From: Acidobacteriota bacterium
GTDB lineage: Bacteria > Acidobacteriota > UBA6911 > RPQK01 > JAJDTT01
Length of the DNA: 64,000 nucleotides
Assembly (NCBI GenBank): GCA_965217775.1
Contig: CBDCJH010000002.1
Coordinates: forward strand, 4,160,001 to 4,224,000
Direction of reading: 5' to 3'
The position numbers and the translations under genes were made by a program. Of this stretch, positions 1 through 64,000 are shown piece after piece. The notes below the pieces were generated by a model. That model had not been told where the DNA came from and did no database searches. It saw only the letters and a program-made list of their open reading frames with translations. Every line of letters begins with the position of its first letter. Positions within the stretch are counted from its first letter, which is position 1.

Positions 1-63
1 CCTCTTCGTTCCGAACACTCGGCAGCACGCACGAAGAGGGCGACCACAAGGGTCGCCCCTACG
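1..63. repeat. GTAG-type REP doublet (REPIN-like), truncated at window edge
   Basis: GAAGAGGGCGACCACAAGGGTCGCCCCTACG palindrome; near-identical to the right part of 921-1011. Confidence 0.8.
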
Positions 64-90
64 AAAGGGACGGGGGAAAGTCCAGAATTA

Positions 91-117
91 AACAGCATGA
101 CGACATGCTGTTATGAT
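91..117 (+). promoter_or_regulatory. Operator inverted repeat and extended -10 of the vapBC operon
   Basis: AACAGCATG-acga-CATGCTGTT (91-112); TGt-TATGAT with -10 at 112-117, 6 nt before ATG 124; no RBS. Confidence 0.65.
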
Positions 118-123
118 GGCACC

Positions 124-369
124 ATGGTTCGAACTCAGATTCAATTTGAAGAGAGACAATACCAGCAGATCCGGACTCTGGCTCATCGAAAGAGGATTTC
201 CATTTCCGAAGCGGTTCGCCGCCTCGTCCGCCAGAGTCTCCGGGAAGGTTTAAAGCAAAAACAGACCGGCGTGGAGGCCCTGTTGAGCATTGCCGGCATT
301 GCGGCCAGTGGCGTGAACGATCTGGGCCGTCGTCACGACGACTACCTGGCGGAAACTTACGACAAATGA
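124..369 (+). CDS. vapB: RHH/CopG-type antitoxin (VapB-like)
   Basis: MVRTQIQF...SISEAVRRLV ribbon-helix-helix pattern; C-terminal RHDDYL; ATGA overlap with the PIN gene. Confidence 0.8.
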   Translation: MVRTQIQFEERQYQQIRTLAHRKRISISEAVRRLVRQSLREGLKQKQTGVEALLSIAGIAASGVNDLGRRHDDYLAETYDK

Positions 370-773
370 CGTCGATCTTCGTCGACACCTCGGCCCTCTT
401 GCCCCTCCTGGATCGAGACGATCAAGACCATGGTTACCTTGTGGATGCCGTGGGCACTCTCAGCAGCTCTCAGACGGCCTTGATCACCTCTTCCTACGTG
501 TTGGTTGAAGCGGGGTCCCTCGTCCGTTCCCGATTGGGGATATCCGCCTTTCGGCGGTTGGGCGAGATCATGGAACGTGATGTGGAAATCGTCTGGGTCG
601 ATGAGGAGTTGCATCGTCGAGCCTGGAAAAAAGCCAGTGCTGGAGGCAAGAGAGCACCCGGTCTTGTCGACTGGGTCAGTTTTCTTCTGATGGCCGAGTT
701 GGACATAACGACTGCCCTCGCCCGGGATCACCACTTCGTCCAACAGGGTTTCAGAATTCTGCCGAATCCATGA
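366..773 (+). CDS. vapC: PIN-domain toxin VapC
   Basis: IFVDTSALL, LVE, LVDWVSF and ARDHHF acidic PIN motifs; 135 aa. Confidence 0.9.
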   Translation: MTSIFVDTSALLPLLDRDDQDHGYLVDAVGTLSSSQTALITSSYVLVEAGSLVRSRLGISAFRRLGEIMERDVEIVWVDEELHRRAWKKASAGGKRAPGLVDWVSFLLMAELDITTALARDHHFVQQGFRILPNP

Positions 774-920
774 GGACCACTCACGAACCGTAGCAGCCCC
801 GTGTACGGTCAACCTGAATCAAACGCAGGGCGGGAAAAATAGACTGTCCGCTTGTAGTCCCCGGGTTTCTGCCCTTGTAATTCCCGCGACTTCCATCACC
901 CCGCACTGAATATCGGGGAC

Positions 921-1011
921 CGTAGGGGCACCCCTTGTGGGTGCCCTCTTCGTTCCAAACGCTCGGCAGCACGCAGGAAGAGGGCGACCACATACAAGGG
1001 TCGCCCCTACG
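921..1011. repeat. GTAG-type REP doublet (REPIN-like)
   Basis: CGTAGGGGCACCCCTTGTGGGTGCCC...GGGTCGCCCCTACG inverted pair. Confidence 0.8.
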
Positions 1012-1050
1012 AAACAGACGGGGGAAAATCCTGGGTTCAGGGTGAGTTAA

Positions 1051-1208
1051 CAGCCCGTGGCAAAAGTCGTCACGGCATTCGACCGTCCCTGCATCCCGGC
1101 GGACTGCGTTGCGACTCGGTCACATACTCCCGGTATGCTCCCTCATCGCGCCTTGTCCGGCGGGCGCAGGAACGGTCTCGGTGCTCGCGCGACTTTCACC
1201 ACGGGCTG
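1051..1208 (+). mobile_element. MITE family A, copy 1 (158 bp)
   Basis: TIRs CAGCCCGTGGCAAAAGTC / GACTTTCACCACGGGCTG; TTAA on both sides; three further full copies in the window. Confidence 0.92.
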
Positions 1209-1235
1209 TTAACGCTGCGCATTTTCCTCTGCCCT

Positions 1236-2861
1236 TCAACGCCCGTTTCGGAAGCCGAAGGAGAAGAGCTTGGCCTGCTTCAGATGGAAGCGCAGCTTAA
1301 CCGGTTTTCCGACCAGGCGGCTCACGCCGCCCTTGCCCTTCCAGGTTACGGCGGCGCGAACCGAGTCGCCCTGGAAGGCATCGCAGTCTTCCCTGGCGTA
1401 GCCTGGTATCGGCCGTCCCGTCTCGGGATCCAGGATTTCGGCGGCGACTTCGCCCTGGGGACCGGCCGTATTGGCATTGATCTCCAACCGGTCTCCATCG
1501 AAGACCAGCGGCTTGGTGGTCATCGAGCCGTCGCCTGCGGTCAGCGAAACGAAACCGTCCAGCCGCAGCGTGGCCAGCGACACCGAGCTCTCCTGATTCT
1601 GGCCCCGCCGAACGGCCCAGTGTCCCCGCTCGAACCCCACGTAGTAGATCCGGATCTCGCCCAGCTCCTCCCGCACCACCGGCTGCTGCGCCACGAAGAT
1701 CATGCCGCCGTCGTAGCTCCCCTCGGGACCGTTGGGGATGAAGGTGCGCCGATCCCCCACCCGCTGCCAGTTCCTGCCGTCGCGGCTGAAGGCCAACTGG
1801 ATGTCGATTCGATCCATCCAGGGATTTCGGGCGTTGCCCCGCACCGGAGGCATCTCGGGCTCCATTCCGGGACAGACGTGATAGGGGGTGAGGAAGCCGA
1901 CGTAGACACCTTCGTACTGGAGGATCTCGAAGGTGTAGAAACCGGCGGTGCAGGGGCCGTCCTCGGCGTCGGGCGGGACCAGGATGTACTTCCGGTTCAC
2001 CTCCACCGGATCCCGCATGTCCTTGGGAGCGTCCCAGCGGATGAAGTCGGGACTGGTGGCGATTCCGGGAGTCCTGACGTTCCCTTTCCGGTTCTTGAAG
2101 TGAAATCTCGGATCGTCGGCGAAGAGGGGCGGCTTGAGCCGGATGTGGGCCACGTAGCTCTCCCGTTTCCCGTCCCAGAACACCGCCTGGTGGGTGTCGT
2201 TGTTCAGATAGACCGGATTCACTTCGGGGTACGGGTAGTCCTTCCAGCGGATGCCGTCGGCCGAGTACGCGGCCCAGACGCCGCTTTTGGGCCGGCGCCG
2301 GTTGTAGAGCATCTTGTAGCGCTTTTCCGGGTCGGCTTCGTGGAGATCCTTGAAGACTCCCGGAGCACCCAGCCGATGGGCGTCGCCGAACACGAAGTTG
2401 TGGGAGCGGGCCGCCTCCCTCCGGCAGTAGTCCGACTTGTATTCGAACTGTCCCACCGCCGGCTTCTCCCAACTGAGGCCGTCTTCGGAGACGTAATAGC
2501 CGAGCAGGCTGGTGGACCAGTCGTAGTTGACCGCCTGGTTCCACATCTTGAAGCGGCGGTCCTCCTTGTCGTAGACGAGGTTGGGAGAGTTGGCGAAGTG
2601 CATGTCCGCCTCCCAACACTGGTCCATCTCGATCACCGGATTCCCGGCGTACTTGAGAGGCTGGTTCAAGAGCTTGAAGACGGTGCCGTCCAGCGACTCG
2701 ATGACATAGTCGTCGATGAAGAGCTGCTTGTCGGTGCCGATCTCCAGCACCGCGGCGGGAACCGGCGGCGTCAACGACAGCACCAGGAGCAGAACCAGAC
2801 GGACGGGGCCTGCGGCGGGAACGGTTTTGTCCGGATGACGGGACTTCTTCCTGTGATTCAT
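1236..2861 (-). CDS. Exported beta-propeller glycoside-hydrolase-like protein (family member 1, Cys-rich subgroup)
   Basis: Signal peptide; KQLFIDD start motif, SxDGxxW repeats, LRLDGFVS and KLRFHL C-terminus. Confidence 0.8.
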   Translation of the reverse strand: MNHRKKSRHPDKTVPAAGPVRLVLLLVLSLTPPVPAAVLEIGTDKQLFIDDYVIESLDGTVFKLLNQPLKYAGNPVIEMDQCWEADMHFANSPNLVYDKEDRRFKMWNQAVNYDWSTSLLGYYVSEDGLSWEKPAVGQFEYKSDYCRREAARSHNFVFGDAHRLGAPGVFKDLHEADPEKRYKMLYNRRRPKSGVWAAYSADGIRWKDYPYPEVNPVYLNNDTHQAVFWDGKRESYVAHIRLKPPLFADDPRFHFKNRKGNVRTPGIATSPDFIRWDAPKDMRDPVEVNRKYILVPPDAEDGPCTAGFYTFEILQYEGVYVGFLTPYHVCPGMEPEMPPVRGNARNPWMDRIDIQLAFSRDGRNWQRVGDRRTFIPNGPEGSYDGGMIFVAQQPVVREELGEIRIYYVGFERGHWAVRRGQNQESSVSLATLRLDGFVSLTAGDGSMTTKPLVFDGDRLEINANTAGPQGEVAAEILDPETGRPIPGYAREDCDAFQGDSVRAAVTWKGKGGVSRLVGKPVKLRFHLKQAKLFSFGFRNGR

Positions 2862-2973
2862 GTTGCCTCCGATTGCTGCTCGGGCGTGACGAGGGGAACT
2901 CAGAGTTGGTACAAGAATAGCTCAATATGGTTCCAGTCCTCGGTGGACGACTCCTCGAAGCGGAGAATTACGG

Positions 2974-4449
2974 ATGAAAGCAGGACTGATCGCCGCGTGT
3001 TTCGTCTTCGTGACCCTCGCCGTGGTAGCCGGGCCCTCGCCCAGGGTGCAGCCCGAATCCGTGGCCATCGGCTCCCGCCTGGAGCTGTTCGTGGACGGCC
3101 ACCTGATCGAGTCGTTGAAGGGAGCGCGGCTGGAGCTTCATCCACCCCGGCCCGCGGAGCGGGTGCTCTTTTTCGACCGGGATTGGGAAGGGGGAAACAG
3201 CGGCTACGTCACCGTATTCCGGGACGGCGGCCGATACCGCATGTACTACCGGGGCGCCAGCTCGAAGGGATACGCCGTCCCCTCCCTGTCGAGGCCGGGA
3301 GAAACGCCCGTGCCGGAGCACCCCCAGGTGGCCTGCTACGCCGAGAGTCCTGACGGGATCGCCTGGAGCAGGCCTTCGCTCGGCCTCTTCGAGTTCAACG
3401 GCTCAACCGACAACAACATCGTCTGGACCGGCTCCGGCGGGCACAACTTCTCCCCCTTCAAGGACACGAATCCCGACGCCCCTCCCGAGCAGCGCTACAA
3501 GGCCGTGGGGAGCGGCCGCATCGACGGAAAACCGGCGCTGCTGGGATACGTCTCTCCGGACGGCATCCGCTGGAAGAGACTGCGGCAGGAGCCGCTTCTC
3601 ACCGACGGAAAATTCGACTCCCTGAACGTGGCCTTCTGGGACTCGGTGCGGAATCGGTACGCCGCCTTCTACCGCGACTTCCGACACGGCGTACGCACCA
3701 TCAAACATGCCACCTCGCCGAACTTCCTGGATTGGACTCCCGGGCAATGGGGCGACTTCGGGGATACCCCTCCGGAGCACCTCTACACCAACGGGACGGT
3801 GGCCTACTTTCGCGCCCCGCACCTCTTCCTGGCCCTGCCCCGGCGCTTTCTGCCCTGGCGGAAGCTCTACCCGGACGCCCCGGTGCCGGGCGCGTCCGAC
3901 GGGGTCTTCATGAGCAGCCGCGACGGGGTCCACTGGGACCGGCGCTTCCTGGAGTCGTTCATCCGGCCCGGTCGCGACCCCCGCAACTGGCCTCAGCGGA
4001 CCAACACTCCGGCGCGGGGCATTGTCCCAACCGCCGAGGATGAGATCTCCCTCTACGTCGAACGTCACCGGTCGTCACCGACCAACCATCTGCAGCGGCT
4101 GGTGTTGCGCACCGACGGGTTCGTCTCGGTCCACGCCGGCTACTCCGGCGGGGAGATGATCACCAGGCCGTTCGTCTTTCAGGACGCCAACCTGGTGCTC
4201 AACTTCTCCACCTCGGCCGCCGGCAGCATCCGGATTGAGATTCAGGATGCGCACGGCCGCCCCTGTCCGGGGTTTGCCTTGGAGGAGTCGCCTCTGATCT
4301 GGGGCGATGAGATCGAGCACGTGGTCCGGTGGGAACGAACTCATCCCAAGGCGACCTCGGAAAAGCCTCTGGCCCATCTCGCCGGGAAGCCGCTGCGGCT
4401 GCGCCTGGTGCTGAAGGACGCGGATCTCTACTCCCTGAGATTCCGGTAG
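2974..4449 (+). CDS. Exported beta-propeller GH-like protein (member 2)
   Basis: Signal peptide; RLELFVD, SPDGIxW, FDSLN, LRTDGFVS, ADLYSLRF. Confidence 0.8.
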   Translation: MKAGLIAACFVFVTLAVVAGPSPRVQPESVAIGSRLELFVDGHLIESLKGARLELHPPRPAERVLFFDRDWEGGNSGYVTVFRDGGRYRMYYRGASSKGYAVPSLSRPGETPVPEHPQVACYAESPDGIAWSRPSLGLFEFNGSTDNNIVWTGSGGHNFSPFKDTNPDAPPEQRYKAVGSGRIDGKPALLGYVSPDGIRWKRLRQEPLLTDGKFDSLNVAFWDSVRNRYAAFYRDFRHGVRTIKHATSPNFLDWTPGQWGDFGDTPPEHLYTNGTVAYFRAPHLFLALPRRFLPWRKLYPDAPVPGASDGVFMSSRDGVHWDRRFLESFIRPGRDPRNWPQRTNTPARGIVPTAEDEISLYVERHRSSPTNHLQRLVLRTDGFVSVHAGYSGGEMITRPFVFQDANLVLNFSTSAAGSIRIEIQDAHGRPCPGFALEESPLIWGDEIEHVVRWERTHPKATSEKPLAHLAGKPLRLRLVLKDADLYSLRFR

Positions 4450-4501
4450 CGGGCCGAGCAACGGTGCTCCGGTTCCCGGCCCGACTGAATGGTTCACGTC
4501 A

Positions 4502-5368
4502 ATGGACATCAACTTCATACCCCATCCGTTTCAGGGTACGCCCTACGGCGAAGCGCTCGACCTGGCGATCGTTTTCGCCATCGCCTGCTGGCTCTTGTCG
4601 GTCATCACCCGTGAATACTCCTGGGTGGACCGCATCTGGTCCATCTGTCCCGCCATCTATTGCCTGATCGTGGCCGCCGACTCGGATTTCAGTTCGACGC
4701 GGCTCAACGTCATGTCGCTCCTGGTGGTTGCGTGGGGGGTTCGATTGACCTTCAATTTCGCGCGCAGAGGCGGTTACCGGGCCGGCGGTGAAGACTACCG
4801 CTGGAAAGTCGTGCAGGAAAGACTGGGCCCGGTCAAGTTTCAATTCCTCAATATCACCTTCGTCGCACCCGGACAGATGTTCGTGATCTGGTTATTTACA
4901 TCTCCTGTGCACCAGGCATGGTCGGGACGCAATCAAACATTAAATCATGTTGATATTATTGCAATTATTCTATTTATGATCTTTTTGGTGATAGAAACGA
5001 TAAATGACGAACGGATGTGGGCGTTTCAGCAAGACAAGAAGCGTAAGTTCAAGGCCGGCGAGCCCGTAACGCAGACTTTTATCACGAGCGGGTTCTTCAA
5101 ATACTGTCGCCATCCCAGTTATATATGTGAAATGGCCATGTGGACCGTATTTTATCTGTTCGGGATCGCGGCGACGAATCAATGGATCCATTGGTCCGGA
5201 CTTGGATTTATTTTTCTTATGTTTATAATTGCCGGATCGACAAGATTGGGCGAATCCATATCTGTAGATCGATACCCTTCTTATCGAGATTATCAAGCCT
5301 CGACACCTCGATATATTCCTTTTACTCGCATAGGTTGCATTAAATCCGCTGGCAAGTCGCCGGTTTGA
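4502..5368 (+). CDS. DUF1295 / steroid 5-alpha-reductase-like membrane protein
   Basis: YSWVDRIWS, WGVRLTFNF, EDYRW and CRHPSY motifs; multiple TM helices. Confidence 0.85.
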   Translation: MDINFIPHPFQGTPYGEALDLAIVFAIACWLLSVITREYSWVDRIWSICPAIYCLIVAADSDFSSTRLNVMSLLVVAWGVRLTFNFARRGGYRAGGEDYRWKVVQERLGPVKFQFLNITFVAPGQMFVIWLFTSPVHQAWSGRNQTLNHVDIIAIILFMIFLVIETINDERMWAFQQDKKRKFKAGEPVTQTFITSGFFKYCRHPSYICEMAMWTVFYLFGIAATNQWIHWSGLGFIFLMFIIAGSTRLGESISVDRYPSYRDYQASTPRYIPFTRIGCIKSAGKSPV

Positions 5369-5581
5369 TCTTTTATTTATACATGTATAAATAAAGGGGG
5401 TTTCTTTCTCTCAGGATCCTCCTGACCTGAGCGATGAGGTTAACGGGGGGGTTCGAATCTCGCTCGGAAAGCTGTCGTTGCGGGGAAATAGGGGATTCGA
5501 CCATTGACTTCGACCGACACCAACCGACAAAGAGAACCCTTGAGGGCAACTCTCCAGAAACAGCTCCATCGGCCGACGTCG

Positions 5582-6190
5582 TTACGGAGCCAGGACTCGA
5601 ATTCGAAATTTGCTTCGCAGGTCTTCTACGAAAACTTTCAACGACCGCTCCATTCTTCCGGCCCGGTACAGATCCATCTTCTCTGCAAGCTCGGCCGCGA
5701 ACTCAATCCCACCGAGCGTTTGAGGATGACCTCCCCTCTGAATCGCCGTCCGAAGAACCGTCTTATAGTAGTTCCTCTCGCATTTTTCGGAACCGAGATC
5801 AGGTTGACCCCCAACGACGTCGTAGAAAGAATTCACATCTGCCATATACCAGCGCTCGATATGAGGGTCAGGACAGGCTGCAACCAGCAGATGAAGATAA
5901 TCTTGTCCCACTGCATCTTCGATACTGGATCTGGTTTGTGCAAAGCTATTGCAGTTGGAGTCGATAGCGACAATGATCATATCCAAAGTGGCATTGAGGC
6001 CGAGATGTTGCCGATACTGCAGATAGAATCCAAGTTCACTGATGACTCGTGGGTGACCGCCGTGCGCCGTTCTTACTTGGCAACGGACGTCCGCGCCTTC
6101 TTCCATGGCAATGCGCTTCACCAATGGCACAAGCAATTTCTCGTGTGCTGCGTCTTCCATGAAAAGCTCGACGGCCAGAGCCTCACTCAT
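5582..6190 (-). CDS. DUF4276/RloB-like (TOPRIM-like) protein
   Basis: ELFMED, IVAIDSN and PHIERWYMAD motifs; start overlaps the ATPase stop. Confidence 0.65.
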   Translation of the reverse strand: MSEALAVELFMEDAAHEKLLVPLVKRIAMEEGADVRCQVRTAHGGHPRVISELGFYLQYRQHLGLNATLDMIIVAIDSNCNSFAQTRSSIEDAVGQDYLHLLVAACPDPHIERWYMADVNSFYDVVGGQPDLGSEKCERNYYKTVLRTAIQRGGHPQTLGGIEFAAELAEKMDLYRAGRMERSLKVFVEDLRSKFRIRVLAP

Positions 6191-7448
6191 TGATCCATCC
6201 ACGCAAGACCATAAATTCGAAGATGCCATCTTCCGTTTTACTCGTGAGCTTGCTCATGATGTCGAGCTTATCGAACAGCTCGACCGGGGGATCGAAGCGG
6301 TGGATTTGAGTTTCCCGACCAACACGGCGCACGTTGTACAAAGCGACATCGCCGTGTGACCGTCCCCGCGTTTCTTTGAGCACCGCATCGCAAAAGAGCG
6401 GCGAGTGGGTCGTGACTACGACTTGGCGTTCTTGCTCCAGAGCCATCGCGGTCAGCATTTTGGCAATCAGTTCTATCCGTCTCGGATGCACACCATTCTC
6501 GGGCTCCTCGAAGGCGAGAAGTGAGCCACTCCACGGATTCGCTGAGATGGCACAGAGCGCCAGCACTCGGAGTGTCCCCTCGGAAACGACGCGGGAAGAG
6601 TAATTGGTGCCGTTCTGCCGAACGTTGATGTCAAGAATGCCTCGACGCTTGTCCAGATCGATGTCAAATGCCTCGACGCTTGGAATTATTGATTGTACAG
6701 TTCGGACGACCGACTCAAAGTTCTTTCTGTGCTCCGCCTTGAGTCTGTACAGGAAGGCTGAGATGTGCTCCCCGAACACGCCTATATCAAACACATCCAG
6801 TGGTGGCGTAGTATGCCGCATGGCTAGCCGCGGGTCCAAGTAGTAGGTTCTCCAATTCAAGAGCTCTGCCCGAACCCGCTCGATGTACTTGTGTGCCGGA
6901 CTTCCCAAACGTGGGTCGGAGAGGACGGAATAATTCTGATTGAGGTCCTCGAAACGAGGTCTCCCGCCACCACTCTGGCGCCGGATCTTCAAACGCCCAT
7001 GCTCCGGCTCCACTTCAATTGCCGGCACTCCTTTCTCATCCCCGGTCGTTGAAAGAGCCGAAAGATACTCACCACAGTTGGTCAGCGCCCCCGACTTGGA
7101 GGCGATTTCCACTTCGATTTGATAACGGTAACGATTCTTTCTGGTTTTTTCCCCCTCAGGGATTGCCAAATCCGCAGAAATCGAAAACTTGGCAGTAGAT
7201 CTCGAAAGTAATTCTGGGATTCCACCGACAGGCAGAGCAAATGCTTCTATCGGGTATCCTCTAATCATTTGTCCACCGAGGGCATCCATCAGGGTGCGCT
7301 CCGTTCCAATCCTCGAAAGGGCCTGAATCGCGTCGAGGAGGTTGCTCTTTCCAGCAGCATTGGGTCCGAAAAGAATTGTCAAACGGGGAAATTCCATTGA
7401 TATGTTGGAGAGTGATTTGAAGCTACGAACAGTCAGGTTCTGAATCAT
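6183..7448 (-). CDS. ABC-type AAA ATPase (AAA_21/AAA_15-like)
   Basis: Walker A GPNAAGKS, SEGTLR signature, Walker B LAFEEPENGVHP, H-loop TTHSP. Confidence 0.9.
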   Translation of the reverse strand: MIQNLTVRSFKSLSNISMEFPRLTILFGPNAAGKSNLLDAIQALSRIGTERTLMDALGGQMIRGYPIEAFALPVGGIPELLSRSTAKFSISADLAIPEGEKTRKNRYRYQIEVEIASKSGALTNCGEYLSALSTTGDEKGVPAIEVEPEHGRLKIRRQSGGGRPRFEDLNQNYSVLSDPRLGSPAHKYIERVRAELLNWRTYYLDPRLAMRHTTPPLDVFDIGVFGEHISAFLYRLKAEHRKNFESVVRTVQSIIPSVEAFDIDLDKRRGILDINVRQNGTNYSSRVVSEGTLRVLALCAISANPWSGSLLAFEEPENGVHPRRIELIAKMLTAMALEQERQVVVTTHSPLFCDAVLKETRGRSHGDVALYNVRRVGRETQIHRFDPPVELFDKLDIMSKLTSKTEDGIFEFMVLRGWINE

Positions 7449-7562
7449 CGTCTCCGTCTCCTAAGGGCAATCATGAATTCCCATGTTGTAACCGCTGGTT
7501 TTTTCCGAACAAACTTGAGTTCGATCGAGATTGGCGGTTCGCCCGATAAATTGTCAGTTTCC

Positions 7563-7870
7563 TCAGTCAGCCGATGGACACCAGGGCTGGACGCGCTCGG
7601 CAATCAGGCTCCCAGACTCGATCTCCTCCCGCCGCAGCTCCCAGGTCTTCTGCAGATTCAGCCAGACCTGTGGAGTCGTCCCAAAGTAGCGCGCGAGACG
7701 CAATGCCGTGTCGGCGGTCACCCCTCGCTGTCCATTCAGGATCGCCGTGATTCGATTCACCGGCACGTCCAACGTCTCAGAGACCAAATTGGCTAACATG
7801 CCGAGCGCATCCAATTCTTCCCGCAAGATCTCTCCCGGCTGAACCGCCGCATCCCATTCTTGGCGCTCAT
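7563..7870 (-). pseudogene. higA: HigA antitoxin with a 5' frameshift
   Basis: MSAKNGMR, then a 1-nt shift into VQPGEILREEL...VTADTALRLARYFGTTPQVWLNLQ. Confidence 0.8.
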
Positions 7871-7883
7871 CGTCTGCACTTTC

Positions 7884-7982
7884 TCAATGATCGTCCACGA
7901 TCACGACTTCGCAGGGGTCCATATTCCCCCCAACGGAAACCGATTCGCCACTGCGCATTGATCCGGCTGGCGTACTGGCCCC
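7884..7982 (-). pseudogene. higB: HigB toxin C-terminal remnant
   Basis: GQYASRINAQWRIGFRW / (frameshift) CEVVIVDDH* resembles the HigB C-terminus; N-terminus absent. Confidence 0.7.
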
Positions 7983-8177
7983 GTTACAGCCCATAAGAGA
8001 AAGGATACATGTAGAGTTGATATGCTCGGAAGACCAGCCGCCAGCGCGGATACCGTTTCCCAAGAATCATCGACCTTGGAAATCGAGGGATGAGTGATCT
8101 TCCGGAGTCTCCTTGCCATTTGCGAGCGGCCGCTCGGTTCCACTTCGTGTTCCCATTGGACTACGATTCACCATGGA

Positions 8178-9875
8178 ATGACCGATTCCGGCCGCATCGT
8201 TCGAATCTCTTGCCTGACGGCCCTGCTGCTGGTCTGTCCGGGAACCCCGGTTTGGAGCGCGGAGCCACCCGTTCTCCTGCACGCGTCGCCTCCCAGCAAG
8301 GCGGTCGTGACTCTCCCCGGGCAGGGGCTCTGCATCCTCTACATGGTCTCCGGCCAACACTGTGCTTCGATCCGGTCCGGTGACGGGGGTGCGACCTGGA
8401 GCAAACCCCGGGTCGAGTTCGAGTTCAGGAAATCCGCCGGGGTTCCCGTAGTGCTTGTGGACCGGCAGGGAGAGCTTCATGCCTTCCTCCTGGTGCGGCG
8501 GGGCAGCGACCGGACGCCGACCGTAGACTACTTCTATGACATCTGGCACGCCGCGACCCGCGACGGCCGGACGCGATGGTCCCAACCCCAACGGATCTTC
8601 GAAGGCTACGTGGGGGCTTTGAACGGAGTCGTGCAGCTCGAGAGCGGGCGGATCATGCTGCCTCATCAGTTCTGGGTCCCGGGACTCCGGTCTGAGCCGC
8701 CGACGGGATCCCACGTGGTCACCACCAGCTACTCCGACGACAGCGGCAGGACTTGGCGGCTCTCGCCTGCCCGCCTCACTGCTCCCTGCCGCAGCGACTA
8801 CATCGGCAGCAATTACGGGGCGACCGAGCCGGTCGCGACCCAGCTTCGGAACGGCCGCGTCTGGATGCTGATCCGGACCCAGACCGGATTCCTCTACGAA
8901 TCGTTCTCCCCGGACGGAGTCGAATGGTCCGAGGCCAGGCCCACCCGCTTTCGCTCCTCCAACTCTCCGGCCAATCTGCTGCGCCTGCCTGACGGACGCC
9001 TGCTGGTGTTCTGGAACAACTGCGAGAATCCGTCCCGCGTGGACGGGGAGCCCGTTTACACCACCCGCGACGCGCTGCACGTGGCCATCTCGGCCGACGA
9101 AGGCCGCAACTGGACGGGGTTCCGGGAGGCCTTCCGGGACCCCAACCGCAACCAGACCCCTCCCCGGCGCGGCGACCGCGGCACCGCCTATCCCTTTTCC
9201 ACGGCGACCCGGGACGGCCAGGTCATTCTGGCCACGGGACAGGGACAGGGCCGGATCGCCCTGGTGCGCATCGACCCGGAATGGATCGGGGCCGCCTCCC
9301 GCGAGGACGACTTCTCCTCGGGGTTGGAGGGTTGGAGCGTCTTCAAACCGTTCGGCCCCGCCGAATACTACTGGCGCGACCGCATCCAGGGGCCGCGGCT
9401 CGTGGACCACCCCACGCTGGAGGGCGCCAAGGCGCTTCAGGTGCGGCGGCCCGACGACCGGAGCGGCGACGAGGCCGTCTGGAATTTCCCGGCCGGAAGG
9501 CGAGGACAGGTCTCTCTCCGAATCCTGCTGCCGGAAGGCTCCGAGCGTGGAGTCATCGCCCTGGCGGATCGCTTCATCCAGCCGACTGATCCGGCGGCCG
9601 CCGGGTTGGAGGTCTTCCGGCTAAGTCTGGCCGCCGACGGACGGATTGAGGATGGTCCGGTCCTGGCCAAGGGTCGCTGGCATACCCTCCGCCTCTCCTG
9701 GGACCTGGACCGCAACCGCTGTTCGGTCGCGGTCGACGGAAAGCCGGCACTGGCGCTTCCCATGCTGAATTACGATAGCGACGACCTGAGCTACTTGAGG
9801 CTACGCTCCAACGCGACGTCGCCGGACCCGTCTGGAATGCTCATCGAGAGTATCGCAACGATGAGGGACAAATGA
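8178..9875 (+). CDS. Exported BNR/Asp-box sialidase-fold protein with C-terminal beta-sandwich
   Basis: SGDGGATW, SDDSGRTW, SADEGRNW Asp boxes; signal peptide. Confidence 0.85.
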   Translation: MTDSGRIVRISCLTALLLVCPGTPVWSAEPPVLLHASPPSKAVVTLPGQGLCILYMVSGQHCASIRSGDGGATWSKPRVEFEFRKSAGVPVVLVDRQGELHAFLLVRRGSDRTPTVDYFYDIWHAATRDGRTRWSQPQRIFEGYVGALNGVVQLESGRIMLPHQFWVPGLRSEPPTGSHVVTTSYSDDSGRTWRLSPARLTAPCRSDYIGSNYGATEPVATQLRNGRVWMLIRTQTGFLYESFSPDGVEWSEARPTRFRSSNSPANLLRLPDGRLLVFWNNCENPSRVDGEPVYTTRDALHVAISADEGRNWTGFREAFRDPNRNQTPPRRGDRGTAYPFSTATRDGQVILATGQGQGRIALVRIDPEWIGAASREDDFSSGLEGWSVFKPFGPAEYYWRDRIQGPRLVDHPTLEGAKALQVRRPDDRSGDEAVWNFPAGRRGQVSLRILLPEGSERGVIALADRFIQPTDPAAAGLEVFRLSLAADGRIEDGPVLAKGRWHTLRLSWDLDRNRCSVAVDGKPALALPMLNYDSDDLSYLRLRSNATSPDPSGMLIESIATMRDK

Positions 9876-11488
9876 AGCTGACTTTTTCAGTGAGGATGAT
9901 TTCGTTGCTCGGTTTGGCGCTGGGCGCCGCTTGCCAATCGGGAGCGCCCACCGGGGACCGATCCGATGGCGTTACCGTGCTGGTGGGGAGCCGGCCAATG
10001 GTGAAGGAAGCCTCGCTCTTCCCTTTCGACAACCATTCGATTCCCTTCACCCGGAACATCGGGTTGAAACTGCACCCGCCGCGCAAGTATCCCGGCAATC
10101 CGGTCCTGCCCAGGGGGCCGGCGGGGGCGCCCGATGAGTTCGGGGTCCAGTTCTACGGCTCCGTGGTCCGACACGAGGGAAAGTTCAAGCTCTGGTACGT
10201 GGCCATCGGCCGAGACCCCTTCACGGTGGTGGAGAAGGACCTGATGTGGACCCCCCGGGTGGACATCGTCCCGTTGAAATGGCGCCCCGCCTATGCCGAG
10301 AGCGCCGACGGCATCCATTGGACGCGGCCCGCCCTGAGTCTGGCGGAGTACGACGGCAGCCGGGACAACAATCTGGTGCTGATGGAGCCGGCGCCGCTGG
10401 GAGCCATCAACCTGAAGGTGATCCACGACCCGGAAGATCCGGACCCCTCCCGGCAGTTCAAGATGTCCATCCACACCTGGTGGCACGAGGACGGGAAGAA
10501 GGGGTTGGGGACTCTGGCGCCTGCGGTGAGCGGCGACGGCCTGCGCTGGCGGCTGGCCATTCCCGGGATTCCGCATAACGGCCTCCTGCCCAAGGCGAGC
10601 ACGGTCATCCCAACGGACCACTTCGAATCCGCCGGGGGTCTCTACAAGTGGGGCGGTCTGTACCACGCCTCGGGCCAGGGAGCCCGGCCGGTCTACGCGG
10701 TCGACTCCTGGGGCCGATCCGTCGGCACCTACCGCTCCCCCGACTTCGTCCACTGGGACCACACCGGGACTCTCTCTTTCTCCCGGGAGGGGCAACACAA
10801 GAAGGTCCCCAGCGGGTCGGGAGAAGAGTCTCACGAAGGAATCAGCGTCTGGAACCGGGACAACGTTTTGCTGGGACTCTACGGAATCTGGCACGGGTCG
10901 CCCCACTGGCGGGGGCGGACGGTGGACCTGGGTTTGGTCGTCAGCAACGACGGCATCCATTTCCGGGAGCCCCTCACCGACTTCGTCTTCATCCGCCGGG
11001 GAGAGGACCACGAATGGGACCAAGGTGGCCTGATCCAGGGTCAGGGCTTCGAGAACGTGGGGGACGAGACCTACATCTGGTACGGAACCTGGGACCCGGG
11101 GTCGCTGGAGCCCCGGGGCGGCGTGGGTCTGGCCACGCTGGAACGGGACCGGTTGGGCTCCTTTTCGGTCCGCGACGACTCGATTCCTGCAGCCTTCATG
11201 ACGGCAGCCATTCAAGCCCGTGGAGAAGCAAAGTTGTGGGTCAACGCCGAGGGAGTCTCCGAAGACGCCACGCTTCGGCTGGAGCTCTATGACGCGTTGG
11301 AGCGGCCGCTGGCCGGCTATTCGGGCGACGAGGCCGCCGTGCTGAACGAATCGGGTCTACGGGTCCCGGTATTCTGGCCGGGATCGAACGGGACCCCGCG
11401 AGTGGAGAAACCTTTCAAGATCAAGGTGAACTTCGAAGGAGCGGAGGCGGCAGGCATCCGCGTCTACGCCCTCTACGTCGGGACCTGA
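9872..11488 (+). CDS. Beta-propeller GH-like lipoprotein (member 3, divergent)
   Basis: Lipobox-like GAAC; KYPGNPVL, YAESADGIHW, SNDGIHF, LERDRLGS; ATGA overlap. Confidence 0.75.
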   Translation: MKLTFSVRMISLLGLALGAACQSGAPTGDRSDGVTVLVGSRPMVKEASLFPFDNHSIPFTRNIGLKLHPPRKYPGNPVLPRGPAGAPDEFGVQFYGSVVRHEGKFKLWYVAIGRDPFTVVEKDLMWTPRVDIVPLKWRPAYAESADGIHWTRPALSLAEYDGSRDNNLVLMEPAPLGAINLKVIHDPEDPDPSRQFKMSIHTWWHEDGKKGLGTLAPAVSGDGLRWRLAIPGIPHNGLLPKASTVIPTDHFESAGGLYKWGGLYHASGQGARPVYAVDSWGRSVGTYRSPDFVHWDHTGTLSFSREGQHKKVPSGSGEESHEGISVWNRDNVLLGLYGIWHGSPHWRGRTVDLGLVVSNDGIHFREPLTDFVFIRRGEDHEWDQGGLIQGQGFENVGDETYIWYGTWDPGSLEPRGGVGLATLERDRLGSFSVRDDSIPAAFMTAAIQARGEAKLWVNAEGVSEDATLRLELYDALERPLAGYSGDEAAVLNESGLRVPVFWPGSNGTPRVEKPFKIKVNFEGAEAAGIRVYALYVGT

Positions 11489-11509
11489 CGCGCGGCGGGT
11501 GGGGATGGA

Positions 11510-11703
11510 TTCAGGCTGGGGCGGACAGGACTTCTCCAGGCCGTATTTCCTCCACGACACGGTTCCCACCGGGGGATTCCGCACATTGTCGTTCACGCCG
11601 ACGAAACGTCCTCCCGGCCGTAGCGCGTCGTGGCAGACCTGGCAGAATCGGCGGAGTTGCTCCAGAGTGCTGGCGTAGTTCAGGAGGTACATGGCGACGG
11701 CAG
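11510..11703 (-). pseudogene. Class I SAM-dependent methyltransferase fragment
   Basis: AVAMYLLNYA...LRPGGRFVGVNDN; no N-terminal SAM-binding motif and no normal C-terminus. Confidence 0.6.
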
Positions 11704-11734
11704 GTCTTGCCACCTGCCTGGAGGCGAGGGACGG

Positions 11735-12535
11735 CTAGTCCGGAACCACCATGTGATAGAGGAGCGGCTGCACGTCTTCCGGAAGGCGCCGGTAGACCGA
11801 TTCCGGCAGGGGTTGGACTTTGGGATCGGTATGGTCGCCTCCCCCTTGATCTTCGATGATCTGTTTGCGGTCGCGGCTGCCGGGACGCAACGGGCCCAGA
11901 TTGACCCACCAGGGAGCGTAGCGTACGAGGACGCCGACCCGCTCCTCGTCGGTCACGTTGGGCGCGATGCTGTGCCAGGTCCGGGCATCGAAGACGGCCA
12001 CGTCGCCGGGGTCTCCCTCGATCTGGGTCTCCCCCTCGAACACCGAGTTCGGATCCAGGTCGGTCCCTTTCCTGGGAGCCCGGTTTCGCAGGTGGCTGCC
12101 CGGTATCACCATGGTGCCACCATTGGCCGGAGTGAACCTCGACAGCATCCACATGGTCACCAGATTCAACACCACGTCGGGATAGGGGGCCCGGACGCAG
12201 GAGAGCTGGTCCTGGTTGTAGGGCCAGTCCGCGTGGACGGTTCCCCGCTGGAGTCCGGGGCCGTTGATGGTCCCGGTGAGCATGGAGATGCGGGCGTTGT
12301 GACCGAAGAGCTTGCCCACGATCGCCATGATCCGAGGATGGTTCAGGTAGGGGGCGATGGCCTGGTTCAAACGCAGGAAACCGGTGACGTATCCCTGGGG
12401 CAGCGGCAGGCTGGTGTGCTTGCGAACCGTATCGGCAACGCTTCGCCGCACCGCGCCCACCAAGTCGGCCGGGATGACCGATCTCAAAATCACATAACCG
12501 TCGCGGCGGAGCACCGCCATTGGATCTTCATGCAT
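11735..12535 (-). CDS. Phytanoyl-CoA dioxygenase (PhyH)-family Fe/2OG dioxygenase
   Basis: RRDGYVIL, HADWP (HxD), NGGTMVIPGSH, FDARTWH. Confidence 0.9.
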   Translation of the reverse strand: MHEDPMAVLRRDGYVILRSVIPADLVGAVRRSVADTVRKHTSLPLPQGYVTGFLRLNQAIAPYLNHPRIMAIVGKLFGHNARISMLTGTINGPGLQRGTVHADWPYNQDQLSCVRAPYPDVVLNLVTMWMLSRFTPANGGTMVIPGSHLRNRAPRKGTDLDPNSVFEGETQIEGDPGDVAVFDARTWHSIAPNVTDEERVGVLVRYAPWWVNLGPLRPGSRDRKQIIEDQGGGDHTDPKVQPLPESVYRRLPEDVQPLLYHMVVPD

Positions 12536-12745
12536 GGCTGAACCTCTTCCAGAAGTCTCACACGTCCGGCCGGTGTTCTCAAGGGGACGGGAATGCGCCG
12601 TCCGCGACCTGCGTGCCTGTTCCCGGTCGCCCGATTTCCGGTCCCCACATATGACAAGGAGGACCCGACACTGTAGAGTTTTCTCAGTTCACGAGGTTGC
12701 ATTGTCTGCCCCGCCATACCTGACGTAACCATGGGAGAAACCAGG

Positions 12746-14338
12746 ATGTCCATCCGCAACGCCATCCGCCGCCTCCAGTCGTTGACCCTGCTCCTTTCCG
12801 CCTTCGCGACGGGGGTACAGGCCAACACCGTCGACGTGGGGTCGCAGAAGCAGCTCTTCTTCGACGACCATGTGATCGAATCCATGCAGGGCGTCTACCG
12901 AATCATGAACCAGCCCCTCAAATACGCGGGAAATCCGGTGATCCGGATGGACCGGTGCTGGGAGGCGGACATGCACTTCGGGAACTCTCCCAACCTGGCC
13001 TACGATCCGGATCGAGGCGTCTACCAGATGTGGCACCAGGTGGTGAACTACAACTGGTCGGAGAACTTGGTCGGCTACTACGAATCCCGTGACGGGCTCC
13101 ACTGGGACAAGCCCCTGGTGGGGCAGTTCGACTACCACTCCCCCTGGTGCCCGGGAGAACCCTCCCGGAACCACAATTTCGTCTTCGGGAAGGGCGTGGG
13201 CGCCCGCGCGCCGGGTGTCGCCCGCGACCCGCACGAGTCCGATCCCCGCAAGCGCTACAAGATGCTCTACCGCCACAACAGCAAGGACCCGAAGGTGAAC
13301 GGAGTCTGGGCGGCCCATTCGCCCGACGGCATCCGGTGGTTACTCTATGACGGGATCAATCCGGTCTTCCTGAACAACGACACGCATCAGGCCTTCTTCT
13401 GGGACCCTCGGCGCGAACTCTACGTGGCGCATATCCGTCTCTGGCCCCCCATCTTCAAGGACCACCCGCTGTTTCAGGGGACCCGGCGGGAAGGCCGGGT
13501 GAGAACCGTGGGGATCGCGACCAGTCCCGATTTTCTGAACTGGGACGCCCCCACGGAGATGAAGGCTCCGGTCGAGGTGAACCGGAAGTACATCCTGGTC
13601 CCGCCGGACGAGAAGGACGCCCCCTGCACCGGCGGCTTCTATACCTTCGAGACCCTCCTCTACGAAGGGATCTACATCGGGTTCCTGACCCCCTACCACA
13701 TCTGTCCGGGGATGGAGCCCATGACGCCTCCCAGCCGGGATCTGGCGCGAAACCCCTGGTTGGACCGAATCGACATCCAGTTGGCCTTCAGCCGCGACGG
13801 TACGAACTGGCAACGGGTGGGGCAGCGGAGGCCCTTCATTCCCAACGGCCCGGAAGGCAGCTACGACTCGGGGATGATCTTCGTGGCCCAGCCGCCTCTG
13901 GTCCGGGAGGACCGGGGCGAGATCTGGCTCTACTACACCGGGTTCAAAAAGGGGCACTGGGGCGTGAACCGGGGCGAGAACCAGGAGAGTTCCCAGAATC
14001 TGGCCGTCCTGCGCCTGGACGGCTTCGTCTCGCTGGCGGCGGGGCGGGGCAGCTTCACCACCAAGCCCCTGAGATTCTCGGGGAACCGGCTGAAACTGAA
14101 CGGCTCGACCGCGGGAGACGAGGGGAGCATCCAGGTGGAAATCCTGGATCCTGAGACCGGCGAACCCTTGCCCGGTTACTCGCGGAAGGATTGCCAAGCC
14201 TTCCGGGGAGACTCGATCGCACACACGATGAGTTGGGGGAACCAAGCCGGCTTGACGTCCCTGGCCGGACGCACGGTCCAGCTCAGATTCCACATGCAGC
14301 GCAGCAAGGTCTTCTCTTTTCAGTTCTCTTCGGAATGA
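12746..14338 (+). CDS. Exported beta-propeller GH-like protein (member 4, Cys-rich subgroup)
   Basis: Close paralogue of 1236-2861 (NQPLKYAGNPV, NNDTHQ, PCTxGFYT, YHxCPGMEP); GGAG RBS. Confidence 0.8.
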   Translation: MSIRNAIRRLQSLTLLLSAFATGVQANTVDVGSQKQLFFDDHVIESMQGVYRIMNQPLKYAGNPVIRMDRCWEADMHFGNSPNLAYDPDRGVYQMWHQVVNYNWSENLVGYYESRDGLHWDKPLVGQFDYHSPWCPGEPSRNHNFVFGKGVGARAPGVARDPHESDPRKRYKMLYRHNSKDPKVNGVWAAHSPDGIRWLLYDGINPVFLNNDTHQAFFWDPRRELYVAHIRLWPPIFKDHPLFQGTRREGRVRTVGIATSPDFLNWDAPTEMKAPVEVNRKYILVPPDEKDAPCTGGFYTFETLLYEGIYIGFLTPYHICPGMEPMTPPSRDLARNPWLDRIDIQLAFSRDGTNWQRVGQRRPFIPNGPEGSYDSGMIFVAQPPLVREDRGEIWLYYTGFKKGHWGVNRGENQESSQNLAVLRLDGFVSLAAGRGSFTTKPLRFSGNRLKLNGSTAGDEGSIQVEILDPETGEPLPGYSRKDCQAFRGDSIAHTMSWGNQAGLTSLAGRTVQLRFHMQRSKVFSFQFSSE

Positions 14339-14396
14339 GAAACGGCGGGTGCCCCGCCATGATTTATCCGCGGACTGCTATATTGTCCCCATAGAG

Positions 14397-16010
14397 ATGC
14401 TCACCCTTCGAACCTCGCTGGCTGCCGGCTGGATCTTGTTGACTTCTGCCTCGACGCTCGCCGTGGGCCCGCTACAGAGCGACAAAGAGCGCCGCGAGAA
14501 GATGCTCCAAGAGGAGCAGCAAGACTACTACCGGAAATGGCTCAAGGAAGACGTGGTCTACATCATCACCCGGGAGGAACGGGAGATCTTCGAGAGTCTG
14601 ACTGCCGACGAAGAACGGGACGCCTTCATCGAACAGTTCTGGAGGCGGAGGGACCCGGATCCCAAGACCACTTACAACGAGTTCAAGGAAGAACACTACC
14701 GCCGCATCGCCTACACCAATGAACGCTACGCTTCCGGCGTGGAGGGCTGGTACACGGACCGGGGCCGCATCTACATCACCTACGGCCCTCCCAACACCAT
14801 CGACGACCACATGGGGGGCATGTATCGCCGCCGGCCCGAAGAGGGTGGGGGTTGGACCAGCACCTATGCCTTCCAGCGCTGGTTCTACAACTACATTCCG
14901 GGCGTGGGATCGGGGATCGAGATCGAGTTCGTGGACGCCAGCAAGACGGGGGAATACAAGCTGGCTCTGAGGCCCTCCGAGAAGGACGCCCTCTGGGTGA
15001 GCGGAGGCGGGCCGACCCGTTGGGAACAGATGGGCCTGGCGACCCGCGACGGAAGCATGGTTTCCGACCTGGCCATGCGGCGCCTGGGTCTGGAAACCGA
15101 GCCCATGTACATGAGGGGAGCCAAGCCTTTCGACCGTCTGCGGCAATATTTCGACCTTCGCCGGCCTCCCGAGTTCAAGTTCGAAAAGCTGGCGACCGAA
15201 GTGGAGACCCGGATTCTGTACAATCCGATCCCCCTGAAGGTGGCGTCCGCCGTCTACCGGGTGGGGCAGAACGCCTTCCTGATTCCGCTGACGGTCCGGA
15301 TCCCGGCGACCGAGCTGTCGTACGCGAAGTTCGGAGAATCGAACCAACGGGCCACGGTCGAGATCTACGGCAAGGTCGAGGACCTGTCCGGGAAGGTCGT
15401 CTACGAGTTCGAGGACACGCTGGCGGGAGACAAGGGAGTCGACGAGATTCTGAGTACGGCGACCCATTTCCTATACCAGAAACAGATTCCACTCCGGCCG
15501 GGACGCTTCAAGTTCAGTCTGGTGGCCAAGGACACGCGCAGCCAGCGTGTGTCCCAGGCAGCGACTTCCATTCACGTCAGCGAGTCGAAGGCCGGGAACC
15601 TGGCGACCAGCAGCCTCATCCTGGCGGACGGGTTCGCCTCCTCCGCACGCGAGGAGACACTCTCCGACCCCTTCAACACGCCCAGCGGCCTGAAGGTCTT
15701 TCCCAACATCACCCGCGAGTTCCGAACCGGATCGAAGTTGCACGTCTACACCGAGATCTACGAACTCCAGGTGGACCAGGCCGCGCTGGCGCCGCTGGTC
15801 CGGGCCAAGCTCCGGCTCTTCCACGGCCGGGACGAGATCCTGGTGCAGGAGCCCAGGATGATCCAACTGGACGATCGGGTCGTGCTGATTCAGGAGGTGG
15901 AGCTCAAGGATCTGCGTCCCGGCTCCTACCGGATCATGCTGCAGGTGCAGGACCAGGTCTCGGGCCAGTCGCTGGTGGAGCCGGCGAGCTTCGAGATCCG
16001 GCCGAGTTGA
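14397..16010 (+). CDS. GWxTD domain-containing protein
   Basis: KWLKEDVVYII, FWRRRDP, GWYTDRGRIYITYGPP. Confidence 0.92.
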   Translation: MLTLRTSLAAGWILLTSASTLAVGPLQSDKERREKMLQEEQQDYYRKWLKEDVVYIITREEREIFESLTADEERDAFIEQFWRRRDPDPKTTYNEFKEEHYRRIAYTNERYASGVEGWYTDRGRIYITYGPPNTIDDHMGGMYRRRPEEGGGWTSTYAFQRWFYNYIPGVGSGIEIEFVDASKTGEYKLALRPSEKDALWVSGGGPTRWEQMGLATRDGSMVSDLAMRRLGLETEPMYMRGAKPFDRLRQYFDLRRPPEFKFEKLATEVETRILYNPIPLKVASAVYRVGQNAFLIPLTVRIPATELSYAKFGESNQRATVEIYGKVEDLSGKVVYEFEDTLAGDKGVDEILSTATHFLYQKQIPLRPGRFKFSLVAKDTRSQRVSQAATSIHVSESKAGNLATSSLILADGFASSAREETLSDPFNTPSGLKVFPNITREFRTGSKLHVYTEIYELQVDQAALAPLVRAKLRLFHGRDEILVQEPRMIQLDDRVVLIQEVELKDLRPGSYRIMLQVQDQVSGQSLVEPASFEIRPS

Positions 16011-16014
16011 TCCG

Positions 16015-16151
16015 GGAGCGGCGGCTTTCTTGCCGCCGACCAGGGGGGCAGGGGGGACGGAGTCCCCACTCTACACTCTCCGGCCGCCGGACTCCGAGAC
16101 CAACACAGAAGAATGGGGGATGGGGAATGGGGGACAAGACTGTCCCCCTCC
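16015..16151. repeat. GGAG-ended palindromic REP-like element between convergent genes
   Basis: GGAGCGGCGGCTTTCTTGCCGCC...GGGGACAAGACTGTCCCCCTCC; reverse-complement homologue at 22851-22952. Confidence 0.7.
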
Positions 16152-16168
16152 ATGTCCTCCCTCCCAGG

Positions 16169-17092
16169 TCAATTCGCCTTCAGCCGGTTGAAGGCCTCCA
16201 TCGCCCGCGCCGCCTTCTCCATCTCATCCCGCTCCTGATAGATCTGCGCCAGGAGGTAGTGCGGCTCGGCCAGGTCCGGGGCCAGCTCCACGCACTTCAA
16301 GGCTGAAGAGACGGCTTTCTCCAGCCGTCCCAGCTCCCGGTAGGTCTTGGCCAGGAGCAGGTGCAGGTGGCTGGGAGGAAGAGCGGTCAGCGTGACGTAG
16401 AGCCGGCGGCTCTTGGCCACCGCCACCGCCCGCCGGTCGCGGCTGTAGAAACCCGTTTCGGCGATTTTCAGGTGTTCCAACGCTTCCTCGGCCTGTCCCT
16501 GTTTCAGCAGCATTTCCGCCAACTCAAGCCTGGCCACGACGTTCTTGGGATAGAGTTCGATCTCGGTACGGAGCTCTTGAATCGTCTCCGTGGGGGCTCC
16601 GTTGTTTCGATGGACCCGGGCCATGTGGTAGTGCAGGGCGGGAAAACTGTAGTCGCTTTCGGCGATGGAATTGAACTCTTCCAGGGCTTGTCCGAGACGG
16701 TTGAGCTCGTGATAGGTCCGGCCCAGATAGAAGCGGGTCATCAGGTTCGTCCCATCCATCTCGACGGCCCGCTTCAACAGGGGCAGGGCTTCTTCCTGCC
16801 CCTGTTGCTGGAGCAGGATCACGGCCAGGTCGAAGTGGTGACCCGGCTGGTCCGGCCCCAGCTCGACGGACCGTCTCAGGCTCGCTTCGGCCTCCGGCAA
16901 CTGTCTCAACTGGGCGAAGATCAGCCCCTGGAGATGATGGCCGGCGGCGTTGTCGGGGTCGTCCGCCAGGAGTTCGTGGGTGATGGCCAGAGCTTCTGGG
17001 TAGTTCCGCTGCTGAAAGGCTCGGACCGCTTCGTCGTAGCTCTGGCCCCAGAGCGTCAGGAAGCCGAGGCCCCAGACGAGTGTCGCAAGCAT
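16169..17092 (-). CDS. Exported TPR protein
   Basis: Repeated TPR patterns (A..A...L...P....HY.LA); short signal peptide. Confidence 0.85.
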   Translation of the reverse strand: MLATLVWGLGFLTLWGQSYDEAVRAFQQRNYPEALAITHELLADDPDNAAGHHLQGLIFAQLRQLPEAEASLRRSVELGPDQPGHHFDLAVILLQQQGQEEALPLLKRAVEMDGTNLMTRFYLGRTYHELNRLGQALEEFNSIAESDYSFPALHYHMARVHRNNGAPTETIQELRTEIELYPKNVVARLELAEMLLKQGQAEEALEHLKIAETGFYSRDRRAVAVAKSRRLYVTLTALPPSHLHLLLAKTYRELGRLEKAVSSALKCVELAPDLAEPHYLLAQIYQERDEMEKAARAMEAFNRLKAN

Positions 17093-17223
17093 CCGTTTCG
17101 AGTTCTTGTGAAGCTGCCGTGCGGGACGCCTGGGATCTGAAGCTGGCACCAGCCGAATGGTACAATCCACGCAAACCCCCAACAAGGCCGGCCCGGAGAG
17201 GCCGAACAGCCGGGAACCGCTGG

Positions 17224-17382
17224 GAGCCTGCGCGGCAGAAATTGATCTACTGCGAAAGCGGTAGAATCGGTCCATATTTCCCCGATTTCTCGGCGAATAG
17301 AACGACTATGCACCTCAAAATCGAGAAAATCTGGCCTCGATTCCCCGCTTTCTCGCTACGATCATTCCTGCCGCGCAGACTC
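17224..17382 (+). mobile_element. MITE family B, copy 1 (159 bp)
   Basis: TIRs GAGCCTGCGCGGCAG / CTGCCGCGCAGACTC; flanks CTGG/CTCG (degenerate CTAG); inverted homologue at 62156-62314. Confidence 0.85.
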
Positions 17383-17385
17383 CTC

Positions 17386-19161
17386 GTGGGAAAGAAGACG
17401 ATTCCTCCCGTCAGAATCCGGCTCGCCGCCTTCCTCTGGCTCGCCTGCTGCCTCTGGCCGTCCGCCTGGGCCCAGGATCTCCCCTCCTTCAGGACGGCGA
17501 CGGAACTGGTTCTGGTGGACTTGGTGGCGACCGACCGGGACGGCAATTTCGTCTGGGATCTGCGTCCCGAAGAGCTGGAAGTGCTGGAAGACGGCAAGCG
17601 CCAGACGGTGACGTTCTTCAACCTGCAGAACCGAGGGGCTCCAGTTCCGGCGAGAGCACCGGAGACACGTGGGTTCCCGGCGCCGAGCGTCAGCAGTGTG
17701 CCAGTTCAGAGGATCGAAGAAGGATACTACGTCTTCCTGATGGACCTGCACAGCATGCCCTTCGATGCACTGGGCCGCAGCAAGGAGGCCGTTCGCGGCT
17801 TCGTCGAGTCACGCCTGGGTCCAAACGACCAGGTGATGCTGGCCACCATTCGCCATCGGCTTCGGATCAATCAGCCCTTTACCCAGGACGTCGAAAAGTT
17901 CAGCCACGCGCTGGCCCGGGTGCCCTTCGAACCTCGATTGGAGGGCAATCTCAGTCGTTTCATGGAGAAGTTGGATGACATCTTCGCCGATATGGGTGCC
18001 CTCGGTGTGGCCAACGATCCTAGCCTGACTCAGGGAAACCCGGAAGAACTGGCCCCACAGATCGAAGGAGCGATCCAGATCGCCGCGGGAGAATCGCGGC
18101 AGTTCCTCTCCCAGATGGAAATCCAGGTGGCGTTCAGTTGCGCCGCCATCGGGGCCCTGGCCCGCCATCTGCGTTCCCTCCCGGGACGCAAACACCTGAT
18201 GCTGATCTCGGCCGGATACCCGCTGAACGCCCGGACCGTCATGAAGAACATCATCCGGGAGCGTGCCGCAGCATTTGCCCCGAACCAGTACCCACAGGTC
18301 CACATGCTCGTGAACAGCAGCATGGCGGGTGCGGGCCGGAGGACCAGCTTCGAGTCCCGGCTGCGGTCCGTCATCGACCAGGCGAATCGATCGCAGGTCT
18401 CGGTCTACAGCATCGATCCCCGGGGACTGATGCCTCCGGCCATTTCCTATGCCGGGACCAGACAATCGGGTAGCCATTTGTACGCATCCCACTCGAATCA
18501 GGACATCACGGCTCCTCAGGATTTTCTCACCACCCTGTCCGCGGGCACCGGTGGACTCTCCTTTCTGAATGACAACGACATGATCCGAGGCATCGGGAAG
18601 GCCTTCGACGACGGGCGCAGCTACTATCTGCTCGGCTACACGCCCCGCACGAAGCGGAAGCCGGGCAAGTTCCACGAGATCCGGGTCAAGCTGGCGCGCA
18701 AGGGCGTCAAGCTCCGTTATCGCAGAGGCTACGTCGACACGGACCCGGAGCAGACGGCGCATGCGGATCTGGCCAACGCCTTCAAGTTTCCCGAACTGTT
18801 CCGGGACTTTCCCTTCCGAGTCCAGGTCTCCAACCAGACGGGCAAGTTGAAGGTCCGCACCTTGATTCCGACGCGTTCTTTCGCTTTTTCGCGCAACGGC
18901 GGGAAAAACCGCTGCGTCATGGAGATGTTCGGTGCGCTGGTCGACGACTCGGGTAAATTGGTGGGTGAAGACTTTCTCTTTTTCAAGCGTCTGGATCTGG
19001 ACCTGGACCGCGAGGGTCTGAATCTGTTTCAGCGCTACCGGAACTTCAGCTCCAGCTCCGAAAAGGACGCCCCCCCCGGAAAGTACGATCTGGTCGTGGT
19101 CCTCCGCCAGAGTCTCTCCGGAAGAATGGCGACCTCCACCAGCAGCGTCGTCGTCCACTGA
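17386..19161 (+). CDS. VWA-related acidobacterial domain protein (start uncertain)
   Basis: ELVLVDLVATDRDG, LPGRKHLMLIS, VYSIDPRGL, TGG, YYLLGYTP. Confidence 0.88.
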   Translation: MGKKTIPPVRIRLAAFLWLACCLWPSAWAQDLPSFRTATELVLVDLVATDRDGNFVWDLRPEELEVLEDGKRQTVTFFNLQNRGAPVPARAPETRGFPAPSVSSVPVQRIEEGYYVFLMDLHSMPFDALGRSKEAVRGFVESRLGPNDQVMLATIRHRLRINQPFTQDVEKFSHALARVPFEPRLEGNLSRFMEKLDDIFADMGALGVANDPSLTQGNPEELAPQIEGAIQIAAGESRQFLSQMEIQVAFSCAAIGALARHLRSLPGRKHLMLISAGYPLNARTVMKNIIRERAAAFAPNQYPQVHMLVNSSMAGAGRRTSFESRLRSVIDQANRSQVSVYSIDPRGLMPPAISYAGTRQSGSHLYASHSNQDITAPQDFLTTLSAGTGGLSFLNDNDMIRGIGKAFDDGRSYYLLGYTPRTKRKPGKFHEIRVKLARKGVKLRYRRGYVDTDPEQTAHADLANAFKFPELFRDFPFRVQVSNQTGKLKVRTLIPTRSFAFSRNGGKNRCVMEMFGALVDDSGKLVGEDFLFFKRLDLDLDREGLNLFQRYRNFSSSSEKDAPPGKYDLVVVLRQSLSGRMATSTSSVVVH

Positions 19162-19252
19162 CCGGGGCCGTAGGGGTAAGAGGGACGAGAACAGACCCGT
19201 CTTCGTGTAAACGTCTCTGATCCCGGATTCTTTCGTCAGATTCGGCATCATC

Positions 19253-19294
19253 TCAATTATTGCAATTGACTTATCGCCGAATTGGGCCTAAATT
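19253..19294 (+). promoter_or_regulatory. sigma70-type promoter with overlapping inverted repeat
   Basis: TTGACT(19266)-17 nt-TAAATT(19289); TCAATT-N5-AATTGA at 19253-19269. Confidence 0.6.
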
Positions 19295-19353
19295 CGAACC
19301 CAACTAAAAACTAGCTGCATCCCCAGGCAGTCTACAATTCACGGAGGTCGCAG

Positions 19354-22300
19354 ATGCACCAAGCACCTCGCCTGCATCCCGCCATCCTGTTGCTATCTTT
19401 GGCACTCGTCTTTTGCCTCTCCCTGCCCAACGCGTACGGTCAGTTGACCACCTATGGACAGATCGTAGGGCGCGTCATCGACCAGACGGGAGCCGTGGTC
19501 CCAGGTGTCGAGATCAACGTCACCAACACCGAAACCAACGTCCCCCGATCCACGGTCAGCAACGACACGGGGAACTACCTGGTGGACAAGCTCATCGCCG
19601 GCGTCTACGAGGCCAGGGCGGAGCTGCCCGGGTTCAAGACCCACGTGGCCGAGGTCCGCTTGAACACCGGTCAGGTGGCGCGCCTGGACTTTCTGCTGAG
19701 TCCCGGCGAGATTTCCGAGCAGGTGACCGTCATGGGCCAGACCACGGCGCTGGACACGGACACGGCGGACATCAGCACCACGCTGGACGAGACCCAGATC
19801 ACCGAGTTGCCCATCAACGATCGGAACCTGATCCTGCTGGCGGAGCTCTCCACCGGTTCGGTCAGCGTTCGCTATTCGACCGACCCCCGCTTCGTTCGGG
19901 ACTCGGGCGGTCTTCCCGCAGTCAACGGCCTGCGGCCGGACTCCAGCCAGATCATGCTGGATGGAGCCGGCGCCCAGAGACTCTATGATCAGCGGGCCAC
20001 GGTGAATCCGACGCCGGAGACGGTCAAGCAGTTCAAGGTCATCAGCAACACCTTCTCGGCCGAATACGGCCGCGTCGGGGGCGCCGTGGTGAGCATGACC
20101 AGCCACAGCGGCAGCAACGAGTTTCATGGCTTTGCCTGGGAGTATCTGCGCAACGAAAAATTCGACGCCAACGGCTTTTTCGCCAATCGGACCGGACTGG
20201 GCAAGCTCCCGGTAAGCCGCCATACTTTCGGCGGCGCCGTGGGCGGGCCCATCATCAAGGACAAGACCTTCTTCTACGCCAGCTACGAGCGCTTCATGGA
20301 CGAATCGAACCTGACCGGGTTCATGGACGTTCCGCCGGCCTCCGAGCTGGCGGGGAATTTCGGGCAGGGCGACGGGAAGCAAGGCCTGATTCCCATCTAC
20401 GACCCCTTCAACGTCGTCGACGGCCAGCGGGTCGCATTTCCCAACAACGTCATTCCCTCCAGCCGAATCCACCCCGTTTCCCTGGCGGTCCGGGACAAGG
20501 TGCCCTGGCCGGCTCCCAACCAGACGACCTATCCCAACTACGCCTATCCCCACGTAATCGACCAGGTGAAGAACAAGATCTCGATTCGAGGGGATCACCA
20601 CTTCGGCGATGATTCCACGCTGTTCGGGCGCTGGACTTGGCAGAACGACCCGCAGATCTCCCACGGCTCGGCTTCGGCCGGATCCTTCGGCTTCTTCGTG
20701 GGGCGCGGCAGACTGGGTGTTCCCGGGATGAGGAGCAACGTCTACGAGGTGTTCACGGAACTGGAGACCGGTTGGCAGACCAGCGGCGGCTGGGTCAAGC
20801 CGGTCGGGACCAACCTGGTGAACGAGATCAACTTCACCGGTTGGAAGTCGGACTTCGGCAACAACAGCGCAGACACCGTGGACTGGTTTCAGGAGTTCGG
20901 CTACGACCTGGCGGGGCAGGACGGCATCTTCGCCATCGGCAACAACGGCCAACGCGGTCCCGCCGACCTGCCTTCCATCGGCGTCAGCGGCTACTCCAAC
21001 ATCCAGGGTCAGGGTGAGTTCGACCAGGGCGACTGGGGGTTCAGCATCAAGGAGACGGCCTCCTGGCGCAAGGGCGACCACTACCTGAAATTCGGGATCG
21101 AGACGGTTCGGAACATGAACGTCCGCCTGGGTTGGGTAAGACCCGCGGCTCGAGTCAGCTTCAACGGCTACCAGACGGGGCAGATCACCTATGGACCGGA
21201 CGGAAGCATCAGCGGCTCCACCTTCGGTCAGCCCTACGCCGATTTTCTGCTCGGCACCGTGTCCAGTGCTCAGTCCAGGAACACGGGAGGAGCCGGATAC
21301 GGCCTCGGAAACTGGGGCGGCTATAATCAGTCGGCATACAGTTGGTTCATCAACGACGATTGGAAGGTCATGCCCGATCTCAGCCTGAACCTGGGGTTGC
21401 GGCACGAGATCCCGCTTCCGGAGCACTGGCTGGAGAACAAGGGAAACTGCTTCATCGACCTCACCGGAGGGCGGGACAACCCCATCCACATGGTGCCCAA
21501 GGGTTTCCCCTATGATTCTCCCCTGGTGACGAACGGCCAGCGAGACGCCCTGGTGGTCCCGGTGGTGGAACTGGACAGCCATCGCTGCCGGCCGGTTCCC
21601 TGGCAGGGCTTCGCCCCCAGAGTGGGAATCGCCTGGCGGATGTTCGGCACCAACCGGACGGTTCTCCGCGCCGGCGGCGGCATGTCTTTCGATCAGGAAT
21701 ACGGTGGCTGGAAGGTGGGCGTCGGCTGGGTCGGCCCCTATGTGGGCACGGTCCGCGGCATCCAGGATCGGGGACAGGCTCCCCAGTACATGCATGGGAG
21801 CTTCCTGAACCTGCCCTCCACGGCGTCGGCCAGGGTGCACAGCGACGGCTCCTACTCGTATGACGGCAGCGGCTCCCAGACCGGCCAGGTCTACAGCTAC
21901 AACCTGTCGATCCAGCACGAGCTGTTCGATGACACCAAGGTGGAGATCGCCTACGTGGGCAATCAGGGCCGGCACATGAGAAATCATCGGGCCTGGAACG
22001 TGTCCCAGATCGCCGGGCAGCCGATCATCTTGAACACCGGAGAAACGATCCGGGCCGAGGGAAACCGGGATCAGAGGCGTCCCTATCCGCTGATCGCCAC
22101 CACCCTGCAGATCCGCTTCGACGGGTCGCAGCACTACAACTCACTGCAGGCCAAGATCGAGCGGATGCCGAAGGACGGGCTTGGCATTTCGGCCGGGTGG
22201 ACCTACGGCCGGGTCTTCGCCACCAACTACGCCGGAACCTATATCGCGGTGGTGCCCAACGAGTTCGACCGCACGGGACTCAACACCCGGACCAAGTGGG

Positions 22301-22842
22301 ACCGGCTCCACAGCTACTACACGGCCCTCACTTGGAGACTGCCCATTTTGGGGAACGCCACCGGCCTCACCAAGACGTTGCTGGCAGGTTGGGAGGCCAC
22401 CTCCGTCATTACCGCGGCCACCGGGTCGCCGTTCGGCGTCCGCGTGGGAAGAGACGTGAACGACATCGGTTCCCGGCGCCTGCTGATGCCCGATCGGCTG
22501 GGAACCGGTCAGCTCCCCGAGAGTCAGAGAACGGTGGACCGGTATTACGACGTCGGTGCCTTCGCCATACCGGCCGTGGGACGATTCGGCAACTCCCACA
22601 TGTGGCCGCTGGAAGGAGATGGGATCAGTGTCTTCGACATCGGCCTCCACAAGGCGTTCGCCCTGGGAGAGGACAAGGAGTTGGATTTCCGCGTGGAAAT
22701 GTTCAACGCCTTCAATCATCCCATCTTCGATACGCCCGGGGGCAAGGGTGGACAGGACGCCATCGAGGGCGGCGGGGCTGGACGGGTTTCTTCCGCCTCT
22801 CAACCACGCCGGCTCCAGTTCGCGTTCCGCTTTTCGTTCTGA
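19354..22842 (+). CDS. TonB-dependent receptor (Oar-like, N-terminal carboxypeptidase-regulatory domain)
   Basis: GRVIDQTGAVVPG, FSAEYGR, SGSNEFHG, FRVEMFNAFNHP, C-terminal FRFSF; GGAGG RBS. Confidence 0.93.
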   Translation: MHQAPRLHPAILLLSLALVFCLSLPNAYGQLTTYGQIVGRVIDQTGAVVPGVEINVTNTETNVPRSTVSNDTGNYLVDKLIAGVYEARAELPGFKTHVAEVRLNTGQVARLDFLLSPGEISEQVTVMGQTTALDTDTADISTTLDETQITELPINDRNLILLAELSTGSVSVRYSTDPRFVRDSGGLPAVNGLRPDSSQIMLDGAGAQRLYDQRATVNPTPETVKQFKVISNTFSAEYGRVGGAVVSMTSHSGSNEFHGFAWEYLRNEKFDANGFFANRTGLGKLPVSRHTFGGAVGGPIIKDKTFFYASYERFMDESNLTGFMDVPPASELAGNFGQGDGKQGLIPIYDPFNVVDGQRVAFPNNVIPSSRIHPVSLAVRDKVPWPAPNQTTYPNYAYPHVIDQVKNKISIRGDHHFGDDSTLFGRWTWQNDPQISHGSASAGSFGFFVGRGRLGVPGMRSNVYEVFTELETGWQTSGGWVKPVGTNLVNEINFTGWKSDFGNNSADTVDWFQEFGYDLAGQDGIFAIGNNGQRGPADLPSIGVSGYSNIQGQGEFDQGDWGFSIKETASWRKGDHYLKFGIETVRNMNVRLGWVRPAARVSFNGYQTGQITYGPDGSISGSTFGQPYADFLLGTVSSAQSRNTGGAGYGLGNWGGYNQSAYSWFINDDWKVMPDLSLNLGLRHEIPLPEHWLENKGNCFIDLTGGRDNPIHMVPKGFPYDSPLVTNGQRDALVVPVVELDSHRCRPVPWQGFAPRVGIAWRMFGTNRTVLRAGGGMSFDQEYGGWKVGVGWVGPYVGTVRGIQDRGQAPQYMHGSFLNLPSTASARVHSDGSYSYDGSGSQTGQVYSYNLSIQHELFDDTKVEIAYVGNQGRHMRNHRAWNVSQIAGQPIILNTGETIRAEGNRDQRRPYPLIATTLQIRFDGSQHYNSLQAKIERMPKDGLGISAGWTYGRVFATNYAGTYIAVVPNEFDRTGLNTRTKWDRLHSYYTALTWRLPILGNATGLTKTLLAGWEATSVITAATGSPFGVRVGRDVNDIGSRRLLMPDRLGTGQLPESQRTVDRYYDVGAFAIPAVGRFGNSHMWPLEGDGISVFDIGLHKAFALGEDKELDFRVEMFNAFNHPIFDTPGGKGGQDAIEGGGAGRVSSASQPRRLQFAFRFSF

Positions 22843-22850
22843 CGGAGAGA

Positions 22851-22952
22851 GGAGGGGCGATTTCCAATCGCCCACTCTCCTGTGTTGGAAGTGTAAGGGG
22901 GGACTCCGTCCCCCCAAGACCCCCCTGTGGGCGGCAAGGATGCCGCCGCTCC
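22851..22952. repeat. GGAG-ended palindromic REP-like element between convergent genes
   Basis: GGGCGATTTCCAATCGCCC and GGCGGCAAGGATGCCGCC hairpins; homologous to 16015-16151. Confidence 0.7.
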
Positions 22953-22976
22953 TGTCCTTTTTCTCGCGGGAATTCG

Positions 22977-24248
22977 CTACTCTCCGGGGCTCGATAGAGA
23001 CTTCATCCTCTCTTCGTGCTCTCGCGCCTGCTTCATCTTGCCCAGCCTGACGTAGACGGCGTGCAGCAGCCGATGGTGCTCCGAGAGGGCCATCGAACCC
23101 TCCTTGTCGGTGGGTAGGCGAGCCAGACGCCGCTCCAGGTCCAAGGCTTTCACGGCCCAGGTTTCCGCCTCACGGAACTGCTGACGGTGGAGACTGGAGA
23201 CGGCCATCAGAAAAGGCCCGATCGGCGCCAGCGGGTTGATCTGCATGATCTTGCGAGCCCGGTTCCTAGCCTCCCGGATCTGGCCTTCTTCCAGCTCCAA
23301 ATCGGCTAGATCGGCAAGGAGGCCGACGCCGCCGGCGCATCGACGGACCGCTTTCCGTAATTCGGAGAGTGCCTCCCCCTTCCTTCCGTCCGCCTTGAGA
23401 CTTCTCCCCAGAAAATTGAGCAGCCGGCAGTCGTTGGGATGGGATCGAGCGTATTCGCTCAGCCGTCCGGCCGCTTCGGAATATGAGCCACGGAGCCAGG
23501 CCAGCCCGCCCCGATACAGGTTCACTTCGGGGTGGCCGACTTGCAGCGTTTCGGCTTTCTCGATCGCCTCCCGGCCCAGGTCGGGGCGGCCCAACTCCAG
23601 GTAGACGCCCGCCAACTCCAGATGCACGGAGGCGGATGCCTGCGCCGAAGAGGCCAAGTTCTGCAGGGTTCGCAACTGCTTCTTCAGATGTTCCCGCTTC
23701 CGGTGGAATCGAAGCACGCCCCGGCCCTCGTCGCGCCGGCCCTGCCGGAGCAGAGCCCGCCCCAGATGGAACAGGGCCGGATCGAATTCGGGATCCGCGT
23801 CCAACACCGCCAGAAATGTCTCTCCGGCTTCCGGATAGCGGCCCTCCTCCAGATCCATTCTCCCCTGGTAATAAAGCGCGGTGGCGTCCCGGGGCCGGTC
23901 TCTGAGGACCTGTTGGAATTCCTTTCGAGCCTCTTCGTGGCGACCTTGGTGAAAACGGACGATACCGACCCGCGATCGGATCCTCCAAGTGTCCTCGAAG
24001 CCGGCCTCTCGGGCTCGATCGAGACTCTCCAAGGCCTCCGTGTAGCGCCCCAGGACCGTCTCGCAGACTCCTTTCGGGTAGTGGAGCCGGGGATCGGCTC
24101 CCCCGCTCCTCAGCAGGACCCCAATATCCTCCAGCGCGCCGAGGTAGTTGTCGTCGCGCATCTTGGCCAAAACGCTTTCAAACGAGACTGGTGCGCCCGA
24201 GGAGGTCAGAGTCTGGAAGAGAAGCAGCAGCGTCGAGACGGTCTTCAC
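22977..24248 (-). CDS. TPR protein, coupled to the CRTAC1-like gene
   Basis: TPR repeats; GTGA overlap with the upstream stop; paralogue of 60820-62070. Confidence 0.85.
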   Translation of the reverse strand: MKTVSTLLLLFQTLTSSGAPVSFESVLAKMRDDNYLGALEDIGVLLRSGGADPRLHYPKGVCETVLGRYTEALESLDRAREAGFEDTWRIRSRVGIVRFHQGRHEEARKEFQQVLRDRPRDATALYYQGRMDLEEGRYPEAGETFLAVLDADPEFDPALFHLGRALLRQGRRDEGRGVLRFHRKREHLKKQLRTLQNLASSAQASASVHLELAGVYLELGRPDLGREAIEKAETLQVGHPEVNLYRGGLAWLRGSYSEAAGRLSEYARSHPNDCRLLNFLGRSLKADGRKGEALSELRKAVRRCAGGVGLLADLADLELEEGQIREARNRARKIMQINPLAPIGPFLMAVSSLHRQQFREAETWAVKALDLERRLARLPTDKEGSMALSEHHRLLHAVYVRLGKMKQAREHEERMKSLSSPGE

Positions 24249-25906
24249 GGTTCCTGAACAAAAAGAGTCTGGTTCAAAGATTGGGGCGGGGTTACTCCCT
24301 GCTTTTTGCCGCATGGCCAGGAGATCCGTATCGAGCCGATCTTGGTTCTATGCCCCAGACCGAAATGAAGGCGCGGGTCGTTTTGGCTCAGATAGCTGCT
24401 GGCCGACCGAAGCTCTCGAGTCAGTTTCAGGTTGCCGGCTTCAAGAGTCACCCGGGCCCCCACGGCGTCCCGGTTGCAGTGGCTCCCGCGCAGCCGGAAG
24501 CGGACCCAGTTGCCGCTTTCCCGGGTCCGGTTCTCCAGCAGGTCCGCCTTGCCTCCACAGTTGGTCACCAGCAGGTCCAGCTTTCCGTCGTTGTTGAAAT
24601 CCCCCACGGCCGAGCCCCGGGAGACGTTCCGCACCGAAAAATAGCCTCCGGGACCGCCGGCCTCGGTGAACCGTCCCTTCCCGTCGTTCAGGAACAACTG
24701 GTTCGGCTGGCGATACCGGCTGCCCGCATTGGCGCGGGCGGCCTCCTCCAGAACGTGCCCGTTGGCCACGAAGAGATCCAGGTCTCCGTCGTTGTCGGCA
24801 TCGAAGAAGTTGGCGCCGAATCCCAGGGGAACGAAGCTGGGCCCCGAGAGCCCCGAGTCGATGATCCGATCGCTGAAGAATTCCCCGCCCTCGTTCCAAT
24901 AGAGAGCGTTGTATTGGAGCGAGTAGTTGGTGACCAGGACATGGAAGCGCCCCCCACCGTCCAGATCGCCGGCGTCCACCCCCATGCCGGCCTGAGCCAT
25001 GCCGGAGCCGCCCAGGGCGGTGCCCGATTCCAGGGAAACGTCCTGAAAGCTGCCGTCGCCCTGGTTCAAGAACATGTAGTTTCCTGTCGTGTCATTGGCG
25101 ACATACAGGTCCTGATCACCATCCCGATCCAGATCCAGCCAGAGGACTCCAAGGCTCTTGCTGTAGCGAGCGTCCTCCCGCAAGCCGGCGCTCCGGGTGA
25201 CGTCGATGAAGGTGCGTCCTCCCAGGTTCCGGTAGAGGACGTTGCCGACTCCGTCGAAGCCATGGGGATAGCAGTAGATGGGAATCTGCTGGAAGTAGCA
25301 GGGTTCATGGTCCTGAAAGGAGAACTCCACGTAGTTGGCCAGGTAGAGGTCCAACAGCCCGTCCCCGTCGTAGTCGGCGAAGGCGGCGCTGGTCCCCCAT
25401 CGGGAATCGGCGACTCCCGATCGCCTGCTCACGTCCTGGAAGGTGCCGTTGCCCAGGTTTCGGTAGAGCACGTTGGGACCCACGTTGGTGAGGTAGATGT
25501 CCACGTTTCCGTCGTTGTCATAGTCGCCGAATGTGCACCCCATGCCGTACGACGGGTCCCCGACTCCCGCCTCCCCGGTGAGGTCGGAGAAGGTGCCGTC
25601 TTTCCGGTTTCGGTACAGCCGGTTCGGACCTCGGGAATTGACGAGATAGACGTCCATCCAGCCATCGTTGTCGTAGTCCAGAAAACCGCCGCCGGAACCC
25701 ATGGTCTCGATCAGATACTTGGCCGCCGGGTCGGGTTCGGCGACCTGGTTGCGGTGGACGAATTCCAGCCCCGCCTCTCGGCTGACATCGGCGAAGCGGG
25801 GCGTGGTTTCGTCTTTCGCCGGGAGTTGGGCGTGGAGGACCAGAATGAGGACCGGCAATACTCCCTTCGCCGGGGGCAACGTTGCCTGGGTCCGAGACCG
25901 GATCAT
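24245..25906 (-). CDS. CRTAC1-family FG-GAP + ASPIC/UnbV protein
   Basis: DYDNDG/DxDGDxD repeats; ETMGSG; SYLSQND.RLHFGLG ASPIC motif. Confidence 0.92.
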   Translation of the reverse strand: MIRSRTQATLPPAKGVLPVLILVLHAQLPAKDETTPRFADVSREAGLEFVHRNQVAEPDPAAKYLIETMGSGGGFLDYDNDGWMDVYLVNSRGPNRLYRNRKDGTFSDLTGEAGVGDPSYGMGCTFGDYDNDGNVDIYLTNVGPNVLYRNLGNGTFQDVSRRSGVADSRWGTSAAFADYDGDGLLDLYLANYVEFSFQDHEPCYFQQIPIYCYPHGFDGVGNVLYRNLGGRTFIDVTRSAGLREDARYSKSLGVLWLDLDRDGDQDLYVANDTTGNYMFLNQGDGSFQDVSLESGTALGGSGMAQAGMGVDAGDLDGGGRFHVLVTNYSLQYNALYWNEGGEFFSDRIIDSGLSGPSFVPLGFGANFFDADNDGDLDLFVANGHVLEEAARANAGSRYRQPNQLFLNDGKGRFTEAGGPGGYFSVRNVSRGSAVGDFNNDGKLDLLVTNCGGKADLLENRTRESGNWVRFRLRGSHCNRDAVGARVTLEAGNLKLTRELRSASSYLSQNDPRLHFGLGHRTKIGSIRISWPCGKKQGVTPPQSLNQTLFVQEP

Positions 25907-27522
25907 TCCGTCCAGAGCGCGTAGAGGGAGCCTTTTCGGAGGTGAATCCTCAGGACCACGGTCTGTCCGCTCAAGCGAGTCACGGAATCGGAGCCACTCC
26001 ACCGGATCGGGAACCGGGTCCGGTCGCCGCTGAGCGAAAGGCTGTCACCGCCGGAGAACCCGGGGATCGGCCGCCCCCCGGCATCCAGGACCTCGACTCG
26101 AATCCGGCCCTCGGGAGCGTCCAGATTGACCCAGAGGCGATCGCCGCTCATCACCAGGGGACGGGTGGTCAGGGTCCCCTCGCGCCGGCCCGCGTCCAGA
26201 GAGACGAACCCGTCCCGGCGCAGCACCGCCACGTGAATGGCGGAATGGGCGTCGTCCACGTAGTCGGCACGCTCCTGCGGGTTCAGGGAATCGGGGCTGC
26301 GCGGGCTCCCGTCCAAGTACCGGTCATACGGGCAGACCCGCCACTTGAAGCCCGAGTAGTAGAACCAAAGTTCTTCTTCCTTCTCCACCGGCCGGTTGGT
26401 GGGCATCAGTTGCATCCGGTCGTAGTTGCCGGCCAATCCCTGGTCGAGGCGTGAGGGCCCGATGAAGGGTTCGCGGTTTCCCAGACGCTCCCAATGCTTC
26501 AGGTCCCGGGTCATGGCCAGTTGGATCAGGTGGAAGCCGTCGGTGTTCCGCCGCTCCGGCAAGCGGGCTCCGGTGGGGTAGAAGATCATGGGCAGTCCGA
26601 TGTAGAGGCCCTCGTAAGGGAACACGCCGAGGTTGTAGGACTGGGCGTTCCAGGTGCCCCGGTTTCGGAACTCCACGTCAGGCGGAGTCCAGCCCATGGA
26701 CGGATCCGGGTCCACGAAGAGAGGCCGGGCCAGACCCGGGTCGGCGATCCGCCTCCGGATCACCTCGAGAGCGTGCTCCTGGTCCCGGTCATCCGTGCTG
26801 AAGAAGAATCGGGGCTCCGACCATTGCACGAAGTCCTTGCTCACGGAGAGGTTGTAGGAACGGCCGTACTTGCCGCCGAACTTGAGCAGGCCCAGGAATT
26901 GCCGGCGCTCCCGATCGTAGGTGAGGGTGCCGGCATCGCCGGAAGGCAGCGTCGGGACATCGACGATCGTCCAGTGGACGGCGTCCGGACTGACCACCGG
27001 ACGGCGTCCGCTGTGGCCCAGGAATCCCTTGTACCGCCGGGCCGGGTCCGGATCGTCCGGGTCGTGAACCACGTGCCAGAGCCGCATGCCCTCGGGGGCG
27101 GCGATAAGATTGTTGGCCCGGGATCCACGGTATTCCACCGCGCCCAGGTTGGGTTTTTCCCAGACCAGGCCGTCGCGGGACAGGGCCAGAGCCCAACGGA
27201 AATTTTCTTCTGCATACTGGAGCGGCCTGCCCTCGTAGACCAGCTTGTAACGCCCCTCCGGTTCGATCCACATGGGCGCCGAAACAGTGGCGATGGAGCG
27301 GCCGTCTGAGGGCTGGTCCGCCACTAGCACGGCCCCCTGCTTGGTGGGCCGTTGCATGACCCGGTCCAGATTCCGGATCTCGCCGACGATGTGGTCGTCC
27401 AGGAAGAGTTGCTTGCGGCCCGGCTCCAGGCGGACCGGGTCTTCCCGGCCTTCGGATCTTCCCTGCCCCGACAGCAGCAGGAACATCAGGGTCGCGAAAA
27501 GGCTCCAAAAGCGTGGGCTCAC
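25903..27522 (-). CDS. Exported beta-propeller GH-like protein (member 5)
   Basis: KQLFLDD, LPSGDAGTL, LRRDGFVS; tandem paralogue of 27578-29239. Confidence 0.8.
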   Translation of the reverse strand: MSPRFWSLFATLMFLLLSGQGRSEGREDPVRLEPGRKQLFLDDHIVGEIRNLDRVMQRPTKQGAVLVADQPSDGRSIATVSAPMWIEPEGRYKLVYEGRPLQYAEENFRWALALSRDGLVWEKPNLGAVEYRGSRANNLIAAPEGMRLWHVVHDPDDPDPARRYKGFLGHSGRRPVVSPDAVHWTIVDVPTLPSGDAGTLTYDRERRQFLGLLKFGGKYGRSYNLSVSKDFVQWSEPRFFFSTDDRDQEHALEVIRRRIADPGLARPLFVDPDPSMGWTPPDVEFRNRGTWNAQSYNLGVFPYEGLYIGLPMIFYPTGARLPERRNTDGFHLIQLAMTRDLKHWERLGNREPFIGPSRLDQGLAGNYDRMQLMPTNRPVEKEEELWFYYSGFKWRVCPYDRYLDGSPRSPDSLNPQERADYVDDAHSAIHVAVLRRDGFVSLDAGRREGTLTTRPLVMSGDRLWVNLDAPEGRIRVEVLDAGGRPIPGFSGGDSLSLSGDRTRFPIRWSGSDSVTRLSGQTVVLRIHLRKGSLYALWTE

Positions 27523-27577
27523 GGCAAATTCTCCGTTCGCTTCGAGAAAAACCGGCGGTCTTCGTTCTGCTTGGCGC

Positions 27578-29239
27578 TCATTCGGTCCAGAACGAATACA
27601 AAGAGGCATCCCGAAGATGGATCTTCAGCCTCACGGTCCGACCCGCCAAGCCGGACAGTCCGTCCCGCCCCTTCCATCCGGCTGGGACCCGGACCTGGTC
27701 TCCACCGGCCGCTGCGGAATCATCCAGCCCGAAGCCGGGAACGGCGCGGCCCGTTTCGTCCAGGACCTCCACCCGGGCTTCGCCCTCCGGCGCGCGGAGG
27801 TTCAGGAACAACCTGTCCCCTGTCATCTGCAGGGGTTTCGTCACCAGGAAACCCCCTTTTTCGTCCGCATCCAGGGAAATGAATCCGTCCCGGCGCAGGA
27901 CCGAGACATAAACGGCGCTGAGGGTATCCTCGATCCAGTCCGCCCTCTCCTCCGCAGACAGGGTCGACGGATCCCGAGGCGCACCGTTCCGGTAACGGTC
28001 ATGCTGGGGTACGCGGCGCTTCATGCCGGTGTAGTAGAACCAGAGTTCGTCTCCCCGGTCGACCGGCTGGTTGGTCACGTTGAGTTGCAAACGGTCGTAG
28101 TTTCCCACCAGTCCCTCCTGCAGGCGGGACGTAGTGATGAACGGCCGGCGGTTGCCCAGCCGCTTCCAGGTCTTGAGGTCGCGGGTCATCGCCAACTGCA
28201 TCTCGTTGAACCCGTCGGTATTGGTCCGTTGGGGGAGCCGGATCCCGGTGGGATAGAAGAACATGAGCCAGCCCAAGTGCACGCCTTCGTAGGGAAACAC
28301 GCCGATGTTGTAGCACTGGACGTTCCACGTCCCCCGGTTCCTGAATTCCCCGGGCGGTTGCTTCCAACCGGTAGCCGGATCGGGATCCACCATCAGTGGC
28401 TTGGCCAGCCCCGGATCGGCCAGCCGGCGGCGGATGACGTCCAGGGCCATCCTCTGGTCCTCGTCGTCGGTGCTGAAGAGGAACCTGGGCTCCGACCAGT
28501 TCACGAAATCCTTGCTGACGGAGAGATTGTAGGAGCGGCCGTACTTGCCGGTGAACTTGAGCAGCCCCAGGAATTGCCGGCTCGCCCGGTCGTAGGTGAG
28601 GGTGCCCGCATCTCCCGAAGGGAGCTTCTCCACCTCCAGCAACCGCCAGTGGATGCAGTCCGGGCTCACCACCGGACGGCGTCCGCTGGCTCCCAGAAAC
28701 CCCTTGTAGCGCCGCTCAGGATCCGGATCGACCGGATCGTAGACCACCTGCCAGAGACGCTGCCTCTCGGGAGAGTCGATCAGATTGTTCTCCCTGTTGC
28801 CGTTGAACTCCAACGCCCCCAGGTTCGGTTTCTCCCAGTTGAGGCCGTCCCGGGAGAGGGCCAGCGCCCAGTAGGTCGGGCCCTTCCCTCCGTTTGGCCG
28901 GTGTCTTGCCTCGTAGACGAATTTGTAAATTCCCTCATCGGGGATCCACATGGGGGCGCTTACCGTCTGCACGAAGGTCCCGTCCGAGGGGATGTCGGCC
29001 TTGAGGACGACCCCCCGCTTGCGGGGCCGGTGAAAACTCCGGACCAGGTTCTCGGTCTTTTCGAGGACGTGGTCGTCCAGAAACAATTCCCTTTTGCCCG
29101 GCTCAAGAGGGATGGCGTCGGTGGCTCTCGCCTCCAGGACGGGGGGCAGCAGCAAGCACGCCATCAAGAGCGATAGATTGCGTGTGTAGGTCCGCCACTC
29201 ATTTGTCACGCTTCCAACCCCCCATTCCGGAGCCGCCAT
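27578..29239 (-). CDS. Exported beta-propeller GH-like protein (member 6; start may be GTG 29209)
   Basis: RELFLDD, LPSGDAGTL, LRRDGFIS, SLYSFWTE. Confidence 0.8.
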   Translation of the reverse strand: MAAPEWGVGSVTNEWRTYTRNLSLLMACLLLPPVLEARATDAIPLEPGKRELFLDDHVLEKTENLVRSFHRPRKRGVVLKADIPSDGTFVQTVSAPMWIPDEGIYKFVYEARHRPNGGKGPTYWALALSRDGLNWEKPNLGALEFNGNRENNLIDSPERQRLWQVVYDPVDPDPERRYKGFLGASGRRPVVSPDCIHWRLLEVEKLPSGDAGTLTYDRASRQFLGLLKFTGKYGRSYNLSVSKDFVNWSEPRFLFSTDDEDQRMALDVIRRRLADPGLAKPLMVDPDPATGWKQPPGEFRNRGTWNVQCYNIGVFPYEGVHLGWLMFFYPTGIRLPQRTNTDGFNEMQLAMTRDLKTWKRLGNRRPFITTSRLQEGLVGNYDRLQLNVTNQPVDRGDELWFYYTGMKRRVPQHDRYRNGAPRDPSTLSAEERADWIEDTLSAVYVSVLRRDGFISLDADEKGGFLVTKPLQMTGDRLFLNLRAPEGEARVEVLDETGRAVPGFGLDDSAAAGGDQVRVPAGWKGRDGLSGLAGRTVRLKIHLRDASLYSFWTE

Positions 29240-29342
29240 CTCTGGTCTGATTCCGTTTGGCTCTCACTCCGCACTCTTGAAATTGTGGATTACATCCAAT
29301 CATGACACCCTGTTTGGAAACATCCAACCAGGGGAACCCCAG

Positions 29343-30767
29343 ATGAATCACTCGAAAGTCTTGGTCACGAGCGTCCTGGCGTTGCTTGCGATGCCCATCC
29401 TGCAACCGGGCCATTCACCAGTCCGGATCGGAAGTGAGCGCCAGCTCTTCGTGGATCGCCTGCTGATCGACCGCATGGACGGAGTCCGTTTGAAGATGCA
29501 CTCTCCCGTTCGCCGGGAGGCCGCCCTGCGAATGGAGCATCCGTGGGAAGCAAAGGGTGTTTCCTACATGGTGACGTTCAAGGACGGAGACCGCTTTCGG
29601 GCCTGGTACCGCGCCGACGCCTCCACCCATCGGACCGCCTACGCCGAGAGCAGAGACGGCATCACCTGGGAGAAACCCATGATCGGCCCGATCCCGTTCG
29701 GAGACCAGAAGCAGACCAACCTGGTCTGGGAAGCCGAGAACAGAGCCGGCAACCTCTCGGTTCTCAAGGACCCGAATCCGGATGTTCCTACCGGGGAACG
29801 GTACAAGGGGATCGTTCGTGGCCGGGGCCAGATCACGGCGCTGGTCTCGGAGGATGGCATTCATTGGCGGCCGTTCCGGGAGAAGCCCCTGATCGACAGC
29901 CACCCGGTCGACTCCCACAACATCCTGATCTGGGATCCGCATCTGGAACGGTACGCCATCTACTTCCGGGGCATTCGAAAGGTCCCCGGCGTGGCGATCG
30001 ACAACACCTCCTGGAAAACTCTGGGAGTCCGTTGGGTGCGGCGCTCGTTGTCCCGAGACTTTCGGAGCTGGTCGGAGCCGCGGCTCATCGAATCGGGAAG
30101 TGCGCCCGTAGAACAGTTCTACACCAATGACACCGTCGTTTACGAACGGGCTCCCACCTACTTTCTCATGTTCCCTTCCCGCTTCGTGGTGGAGCGGGTA
30201 CCGGTTCCCGACTGGCCCGCCGGCTCCGGTGTCAACGACATCGTGCTGCTCTCCAGCCGGGACGGTCTCAACTGGGACCGGACCTTTCTGGAGGCCTTTC
30301 TGCGCCCGGGGCCCGATCCCAACACTTGGCACGAACGGGCGCTGTACATGGAACACGGAATCCTGCAGACGGGTCCCCGGGAGCTGTCCATGTACGCCAT
30401 GCACAACTGGAGAACGGCCGACACTCACATCCGCCGTCTCAGCCTTCGAGTGGACGGGTTCGCTTCAGCTCATGGCGACTACACGGGCGGTGTCCTGATC
30501 ACCCGCCCGCTGGTCTTCGAGGGGAGTGAACTGGAGATCAACTTTGCCACCTCCGCGGTGGGCAGCCTCCGTTTCGAAATTCGGGACGGAAGCAACAACC
30601 CGCTTCCGGGCTACGGAATGCAGGACTGCGACGAGATCTACGGGGACGAGATCGACCGGGTCGTGAAGTGGAAGGGCAGCACGGACGTCTCCTCGCTGAC
30701 GGGAAAGCCGGTCCGCCTCCAGATCCAGTTGCGGGACGCCGACCTTTATTCTTTCCGCTTCCGGTAG
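29343..30767 (+). CDS. Exported beta-propeller GH-like protein (member 7)
   Basis: RQLFVD, YAESRDGITW, DSHN, LRVDGFAS, ADLYSFRF. Confidence 0.8.
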   Translation: MNHSKVLVTSVLALLAMPILQPGHSPVRIGSERQLFVDRLLIDRMDGVRLKMHSPVRREAALRMEHPWEAKGVSYMVTFKDGDRFRAWYRADASTHRTAYAESRDGITWEKPMIGPIPFGDQKQTNLVWEAENRAGNLSVLKDPNPDVPTGERYKGIVRGRGQITALVSEDGIHWRPFREKPLIDSHPVDSHNILIWDPHLERYAIYFRGIRKVPGVAIDNTSWKTLGVRWVRRSLSRDFRSWSEPRLIESGSAPVEQFYTNDTVVYERAPTYFLMFPSRFVVERVPVPDWPAGSGVNDIVLLSSRDGLNWDRTFLEAFLRPGPDPNTWHERALYMEHGILQTGPRELSMYAMHNWRTADTHIRRLSLRVDGFASAHGDYTGGVLITRPLVFEGSELEINFATSAVGSLRFEIRDGSNNPLPGYGMQDCDEIYGDEIDRVVKWKGSTDVSSLTGKPVRLQIQLRDADLYSFRFR

Positions 30768-30784
30768 GCGGGAATCGGACCCGG

Positions 30785-31282
30785 TCAGCGAGGCGCCTCC
30801 GCCCAGACGGCATCGGGGCTCGCGGCTTCCGGTTGATCGGGACCCAGATTGGCCGGGTCCACGGCAGCCACAACGAAGTTCTCAGGACGTACAGGAGATC
30901 CGGACAGGCGGCGAAGCAGGGCGAGCTGACCGGCATGGGTCATGGCGTCGGCGAACGGTCCCTGCAGGAGCCGTTCTTCGGTCGTGCCGTTCAGCTCGGT
31001 ACCCGCCATGAGGTGCCGCGCCAGATCCTCCAACATCGAGTGGAAGCGCGTGACCTCCGCGTCAAGGTCCGGCATAGGCTCCGGCCAGTACCGGCCTCCC
31101 TCAAAGAACGTGCGCGCGTATCCGAGAACGCTCGTCATGTGCCGTACGAGTTCGGCCGGCGTTCGCACCTGATTGCCGACCTGGAACGTGCCAAAGGATT
31201 CGGGCGCATCCCTGAGCGCCTTCTGCGTCCGGTAGGCGAGCGCGGCGAGAAAATGCCGAAGCATCGCGCGTTTGTCACTCAT
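30785..31282 (-). CDS. DinB-superfamily protein
   Basis: LRHFLAALAYR, ELVRHM, DAMTHAGQLALLRR. Confidence 0.75.
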   Translation of the reverse strand: MSDKRAMLRHFLAALAYRTQKALRDAPESFGTFQVGNQVRTPAELVRHMTSVLGYARTFFEGGRYWPEPMPDLDAEVTRFHSMLEDLARHLMAGTELNGTTEERLLQGPFADAMTHAGQLALLRRLSGSPVRPENFVVAAVDPANLGPDQPEAASPDAVWAEAPR

Positions 31283-31360
31283 TACGGTCGAGCTGTTCTT
31301 AGTCTGACGGCTCTGAAATGCGCAGTCGACCACTCACATCGCGCCTATTCTCGGAAGCCT

Positions 31361-31690
31361 TCATCGACTCGTTAGTTGATCTTCCAGGTTTTCCGAGATC
31401 CATTGATTCAGGCTCTGGTCATGCTCTTTAGCCTGAACGTAGACCCGGCGGTGGAGTTCAGGCGAAAGTCGTAGCGTAAGGCGGCCAGAGAACGGTTTTT
31501 CCGGATCTTCTCCGCATTCGGAGCAAAATTCCAAATAGTCATCGATAGATTCACGAAAAGCGCGCTCAAGATCGTTGACCGTATCGCCCTGGAATGTGAT
31601 CACGTCGCGCGTGTCCAGCACTTCGCCGTGGAATGCATGGGCTTCTGCGTCGTACTCGGCGTGACCAACGTATCCCTTGTATTCCAGCAT
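31361..31690 (-). CDS. hicB: HicB antitoxin
   Basis: MLEYKGY...DVITFQG...PEKPFSGRLTLRLSPELH...SLNQW; TAATG overlap with hicA. Confidence 0.92.
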   Translation of the reverse strand: MLEYKGYVGHAEYDAEAHAFHGEVLDTRDVITFQGDTVNDLERAFRESIDDYLEFCSECGEDPEKPFSGRLTLRLSPELHRRVYVQAKEHDQSLNQWISENLEDQLTSR

Positions 31691-31959
31691 TATTCCTCCT
31701 CTGGCCCGAACCCGGCCGTTTTCAAGAATCTTTGAACGGACCTCAGCGCAGCTCTTCCAACTTCCTTTCGAGGATGCGGACGATGGAACACGGCGCGAAC
31801 TCCATTCAGGTACACACGGATGCGGGATCCCCGCCCCTCCGAAACCCTCGCACCAAGCGCTAAAAATAGCTTCTCGATGCGCGACCAAGCCAAGCCGGCG
31901 CGCGTAGGTCGCTCGAATATCTCATTCAGAATTTTCCGATGTCGACCTGTGGAGGGCAT
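31690..31959 (-). CDS. hicA: HicA toxin
   Basis: EGRGSRIRV...FHRPHP motif; 89 aa. Confidence 0.9.
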   Translation of the reverse strand: MPSTGRHRKILNEIFERPTRAGLAWSRIEKLFLALGARVSEGRGSRIRVYLNGVRAVFHRPHPRKEVGRAALRSVQRFLKTAGFGPEEE

Positions 31960-31986
31960 AGTGTCACATTATGACACTATGCCCTC
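31952..31986. promoter_or_regulatory. Perfect 15-bp inverted repeat over the hicA start and -10 (probable operator)
   Basis: GAGGGCATAGTGTCA-catta-TGACACTATGCCCTC. Confidence 0.75.
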
Positions 31987-32065
31987 TGTTTGCAAGTGGT
32001 ACTGTCGAGATGCCGACGAAATGCAGTCTTCTCTGGATCGAGAAGGCTCTCCCAACTGGCTCTAA

Positions 32066-32223
32066 CAGCCCGTGGCAAAAGTCATCACGGCATTCGACCG
32101 TCCCTGCATCCCGGCGGACGGCGTTGCGATTCGGGCACATACTCCCGGTATGCACCCGAATCGCGCCTTGTCCGGCGGGCGCAGGAACGGTCTCGGTGCT
32201 CGCGGGACTTTCACCACGGACTG
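32066..32223 (+). mobile_element. MITE family A, copy 2
   Basis: 158 bp; CTAA on both sides; right duplicate contains the TAG stop of the adjacent minus-strand gene. Confidence 0.92.
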
Positions 32224-33225
32224 CTAAAGCTTGAGCTCGTCTTCTATCCTTACCTTTCGTCCCTCCTCCCGCCGCGAGATGTCGGCGCCGATCATGATGC
32301 GGCACACGGCCACCGTGTCCTTCATCAGCTCGACGGGACGTTTTCCCGTCCGGACCATGGACACGAAGTCGCCGAGCAGGCTCCGCATCATGAAGAAGGG
32401 GTCGTCGGCCGGCAGTACCGAGTGTCCCTGCGTTCCGTGAAGCGACATCTCCAACGTCTTGGCCATGGGATAGAGGACCTGCAACAGGGCGAGGCGCCGG
32501 TTCGAGTAGGTCACCTCCACCGACCAGTCCCCTCCCTGAACCTGATGCCGGTTTTCGGCGCCGTCCCGCCAAGGAACGGTCTTGAGAGGTCTCGGTTCTC
32601 CCAGAAAGGTGACGCTGACCGGTTCCCGGCCCCAGAGTTGAACCAGAGTCTCTCCCATGTGCCAGCCGTAACCGAACCAGTCCATGGCCGACAGGCCGCG
32701 GAAGAGGCGGGCCGTCCCGACCGGACTGGACTCCGACTTCAGTTCCCGGAGCGCCGGATTGTAGCGAAGGTTGGAGCAACTCATGAGAGGGTAGTCCTCT
32801 CCAGCCTCGCTCCACAGTTGTCGCATCGCATCCCAGCGGCTGACCAGGGGCCGGTCGAAGAAGATCGGGATCCCGCGTTCCAGGAAGGGCCGCGCCAGGG
32901 GTAGATGGACATCCCCCTCGTTCTCGGTAATCAGGACGCCGTCCACCCGGTCCAGAAGCTCCTCCGGCCGATCCGCCACGTGGGGAATCCGCCCGATCCA
33001 GGCGGCGTGTTCCGCCTTGCGGCGATCCTCAGCCCAGATCGACACCACCCGGGCTCCGGCAAGCCGCCGCTCTTCCGGCGGTTGGGCCTCCAGGTAGCGC
33101 ACGATGTTGGGGTAGGCTTCTTTCAACCCCTGCCGAGCGTAGCCGTTGCAGAAGGCGGACAGGGAATAGGGATGGCCATGGGAGACTCCCAGGATGCCCA
33201 GACGCAATTCTGAATTCGCCGACAT
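32224..33225 (-). CDS. Gfo/Idh/MocA-family oxidoreductase
   Basis: LRLGILG Rossmann start, VDGVLI, HLPLARPFLERGIPIFFDRP, YGWH. Confidence 0.8.
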   Translation of the reverse strand: MSANSELRLGILGVSHGHPYSLSAFCNGYARQGLKEAYPNIVRYLEAQPPEERRLAGARVVSIWAEDRRKAEHAAWIGRIPHVADRPEELLDRVDGVLITENEGDVHLPLARPFLERGIPIFFDRPLVSRWDAMRQLWSEAGEDYPLMSCSNLRYNPALRELKSESSPVGTARLFRGLSAMDWFGYGWHMGETLVQLWGREPVSVTFLGEPRPLKTVPWRDGAENRHQVQGGDWSVEVTYSNRRLALLQVLYPMAKTLEMSLHGTQGHSVLPADDPFFMMRSLLGDFVSMVRTGKRPVELMKDTVAVCRIMIGADISRREEGRKVRIEDELKL

Positions 33226-33236
33226 GCCGCCACCTG

Positions 33237-34895
33237 TTACTGGAATTGAAAGGCAAAGATCTTGGCTCGGCGCAAGTGGAAGCGAAGGCGCACCGGTTCT
33301 ACGGCCAGATCCTTCAGGCTCGGCCCATTCCTCCAGGTGACCTCGTGCGCGACCGCGTTTCCCTGGAAGGCGTCGCAATCTTCCCGGCCGAACCCGGCCA
33401 ACGGAACCCCGGTCGAGGCGTCCAGGACCTCGACCGCGACCCGTCCCTCGTCGCCCGTGGTGCGGGCGTTGATCTCCAGACGCTCACCCTCGAAAACCAG
33501 AGGCTTGGTGGTGAACTCCCCTTCTCCGGCCGTCAACGAGACGAATCCGTCCAGGCGCAACTTGGCCAGGCTGATGCTGCTCTCCTCGTTCTCACCCCGC
33601 GGCAGCGCCCAGTGACCCTTGCGGTAGCCGATGTAGTAGAGCCAGATCTCTCCCAGATCCTTCCGCACCACCGGCAACTGGGCCATGTAGACCATCCCGG
33701 CGTCGTAGGAGTCGGCGGGCCCGACCGGCAGGAAGGGACGGCCGTTTCCCAACCGATGCCACTGCCGGCCGTCCCGGCTGACGACCAACTGGATGTCCAC
33801 CGTGTCCAGCCAAGGCGTCCGGGCCGTTCCCCGCATGGGCGGGATCCCCGGCTCCATCCCGCTGCAGATATGGTAGCGGGTCAGGAAGGCCACGTACTGA
33901 TTCTCATAGGGAAGGCACTCCAGGGTGTAGAAGCCGCCGGTGCAGGGCGCATCCCTCTCGTCGGGCGGGATCAGGAGGTACGGGCGGTTGACTGCCACCG
34001 GGTCCTTCATCCCCTGGGGCGCGTCCCACTTCAGGAAATCGGCGCTGGTGGCGATTCCGGGAGCCCGCACCCGCCCTTCTCGCGTCTGGAATCGGGAATC
34101 GCTTTCGAAGAGGGGAGGCCAGAGTCGTATGTGGGCCACGTACCGGCTGCGGGCCTCGTCCCAGAACACCACCTGGTGAGTGTCGTTGTTCATATAGACG
34201 GGATTGACTTCGGGACTGGGATAGTTGGTCCACCGGATCCCGTCGGGCGAATAGGCGGCCCAGACGCCACCCTTGACGGTCTCGGCGTGAAATCCCGCTT
34301 GCCCCGGCTTGAGCGCGGGACGCCGGTAGAGCATCTTGTAGCGCTTCGCCGGGTCCTTTTCGTGGGGATCCTTGAAGACCCCCGGCGCCCGGACTCCGCC
34401 AGGCTTGCCGAAGACGAAGTTGTGCTCCCGGGAGGCTCGTCCGGCACAGAAGGGCGAACGGAAGTCGAATTGCCCCACGGACGGCGCCTCCCAGTCGATC
34501 CCGTTGGTGGAGGTGTAGTACCCGAGAAGGTTCTCCTTCCAGAGATAGTCCACCACCTGGTTCCACATCTTGTAGATCTTCTCTTCCCGGTCGTAGATCA
34601 GGTTGCTGTGTCCGAAGTCCATGTCGGCGCCCCAGCAACGGTCCATCTGCAGGACGGGGTTCCCAGCGTATTTCAGGGGTTGGTTGACCAGCGAATAGAC
34701 GCCTCGGCGGGATTCCACGATCCGGTCATCCAGGAAGAGTTGCTTCTGCCGGCCGACAACAATCGGTTCCGCCCCAGCCTCCATGGAGACCGTGGCGCCG
34801 GACAGGAGGACAAAGGCAAGCAAACTGAAAGCAAGGTACCGAGGCCGGAATTCTGGACTGTGAAGCGGCACTGCGTACGATTTGGAAACGATCAT
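33237..34895 (-). CDS. Exported beta-propeller GH-like protein (member 8, Cys-rich subgroup)
   Basis: NQPLKYAGNPV, NNDTHQ, APCTGGFYT, LRLDGFVS. Confidence 0.8.
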   Translation of the reverse strand: MIVSKSYAVPLHSPEFRPRYLAFSLLAFVLLSGATVSMEAGAEPIVVGRQKQLFLDDRIVESRRGVYSLVNQPLKYAGNPVLQMDRCWGADMDFGHSNLIYDREEKIYKMWNQVVDYLWKENLLGYYTSTNGIDWEAPSVGQFDFRSPFCAGRASREHNFVFGKPGGVRAPGVFKDPHEKDPAKRYKMLYRRPALKPGQAGFHAETVKGGVWAAYSPDGIRWTNYPSPEVNPVYMNNDTHQVVFWDEARSRYVAHIRLWPPLFESDSRFQTREGRVRAPGIATSADFLKWDAPQGMKDPVAVNRPYLLIPPDERDAPCTGGFYTLECLPYENQYVAFLTRYHICSGMEPGIPPMRGTARTPWLDTVDIQLVVSRDGRQWHRLGNGRPFLPVGPADSYDAGMVYMAQLPVVRKDLGEIWLYYIGYRKGHWALPRGENEESSISLAKLRLDGFVSLTAGEGEFTTKPLVFEGERLEINARTTGDEGRVAVEVLDASTGVPLAGFGREDCDAFQGNAVAHEVTWRNGPSLKDLAVEPVRLRFHLRRAKIFAFQFQ

Positions 34896-34986
34896 GGTGA
34901 TCCTCGTTAGGAAATTCGTCCGAGGCAACGACCCGGAACTGAGCGCATAGCGCCCCGATTTTCTCCCGGCCATCGCCCCTCCACGG

Positions 34987-35769
34987 TTACATGGCCGTGT
35001 ATCCTCCATCGACGACCAAGTTGGCTCCGGTCACGTAGCTGGATGCATCCGAGGCCAGGAACAGGATGGCGGCGGCCACCTCCCGCGCCTCCGCCATCCG
35101 GTTGAGCATGGTGCGCGTGCTGTAGCGCCGGACGAACTCGGCAGTGGCCGGCAGGACCCGGATCCCGCCGGGGCTGACACAGTTGCAACGAACCTCGGCC
35201 GGTCCATAGTAGCTGGCCACGAACCGCGTGAAATTGATCATCCCCCCTTTGTGAAAGAAATAGTCGGGAACGAAGGGTTGGCGGTCCAGACCCTGGTACA
35301 GACTCCTGTCGGGCCCGACCTGACCTTGAATCGAGGCCACGTTGACGATGGAGCCGCCGCCGGATTCCGCCATGAGGTCGCCGAAGGTCCGCGTCACCAG
35401 AAAGAGGCCGGTGGCGTTGACCCGCATGCTCCGGGAAAAGAGAGCAGGATCATCGGTCCAATCCTTCATGCTGCGGCCGACCGCGGCATTGACCAGGACC
35501 TGAAGGGCGCCTTCCCTCTCCAGTATGGTGGCCCTGAGATCCCGGATCGACTGCTCGTCTCCCTGGTCCAACGGGACCGGAACCACCGGGAGACCCTGCC
35601 GCACCAGCTTTTCGGCCACGGTCCGCATCCGGTCCAGCCGGAGGTCGCCTCCGTAGACCGTCGCCCCGGCTTCGGCCAGGGCCTGGATGAATGCCGGAGC
35701 GTGCCGTCCCGCCCCCCCGGTGACCAGCGCCACCTTGCCCTTCAGGGAGAAGCTGTCGAGTATTCCCAT
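34987..35769 (-). CDS. SDR oxidoreductase
   Basis: ALVTGGAG, NVASIQG, YFFHK (YxxxK), NCVSPGG, VDGG. Confidence 0.92.
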   Translation of the reverse strand: MGILDSFSLKGKVALVTGGAGRHAPAFIQALAEAGATVYGGDLRLDRMRTVAEKLVRQGLPVVPVPLDQGDEQSIRDLRATILEREGALQVLVNAAVGRSMKDWTDDPALFSRSMRVNATGLFLVTRTFGDLMAESGGGSIVNVASIQGQVGPDRSLYQGLDRQPFVPDYFFHKGGMINFTRFVASYYGPAEVRCNCVSPGGIRVLPATAEFVRRYSTRTMLNRMAEAREVAAAILFLASDASSYVTGANLVVDGGYTAM

Positions 35770-35772
35770 ACC

Positions 35773-37293
35773 TCAGCGGAAACGAAGGGCGAACAGATCC
35801 GCGTCCTGGAGCGCAAAGCGCAGCCGCACCGGACGACCCGCCAGGGAGGACACGTCGGGCCCTCCCTTCCACCGGACCTCCCGCTCCAGCTCGTCTCCGA
35901 AGATCACGGAACAGTCAGCGAGGCCGAATCCCTCCAGGGGAGTTCCCGCCGCATCCTGCAACTCCACCCGGATGCTTCCGGCCGCCGAAGTCGAGAAGTT
36001 GAGGGTGAGCCGGCCGCCCTTGAAGACGAGGGGACGGGTGACGATCTCGCCTCCCGCCATGGGGGCCGTCGCGGCCACGAAGCCGTCGATCCGGAGCGTA
36101 TAGCGGCGGATGTTGGTGCTGTTCCCCCTCCAGTAGCCCTCGTTCACGTAGACGGAGAGTTCATTGGGAGCCCCCTCCAGATGGCTTCGGGTCTCCACGA
36201 TGCCCCAGTTCTGATAGTTGTCCCCGTACACCCAGTTGCCCGTCGGCCTCAGCCCCGGACGGACGAAGGCCTCCTGCCAGCGGTGAAAGCTGATCCGGTC
36301 CCGGCCGGCCATGAAGATTCCCTCGGTCAACGCCGTGCCATACCGAACATGGACGCCGGCCCTCAGGCGCCGGTGCTCCTGCTCGGAAAGGGCCTTCATG
36401 GAGTCGGTCCATCCCCACTCGACGTAGCGCGTGGGAAAGCCCAGGAGAATGTGGGGGGCCCGATGGTAGGGCAGGATCTGATTGGTGTAGAGCTCCTCGT
36501 CAGGCGCACCTGGGTAGCTGAGCGTGACGGGATCGGTCCAGTTCAGAAAGTCCTGGGAAACTCCGGTCAGAATGTCGCGGATACCGCGCCTTCCGGCGGG
36601 GTCTTCGGAAAGCTTCCGGAAATACCGGTGATACTCGCGGTACTCGCGGCGCACAGGATCCCAGAAGGCCAGGTTCTGAGAGTCGAAGGCACCCTTGGTG
36701 ATGACCGGCCGGTCGGCCATGAGATCCCAATGGATGCCGTCGGGAGACTTCCAGGCGTAGAGCCCCCTTTCCGAGCTTCCGCTTGACACAGCCTTGTACC
36801 GGGCGTCCGCGCCGGCCGCCGGGTTCGCGTCCTTGAAGGGCACGAAGTTGTGAATCGTGCCTCCCACCGGGAGCCGGTCCAGGATAATGTTGTTGTCGTT
36901 GGATCCTTCAAACTCCACCAGACCCAGATTGGGGCGGTACCAGCGAATCCCATCCAGGCTCTCGACGTAGCACACCACTTCCCGATGCGCCAATTTCAGG
37001 GTCTCGCCGGTGACGAATTGGGAGCCCCGGTAGTACATGCGATAGCGGCCGTCGTCCTGGAAGACGGTGAAGTAGCCGCACGCATTCCCCTCCCAGCTCC
37101 GATCGGTCACCAGGGCGACCTCCCGGGGAGCGGGCCGGCGTAGTTCGAGCCGGGCCTCACCGAGGGTCTCGTCGATCAGGGCGCCGTCCACGAAAAGCTC
37201 GAGGCGAGAACCGATCTCCAGTCCCGAATCCTGAGCCCATAGGGAACCGCCGCTCCAGAGCAGGAGGACGAACAAGATCACTCGTGGGGGCAT
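35773..37293 (-). CDS. Exported beta-propeller GH-like protein (member 9)
   Basis: RLELFVD, FDSQN, LRIDGFVA; recent tandem duplicate of 37329-38849. Confidence 0.82.
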   Translation of the reverse strand: MPPRVILFVLLLWSGGSLWAQDSGLEIGSRLELFVDGALIDETLGEARLELRRPAPREVALVTDRSWEGNACGYFTVFQDDGRYRMYYRGSQFVTGETLKLAHREVVCYVESLDGIRWYRPNLGLVEFEGSNDNNIILDRLPVGGTIHNFVPFKDANPAAGADARYKAVSSGSSERGLYAWKSPDGIHWDLMADRPVITKGAFDSQNLAFWDPVRREYREYHRYFRKLSEDPAGRRGIRDILTGVSQDFLNWTDPVTLSYPGAPDEELYTNQILPYHRAPHILLGFPTRYVEWGWTDSMKALSEQEHRRLRAGVHVRYGTALTEGIFMAGRDRISFHRWQEAFVRPGLRPTGNWVYGDNYQNWGIVETRSHLEGAPNELSVYVNEGYWRGNSTNIRRYTLRIDGFVAATAPMAGGEIVTRPLVFKGGRLTLNFSTSAAGSIRVELQDAAGTPLEGFGLADCSVIFGDELEREVRWKGGPDVSSLAGRPVRLRFALQDADLFALRFR

Positions 37294-37328
37294 GAGGACT
37301 CCCTTGTTTCCAATCATTCAGGTCAACG

Positions 37329-38849
37329 TCACCGGAAACGAAGGGCGAACAGATCTGCGTCCTTGAGCACGAAACGCAGGCGGATCGGACGACCCGCCAG
37401 GGCCGACACGTCAGGCCCTCCCTTCCACCGGACCTCCCGTTCCAGCTCGTCGCCGAAGATCACGGAGCAGTCGTCGAGGCCGAAACCGTCCAGCGGATTG
37501 CCCGCCGCATCCTGCACCTCCACCCGGATGCTCCCGGCGGCGGAAGTCGAGAAGTTGAGGGTGAGCCGGCCGCCCTCGAAGACGAGCGGCCGGGTCACGA
37601 TCTCGCCTCCGGCCATGGGAGCCGTCACGGCTACGAAGCCGTCGACGCGGAGCGTATAACGGCGGAGTTTGGTGCCCTTCCCCCTCCAGTAACTCTCGTT
37701 GGCGTAAACGGAGAGTTCATTGGGGGCTCCCTCGATGTGGCTTCGGGTCTCCACGATGCCCCAGTTCTGAAAGTTGTCCGCGTAGACCCAGTTGTCCACC
37801 GGCCTCAGGCCCGGACGGATGTAGGCCTCCTGCCAGCGCCGAAAGCTGATCCGGTCCCGGCCGGCCATGAAGAGGCCCTCCGTCAAAGCTGTGCCGTAGC
37901 GAATATGGACTCCGGCTCTCAGACGCCGGTGCTCCAATTCGGGAAGGGCTCTCATGGAATCGGACCATCCCAGCTCGATGTAGCGGCTGGGAAAACCCAA
38001 CAGGAGGTGCGGGGCCCGATAGTAGGGCAGGATCTGGTTGGTGTACAACTGCTCGTCGGGCGCGCCGGGGTAGCTGATCCAGACCGGCTCGGTCCAGTTC
38101 AGGAAGTCCTGGGAAGTGCCGGTCAGAACGTCACGGATACCGCGCTCGCCTTCGGGGGTCTGGGCAACTCTCCTGAAATCCCGGTGATACTCACGGTACT
38201 CGCGGCGCGCGGTATCCCAGAAGGCCAGGTTTTGGGAATCGAAAGCACCCTTGGTGATGACCGGCCGGTCGGCCATGAACTCCCAGTGGATGCCGTCGGG
38301 GGATTTCCAGGCGTAGAGCCCCCGTTCCGGACTGCCCCGTGACACGGCCTTGTAACGGGCGTCCGGAGCCGCCGCCGGGTTCGCGTCCTTGAAGGGAACG
38401 AAATTGTGAACCGTTCCGCCTACGGGCAGCCGGTCCAGAATGATGTTGTTGGCTTTGGACCCTTCGAACTCCACCAGGCCCAGGTTGGGGCGGTACCAAT
38501 GGATCCCATCCAGGCTCTCGGCATAACAGATCACCTCCCGATGGGGGCGAGTCAGGGTTTTACCGGTGATGAAGTGGGAGCCCCGGTAATACATGCGATA
38601 GCGGCCGTCGTCCTGGAAAACGGTGAAGTGGCCGCACGCGTTCCCTTCCCAACTCCGATCGGTCTCCAGGACGACCTCCCTGGGAGTGGGCCGGCGAAGT
38701 TCGAGCCGGGCCTGTCCCCGGACCTCCTCGATCAGGGCGCCGTCCACAAAGAGTTCCAGGCGAGAACCGATCTCCAGTCCCGAATCCTGGGCTCGAACGT
38801 AAGCGTTGCTGCAGAACAGGAGAACGAACAAAGTCACTCGTATCCGCAT
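37329..38849 (-). CDS. Exported beta-propeller GH-like protein (member 10)
   Basis: RLELFVD, FDSQN, LRVDGFVA, ADLFALRF. Confidence 0.82.
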   Translation of the reverse strand: MRIRVTLFVLLFCSNAYVRAQDSGLEIGSRLELFVDGALIEEVRGQARLELRRPTPREVVLETDRSWEGNACGHFTVFQDDGRYRMYYRGSHFITGKTLTRPHREVICYAESLDGIHWYRPNLGLVEFEGSKANNIILDRLPVGGTVHNFVPFKDANPAAAPDARYKAVSRGSPERGLYAWKSPDGIHWEFMADRPVITKGAFDSQNLAFWDTARREYREYHRDFRRVAQTPEGERGIRDVLTGTSQDFLNWTEPVWISYPGAPDEQLYTNQILPYYRAPHLLLGFPSRYIELGWSDSMRALPELEHRRLRAGVHIRYGTALTEGLFMAGRDRISFRRWQEAYIRPGLRPVDNWVYADNFQNWGIVETRSHIEGAPNELSVYANESYWRGKGTKLRRYTLRVDGFVAVTAPMAGGEIVTRPLVFEGGRLTLNFSTSAAGSIRVEVQDAAGNPLDGFGLDDCSVIFGDELEREVRWKGGPDVSALAGRPIRLRFVLKDADLFALRFR

Positions 38850-38991
38850 GATGACTCCCTTGGTTCCGGTGGAGGGTCGGAGTTGTTGAGAGAAAGCTAA
38901 CACACCAAGGTTTCAGCGAACAACGGAGAGGAGGAACGATTGGGGAGATCACACGGGAGTCTGTGGGTCCCTCGTGACTTTCCCCTCTATC

Positions 38992-41388
38992 ATGAAGGGT
39001 CGGATGTTTATTCCTCTGCTTCCTATTCCTCGCCTATTGGTTGTCGCCGGAATGGCTGCCTTCGGATTGCTTGCGCTCGCGTTCGCTCAGGTCATGGAGG
39101 GTCGTCTGACGGTCCGAATCTCGGACCCCGGCGGAGGGGCGGTCGCGGCAAGTGTTCGGCTCGTCGGACGGAGCCCGGAATTCGTCGCTGCAGCGACGGC
39201 CGATGAAACGGGCCACGCGGTCATCAAGCGCTTGCCGCCGGGCCTGTATCAGTTGATCGTACGGCATGCCGGCTTCGAAGAATTCTCCATTCAAGTGGAG
39301 ATCCGCTCCGCCGTCCCCCAGTCCGTGCAAGTCGTCCTGCAAGTCGGGACGCTCCATGAGGAAGTGACGGTCGAGAACTCGGCGCCTCTCCTCGACCCCT
39401 CGCAACCCTCGAACCCCATGCAGGTGGGCCGGCTGAAACTGAATCGCACACCGGGGACGACTTTGGGCCGGAGCACCATCGACGTCGTGACCACCCTGCC
39501 CGGCTGGCTGGTGGAGGCCAACGCCGTTCTTCACCCGCGCGGTTCGGAATATGACACCCAATACGTCATCGACGGAATGCCGCTCTATGACAACCGGTCC
39601 ATTGCATTCGTTCCGGCCTTCGAAAATGACGAATTCGAGGCCGTTAACGTTCTCACGGCCGGGATCCCCGCCGAATACGGGCGTCGTTTGGGTGGAGTCA
39701 TCGCGCTCGATACTCGCCGGGCCGAGGGGCGCGGACACCACACGGCTCTGGATCTGCAGGGAGGCGGGTACGGAACCTATATCGGTTCCATGTCTCACCA
39801 GTACGCGGCGGATCGCACCACCGTTTCGGCCGGTCTGCAAGTCGGCCGAACGGACCGTTACCTGGACCCGCCGTCCCTCGAGAACTTCACCAACAAAGCC
39901 AGTTCGGCCGGTTTCAATGCCCGTCTGGCACACGACATCTCCCCTCGCGACCAGTTGACGGTCTATCTCCGATACAACCGGTCCGGGTTTCTCGTGCCCA
40001 ACGACCTGGAGCAACAGGCGGCGGGACAACGGCAGGATCGGCAAATGGGTGAACTCGCGGGACAGGTCCACTACCAGAAGACCATTTCCGGGCGATCCGT
40101 GGGCTCTGTCCGGGGAATGGTCCGCGAGCTTTCCGGCAGGCTCTGGAGCAACCCGCTGGCGACTCCGGTCCATGTCCAACAAGACCGCGGTTTCCGCGAA
40201 GCCGCGCTCGTCGGCGACCTCACCGTCGACCATGGCTGGTACACGGTGAAGTTCGGCGGCGATGTCCGGGTCAACGACATTCGTGAGATGTTTCAACTGG
40301 CCGACCCAGGGGAGCTGACCCGTCCCATCCTGAGCTTCCACGACCAGCGGCGCAGCACGGAGCTCGGGCTGTTCGTTCAGAATCAGGTCCGCCTCGGAAA
40401 CTTCGTCACCAACCTCGGAGTCCGCCTCGACGGTTACAGACTGCTGGTGGTGGATACGGCCGTCAGCCCCAGGGCCGCGCTCAGCTACTACGTCCCCAAG
40501 GCCGAAATCCAGATGTTCGCCTCCTACGACCGCATCTTCCAACCGCCTCCCATGGAGAATCTGCTGCTGTCGAGCGGTGGGCCGGCGCTGGGAATCGACG
40601 CCGTCGAGGGGACCCTCGCGGTGCCCCCGAGCCGAGCCAACTTCTTCGAGATCGGTCTGCGCAAGACGTTCGGCGACGTTCTGCGCCTCGACCTGAAACA
40701 CTTCTGGCGGACTTTCCGAAACTTCATCGACGACGACGTTTTTCTGAACACGGGCATTTCGTTCCCCATCAGCTTCGACACCGCCCGCATCGAAGGGACG
40801 GAAGTCCGGCTCGAACTGCCTCGCTGGAGACGGATCTCCTCGTTCGTCAGCTACTCCAACCTGCTGGGCCGCGCGACTTCGCCCGTGACGGGAGGATTGT
40901 TCATCGAGGGCGGAGAAGCGGAAGAGTTGCGAGACGTCGTCGAGCGGTTTCCCATCAGTCAGGATCAGCGCAACACGGCCGCCGCCCAGTTCTTCTTCGA
41001 TCTCCATCGGCGGGTCTGGATCGGGTTCGGTGCGCGGTACGGAAGCGGGTTGCCGGTCGAGTTGGCCGACCATGATGATGACGAAGAGGTTGAGGCCGAC
41101 GACAAGGAGACCGCCGGACCGGAATACGGAACCGATGAAGACAACCCCATCCCGCTGGAGATTCTGCAACGGGTGAATTTTCGACGCGCCCGAATCCGGC
41201 CCAATTTCAGCCTGGACTTCTCGGTCGGCGCCCGGCTCTGGGAGCAGGACTCGCAATCGGTCTCGGTGCAGTTCGACCTGCGCAACGCCACCGACCGGCT
41301 CAACGTAATCAATTTCAACGGGCTCTTCTCGGGCACCGCTCTGGCTCCCGGCCGGCAAGCCACCCTGCGACTGAAGATGCGATTCTGA
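38992..41388 (+). CDS. TonB-dependent receptor (shorter type; start uncertain)
   Basis: Carboxypeptidase-regulatory-like N-terminus, IDG, PAEYGRRLGGVI plug motif, C-terminal F. Confidence 0.88.
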   Translation: MKGRMFIPLLPIPRLLVVAGMAAFGLLALAFAQVMEGRLTVRISDPGGGAVAASVRLVGRSPEFVAAATADETGHAVIKRLPPGLYQLIVRHAGFEEFSIQVEIRSAVPQSVQVVLQVGTLHEEVTVENSAPLLDPSQPSNPMQVGRLKLNRTPGTTLGRSTIDVVTTLPGWLVEANAVLHPRGSEYDTQYVIDGMPLYDNRSIAFVPAFENDEFEAVNVLTAGIPAEYGRRLGGVIALDTRRAEGRGHHTALDLQGGGYGTYIGSMSHQYAADRTTVSAGLQVGRTDRYLDPPSLENFTNKASSAGFNARLAHDISPRDQLTVYLRYNRSGFLVPNDLEQQAAGQRQDRQMGELAGQVHYQKTISGRSVGSVRGMVRELSGRLWSNPLATPVHVQQDRGFREAALVGDLTVDHGWYTVKFGGDVRVNDIREMFQLADPGELTRPILSFHDQRRSTELGLFVQNQVRLGNFVTNLGVRLDGYRLLVVDTAVSPRAALSYYVPKAEIQMFASYDRIFQPPPMENLLLSSGGPALGIDAVEGTLAVPPSRANFFEIGLRKTFGDVLRLDLKHFWRTFRNFIDDDVFLNTGISFPISFDTARIEGTEVRLELPRWRRISSFVSYSNLLGRATSPVTGGLFIEGGEAEELRDVVERFPISQDQRNTAAAQFFFDLHRRVWIGFGARYGSGLPVELADHDDDEEVEADDKETAGPEYGTDEDNPIPLEILQRVNFRRARIRPNFSLDFSVGARLWEQDSQSVSVQFDLRNATDRLNVINFNGLFSGTALAPGRQATLRLKMRF

Positions 41389-41389
41389 A

Positions 41390-41724
41390 TAGGGGCCGCC
41401 CTCGTGGGCACGCTCTTTTGCCTTTTTTTGTTCCTTACTCCCAAAATCTTGTGCAAATGGACAAAGAATTTTCCGTAGGGGCGCCCCTTGTGGGCGCCCT
41501 CTTCGGTCCAAAGCGGAGTAAGACGGGGCCAGACGAAGAGTCGGCGGCTGGAAAGCCTCCACTCCGGCGAAGAAATTTTGGTTCCGGCTATGCCAGGTTA
41601 GGAGCTCTCCCACCGGCCGCGAGCCCCCGTAATCCTGGTAGAAAAAGGGGGGGCGTGGGAGCGGAGGCCTACAACCCCCGATTCCGCGTCGGCCATGAAG
41701 AGGGGGACAGGAATGTCCCCTCCC
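41390..41724. repeat. Mosaic of degenerate REP-like palindromes
   Basis: TAGGGGCCGCCCTCGTGGGC (41390), CGTAGGGGCGCCCCTTGTGGGCGCCC (41474), GCGGCTGGAAAGCCTCCACTCC, GGGGACAGGAATGTCCCCTCC. Confidence 0.65.
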
Positions 41725-41725
41725 A

Positions 41726-41995
41726 GGGCCTGATCACCCCCATCTATGCCCGGGTCGGCGCAAGCTGGTGGAGAGTCTCCGTAACGAGACCGTCGTCGAC
41801 AACGCCGTGGGCTTGGAAATCTTCAGTATCCGGCCTCGCGGTCCGGCCCCGGCGATCCGCCGCGCACTGGTGAAAGAAGATCGCGAGTTCGCGGAGACGC
41901 GTTGGCCCGACGCCGTCTCCTCCCTGGGTTCCACGTCCTCGCGATTCGGTGTCCGCTATCGGACCCGTATCGTCGATTCGCGGGTTCGTTCCGGT
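41726..41995 (+). pseudogene. Internal fragment of a YbjT-like SDR/DUF2867 gene
   Basis: GLITPIYARVG / (frameshift) KLVESLRNETVV...AIRRALVKEDREFAETRW...IVDSR, recognised from memory of the family. Confidence 0.55.
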
Positions 41996-42176
41996 CCCGG
42001 CCCCGCAGGCGTTCGTGCCGATCCGGCGAATCGGGGGTGAATCGGGATAGAATCCCGGCGAAAGGGGGCAACGTATGTTGAATTGGTGGCGTGGGCGCCT
42101 GCCGGCAAGTTCCAATCCCCGAGGATCGCGAGAACCGCTACGTCCACCTCGAACCGTCCGTTTCTTCCGAAAACCA

Positions 42177-43964
42177 GTGAGGATCAGGGGTTGGCTCCTT
42201 CCCGGGGCCTGTTTCTGGCTGATGGCCTGTGCGGACGGGTCCGAACGGCCGGACCCAAGCGGCGTGCCCACGTTGACGACGGGATTGGGCAGCGCCCTGG
42301 GCACCCGGGCGTTGACCGTCAACGGATCCATCCATCCTCACGGAGAACCCACCACCTACTACTTCGAATACGGTACGACAAAGGACTACGGGTTCAGGAC
42401 TGCCGAACGGCCCCTTCCGCCCCGCCTGGCCGCCTATTACCACGAGAGCTGGGACGATGGGATGGGGGGATGGGACTCCTGGCTGAACCAGTCCCTCTTG
42501 ACCTCCGGCGGGCTCTCGGGAGGATACGTGAGGCTGGCCGAGCCCAGCCGGAACGACCACAACCACGATGACGGAATCGGCACCCTGCACCTGACCAAGT
42601 ACCTGTGGTGCGGCCGTTGCCTCGTCGCGGACCGGGATCCAGGTCCTTGTCTCGCCGCCGGGGACCCGGACCTGAGGGACGCCAAGGTCACGGTCTGGGT
42701 ACGGGGAAACGACTGGAAACCCAACGGTTCGGAAGTACTCTGGTGGAGTCAGGCCTACGTCAACGTCCAGATGGTGGACGACCCCGGCTGGAGGGCGTCC
42801 AACTGGGCCTACACCGGGTTTCTGCTGACCGATTTCCTCATGGACGGCGAATGGCACAAGGTGGATTACAGACTCTGGAACGACACCTCGTACTGGAGCT
42901 TCGGGGGGAACAATCCCACCCGGCAAGGAGGAGTCGCCCGCCGCTATGACTACGGCTCCATCGACCGGGTCCAGGGTCATCTCAACGACGACTTCTTTCA
43001 CCTGACGGCCTTCATCGACATCGAAAACCCGCCCAGCGGATCCATCGACTTCGACGAGTTCCAACTGGTCTACCGCAACGAGTCGCTGCTGTTCCCCGAC
43101 AACGGAGGCCGTCTGGTGACTTGGCCTCAGGACTCGGCGGACGATCCGGCGACGCTGACCGACGGCTGGCGGCACGGGTCCGGCCGCATGTGGAAGAGCG
43201 CTCCCGATCCGGGAGCGCCCCAGGAGTTCGTCTACGCCTTCGAGCGGCCCGTGGCCATCGACGCGATCCAACTTCACCAGAACCCGGAATGGCCGGGCAA
43301 GGAGGTGGAAGTCCTGGTCTCGGAGGATGAAGAGACCTACACTTCGATCCTCAAGCGGACCCTGCCCCGGGAGGGAGATCCCAACGCCAACTTCGCCTTC
43401 ACCTTGGACCGGGGCCTCGCGGCCCGGGCCGGCCGTCTGAAGGTCCGCCTCCTCTCGGGATACGACAGCCGTCACTGGGGGCTGGGCGAGATCGAGGTCT
43501 TCGGCGACGGCGCGGTCATGCGGACCGACGACGATCTGTACAACGTCAACCTGGACATCGAGCAGCTCACGCCGGGGACCACCTATCACTACCGGCTGGT
43601 GGCCACCAACGAAGCGGGCACGGCCTATGGCGACGACCAGACCTACACCTTGCCCGCGGACCATCGCCCCCTGGTGAAGACCGGGGCGGCAAGCCGCATC
43701 CATGCGGGATCCGCCAAGGTGGAAGGAAGGCTGAACCCCATGGGAGTGCGGACCCGGTTCCATTTCCAGTATGGGACCGATACCGGCTACGGGAGCGAGT
43801 CATCCGCCGGCTATGCCGGGTTGCAGGTGACGCCCCGGCTGGTCTTTTCCAACCTGACGGATCTGGCCCCCGGGACCACCTACCACTATCGCCTGGTGGG
43901 AGAAAACGAGCGGGGCGTCAGCTACGGGGAGGACGCCACCTTCACCACTGTGCCGGCCAGATGA
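42177..43964 (+). CDS. Lipoprotein with FN3-like repeats and a discoidin/F5-8-like domain
   Basis: Lipobox LMAC; TTYYFEYGTT and two LxPGTTYHYRLV repeats; EIEVFG. Confidence 0.7.
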   Translation: MRIRGWLLPGACFWLMACADGSERPDPSGVPTLTTGLGSALGTRALTVNGSIHPHGEPTTYYFEYGTTKDYGFRTAERPLPPRLAAYYHESWDDGMGGWDSWLNQSLLTSGGLSGGYVRLAEPSRNDHNHDDGIGTLHLTKYLWCGRCLVADRDPGPCLAAGDPDLRDAKVTVWVRGNDWKPNGSEVLWWSQAYVNVQMVDDPGWRASNWAYTGFLLTDFLMDGEWHKVDYRLWNDTSYWSFGGNNPTRQGGVARRYDYGSIDRVQGHLNDDFFHLTAFIDIENPPSGSIDFDEFQLVYRNESLLFPDNGGRLVTWPQDSADDPATLTDGWRHGSGRMWKSAPDPGAPQEFVYAFERPVAIDAIQLHQNPEWPGKEVEVLVSEDEETYTSILKRTLPREGDPNANFAFTLDRGLAARAGRLKVRLLSGYDSRHWGLGEIEVFGDGAVMRTDDDLYNVNLDIEQLTPGTTYHYRLVATNEAGTAYGDDQTYTLPADHRPLVKTGAASRIHAGSAKVEGRLNPMGVRTRFHFQYGTDTGYGSESSAGYAGLQVTPRLVFSNLTDLAPGTTYHYRLVGENERGVSYGEDATFTTVPAR

Positions 43965-43996
43965 CGTGCCGTGAGAGTTGAGCGAGGAGGACCGCC

Positions 43997-45127
43997 ATGA
44001 ACGGATCCCACGATTCCACTCGGAGAGGTTTCCTGGGCCAAGTCGGGCTGGCGGCCACGCTGTCAGCCTGCTCACAGTCGAGCCCGGAAAACGAAGAAAC
44101 AACCTCGAACCGGCCTCGAATCCGCATCGGAACCCGCGTCAACGCCAACTGGATGCAGAGCGAGGACGACGCCGACCTCCGGTTCCTGAAACAGATCGGC
44201 GTGGACCACGTGGACATCGTCCTGAGCATGGTCGAGGGCTACAGCGAGACCGGCAGCTTTACAAGAGATGCGTTCCGGAGTCTCAACGATCGGCTCCAAC
44301 GGGTCGGCCTGCGCATCGAACGGGCCAACTCTCTGGGGCCCCATTATCTGGACGCTCACCTGGGGCGGGGGGCCGGCCAGCAACAGATCGACAACCTGAA
44401 GCGGATCGGAGAGATCCTGGCAGAGCACGAGATCCCGGTGTACGGCATCCAGGCCTGCCAGGCGGCCCTGCACTTGGAGTACTCGCGGACCGCCTGGACT
44501 CGTCCGCGCGGCCGGGGAGGCTACGAGTACTATTCCTTCGACCTGGAGAAATCCAAGGCGGCGCCCCCTCCCAAGTACCGCGTCAGCTCGCAACAACTCT
44601 GGGACGGCCTGTTGAACATCTATCGCCAGGTCATCCCGGTCGTCGACGGGAGCCGCACCCGGGTCGCCATGCACGGAAACGATCCCCCGCTATACGAATA
44701 TCTGGGAAATCCGCAGATTCTGTGCCGGTACAAGGACTTCGACCGGCTCTTTTCAGAAGTCCCCAGTCCCAACAACGGGATCACCTTCTGCGTCGGCACC
44801 CGTTACGAATCCGGAGAGGACGTGTTCGAGGGCATCCGGCATTTCGGACGCCAGGGTAAGCTGTTTCACGTCCACTTCCGGAACGTTCGCGGGACCCTCC
44901 CGGCGAACGGGGGATATTCGGAGGTCGCCGTGGACGAGGGCGACCTGGAGATGGAGAAGGTCCTGCGCACCCTGGCGGAGGTGAATTACGACGGCGTCAT
45001 CGACTACGACCACGCCATGGGAATCACCGGAGACAAGCCTCTGCCGAAGCAGTACATCGCCTTTGCCGTCGGCTACATGAGGGGCCTGCTCCACAGCATT
45101 CCGGGACAACGGCGGGTTCGCGACTGA
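43997..45127 (+). CDS. Mannonate dehydratase (UxuA)-like TIM barrel with Tat lipoprotein signal
   Basis: TRRGFL...LSAC; HGNDPP, GITFCVGT, HVHFRNV, DEGD, DYDH. Confidence 0.8.
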   Translation: MNGSHDSTRRGFLGQVGLAATLSACSQSSPENEETTSNRPRIRIGTRVNANWMQSEDDADLRFLKQIGVDHVDIVLSMVEGYSETGSFTRDAFRSLNDRLQRVGLRIERANSLGPHYLDAHLGRGAGQQQIDNLKRIGEILAEHEIPVYGIQACQAALHLEYSRTAWTRPRGRGGYEYYSFDLEKSKAAPPPKYRVSSQQLWDGLLNIYRQVIPVVDGSRTRVAMHGNDPPLYEYLGNPQILCRYKDFDRLFSEVPSPNNGITFCVGTRYESGEDVFEGIRHFGRQGKLFHVHFRNVRGTLPANGGYSEVAVDEGDLEMEKVLRTLAEVNYDGVIDYDHAMGITGDKPLPKQYIAFAVGYMRGLLHSIPGQRRVRD

Positions 45128-45142
45128 CCCGGAGGCGGTCCC

Positions 45143-46600
45143 ATGATCCAAGGCGGCGGCTCCACCGCACTGCTGGTTCTTCTCTCGAGCGTCCCCACCC
45201 TGGCGGAACCGGGTCCAACCGCTTCTCCCCTCACCGTGGGCCGGCAGAGACAGCTCTTCCTCGACGACCGGGTGATCGAATCCACGAAGAATCTGACCCG
45301 TCGGCTGCATCAGCCACGGCGCCATCCCGCCAATCCCCTCCTGGAAGGAGCGCGTTCCTGGGAGAAGTGGCTGTTGGAGGTCAATGGGCGGGCGGTCCTT
45401 TACGATCCGGCTGCCCGCCGGTTCAGGATGTGGTACGGCGCCCACCTGGTGGACGAATCCGCTCCCACCGGCATCCGGTACAAGGTCTGCTATGCCTTCT
45501 CAGAGGACGGAATCCGCTGGCGCCGGCCCCGGCTGGGCCAAGTGGAGTGGGAAGGGTCCCGCGAGAACAACATCCTGCGGTGGGGTGAGAACTGGATGCG
45601 CCGGCCCAACGTGATCCTGGACCCGGGGGACCCCGATCCGGATCGGCGCTTCAAGATGACCTACGTCGACGTAATGGACGGCCGCACCGCCATCGCCAAG
45701 GGATACTCCGGCGACGGGATCGAGTGGCGGCTCAACGCCGACGGCAAACCCTGGTTCTACCGCTACCACAGCGCCAATCTGCTGGGTTGGGATCCGCGCA
45801 TAGGGCACTATGTGCTCTATCCCCGCATGCCCGGCGCCCAGAATTCCATCGGCCGCTCCACCAGCCCGGACTTCACGGCCTGGTCCGAGCCCCGAACCGT
45901 GCTGGCTCCCGGTCCCGAGGAACCGAACCGTCATTTCAAGGGATTGGCGGCGTTCCTCTACGAAGGCCTCTACCTGGGTTGGCTCTGGGTCTTCGAGCGG
46001 GGAGAAACGGGCTGGGCGAGGGCGGACGCGGAGCTCGCCTACAGCCGGGACGGCATCCGCTGGAAGCGAATCTCGCCGGGAGCGTACTTTCTCCCCCGGG
46101 GGGAGCCTTCGTCCTGGGACAGCGAGATGGTCCTGCCGGTGGCACCGGTGATCCATGACGACAAGGTCTGGATCTACTACAGTGGTTGGAACCTTCCCTA
46201 TTCCATGGATGCCATGCTTCGGGCCCAGGACGGGTGGATCGAGGGTGGACGGAGAATGCAGCGGGCCATTGGCTTGGCCACTCTCCGGCGGGACGGATTC
46301 GTCTCCCTGGAAGCCGCAGCCGGGGGCGGATCCCTGACGACACGGCCCCTTGCCGTCCCAGCGGGAACGCTTCGGGTCAACGCCCAGGTCGAGGGCCAGT
46401 TACGGGTCGAGGTCCTGGAAGCGGACGGACGGACGATTCCCGCTTTTTCGAGGGCGGACTGTAACCCCATTCAAGGCGACGGGACCGACCGGCTGGTCCG
46501 GTGGCAGGGAAAACCGAGTCTGGAGACGCTGAGGGGCCGGTCGGTGCGGCTCCGCTTCCACCTGGCGGAGGGCAGGCTCTACAGCTTCCGATTCGAGTAG
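45143..46600 (+). CDS. Exported beta-propeller GH-like protein (member 11)
   Basis: RQLFLDD, SEDGIRW, LRRDGFVS, LYSFRF. Confidence 0.8.
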   Translation: MIQGGGSTALLVLLSSVPTLAEPGPTASPLTVGRQRQLFLDDRVIESTKNLTRRLHQPRRHPANPLLEGARSWEKWLLEVNGRAVLYDPAARRFRMWYGAHLVDESAPTGIRYKVCYAFSEDGIRWRRPRLGQVEWEGSRENNILRWGENWMRRPNVILDPGDPDPDRRFKMTYVDVMDGRTAIAKGYSGDGIEWRLNADGKPWFYRYHSANLLGWDPRIGHYVLYPRMPGAQNSIGRSTSPDFTAWSEPRTVLAPGPEEPNRHFKGLAAFLYEGLYLGWLWVFERGETGWARADAELAYSRDGIRWKRISPGAYFLPRGEPSSWDSEMVLPVAPVIHDDKVWIYYSGWNLPYSMDAMLRAQDGWIEGGRRMQRAIGLATLRRDGFVSLEAAAGGGSLTTRPLAVPAGTLRVNAQVEGQLRVEVLEADGRTIPAFSRADCNPIQGDGTDRLVRWQGKPSLETLRGRSVRLRFHLAEGRLYSFRFE

Positions 46601-46703
46601 CCGCCAAACGGGACCGCAATGGCCGGTTCCGGGAGCACGGCTTCGTAACGTCTCGGGACTGGAGCGCCACGGCGGCGGCCTTCGGCGCCGCGATCGGAGC
46701 CGT

Positions 46704-48050
46704 ATGGTGTCACCCCGGCTGATCTTCAGGGCACACCGGAGCTTGGGCCGGTCCCTCACAGCCTTGCTGGTGGTTGCGGGGATCGTCCTGAAGCTCCTGG
46801 ACCTGGCCTTCGTGGAACTGAACCGACGCTCGGTCATCTTGCCCCATTTCGACGTGACGCTGATTCCGTACCACGATCCCAGGGTCACCAGGCGCCACCA
46901 CCTCCTGCTCGACTACGAGCGGGACCCCCGGATCATCTTCACCGGGGACTCCCGGACCAAGAACGGAGTGGTTCCACAGGTCATGGCCCGGATCCTGGGA
47001 GTGGATCCGGAATCCTTCTTCAACTTCGGAACCGGTTCCCAGGTCGTGCGCTTCGCCCGAGAGGCTTTCCTGCCCCACCTGCTGGAGATGGGGGTACGGC
47101 CCCGGCACCTGGCCTTCTGCGTGAGCCCCGACTGGCCGCTGGCCAAGGAGATCGGCGGGCGGCTGCTGGACAGATATCGGAAGTCTCTGGCCTACCGCAT
47201 GTCCCATCCCGATCCTGACGAAAAGGATCGGTTGGAGCGGACACTGGACCATTTTCTGGCTTGCAACCTGGCGTTTTTCCGCTATCGATCCGACTTGGTG
47301 CACCGCGAGATCCTGCCCGACCTTCGTTGCTGGTTCCTGAACGACTGTCATCTTTCGGCGGCCCAGGCCACCCGGCCGCTACGGTTCAAGGAGGTGGAGT
47401 TTCGCGATGGCTACGTCACTCCCTACGGTTGGAATCCGCAGGCCTGGGAGGGCACGACCACCGGTCTGTACGGGGGACGGGTTCGTTTCGATTCCCGGAC
47501 TCCGTTCGATGCGGACAACCTGACCCGCCTCATCGATGAGGTCCGAGCCGCCGGCATCAACCCGATTCTGCTGCTGCTGCCGGTCCATGCCTCGTTCCGG
47601 GAGGTGCACGGCGAGGCGATGAATCGGAACCTGTCCAGGCTGCGGGAGATCGCAAACCGGCTCGAGGTGGACCTTCTGGCGCCGGCGGGGGAATACTCCG
47701 ACCCCGGTCTCTTCACCGACGGCCATCATCTCTCGTTGCGGGGAGCCGTCTATTTCAGCGCGGGGCTCGCCCCGGATCTGCGGCGCTACCTGGGGAACTC
47801 GAGTGGGACGCCTTCCCAGGCTCACCCGCAGGCGGATGCCGGGGAGCTCACCACCGACGAGTTGGTCGATTGGATCTTCCGCCGGGACCCGGTGATTCGG
47901 GACCATTGGCGGGAAAACCAGCCAGAGCGAGGCCCAGGACGCCTTTCGCATCCGTCCGGTGAGGAATCACGGACCGGGTGGAGCCTCAGGCCTCCTCCAG
48001 GATGGTGGCTGCCAGATAGACGTGCCTTCCCTCTTCCTGCTTCCGGTTGA
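46704..48050 (+). CDS. Membrane-anchored SGNH/GDSL-like protein
   Basis: N-terminal TM; FTGDSR, FNFG and DGHHLS catalytic-type motifs. Confidence 0.7.
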   Translation: MVSPRLIFRAHRSLGRSLTALLVVAGIVLKLLDLAFVELNRRSVILPHFDVTLIPYHDPRVTRRHHLLLDYERDPRIIFTGDSRTKNGVVPQVMARILGVDPESFFNFGTGSQVVRFAREAFLPHLLEMGVRPRHLAFCVSPDWPLAKEIGGRLLDRYRKSLAYRMSHPDPDEKDRLERTLDHFLACNLAFFRYRSDLVHREILPDLRCWFLNDCHLSAAQATRPLRFKEVEFRDGYVTPYGWNPQAWEGTTTGLYGGRVRFDSRTPFDADNLTRLIDEVRAAGINPILLLLPVHASFREVHGEAMNRNLSRLREIANRLEVDLLAPAGEYSDPGLFTDGHHLSLRGAVYFSAGLAPDLRRYLGNSSGTPSQAHPQADAGELTTDELVDWIFRRDPVIRDHWRENQPERGPGRLSHPSGEESRTGWSLRPPPGWWLPDRRAFPLPASG

Positions 48051-49302
48051 AGTAGTAGGTCAGGAGGACCCGTCCGTCCGGCATCAGAGCGCCCTGGGGG
48101 TAACCCAGATCGCGCATGAAGCCATCGTCTCTCACCACCAGTTCCTCGGCCTCGTCGATCTGTTCGCACTCCGGGTCCAGCAGGCGCGCCCGGACCCCGA
48201 AGGGTTCCTGCCGGTAGCCGTAGGCGAGGAGGATCCGCCCACTGGGCATTGCCACGGCCCAATAGGGGTAACCCCACAGTCGATGGCGGGCCGGTGGACT
48301 CCAGGTCTTTCCGCCGTCTGTCGAGGTCGCCGTCACCAGGCGTCCAGCCGGGTTGACGGGGCCGCCCCAATTCTCCCGCTGGCGTTCGGTGGCGCCGGCG
48401 TGAATTCGGATGAAGGCCACCAGTTTGCCCGAGAGCGTCTCCTGGACGAAGGTTTCGTTGTAGGCGATGGCGCCGTCGACCAGGGCGCCGGACGGCAGCT
48501 CCAACGGATCCGAGGGTCCCGCGATTTCTCCCACGAACGACCAGCTCTTGCCCAGGTCCGGCGATTCCATCAAGGCCGAGCGCCAGGGATTGGGATAGGA
48601 GTACAGGGGAAGGACGAGCCGTCCGCTCCGGAGCTGGATGACGGGGCTCCGGAGGTTCGCGGGCGAAGGAGCCCCGGGCAACAGGGAGGGGACGCCGTCG
48701 ATGGGAGAGACCCAGTAGCGCGGACTCCAGGTTCGGCCCCGATCCAGGGATCGCCTCACGCTGACGCCGGAGATCACGGCATAGGTTCCCAGTTTCTCGG
48801 CGCTGTAGGACAGGCGATAGCGTCCGGCGCCGCCCGGGACCCTTTCCTGGGGCAAGGCCCGAACCCGCTCATAGGCGGCCCTGGTGACGGGCTCCATGAC
48901 CGAAGTGCAGTAGAGGACGGAGCCGTCCGCGAGCAGGGTCAGATTGACGTTGTGAACTCCGCCGTAGTCGACCGGGACCGGAGTTCCCCAGGTCTTTCCT
49001 CCATCACGGGAACTGACGACGAAGTTCTCCGTTTCGATGTGTGTGTGCTTGCGGGCGGCGGCGGGATGCCTCCGGAAGGCCAGCAGGATCTCACCGTCCG
49101 GGAAGATGACCGGAGAGGGTCCGGGACCATAGTAATAGTGCGGGTTTTTCCGAATGTCGAATTCCCGCACCTTCTTCAGTCGCCCGGGGCCGGCTGGCGC
49201 ACTTCCCAGCGCCGTCACGGGAAGTGCGGAGGCGGGCGCCCAAGCGAGGACAGCGGCGCCGAGTCGCGACGCGTCTCTCAAGAAAGTTCGTCTGTCGGGC
49301 AG
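47986..49302 (-). CDS. Tat-exported BNR/sialidase-fold protein (start uncertain)
   Basis: DRRTFLR twin-arginine; SRDGGKTW, SLDRGRTW, SPDLGKSW, STDGGKTW; DLGYP. Confidence 0.8.
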   Translation of the reverse strand: MPDRRTFLRDASRLGAAVLAWAPASALPVTALGSAPAGPGRLKKVREFDIRKNPHYYYGPGPSPVIFPDGEILLAFRRHPAAARKHTHIETENFVVSSRDGGKTWGTPVPVDYGGVHNVNLTLLADGSVLYCTSVMEPVTRAAYERVRALPQERVPGGAGRYRLSYSAEKLGTYAVISGVSVRRSLDRGRTWSPRYWVSPIDGVPSLLPGAPSPANLRSPVIQLRSGRLVLPLYSYPNPWRSALMESPDLGKSWSFVGEIAGPSDPLELPSGALVDGAIAYNETFVQETLSGKLVAFIRIHAGATERQRENWGGPVNPAGRLVTATSTDGGKTWSPPARHRLWGYPYWAVAMPSGRILLAYGYRQEPFGVRARLLDPECEQIDEAEELVVRDDGFMRDLGYPQGALMPDGRVLLTYYFNRKQEEGRHVYLAATILEEA

Positions 49303-49393
49303 TGACGATCCAGACGCCGACTGGCGTGCCGATGTGCTCCCAAGGGTGGGACTGCCCGAAGACACGATCGATGGACCCGACCGGCCGGAGGCT

Positions 49394-50053
49394 TCAATCG
49401 ATGGCGAAGCAGTAGTACAGCCCATCGCCTCCGGTACCCTGCAGGTTCTCCTGGCTGCAGCCCCGAGAGCCATGCGCCGAATTCCACGAGGTGGGATTCT
49501 TGCCCCCACCGGTGCGGTCGTGGTGCCCGACCTGGGCGCTGCCTTCCCCGTGACTCGTCCAGTTTCCGCAGGTGGTGTCGTCGCTGCCCGGAAGGGCCGT
49601 GCCATCCAATTGCGAACCGGTCAGGACATCGTGCCGGTTGGGACTGTCTCCCCGGCCGTTGACCATCCTTCCGTACTCGTTCAGCTGCGTCTCCTTGGTC
49701 AAGTTGTTCTTGTCCGAATGGAGATCGTCGACGTCGCTGGCGATCTGCACACCCTTGGCGTTGAACCAGGGTCCGCTGCCGATCCGGTCCCTGGCGTTGA
49801 CGGACGGCTGCCCGCCCGAGGCGGTCGCGCTCAGATACGCACGCCAGGTGCGGCTGCCGGCCCCCACGGCTCGAGCCAGCATCTGGCAGCGGCCGTCGGC
49901 TCCGGCCAACCCTCCCAGATCGGCTCCGTTCCCGGGACCCGAACTGACGATGAAGAAGCTCATCTTGGGATCCGCATTCTGAGCCGACACCGGGAGCGCG
50001 GCGAGTGCACCCACCAAGACTGCGGCGAGGATAAGGGGGAGTGTCTTGTTCAT
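49394..50053 (-). CDS. Exported endostatin/collagen-NC10-like (C-type lectin fold) protein
   Basis: DLGGLAGADGRCQMLA, TWRAYLS, TCGNWTS, LYYCFA; GGAG RBS. Confidence 0.8.
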   Translation of the reverse strand: MNKTLPLILAAVLVGALAALPVSAQNADPKMSFFIVSSGPGNGADLGGLAGADGRCQMLARAVGAGSRTWRAYLSATASGGQPSVNARDRIGSGPWFNAKGVQIASDVDDLHSDKNNLTKETQLNEYGRMVNGRGDSPNRHDVLTGSQLDGTALPGSDDTTCGNWTSHGEGSAQVGHHDRTGGGKNPTSWNSAHGSRGCSQENLQGTGGDGLYYCFAID

Positions 50054-50261
50054 CTCGATTCTCCTGCGATTTGAGACTTGGAAGCTTCGTGGAATGGTAC
50101 CACTTTGCCCTTTCGAACGGAGCGACCGGGGGAACGCCGTGCGGAGCTTCAGGAGTTCCCCCAAGAAATTAGGTTAAATCTCCGCAAGTGGTTGAAAGCA
50201 CGAGAGTCAGAAGATTCGACAAGTGGAATCGGTCGAATTGACCAAAAATGGGAGAAGCCCT

Positions 50262-50330
50262 CGTAGGGGCGACCCTTGTGGTGCCCTCCCCGGGCCGAGC
50301 AGTGGGGGGCGACAGCGGGCACCCACTACG
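50262..50330. repeat. Degenerate GTAG-type REP doublet
   Basis: CGTAGGGGCGACCCTTGTGGTGCCC...GGGCACCCACTACG. Confidence 0.65.
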
Positions 50331-50475
50331 TTGCGATCCTCGTTCAACCCAGCTTCCCCTGTTCTCCCGAACTCCCAGAAAAATGGGGAAGGCCCTGGCG
50401 GAGCTTCGGTTGAAGTGATCCGGGAAGAGAGGTTAGTCTCCGTCACACCGTTTCCGAAGCAGAGGAGGAAAGACG

Positions 50476-51636
50476 ATGACGAATCAGCGAATGGATCTGG
50501 TCGCAGTTCTGGTATTGGCCCTTGGGTGGATGTTCGCGCCATTGCCCCGACATCTGGCGGCGCAGCAGGAGTCCGGACAGTACGAACACATCGACGGCGC
50601 CGTGATCTACGATCACGATCCGTCCACCAAACTGGGTGATGACGTCTTCGGCAACGTCATTGCGGATTTCGAGAACGATGTGCCCGGGCGTTGTTCCCAC
50701 GGAGGGCCGGTCTGCCTGGAATACCCCAACGGCAACGTCGTCGCGTTCTATGCCAACACCAGCGACCACAACCTGGACGGTTGGAGCGAATATGCCGTCA
50801 GCGGGGACCGGGGCAAGACCTGGAACCGCTACAACCGGGTCCCCTACTCCTTCGACGCCTACATCAGAAATCAGAAATTCCCGGTCTGGGTCGAGGAGGG
50901 TCTGGTCACGGAACGGGGGACCATCGTCCTGTTCCTCACCCACTTTGAGATCGGGAGCGAGGCATCCCGGATCCGGCTGGGCACCATCCGGAGCTACGAC
51001 AACGGCGGCACCTGGACCGATTACGAAACCCTGGATGGGAATTTCGTCGGTTATCCCTGCTCCACGGCCGTGTCGGGCGAAACCAACTACGTCATGGTCG
51101 ACAGCAGTGCGGGTCCCCATGTCCTTTACGTCAGCACGGATGACGGACGGACCTTCAGCAAGAGAAGCACCATGTCGCTGGACGACGACAAATGGTACGG
51201 AACCATGACCATCATGGCGGACGGCCGACTGCTTGCCGGCGCCTATACCCATCACGACGAGGATCACTTCTACTACTGCATCAGCAAAGACCAGGGACGC
51301 AGTTGGGGACCTCAGCAGAAAGCCTTCGTGGACAAGATGATTCGCGACCCCGAGCTCGCCTATCTCGGCGGCAAGTACTACCTGCATGGAAGGTCGGGGC
51401 ACAACGGAGAGGGGAGCCGCCGGTTCGTGCTCTACCAGTCGGACGACGGCGTCAACTGGGGGAACGGCATCATCGTCAGCGGAGATAAGGAACACCCCGA
51501 CGGCTACAGCCAGAACTGCGTCATCAACACCTACGACGATTCGGTCGCGGACGAGCTGATGGTGGTCTACAGCATCGTCTACAAGGGCCGCGACACCAAC
51601 GAATACGTGTTCTTCATCCGCCCGGACGGAAAATGA
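50476..51636 (+). CDS. Exported BNR/sialidase-fold protein
   Basis: Five Asp boxes (SGDRGKTW, SYDNGGTW, STDDGRTF, SKDQGRSW, SDDGVNW); GAGGAGG RBS. Confidence 0.85.
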   Translation: MTNQRMDLVAVLVLALGWMFAPLPRHLAAQQESGQYEHIDGAVIYDHDPSTKLGDDVFGNVIADFENDVPGRCSHGGPVCLEYPNGNVVAFYANTSDHNLDGWSEYAVSGDRGKTWNRYNRVPYSFDAYIRNQKFPVWVEEGLVTERGTIVLFLTHFEIGSEASRIRLGTIRSYDNGGTWTDYETLDGNFVGYPCSTAVSGETNYVMVDSSAGPHVLYVSTDDGRTFSKRSTMSLDDDKWYGTMTIMADGRLLAGAYTHHDEDHFYYCISKDQGRSWGPQQKAFVDKMIRDPELAYLGGKYYLHGRSGHNGEGSRRFVLYQSDDGVNWGNGIIVSGDKEHPDGYSQNCVINTYDDSVADELMVVYSIVYKGRDTNEYVFFIRPDGK

Positions 51637-51763
51637 AGCCGGCGCGGGTCCCTTCCGGAGGAGATTCGCCGCGACCTCGCGCTTCCGGGTGCTCCGAGTT
51701 GGGAAGCGCCCCCTTTTGGAGGTTGTTGTTCGCCCTGAAACGGAAGTCATCGGAGAATAGTTT

Positions 51764-53431
51764 CTGAGGCTCACGAAATGGGTCCCCGCGGCAGCACTGT
51801 TCCTGACCTGTGTCGCTGGTCACGCGGGAGAGCTCACCCTTGACAGCCCGTGGCAAGAGTCGTCACGGCATTCGACAGTCCGTGTTCCCAGAACGTCTCC
51901 GGCCCCTACCAGCCCGTGGCAAAAGTCATCACGGCATTCGACCGTCCCTGCATCCCGGCGGACGGCGTTGCGATTCGGGCACATACTCCCGGTATGCACC
52001 CGAATCGCGCCTTGTCCGGCGGGCGCAGGAACGGTCTCGGTGCTCGCGGGACTTTCACCACGGACTGCTACCGGCACGGTAGCGGTGACTACTGGCAACG
52101 TCGAGAAACGCAGCCGGCCGGTCGAAATGGTGGTGGCGCCCGCGGGCACAGCGGACAACATCCTGATCATCACAGTCGACAACCTCGGCTATGGCGACCT
52201 GAGAAGCTACAACCCGGACTCCCCCATGATCACCCCCAGCCTCGACAGGCTGGCCTCCCAGGGTGTCCGGTTGACCGGTTTCTACACGGCTTCCCCCACC
52301 TGCACCGTTTCCCGCGCCTCGCTCCTGACCGGACGGGTCCCCCAGCGCCATGGCCTGACCGAGCAGTTGTCCGGCGTCGCCGGAAATTACGGCGTCGGAT
52401 TGAGCCAGAACGAAATCATGCTCCCGCAACTCCTGAAGCGGGCGCCGGATCCCTACGCCACCGGTTGCTTCGGCAAGTGGAACATCGGCTTCGCCCCCGG
52501 CTCGCGGCCCACCGAACGCGGATTCGACGAATTCATCGGCCATGCCTCCGGGAACATCGATTACTACCGCCACAACTACCGCCAGATGCACGACCTCTAC
52601 GAGGGCGCCCGCAAGCTCGACGGCAAGGGGCGCTACGCCACCGGCCTGTTCGGAGACGCGGCGATCGACTTCATGCGGAGGAAGTCCAAGGCCTCGCAGC
52701 CCTGGTTCTGCTACCTGGCGTTCAACGCGCCCCATTTCCCGGTGGCGGGAAACAAGCGTCCGGGACAGGCCAATACCTGGCAGGCGCCGGACTGGGCCTT
52801 CGAGGCTTGCGGATCGAGTCCTGACGATCCCGACCCGGCCACCCGGTATCGAGCCGTGGTGTTCGCCCTCGACCACGCCATCGGGCGCGTCCTGGAGGCG
52901 CTGGAGGAGACGGGAGCGGCGAATCGCACCTTCGTGTTCTTCATGTCGGACAACGGCGCCTTCCGGCTCGGGCGCCAGGGACTGGACGTGGGCGTCAACA
53001 CGCCTCTGCGCCAGGGCGGCGTGACCTGCTGGGAAGGCGGCCTGCGGGTGGCGGCGATGGCTCGCTGGCCGGGCCGGATCGAGGCGGGCGCCGTCGTCTC
53101 GGAGCCGCTCTGGTCGCCCGACCTGCTGACGGCCTGCGCCAGGATCGCAGGTGCCGCTCTGCCGGGAGGGGTCCGATTGGACGGCAGGGACCCCCTTCCG
53201 GTCCTCACCGGGGGAGCAAGATCGCCGCACGAGTCATTCTATTTCGAGTACCGGAGCCACGCCGCCCTGCGCCAAGGGGATTGGAAGATCGTGCGCGAGC
53301 GGCCGGAACAGCCCTGGCAGTTGTTCGATCTGGCCGGAGACCTGCCCGAATCCAACGACCTGGCGGAGCGGTACCCCGGCCGAGTCGCCGAGCTCGAAGC
53401 CGAAATCCGGCGCTGGAATAATTCCTTCTGA
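51764..53431 (+). CDS. Sulfatase (Cys-type) with MITE-derived N-terminal insertions; start inferred at CTG
   Basis: VDNLGYGD, CTVSRASLLTGR, GKWN, FNAPH, SDNG, WEGGLRV; frame open from 51761. Confidence 0.85.
   Translation: MRLTKWVPAAALFLTCVAGHAGELTLDSPWQESSRHSTVRVPRTSPAPTSPWQKSSRHSTVPASRRTALRFGHILPVCTRIAPCPAGAGTVSVLAGLSPRTATGTVAVTTGNVEKRSRPVEMVVAPAGTADNILIITVDNLGYGDLRSYNPDSPMITPSLDRLASQGVRLTGFYTASPTCTVSRASLLTGRVPQRHGLTEQLSGVAGNYGVGLSQNEIMLPQLLKRAPDPYATGCFGKWNIGFAPGSRPTERGFDEFIGHASGNIDYYRHNYRQMHDLYEGARKLDGKGRYATGLFGDAAIDFMRRKSKASQPWFCYLAFNAPHFPVAGNKRPGQANTWQAPDWAFEACGSSPDDPDPATRYRAVVFALDHAIGRVLEALEETGAANRTFVFFMSDNGAFRLGRQGLDVGVNTPLRQGGVTCWEGGLRVAAMARWPGRIEAGAVVSEPLWSPDLLTACARIAGAALPGGVRLDGRDPLPVLTGGARSPHESFYFEYRSHAALRQGDWKIVRERPEQPWQLFDLAGDLPESNDLAERYPGRVAELEAEIRRWNNSF
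51844..51884 (+). mobile_element. MITE family A left-end remnant
   Basis: CAGCCCGTGGCAAGAGTCGTCACGGCATTCGACAGTCCGTG matches the first 41 nt with few mismatches. Confidence 0.8.
51910..52067 (+). mobile_element. MITE family A, copy 3 (in frame in the sulfatase gene)
   Basis: 158 bp; CTAC on both sides. Confidence 0.92.
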
Positions 53432-53698
53432 CCCCGGTTCAAGGGTCACCCGGGACCTCGTTCGGAAACCTCATGGACGAAGCGGGCGAACCCGGCGCTT
53501 CCGCTTGCGGGTTCCCGTCTGCGGCGGGATCGTCTGCTCGCCTTGTCCGGTCCCAGGAGCGGCCATACAATCAAAAGCAATGCATGAGGCCGCCCGCCGC
53601 CGGCATGCATTCGCTCCCACGGCCGGGATGCTGAAGGCATTTCAAGTCGGAGACCGGATCCTGTCCGAACGTCTTCCACACCATTGGAGGTACGAACC

Positions 53699-55297
53699 AT
53701 GAGTCCCAGACGGAGCCGTCCCGCGTGGGTTGCGATCCTCTCGACCCTGGTCCTGGCCCCACTGCTGCCGGGTCAGGCCGGACCCGTTCCTCAGGAGCCG
53801 GTCGAGATCGGAACCACTCCCCAGTTCTTCATCGACGACTACATCGTCGACAATCGATGGGCCCTGAATTACCGGCGCGAGTCGCCCGAGATGGTCCTGC
53901 GGGTCTTCCACCCCATGCAGAAGTATCCGGAAAATCCCCTGATCGACATGGGCAAGGACGGTCCCAGTTGGCCCTCGGTCCTGCGAGATCCGGACACCGG
54001 CCGGTTCCGCCTCTGGTATCAGGCCAACCTCCTGGTCGACAACCCCAAGCCCGGCGCCGGCGGGGTCTACCGGGTGGGGATCGCGTACGGCGAATCGGAC
54101 GACGGCATCCACTGGCGCCTGCCGAACCTGAGCCTACTGCACGGCCCCCATCCGGGGTCGGTGAAGAGGGACGTCTGGAAGGGAAGCAAGGAGAACAACT
54201 TCGTCTGGCGGGGCGTCTCCCGGCGCCGGGGCACCGGGGCCTACGTCCCGGACACCACCCAGATTCCGCCGGAGGCCCGCCGGGGTTACAAGTACGTCAT
54301 GTTCAATCTGGATCTCGACGGGGGGCACCTGGTCGGCTCCCACGACGGCATCCACTGGGACCCCTCCAGCGACGTCCGGCTGTTCACCATGCACAGCGAC
54401 TTCCCCAACTCCGTCATCTACGATCCCGACCGGAAGGAATTCGTCCTCTACTGCCGCGCCAAGCACATCTACCGCGCCGGACAGAAAGGGGGCGTTCTCA
54501 ACACCGGAGCCTCTCGCCGCATCGCCCGCATGGCCAGCAAGGAACTCTGGACCGAGTGGAGGTCCGAGCCCCAGACCATCCTGATCCCCGACGAGCTGGA
54601 CAATCGCGAAGGCTTCAACTTCTTCTACAACATGACCGCCTACCGTCACGCCGATATCTACTGGGCCTTTCTGGGTCCCTTCAAGTGGAACACCGAAATC
54701 CGCTCGGAGCTGGCCTTCAGCCGGGACAGCATCCACTTTCAGCGCCTGCCCAGCCGTCCCCAGGTCCTTCCGTTGGGAACGGAGGGGAGCTGGGACAGCG
54801 ACATGATCTTCCCCGCCTACCAGTGGGTGGAGGTGGGCGAGGAATGGTGGATGTACTACTCCGGTTGGAACGGACCCCACGGCGTGCGGGAGAACTTGGA
54901 GAAGGGGATCTGGCGCACCGGCGGCATCGGCCTGGCCACCATTCGCAAGGAGGGCTTCATCTCCATGCGGGGACCGGAAAACGGCGGTGTCATCGCGACG
55001 CGGAAGATCCGTTGGCCCGGCGGCCGGCTCTTCATCAACGCCGACGCTCGAGGAGGCGAGCTGAGGGTCCGCGTGAGCGACTCCAGGCGCAAGCCGTACC
55101 CCGGTATGGATTACCGGGACTGTGCTCCCTTCAGCGGGGACGAAGTCTCCCACGAGGTGAGCTGGAAGCACCGTTCCATCGAGTCGCTCGCCAACCAGAT
55201 CGTCCGGCTCGAGTTCCTCCTCACCAGGGCAGACCTCTACACTTTCCGGGCCGGCGGCGGGTCCACGGGGAAGAATCCCATCTCCAGCCAGGATTGA
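53699..55297 (+). CDS. Exported beta-propeller GH-like protein (member 12)
   Basis: PQFFIDD, KYPENPLI, ESDDGIHW, IRKEGFIS, ADLYTF; GGAGG RBS. Confidence 0.8.
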   Translation: MSPRRSRPAWVAILSTLVLAPLLPGQAGPVPQEPVEIGTTPQFFIDDYIVDNRWALNYRRESPEMVLRVFHPMQKYPENPLIDMGKDGPSWPSVLRDPDTGRFRLWYQANLLVDNPKPGAGGVYRVGIAYGESDDGIHWRLPNLSLLHGPHPGSVKRDVWKGSKENNFVWRGVSRRRGTGAYVPDTTQIPPEARRGYKYVMFNLDLDGGHLVGSHDGIHWDPSSDVRLFTMHSDFPNSVIYDPDRKEFVLYCRAKHIYRAGQKGGVLNTGASRRIARMASKELWTEWRSEPQTILIPDELDNREGFNFFYNMTAYRHADIYWAFLGPFKWNTEIRSELAFSRDSIHFQRLPSRPQVLPLGTEGSWDSDMIFPAYQWVEVGEEWWMYYSGWNGPHGVRENLEKGIWRTGGIGLATIRKEGFISMRGPENGGVIATRKIRWPGGRLFINADARGGELRVRVSDSRRKPYPGMDYRDCAPFSGDEVSHEVSWKHRSIESLANQIVRLEFLLTRADLYTFRAGGGSTGKNPISSQD

Positions 55298-55401
55298 GGG
55301 GACAAGGCACCCTCTTAACGCTGTCCTGGGATCCCGAGTACGGGCGCCACGACGATCTCGCCATTGTGGACAACCCGCAAGGAAAACAAACTCTCCCAAT
55401 T

Positions 55402-55436
55402 TTGACAACGACTAGCTTCTATGCTAGCAAGGTTGT
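55402..55436 (+). promoter_or_regulatory. Probable promoter of the second Oar-like TBDR with nested inverted repeats
   Basis: TTGACA(55402)-17 nt-TAGCAA; ACAAC..CTAGC-N6-GCTAG...GTTGT dyad. Confidence 0.5.
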
Positions 55437-55547
55437 AATCAATTAGCCTTTCGGAATGTTCTTCTGAGGCTTGTCGAATTGTTTTTCTCTCCTATTGTTC
55501 AGACGAGCGCGTCACCGCTCGGTCCGGTTCCGCTCCCGGAGGTGTCT

Positions 55548-58500
55548 ATGAGCATCGATCGTTTCACGACTGCACGACCTGATTTCCGGCCCGGCGCTCT
55601 GGGAATTCTGGTTCCGATCCTGCTGGCGTTGGCTTTGGCGGCCCCGCCGGCCTACGGACAGAGCACCACATTCTCCCAATTGGGGGGGTCGGTGCGAGAT
55701 CAGACCGGAAGCGTGATTCCGGGCGTCGAGATCACGGCGTCCATCACTGAGATCGGTCTGGAACGGACCACCATCACCAACGATCACGGCTACTACGTGA
55801 TCGACAAGCTACCCGCCGACGTGTACGAGGTGAAGGCGTCTCTTCCGGGATTCAAGACCCAGTTGGCCCCCAACGTGGAGCTTCGCGGCGGACAAAAAGG
55901 CCGCGTGGACTTTCTCATGGAGCCGGGAGAGATCGTGGAGAGCATCACGGTCGTCGATGCCATCGCGACCATCGAGACCGAGACTCCGGACATGAGTTCC
56001 ACGCTACGCCAGAGGGAGATGCTGGATCTTCCCTTCTCCGGCAACACGGGCCGCGACCTGATCCACTTGGCGGAGTTGGCCACGGGGGCGGTGACGGTGC
56101 GCTTCGCCCAGGATTCCCGCTTCGTCCGCGACGGTGGCGGACTCCCTGCCGTCAACGGCCTGCGACCGGACGCCAGCAGCGAGATTCAGTACGACGGGGC
56201 CCGAAATCAGACCCTCTACGACCAGAAGGCGGCCGTCAAACCGACGCCGGAAACGGTGAAGGAGTTCAAGGTCGTCACCAACACGGTTTCGGCCGAGTAC
56301 GGCAAGGTGGGCGGCACCGTGGTGAGCATGGTCAGCAACAGCGGCACCAACGAGTTCCACGGCCACATCTGGGAGTACTTCCAGAACGAGGGCATGAACG
56401 CCAACGGCTTCTTCGCCAACCGTTCGGGGCTGGGCAAGCTGCCTTTCACCTCCCACAACACGGGAGCGGCGGTCGGGGGACCCATCATCAAGGACAAGAC
56501 GTTCTTTTATTCCGCCTACGAATTGTTCTACAACGATTTCGCGGTTCCGGGAGAAATGGAGGTCCCCTCGCTGGCCGAGCGGCAGGGGGACTTCAGTCTG
56601 GGAGACGGCCCCTGGGGAATGCAGACCATCTACGACCCCTTCAACGTGGTGGACGGGCAACGGCAGCCCTTCCCGGGCAATCGGATTCCCCAGGACCGCA
56701 TTCATCCCATCTCCAGACGGGTGATGGATCTGGTCCCCTTTCCCGAGCCCAACAGCTCGGAAATACCGAACTACAACTACCAGCACGCCACGAAGCGGAA
56801 GATCAACAAGTTCTCGACCCGCGTCGACCACAACTTCGAGAGCGATTCCAGCATCTTCGGCCGCTTCTCCTTTCAGACGGATCCCGCCGTATCCCACGGT
56901 GGAGCACAGAACTTCTATGGGGGCGGAAATTTCTCCAGCTATACCGGCCGGGGACGAGTGGGAGTCCCGGGAATGCTCAACGGCGTTTACGAGTCCAGTT
57001 CCACCAACGACAACGGGTGGCAGACCATGGGCGGCTGGGTGAAGCCCTTCGGCGCCCGAGTGGTCAACGAGCTGAGCGTCAGTGGCTGGTGGTTTCGAGG
57101 TCACCGCTTTACCGAGGACGAGACCAACTGGGTGCAGGAATTCGGTTATGACATCGCCGATCAGGTCAAGCTGGTCGCCGAGGACGGTGGAAGAGGTCCT
57201 GGTGGTCTGCCTGATATTCGGATTGAAGGTTACGGACGGATCAATGGTGAAACCGACGGGCGGCGCCAGGATCGGGGCCTCAACCTGAAGGACACCCTGG
57301 CTTGGCAGGAGGGAAACCACTATCTCAAGTTCGGATTCGAGCATATCCGCTACTACGACAACCAGTTGCGATGGGTCCCGTCCGGAAGCGCCAGTAACCG
57401 CTTCAACGGTTACATCACGGGTCAGATCCTCCAGGACGGGGCCGGCAACGTCACGGGTTCGACCCGCGGGCAGCCCTTCGCCGACTTCCTGCTGGGGGCC
57501 TCCTCCAGTGTCAGCGCCAACATCCTGGGAGGCGGAGGCTATGGAACCGGCAGCATCCGCGGCATCGACACCATGTCGTTCTATGCCTTCTTTCTCCAGG
57601 ATGACTGGAAGGTCAGTCCCGACCTGACCGTCAACTTGGGGGTGCGCTGGGAAATTCCCCTTCCAGCCACCTGGTTCAGGGACAAGACCACCTGCTTTTT
57701 CGACCTCTCGGGAGGCCGGTACGGCGCCGTCCAGATGGTGCCGAAGGGATTTCCCGTCGATGCCGACATCGTCACCGGTGGCGACCGTTCCCTGCTGGTG
57801 ATCCCCCACGTGGAGCGCGGCAGCAGAGCCTGCGTGGATCCCCACTACAAGGACTTCGCTCCCAGAATCGGCATCGCCTGGCGCATGTTCGGAACCAACC
57901 GGACGGTGCTGAGGTTGGGCGTCGGAACCTCCTTCGATCAGGTGATCGGCGCCTGGTACGGAGGCACGGGTTGGCTGGGGCATTACGCCGGCAGGGTCAG
58001 TGGCGTCCACCAGCGGGGCACCAACCCCGACCTTTTCCTGGGCACCTACAGGACGGTTCCCAGCGTAGCCGCATCCAAGATCCACCCACCCGGCTATCAG
58101 CATGACCCGTCCTCCTCCCAGACCGGCCAGATCTACAGCTACAATCTCTCGATCCAGCATGAGTTGATGCCGGGCACCAAGCTGGAGATCGCCTATGTGG
58201 GCAATCAGGGCCGGCACATGAGGTCCAGCCGAGGTTGGAACGTGGCCCAGCCCGAGGGGAAGGCGATGTTCCTGCAGACGGGCGAGCGCCTGGTGGCCAC
58301 GGGCTCACGGCAGGAACGCCGGCCCTATCCCCAGTTGGACGGAAACCTGACCACGTTCTTTGACGGCAGCAGCAACTACAACTCCCTGCAGATGAAGGTG
58401 GAGCGGAACCTGCGGAACGGTCTTTCCTTTTCCACCGGGTGGACCTGGGGCGCCGCCTTCATCACCAACACCCATGGGGCCTACTTCTCCGGCGTCCAGA

Positions 58501-59084
58501 ATGAGTTCGCCAGGCACGAGCTCAATGGCCGGCCGCGCTACAACCGGACCCACAGCCTCTACGCCACCCTGGTCTATGAGCTGCCCTTCTTCAGACAGGC
58601 CCAGGGTCTGACCAGAACTCTCCTGGGGGGTTGGGAGACCACGGGCATCGTCACTCTGGCCAGCGGCGCACCCTACGGCGTGCAGGTCAGCAGCGACCTG
58701 AACGATGTGGGGCGGCGCCGGTTGTTGCTTCCCAACCGGACCTGCAACGGGAACCTGAGTGAGAGTCAACGGACGGTGACCCGCTTCTACGACACCAGTT
58801 GCTTCCAGCCGGCGCCGCTCGGTGAATGGGGCAATTCAGCCATGTTCCCGCTGGTAGCGGACGACGTCCAGATGTTCGATATCGGTATCCACAAGAAGTT
58901 CGTGGTGGGAGAGGGGAAATCTTTCGACGTACGGGCCGAAATGTTCAACGCTTTCAACCACACGATCTTCGACACGCCGGGTGGAAAGGGTGGTCAGGAC
59001 TCGGTGGACCGCTCCGGCATCGGTCGAGTCTCAGGGGCCACCTCGGCGCGGCAGATCCAGATCAGCCTGCGGTTCTCCTTCTAG
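55548..59084 (+). CDS. TonB-dependent receptor (Oar-like), paralogue of 19354-22842
   Basis: Shared RFVRDxGGLPAVNGLRPD, WRMFGTNRTVLR, DTPGGKGGQD; C-terminal LRFSF; GGAGG RBS. Confidence 0.93.
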   Translation: MSIDRFTTARPDFRPGALGILVPILLALALAAPPAYGQSTTFSQLGGSVRDQTGSVIPGVEITASITEIGLERTTITNDHGYYVIDKLPADVYEVKASLPGFKTQLAPNVELRGGQKGRVDFLMEPGEIVESITVVDAIATIETETPDMSSTLRQREMLDLPFSGNTGRDLIHLAELATGAVTVRFAQDSRFVRDGGGLPAVNGLRPDASSEIQYDGARNQTLYDQKAAVKPTPETVKEFKVVTNTVSAEYGKVGGTVVSMVSNSGTNEFHGHIWEYFQNEGMNANGFFANRSGLGKLPFTSHNTGAAVGGPIIKDKTFFYSAYELFYNDFAVPGEMEVPSLAERQGDFSLGDGPWGMQTIYDPFNVVDGQRQPFPGNRIPQDRIHPISRRVMDLVPFPEPNSSEIPNYNYQHATKRKINKFSTRVDHNFESDSSIFGRFSFQTDPAVSHGGAQNFYGGGNFSSYTGRGRVGVPGMLNGVYESSSTNDNGWQTMGGWVKPFGARVVNELSVSGWWFRGHRFTEDETNWVQEFGYDIADQVKLVAEDGGRGPGGLPDIRIEGYGRINGETDGRRQDRGLNLKDTLAWQEGNHYLKFGFEHIRYYDNQLRWVPSGSASNRFNGYITGQILQDGAGNVTGSTRGQPFADFLLGASSSVSANILGGGGYGTGSIRGIDTMSFYAFFLQDDWKVSPDLTVNLGVRWEIPLPATWFRDKTTCFFDLSGGRYGAVQMVPKGFPVDADIVTGGDRSLLVIPHVERGSRACVDPHYKDFAPRIGIAWRMFGTNRTVLRLGVGTSFDQVIGAWYGGTGWLGHYAGRVSGVHQRGTNPDLFLGTYRTVPSVAASKIHPPGYQHDPSSSQTGQIYSYNLSIQHELMPGTKLEIAYVGNQGRHMRSSRGWNVAQPEGKAMFLQTGERLVATGSRQERRPYPQLDGNLTTFFDGSSNYNSLQMKVERNLRNGLSFSTGWTWGAAFITNTHGAYFSGVQNEFARHELNGRPRYNRTHSLYATLVYELPFFRQAQGLTRTLLGGWETTGIVTLASGAPYGVQVSSDLNDVGRRRLLLPNRTCNGNLSESQRTVTRFYDTSCFQPAPLGEWGNSAMFPLVADDVQMFDIGIHKKFVVGEGKSFDVRAEMFNAFNHTIFDTPGGKGGQDSVDRSGIGRVSGATSARQIQISLRFSF

Positions 59085-59114
59085 CCCGACCGGGCCTCTG
59101 GCTGGTAATCCTCA

Positions 59115-59147
59115 AGGGGCCGCCATCCGGCGGCCCCTGTTTTTTTT
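59115..59147 (+). terminator. Intrinsic terminator
   Basis: AGGGGCCGCC-atcc-GGCGGCCCCT followed by G and T8. Confidence 0.88.
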
Positions 59148-59151
59148 GGCT

Positions 59152-59173
59152 CTAGGAGGCTGCGCGGTAGAAT
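59152..59173 (+). promoter_or_regulatory. Solo MITE-B end supplying a candidate -10 (TAGAAT)
   Basis: CTAGGAGGCTGCGCGGTAGAA vs CTAGGAGTCTGCGCGGTAGAA at 62152; TAGAAT lies 6 nt before GTG 59180. Confidence 0.55.
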
Positions 59174-59179
59174 GTTCCG

Positions 59180-60823
59180 GTGAACTGGGCAGAGTTCCCT
59201 TTGTCGGCGCTGTTTGTCGCCTCGGCTTCCGCCTTGGCCTTCGGGGCCGACAGCGGCCGCCCTCCGTTCTTCGTCGACGTCAGCGAGAAGGCGCAACTGT
59301 CCTTCCTGCACGCGCCCAGGGCCGAGAGTGAGAGCTGGATGGCCAAGTTCATGGTCATCACCATGGGGTCCGGCGGGGGATTCTTCGACTACGACAACGA
59401 CGGCCGTCTCGATGTCTATCTGGTCAACGGGGTCGAACCCAATCGGCTCTTCCGGAACCGGGCCGACGGCAGTTTTGCCGATGTCACCGGCGAAGCGGGG
59501 GTGGGCGATACCTCGTATGGGATGGGGTGTGCGTTTGCGGACTATGACAACGACGGCTTTCAGGACATCTATGTCAGCAATCTGGGTCCCAATGTCCTCT
59601 ACCGCAACAACGGGGACGGCACTTTCAGCGACGTCAGCACCAGGGCCGGGGTGGGAGACCCGCTCTGGAGCACCAGCGTGGCCTTTGGCGACTACGACCG
59701 GGATGGGCACGTCGACCTCTATGTGTGCAACTATCTGAAGTTCTCCTTCGCCAGCCATCGCAACTGCTACTTCGGCGATATTCCCATCTACTGCTATCCC
59801 CACAGTTACGACGGCGTCCCCAACACGCTCTATCGCAATCGTGGTGACGGCACCTTCCGGGACGTCACGGCTCGAGCCGGCCTTCGGGAAGCCGCCGAGT
59901 TCAGCAAGGGGCTGGGCGTGATCTGGCTCGACTTCGACCGGGACGGCGACCTGGATCTGTTCGTGGCCAACGACACCACCGCCAATTACCTGTTCGAGAA
60001 CCAGGGAGACGGCACCTTCGAGGACGTTTCTCTGGTCTCCGGGACCTCTCTCAGCGCCATGGGAGTTGCTCAGTCGGGAATGGGCGTGGACGCCGCCGAT
60101 CTGGACGGCAAGGGGCGCTTTCACGTCATCGTGACCAACTATTCTCTCCAGAACAACGCCCTCTACTGGAACGAGGGCTTCGGACTCTTCAGCGATCGTA
60201 TCGTCCGGACCCGCCTCGCCGGACCCAGCTTCGTCCCGCTGGGTTTCGGCGTCAACTTCTTGGATTACGACAACGACGGCTTTCCGGATCTGTTCGTGGC
60301 CAACGGGCACGTCCTGGAGCAGGCGGGGACCGTCAATGCCAGCACCGGCTACCGGCAGCCGAACCAACTGTTTCGCAATGCCGGCGAAGGTCTCTTCGAA
60401 GAGGTCTCGTCTCGGGCCGGCGATTATTTCAAGGTCGAGAACGTCTCTCGCGGATCGGCCGTCGGAGATTTCAACAACGACGGGAGGCTGGATCTGCTGG
60501 TCTCCAACAACGGGGGCAAGGCGGATCTCCTGGAGAACAGGACCGGGTCCGAAAACAACTGGATCAAACTCAAGCTGGAGGGAACGCACTGCAACCGAAA
60601 CGCCATCGGGGCGAAGGTCTTCGTCGACGCGGGAGGGGTTCGACAGTTGCAGGAGGTCCGCGCGGGAAGCAGCTACCTGAGCCAGAGCGATCTCAGGATC
60701 CATTTCGGCCTGGGGAAGGCGACCCGGGTGGATTCGATTCGAGTCGACTGGCCCTGCGGCAAAAGGACCCGGATCCCCGCCCCGGGAATGCTGAACCGGA
60801 TTCTGGAGATTCGGGAAGAATGA
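59180..60823 (+). CDS. CRTAC1-family FG-GAP + ASPIC/UnbV protein
   Basis: DYDNDG repeats; SYLSQSDLRIHFGLG; paralogue of 24245-25906. Confidence 0.92.
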   Translation: MNWAEFPLSALFVASASALAFGADSGRPPFFVDVSEKAQLSFLHAPRAESESWMAKFMVITMGSGGGFFDYDNDGRLDVYLVNGVEPNRLFRNRADGSFADVTGEAGVGDTSYGMGCAFADYDNDGFQDIYVSNLGPNVLYRNNGDGTFSDVSTRAGVGDPLWSTSVAFGDYDRDGHVDLYVCNYLKFSFASHRNCYFGDIPIYCYPHSYDGVPNTLYRNRGDGTFRDVTARAGLREAAEFSKGLGVIWLDFDRDGDLDLFVANDTTANYLFENQGDGTFEDVSLVSGTSLSAMGVAQSGMGVDAADLDGKGRFHVIVTNYSLQNNALYWNEGFGLFSDRIVRTRLAGPSFVPLGFGVNFLDYDNDGFPDLFVANGHVLEQAGTVNASTGYRQPNQLFRNAGEGLFEEVSSRAGDYFKVENVSRGSAVGDFNNDGRLDLLVSNNGGKADLLENRTGSENNWIKLKLEGTHCNRNAIGAKVFVDAGGVRQLQEVRAGSSYLSQSDLRIHFGLGKATRVDSIRVDWPCGKRTRIPAPGMLNRILEIREE

Positions 60824-62070
60824 TTCGCTGGTGGAATGCCGGCTGCTGCGTGCTGGTCTGCCTCACGACCGCTGCCCTGTGCCGGGACGCCGACTTTGAG
60901 CGGGCTTTGAGAATGATGGGGGAGTTGGACTATCCGGGAGCGCTGGCGGCGTTTCGTCAGTTGGCAGAGCGCCCCGATCCCGATCCCGCGATCTACTTTC
61001 AAATGGGGGCCTGTCAGACCGTCCTGGGGCAATACTCCGCGGCTTTGGAGAGCTTCCGGCAGGCCACGGAGGCTGGCTTGGCGGAGAGCTGGCAGATCTG
61101 GTCCGCCCGAGGCATCGCTCACTTCAACCTGGAACGATTCCCCGAATCCCGGCGAGCATTCGAGCGAGTCCTGGGTCAGGAACCGGACGAGTTCACTTCC
61201 TTGTTCTTCTTGGGCCGGTTGGATCTGGAGGGAGGCGAGTTGGACGCCGCGGAGGCCAGGTTCCGCCGCGTGATCCAGCTTGAATCCAGCTACGAGCCCG
61301 CATTCTACTATCTCGGACGCACCTTGATCCGCAACGGAAAGACCGCGGAGGGGAAACGGATTCTTCGATACCACCAGCGGCGGGAACACCTCCAAAACCG
61401 GCTCCGGACCCTCACCGATCTGGCCAGATCCGAGAATACGCCGGCAGAGATCTACGCTGAGATGGCCGGAGTCTATCTCGATCTGGGAAGTCGGCAGCAG
61501 GCCCGGAAGGCTCTACACAAAGCGGAGGAGATCGCTCCGGCTACCGAGTTGACCCGGCTGGTTCGCGGCCGGTTGAGCTACCTGGACGGTAACTTCGACC
61601 TGGCCGAAGAGCATCTGGCGGCTTACCTGAAGATCGAAAGCCGGAAGTGCGATGCGCACCACTTCCTGGGTCTGGCCCTGAAGGCTCAACGGAAATTTTC
61701 GGCCGCGGCGCGCGTCCTGCGCCGCGCCTCGGATCTCTGTCCTCCCGAAGTCTCCCTGCTGGCCTCCCTGGCCGAGGTGGAGATCCAGAACCGGAATCTG
61801 CTGGTGGCGGTGGCGCTGGCGGACAAGATCACCAAGCTGGACCCGGCCGCGGCGGAGGGTCCGTTCCTGAAGGCCGTTTCCTCCCTGTACCGTCATGATC
61901 TCCAGGGAGCGGAGAAGTGGGCGCTGCGCGCCCTCCACCTGGAGCAGGAGAATCCCGAGTATCACCGCCTTCTGGAAGCCATTTATCGCAACCAGGGCGA
62001 CACCGAAAAAGCGGACCTCCATCGGAAACAGATGGAAATTCTGTTGTCCGACCGGAAATCATCGGAATGA
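60820..62070 (+). CDS. TPR protein, coupled to the CRTAC1-like gene
   Basis: TPR repeats; ATGA overlap; shares CxTVLGxY and REHL...LRTL with 22977-24248. Confidence 0.85.
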   Translation: MIRWWNAGCCVLVCLTTAALCRDADFERALRMMGELDYPGALAAFRQLAERPDPDPAIYFQMGACQTVLGQYSAALESFRQATEAGLAESWQIWSARGIAHFNLERFPESRRAFERVLGQEPDEFTSLFFLGRLDLEGGELDAAEARFRRVIQLESSYEPAFYYLGRTLIRNGKTAEGKRILRYHQRREHLQNRLRTLTDLARSENTPAEIYAEMAGVYLDLGSRQQARKALHKAEEIAPATELTRLVRGRLSYLDGNFDLAEEHLAAYLKIESRKCDAHHFLGLALKAQRKFSAAARVLRRASDLCPPEVSLLASLAEVEIQNRNLLVAVALADKITKLDPAAAEGPFLKAVSSLYRHDLQGAEKWALRALHLEQENPEYHRLLEAIYRNQGDTEKADLHRKQMEILLSDRKSSE

Positions 62071-62155
62071 TCCGGCCGTCCGGGCGTCACGCCTGAGTCC
62101 GGAAGACCCGCCGTGGAACCGCTTGCTCCCGCGCCGCATCGATGATCTCTGCTAG

Positions 62156-62314
62156 GAGTCTGCGCGGTAGAAATGATCGTAGCGAGAAAGTGGGGAATCG
62201 AGGCCAGATTTTCTCGATTTGGAGGTGCATAGTTGTTCTATTCGCCGAGAAATCGGGGAAATCTGGACCGATTCTACCGCTTTCGCAGTAGATCAATTTC
62301 TGCGGCGCAGGCTC
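62156..62314 (-). mobile_element. MITE family B, copy 2
   Basis: 159 bp; CTAG on both sides; right CTAG contains the TAG stop of the TPR gene. Confidence 0.88.
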
Positions 62315-63238
62315 CTAGCCCGTGCCCAGACCGTACAGGTTCAACAACTCGATGAATTCCTGACGGTCACGAAATCGGTCGAACGCCTGCTCTGCGGCCA
62401 GCCGCTCCTGGTCCAGGAACCCGACCGCCAACGCCTTCGCCAGATAATTCAAGCATTGCGCCAAGTTCTCCATCTCGGCAAAGAGGCGCGCCAAGTTGTA
62501 GTGCGTTTCCGGATCCAATCCCATTGGATCCGAATAGGTGACACGGGTTCCGCTTCTCTGGTCGAAGGCCTGAGGATCCAGGTCCATGGCTTTGCGGTAG
62601 GCTCGACGGGCCAGGTCGTAGTGACCCCACAACATCCGACCATATCAGTCCGTGGCGAAAGTCGCGCGAGCACCGAGACCGTTCCTGCGCCCGCCGGACA
62701 AGGCGCGATTCGGGTGCATACCGGGAGTATGTGCCCGAATCGCAACGCAGTCCGCCGGGATGCAGGGACGGTCGAATGCCGTGACGACTTTTGCCACGGG
62801 CTGATATCCCAGATTGACGTAGAAGAACGACTGGGGATCGATGGCAATCGCTTGTTCGAAGGAGCGAACCGCCTTCTCGTATTGTCGGTTCGACAGCAGG
62901 GCGATTCCCAGCGTGTTGTGGGCCGGAGCGTACCGCGGATCGAGTCTGATGGCGTGTTCCGCCGCCTTTCGTCCCTGCCAAAAGCGTCCGGTCCGACAAT
63001 ACGCGATCGCCAGTTTGTTGAAGATGGCCTCGTGATACGGATTCAAGTTCGTCGCCTCAAGATACTTGAGGATGGCGAGATGATCCTTTCCTTCCTCCAA
63101 CATCCGGTCGGCCTCTCCCATAAGGCGGTAGGAGACGAGGACGCTCTCGCGAGGCACCGGGAGCTTCGTGATCCGGGAAGGACCGCAGCCGAGGAGGAAC
63201 CCCGTGAGAAGAACGATCGCGGTTCTCGAGGCCGTCAT
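62315..63238 (-). pseudogene. TPR lipoprotein gene interrupted by MITE-A
   Basis: Lipobox LLGC; removing the MITE and one ATAT restores ...VNLGY-GRMLWGHY... in frame. Confidence 0.85.
62646..62803 (-). mobile_element. MITE family A, copy 4
   Basis: 158 bp; ATAT on both sides; intragenic. Confidence 0.93.
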
Positions 63239-63284
63239 GGGATCCACGGCTAGAAAGGCGGAGTTCATGAGAAGAGGCATACCC

Positions 63285-64000
63285 TCAATCAATGAATTGG
63301 AAGGCGTACAGGTTGCCGTCCCGGAGCTGGAACCGGAGCCGGAGAGCCCGATTCCTCAGACCCCCCAGGCCGGTGTTTCCGTTCCAGCTCACCCGGTGGC
63401 CCAGCGAGTCCCCGCTCACCGGGTCGCACGCCTCGCTGGTGAATCCCGACAGGGGACGGCCAGCGGTGTCCAGGATCTCGACTCGCAGATCACCCCCCAC
63501 GTCGGCGTTCAGGATCAACCGGTTTCCGGACATCCTGAGGTTCCGGGTGGTCAGCCGGCCGGTATGCTCCCCGGCCTCGAAGGAGACGAAACCGTCGCGG
63601 CGAAGGGTCGCCAGACCGGTGGCCCTCTGTTTGCGCTCTCCTTGTTCCACCCATCCAGCCTGGACCTTCCGTAGATCCGACCCGTAGGGGAAGTTTTCTC
63701 CCCAGTAGTAGACCCGGATCCGGTCCTGATGGACCACCGGAGCCACGGGAATGCTCAAATGACTGTCCCAGGCGCCGGCCTCTCCGCGCCCCAGGATGAA
63801 CTCTCCCGGGAAGATCCGTTGCCAGCGGACGCCGTCGCGGCTGTAGGCCAGTTCCGCATCGGCCCGGACCCAGCCCTCGTCGCCCCGCTCGAAGACCCAG
63901 AGCCATCCCAGGTACCGGCCTTCGTACAGGAATGCGGACAAGCCCTTGAAGTGCAGGTTGGACTCGTCCGGACCCGGCACCAGGACCGGCTCGGGATCGG
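63285..64000 (-). CDS. Beta-propeller GH-like protein (member 13), 5' end beyond the window
   Basis: HFKGLSAFLYEG, LRRDGFVS, LRLRFQL; paralogue of 45143-46600. Confidence 0.8.
   Translation of the reverse strand, partial: DPEPVLVPGPDESNLHFKGLSAFLYEGRYLGWLWVFERGDEGWVRADAELAYSRDGVRWQRIFPGEFILGRGEAGAWDSHLSIPVAPVVHQDRIRVYYWGENFPYGSDLRKVQAGWVEQGERKQRATGLATLRRDGFVSFEAGEHTGRLTTRNLRMSGNRLILNADVGGDLRVEILDTAGRPLSGFTSEACDPVSGDSLGHRVSWNGNTGLGGLRNRALRLRFQLRDGNLYAFQFID

Follow-up and report, generated by a model that had tools for sequence, protein, structure and literature searches.

The window, i.e., the whole stretch of 64,000 nucleotides that was analysed, comes from an Acidobacteriota bacterium (GenBank assembly GCA_965217775.1, contig CBDCJH010000002.1, positions 4,160,001 to 4,224,000 of the forward strand). 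A first-pass annotation based upon the letters of this stretch had described four full copies of a 158-bp repeat (MITE-A), each with its own perfect 4-bp duplication, and a remnant of another copy at 51844. All of these are present, and in the window copies the element together with its duplication measures 162 bp, as was reported there. The relevant features are as follows:

1051..1208, plus strand: MITE-A copy 1, 158 bp; duplications TTAA at 1047-1050 and 1209-1212
32066..32223, plus strand: MITE-A copy 2, 158 bp; duplications CTAA at 32062-32065 and 32224-32227
32224..33378, minus strand: oxidoreductase-like gene (GFO_IDH_MocA-type), the stop codon of which is the insertion target of copy 2
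51844..51884, plus strand: left end of an older copy (remnant), also found at the equivalent place in the relative G006
51910..52067, plus strand: MITE-A copy 3, 158 bp; duplications CTAC at 51906-51909 and 52068-52071
52127..53431, plus strand: sulfatase gene downstream of copy 3; likely start ATG at 52127
62315..62635, minus strand: downstream piece of a split TPR gene, in a frame matching that of the upstream piece
62645..63292, minus strand: upstream portion of this TPR gene, 215 aa long, with its final 54 residues encoded by the element
62646..62803, minus strand: MITE-A copy 4, 158 bp, inverted; duplications ATAT at 62642-62645 and 62804-62807

Copy 1 is intergenic and adjoins the 3' end of a gene at 1236-2861 (minus strand), and copy 2 abuts the oxidoreductase-like gene, the TAG stop codon of which is contained within the right duplication of this copy. 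The remnant at 51844 was matched by blastn over 38 nt at 92% identity, and over 45 nt at 91% as part of the repeat family D9. The open frame around copy 3 has no ATG, GTG, or TTG ahead of the element; the stretch upstream is 90% conserved in G006, which is below the 95% seen for the sulfatase gene, and the Pfam Sulfatase match begins 10 codons past the ATG at 52127. Copy 3 is most likely positioned 56 bp upstream of this ATG, and G006 has an empty site in its place. Copy 4 sits within a TPR-repeat gene, which is truncated by it and is uninterrupted in G006, the closest relative; the frame through this copy ends at a TGA formed by the last two bases of the element and the first base of the duplication. 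Two of the four copies had been placed inside reading frames. This holds for copy 4, the sole truly genic copy of the four, but not for copy 3, which probably lies upstream of the sulfatase gene.

A total of 212 full-length copies of MITE-A, and 60 partial matches, are present in the genome. Their lengths range from 148 to 162 bp, with 149 of the 212 being 158 bp long, and they lack ORFs apart from open frames that arise by chance. The element has terminal inverted repeats, its left end being CAGCCCGTGG and its right end CCACGGACTG (the form of the left end on the opposite strand is CAGTCCGTGG), and over its whole length it forms a near-perfect hairpin (-96 and -114 kcal/mol, z scores of -8.5 and -12). 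Perfect 4-bp duplications flank 154 of the 212 copies, and those of 36 more contain one mismatch. Within the 154 perfect duplications, the second position is T in 137 and the third is A in 136 (NTAN), while the base before the duplication is C in 56% of these sites and the base after it is G in 47%. MITE-A was found in all 8 other genomes of the genus that were searched and in none of 32 searched outside it, and a search of Rfam with the element gave no family at the gathering threshold. Sites that are occupied here are empty in G006 and G007, and precise empty sites, in which the 4 bp occur once, were found in relatives for locus L029 as well as for copies 3 and 4 of the window. The sequence of window copy 2 is shared by 46 identical copies in this genome. 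Because of these identical copies and the sites that are empty in the nearest relative, the 158-bp repeat is a genuine and recently active MITE, in agreement with its initial description as apparently active: it is below ~300 bp in size and lacks a transposase gene, it has inverted repeats and duplications of fixed length, and its copies are dispersed and polymorphic. No published account of MITE-A was found among the matches listed for the literature on Acidobacteria, MITEs, and IS1182, which does not imply that it is unpublished.

An IS5/IS1182-like insertion sequence (IS) with matching ends and a 4-bp NTAN target had been predicted, and a candidate of this kind is present: a 1475-bp IS with three copies in the genome, the ends of which are the same as those of MITE-A over 16–18 nt. 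These ends are all that the two have in common, the interior of MITE-A being unrelated to the IS. The three copies are flanked by CTAG/CTAG, TTAG/CTAG, and TCAA/TCAA, and one of them, at G000:C2:2325898-2327373 in this genome, carries an intact ORF of 452 aa (DUF772/DDE transposase). The transposase matches Pfam DUF772 with 63.8 bits (cut-off 23.1), whereas the DDE_Tnp_1 match, obtained with a frameshifted copy of the IS, scores 17.9 bits and is below its cut-off of 23. The best NCBIfam model is that for IS1182 (NF033551), and the IS5 models give at most 80 bits. As the IS1182 score of 171 bits is below the curated cut-off of 270, the transposase would be at best a distant member of this family. 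Based upon the shared ends, the 1475-bp IS is the likely autonomous partner of MITE-A, and we infer that its transposase is the one that moves the element.

The distribution of MITE-A relative to genes was examined using provisional gene calls from a home-made codon-usage predictor, and genic status was scored by an empty-site test; on this basis 15 of the 212 copies are genic. For sites with equal target words, the expected numbers are 72.3 of 154 (4-mers) and 73.4 of 154 (6-mers), and 1326 of 3080 random control sites with equal 4-mers pass the same test, so that the neutral expectation for the genic share is 43–48% across the controls. The depletion relative to random controls is significant overall (P = 1e-19) and also for the identical copies considered by themselves (6/46 genic, P = 1e-5), and the low genic share is replicated in other genomes (5/62). 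From the youngest to the oldest class of copies, the genic share is 6/46, 4/37, 4/46, 1/50, and 0/33 (Mann-Whitney P = 0.004 for the age trend); at 94% identity or more, 14 of 129 copies are genic, as compared to one of 83 below this value (Fisher P = 0.006). We infer that selection, rather than targeting, is responsible for the avoidance of genes, although among the identical copies it could in part reflect a preference in insertion. Exact landings on stop codons account for 24 of 139 non-genic copies versus 198 of 2780 control sites (2.4-fold, P = 5e-5).

The sequence of copies 2 and 3 contains no stop codon in its three forward frames and three TGA codons that all fall in one reverse frame, and the observation that five of its six frames are open is thus correct. 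Such openness has a frequency of 2.3% among dinucleotide shuffles and of 3.2% among 158-mers from intergenic DNA, and under palindromic nulls its P value is 0.004–0.019. The proposed depletion of stops is therefore borderline, with the number of open frames reaching nominal P values of ~0.02–0.03, but the total number of stops not being unusual (P = 0.15). The first-pass annotation had further proposed that MITE-A preserves frames and donates peptide segments to proteins, for which its length modulo 3 should be conserved and its intragenic copies should not be mainly in pseudogenes. These proposals are not borne out. With the duplication included, the length is a multiple of 3 (3n) for 153 of the 212 copies, comprising 123 of the 129 copies with at least 94% identity and 30 of the 83 below it, the latter being the level expected by chance; the consensus sequences of older subfamilies are 159 and 160 bp long, with three of six frames open, and the mean number of open frames per copy falls from 5.0 to ~3.0 with age. 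The genic copies are rare and young, and for this reason 14 of the 15 have a length of 158 bp. Nine of the 15 are read through, which is below the chance expectation of 5/6 (P = 0.027), and these nine inserts are spread over the frames +0, +1, +2, -0, and -2 with no single conserved peptide. The hosts of the genic copies are mostly dispensable or broken genes, including those for an ISNCY transposase, TnpB, and an AbiEii toxin, and a sulfatase gene with a 439-bp deletion. For seven of the nine read-through inserts, relatives yielded only empty sites at the homologous positions that were found. The site of the insert in the deletion-bearing sulfatase gene is filled in G006 and empty in G007; for another of the nine no homologue was found in the 5 genomes searched, and a search of five relatives with the flank of locus L018 gave no match. 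Database searches revealed 46 proteins carrying a peptide from an open frame of MITE-A, 12 of them with Pfam domains. Internal inserts are present in P0009, a full-length sulfatase of 708 aa from a related genome, and in P0027, an AAA ATPase. As P0009 is of full length with the insert in frame, some in-frame inserts may be tolerated.

It is highly probable, in our view, that MITE-A belongs to the ordinary DNA transposons that are not autonomous, that it has only the ends (~18 nt) of the 1475-bp IS1182/IS5-type IS, and that its insertions into genes are selected out. The DDE transposase of the partner IS would act in trans by recognizing the ends common to the IS and MITE-A, and would cut and paste the latter into a short palindromic target, c-YTAR-g, the central 4 bp of which would be duplicated upon insertion. 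The element has undergone a recent burst; insertions into genes do arise but would be eliminated by selection, so that the survivors are intergenic, often right on TAA or TAG stop codons because these contain the target. The 158-bp length of the current master (162 bp with the duplication) and its five open frames are a happenstance of one young sublineage of a GC-rich palindrome and not a conserved design, and the 54-codon in-frame inserts are occasional by-products.

We regard it as quite unlikely that MITE-A, like the Rickettsia palindromic elements (RPE), has been selected for 3n length and stop-free frames, by which insertions into genes would persist in the form of 54-residue additions to proteins. 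The young master of 158 + 4 bp with its five open frames, an openness with P values of 0.023 in dinucleotide shuffles and 0.004–0.019 in palindromic nulls, the 158-bp length of nearly all genic copies, the nine read-through cases, and the database proteins such as P0009 and P0027 are what one would expect of such an element. However, its genic copies are depleted four- to five-fold, even among identical copies, and they disappear with age; reading through is less frequent than chance predicts and uses five frames; the older subfamilies show neither the 3n length nor the five open frames, and the hosts and the empty homologous sites indicated above also argue against it. A more limited reading, that the youngest 158-bp sublineage spread in part because 3n length and five open frames cut the cost of landing in genes, with a minority persisting as 54-residue inserts in working proteins, has a small chance of being correct. 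The very stable stem-loop on both strands and the 2.4-fold excess of copies right on stop codons could instead suggest a REP/ERIC-like hairpin, recruited by the host and kept to end transcripts or to stabilize mRNA at gene ends. This appears very unlikely: the TA-containing target accounts for the stop-codon landings, the variable presence between close relatives and the 46 identical copies point to mobility and not to a fixed function, and Rfam contains no matching family.

Four loci, where MITE positions 1–88 and 95–158 flank ~1.5 kb containing an IS110-family transposase gene, raise another question, namely whether MITE-A could be a deletion derivative of these 1.67–1.75-kb elements. The inner unit is, however, a complete IS110-family element (NF033542, 217 bits against a cut-off of 140), which lies at one identical point within MITE copies that are otherwise ordinary and have individual 4-bp duplications, and the four units are 99.8–100% alike whereas the MITE arms, compared by eye, differ more. 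Terminal inverted repeats with 4-bp duplications are not known for DEDD transposases. Such a parentage is extremely unlikely, and these elements were rejected as the parent of MITE-A.

The IS110-family unit, with its RNA-guided transposase, resides only inside MITE-A and is perhaps a more useful lead. Its left non-coding end measures ~500 nt, and its joint with the apical sequence of the MITE is GCT/CCCTC. A search of Rfam with this locus gave only a weak, sub-threshold match.

Most known cases of selfish DNA inserted in frame into proteins come from Rickettsia. Finding another case by design, in an acidobacterium with a free-living lifestyle, would have been of note; what the tests described above show instead is a standard MITE and standard purifying selection. 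If the reading in which the youngest sublineage spread in part through its open frames were true, proteins in a soil phylum of free-living bacteria would be changing in a manner similar to that known for RPE, with P0009 as an example. The MITE-A family is useful mainly as a marker for annotation and strain typing, and in GC-rich genomes it is a source of false ORF extensions, since gene prediction joins the open frames of the element onto genuine genes.

Similar to prokaryotic MITEs with the ends of insertion sequences of the IS5/IS1182 superfamily, MITE-A is small, non-coding, and multi-copy; it bears terminal inverted repeats, its 4-bp duplication is centred on TA, and an autonomous IS with matching ends and duplication is present in the same genome. 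It differs from them in sharing with its IS only the 16–18-nt ends, its interior being an unrelated palindrome of nearly full length, and the partner transposase, with 171 bits, scores below the NCBI cut-off of 270 for IS1182. The RPE (Ogata et al., 2000, 2002), as described in passages of a review (PMC10969869), resemble it in being palindromes of ~150 bp that can be read through in frame upon landing in genes, of which there are nine cases in this genome. In contrast to the elements described there, MITE-A does not show a large in-frame share (15/212 copies are genic), one peptide or frame (five are used), retention in orthologues (its genic copies are the youngest, and seven of nine read-through sites are empty in relatives), or a family-wide 3n length. 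MITE-A also resembles QMITE1 and QMITE2 of Coxiella and intragenic ERIC and BOX elements, which, according to passages of two accounts (PMC5896051; PMC10969869), are mostly intergenic and sometimes lengthen an ORF in frame, shorten it, or split it. MITE-A does likewise, and the database proteins with its peptide show both N- and C-terminal add-ons. There is no difference in kind, and MITE-A represents the same incidental behaviour in another phylum, the Acidobacteriota.

MITE-A is a genuine and recently active MITE, for which a candidate partner IS has been found. A blastn search of the source genome (6.43 Mb, 62.3% G+C) with window copy 2 detected 272 matches, and 212 of them extend from one end of the element to the other. 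These full copies are 158 bp (n = 149), 159 bp (n = 34), 160 bp (n = 20) or of other lengths (n = 9), and 46 have exactly the sequence of window copy 2. A perfect 4-bp target-site duplication flanks 154 of the 212, and a duplication with one mismatch is seen in 36 more. Among the perfect duplications, T occupies the second position in 137 and A the third in 136, the most frequent words being TTAA (27), CTAG (19), and ATAT (13). As C precedes the duplication at 56% of these 154 sites and G follows it at 47%, the target of MITE-A is the palindrome c-YTAR-g. From end to end the element folds as a single hairpin, with energies of -96 and -114 kcal/mol (z -8.5 and -12) for its two strands, and a search of Rfam matched no family. 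All four window copies were recovered at the positions and with the duplications reported in the first-pass annotation, and they form one group of 93-99% identity by the repeat finder.

MITE-A sequences in the window
1051-1208, copy 1, flanks TTAA/TTAA, intergenic
32066-32223, copy 2, CTAA duplication, on an oxidoreductase-like gene's TAG stop
51840-51884, left-end remnant, from the repeat finder
51910-52067, copy 3, CTAC duplication
62646-62803, copy 4, inverted, ATAT duplication, within a TPR gene

Within its genus, MITE-A was present in all eight other genomes; a search of 32 genomes from outside the genus found it in none. When species genomes were scanned for its exact ends, the matches listed were mostly in records titled Acidobacteriota; also among the matches listed were single exact-end MITE-A-like elements of 157, 161, and 170 bp (loci L085, L099, and L130), whose records are titled Polyangia, Phycisphaerales, and Vicinamibacterales MAGs, respectively. 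These three matches could stem from horizontal spread or from contaminated bins. Positions 1-52 and 107-158 of MITE-A are retained in shorter derivatives of about 97 bp, which look like mini MITE-A elements with an internal deletion.

Derivatives of about 97 bp (contig C2 of the source genome, approximate positions)
985933-986027
3579131-3579227
4889634-4889730
5007959-5008055

Another MITE-like family in the window, about 166 bp long, has the ends GGAGCCTGCGC...GCGCAGACTCC; its two copies (17219-17384 and, inverted, 62154-62319) are 95% alike, the latter having TA on its flanks. A 48-nt direct repeat (repeat family D17) is found at 1-48 and 945-992, the units being 94% alike and 944 bp apart.

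The forecast of an IS5/IS1182-like parent was borne out by a 1475-bp IS bearing the same 16-18 nt as MITE-A at both ends. It was found as three inverted pairs about 1475 bp apart when sequence outside the known MITE-A copies was searched for the 18-nt end motif, and the three copies are flanked by CTAG/CTAG, TTAG/CTAG, and TCAA/TCAA. Two of them are identical to one another, with the transposase frame seemingly shifted near the C-terminus; the third (L007) has an intact ORF of 452 aa. In Pfam the transposase matched DUF772 (63.8 bits), with DDE_Tnp_1 below threshold, and in NCBIfam the top model was IS1182, whose score of 171 bits falls short of the 270 set as cut-off, with IS5 models scoring lower. 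The shared ends and shared duplication suggest that this transposase moves MITE-A.

A 1.52-kb IS110-family element has four copies, every one of them within a MITE-A copy at an identical point, after ...GGTATGCT and before CCCTCATCG..., with a CT dinucleotide at both joints.

IS110-family elements inside MITE-A (contig C2 of the source genome)
3134898-3136413, L001
1656637-1658152, L002
5760216-5761803, L003
6039611-6041198, L004

Against NF033542, "RNA-guided transposase", this element scored 217 bits, where the cut-off is 140, and an Rfam search of it gave no bridge-RNA match; in two of the four copies a 72-bp stretch of the IS start is tandemly duplicated. Each host MITE-A has a 4-bp duplication of its own, and by reading of the arm sequences there is more divergence among the host arms than among the IS110 units, whose identity is 99.8-100%. 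Together with the single entry point, these features suggest sequence-guided targeting of an older MITE-A variant.

MITE-A had earlier been read as a frame-preserving element that, like the Rickettsia palindromic elements (RPEs), donates 54-codon peptide segments to proteins. In the window, the element plus its duplication does measure 162 bp, and copies 2 and 3 have no stops in the three forward frames and three reverse-strand TGA codons, all in one frame. A frame-preserving design is, however, not supported by the family as a whole. Overall 153 of 212 copies fit 3n, but this comprises 123 of the 129 copies with at least 94% identity and 30 of the 83 less similar ones, the third expected by chance. 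The older subfamilies, set by shared indels, have consensuses of 159 and 160 bp in which all three reverse frames are closed; four of six frames are open in the consensus for the 158-bp group as a whole, and the mean number of open frames per copy declines from 5.0 in identical copies to about 3.0 in old ones. The proposed stop depletion is no more than nominal: five or more open frames arose in only 2.3% of 20,000 dinucleotide-shuffled sequences (in 3.2% of 158-mers drawn from intergenic sequence, 6.2% of those from genes, and 0.4-1.9% under palindrome-preserving nulls), but a total of three stops is not unusual (shuffle mean 5.4, P 0.15). Five-frame openness is nominally uncommon, is a property of one young sequence chosen post hoc, and is not maintained across the family.

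The frequency of genic copies was assessed with gene calls from a codon-usage model trained on long ORFs (about 4300 genes, 83% of the genome), which are crude and qualify all genic and non-genic counts that follow. In the empty-site test, the element and one duplication were removed by script, and a copy passed if on each side a frame ran open for 40 codons or more with a positive coding score. Only 15 of 212 copies were genic, against expectations from the same target words of 72.3 (4-mers) and 73.4 (6-mers) of 154, and 1326 of 3080 random sites (43%) passed the identical test; the depletion is significant overall (binomial P ~1e-19) and among the 46 identical copies, six of which are genic (P 1e-5). 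In an independent sample from other genomes, 5 of 62 copies passed. With rising divergence from the master sequence (window copy 2), the genic fraction was 6/46, 4/37, 4/46, 1/50, and 0/33, that is, 14 of 129 younger versus 1 of 83 older copies (Fisher P 0.006; Mann-Whitney P 0.004). Genic MITE-A insertions do not last. Another 23 of 197 copies fall 2-39 codons ahead of a scoring ORF's stop, where they may change the C-terminus. The duplication falls on the stop codon itself in 24 of 139 non-genic copies versus 198 of 2780 control sites (P 5e-5); window copy 2 is among these 24, the TAG stop being kept by its duplication. Just upstream of this copy, at 31361-31888 on the minus strand, is an ORF encoding a HicB antitoxin domain (74.8 bits).

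Genic MITE-A copies: effect on the host frame, host gene, and homologous site in relatives (G006, closest relative; other G-numbers, sister genomes)
L019, read-through, TonB-dependent receptor-like; empty in G007, G002, G001, and G005
L027, read-through, sulfatase; see text
L029, read-through, AlbA_2/HATPase_c_4/HTH regulator; empty in G006
L021, read-through, OB-fold protein; empty in G005
L031, read-through, ISNCY-type transposase; empty in a 76%-identical G005 homologue
L018, read-through, DUF1156 anti-phage-associated protein, fragmentary; no homologue in five genomes searched
L022, read-through, ORF without family; empty in G006, roughly empty in G005
L023, read-through, ORF without family; empty in homologues at 77% identity (possibly paralogues)
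L024, read-through, ORF without family; empty in G006
L026, stopped, second TonB-dependent receptor-like gene
L028, stopped, TnpB
L025, stopped, AbiEii toxin gene
L020 and L030, stopped, ORFs without family
Window copy 4, stopped, TPR gene

The host frame stays open through the element in 9 of the 15 genic copies and meets a stop in six. Since five of the six element frames are open, chance predicts read-through in 5/6, and the observed number is lower (P 0.027). The nine read-through copies use five different frames, and therefore no particular peptide is favoured. Two of the window copies had been placed within reading frames, and copy 4 lies in one: it splits a TPR gene that is unbroken in G006, and a TGA created at the joint closes the frame. 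Around copy 3 the stretch is open in the frame of the neighbouring sulfatase gene, but it has no ATG, GTG, or TTG ahead of the element, and it is 90% identical to G006, versus 95% for the gene itself, whose first in-frame ATG (52127) is 10 codons ahead of the Pfam match. We regard copy 3, with moderate confidence, as a 5' non-coding insertion. The sites of copies 3 and 4 are both empty in G006.

The sulfatase at L027/L040 (contig C2, 4119034-4121060) combines an in-frame MITE-A insert with a deletion of about 439 bp, a segment kept in G006, G007, and G002, and its Pfam match covers only positions 99-299 of the 301-position profile, the first 98 being gone; this gene is therefore broken in the source genome. 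The site is empty in G007, and G006 has a MITE-A copy at the same place, past which the sequence no longer matches, indicating rearrangement. A full-length sulfatase of 708 aa carrying the insert (P0009) is found in a related genome. The L027-frame peptide occurs in 46 database proteins, 12 with Pfam domains, and of 11 fetched proteins, two (P0009 and P0027) have internal inserts; in the rest the peptide is at the N- or C-terminus, as expected where ORF calls run into an adjoining element. With 15 of 212 copies genic and nine of these read through in five frames, an in-frame peptide donor is unsupported overall, and we consider this role very improbable.

According to a 2024 review (PMC10969869), in-frame fusions are not a rarity among intragenic MITEs, and RPEs are exceptional in how frequently such fusions arise, close to half of their copies lying in ORFs and each RPE encoding a conserved peptide. 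Coxiella MITEs are described as extending or interrupting ORFs (PMC5896051). MITE-A differs from RPEs in every RPE-like feature tested, whereas it is like the ordinary cases of Coxiella and other intragenic MITEs, and it adds a further family to the known MITEs.
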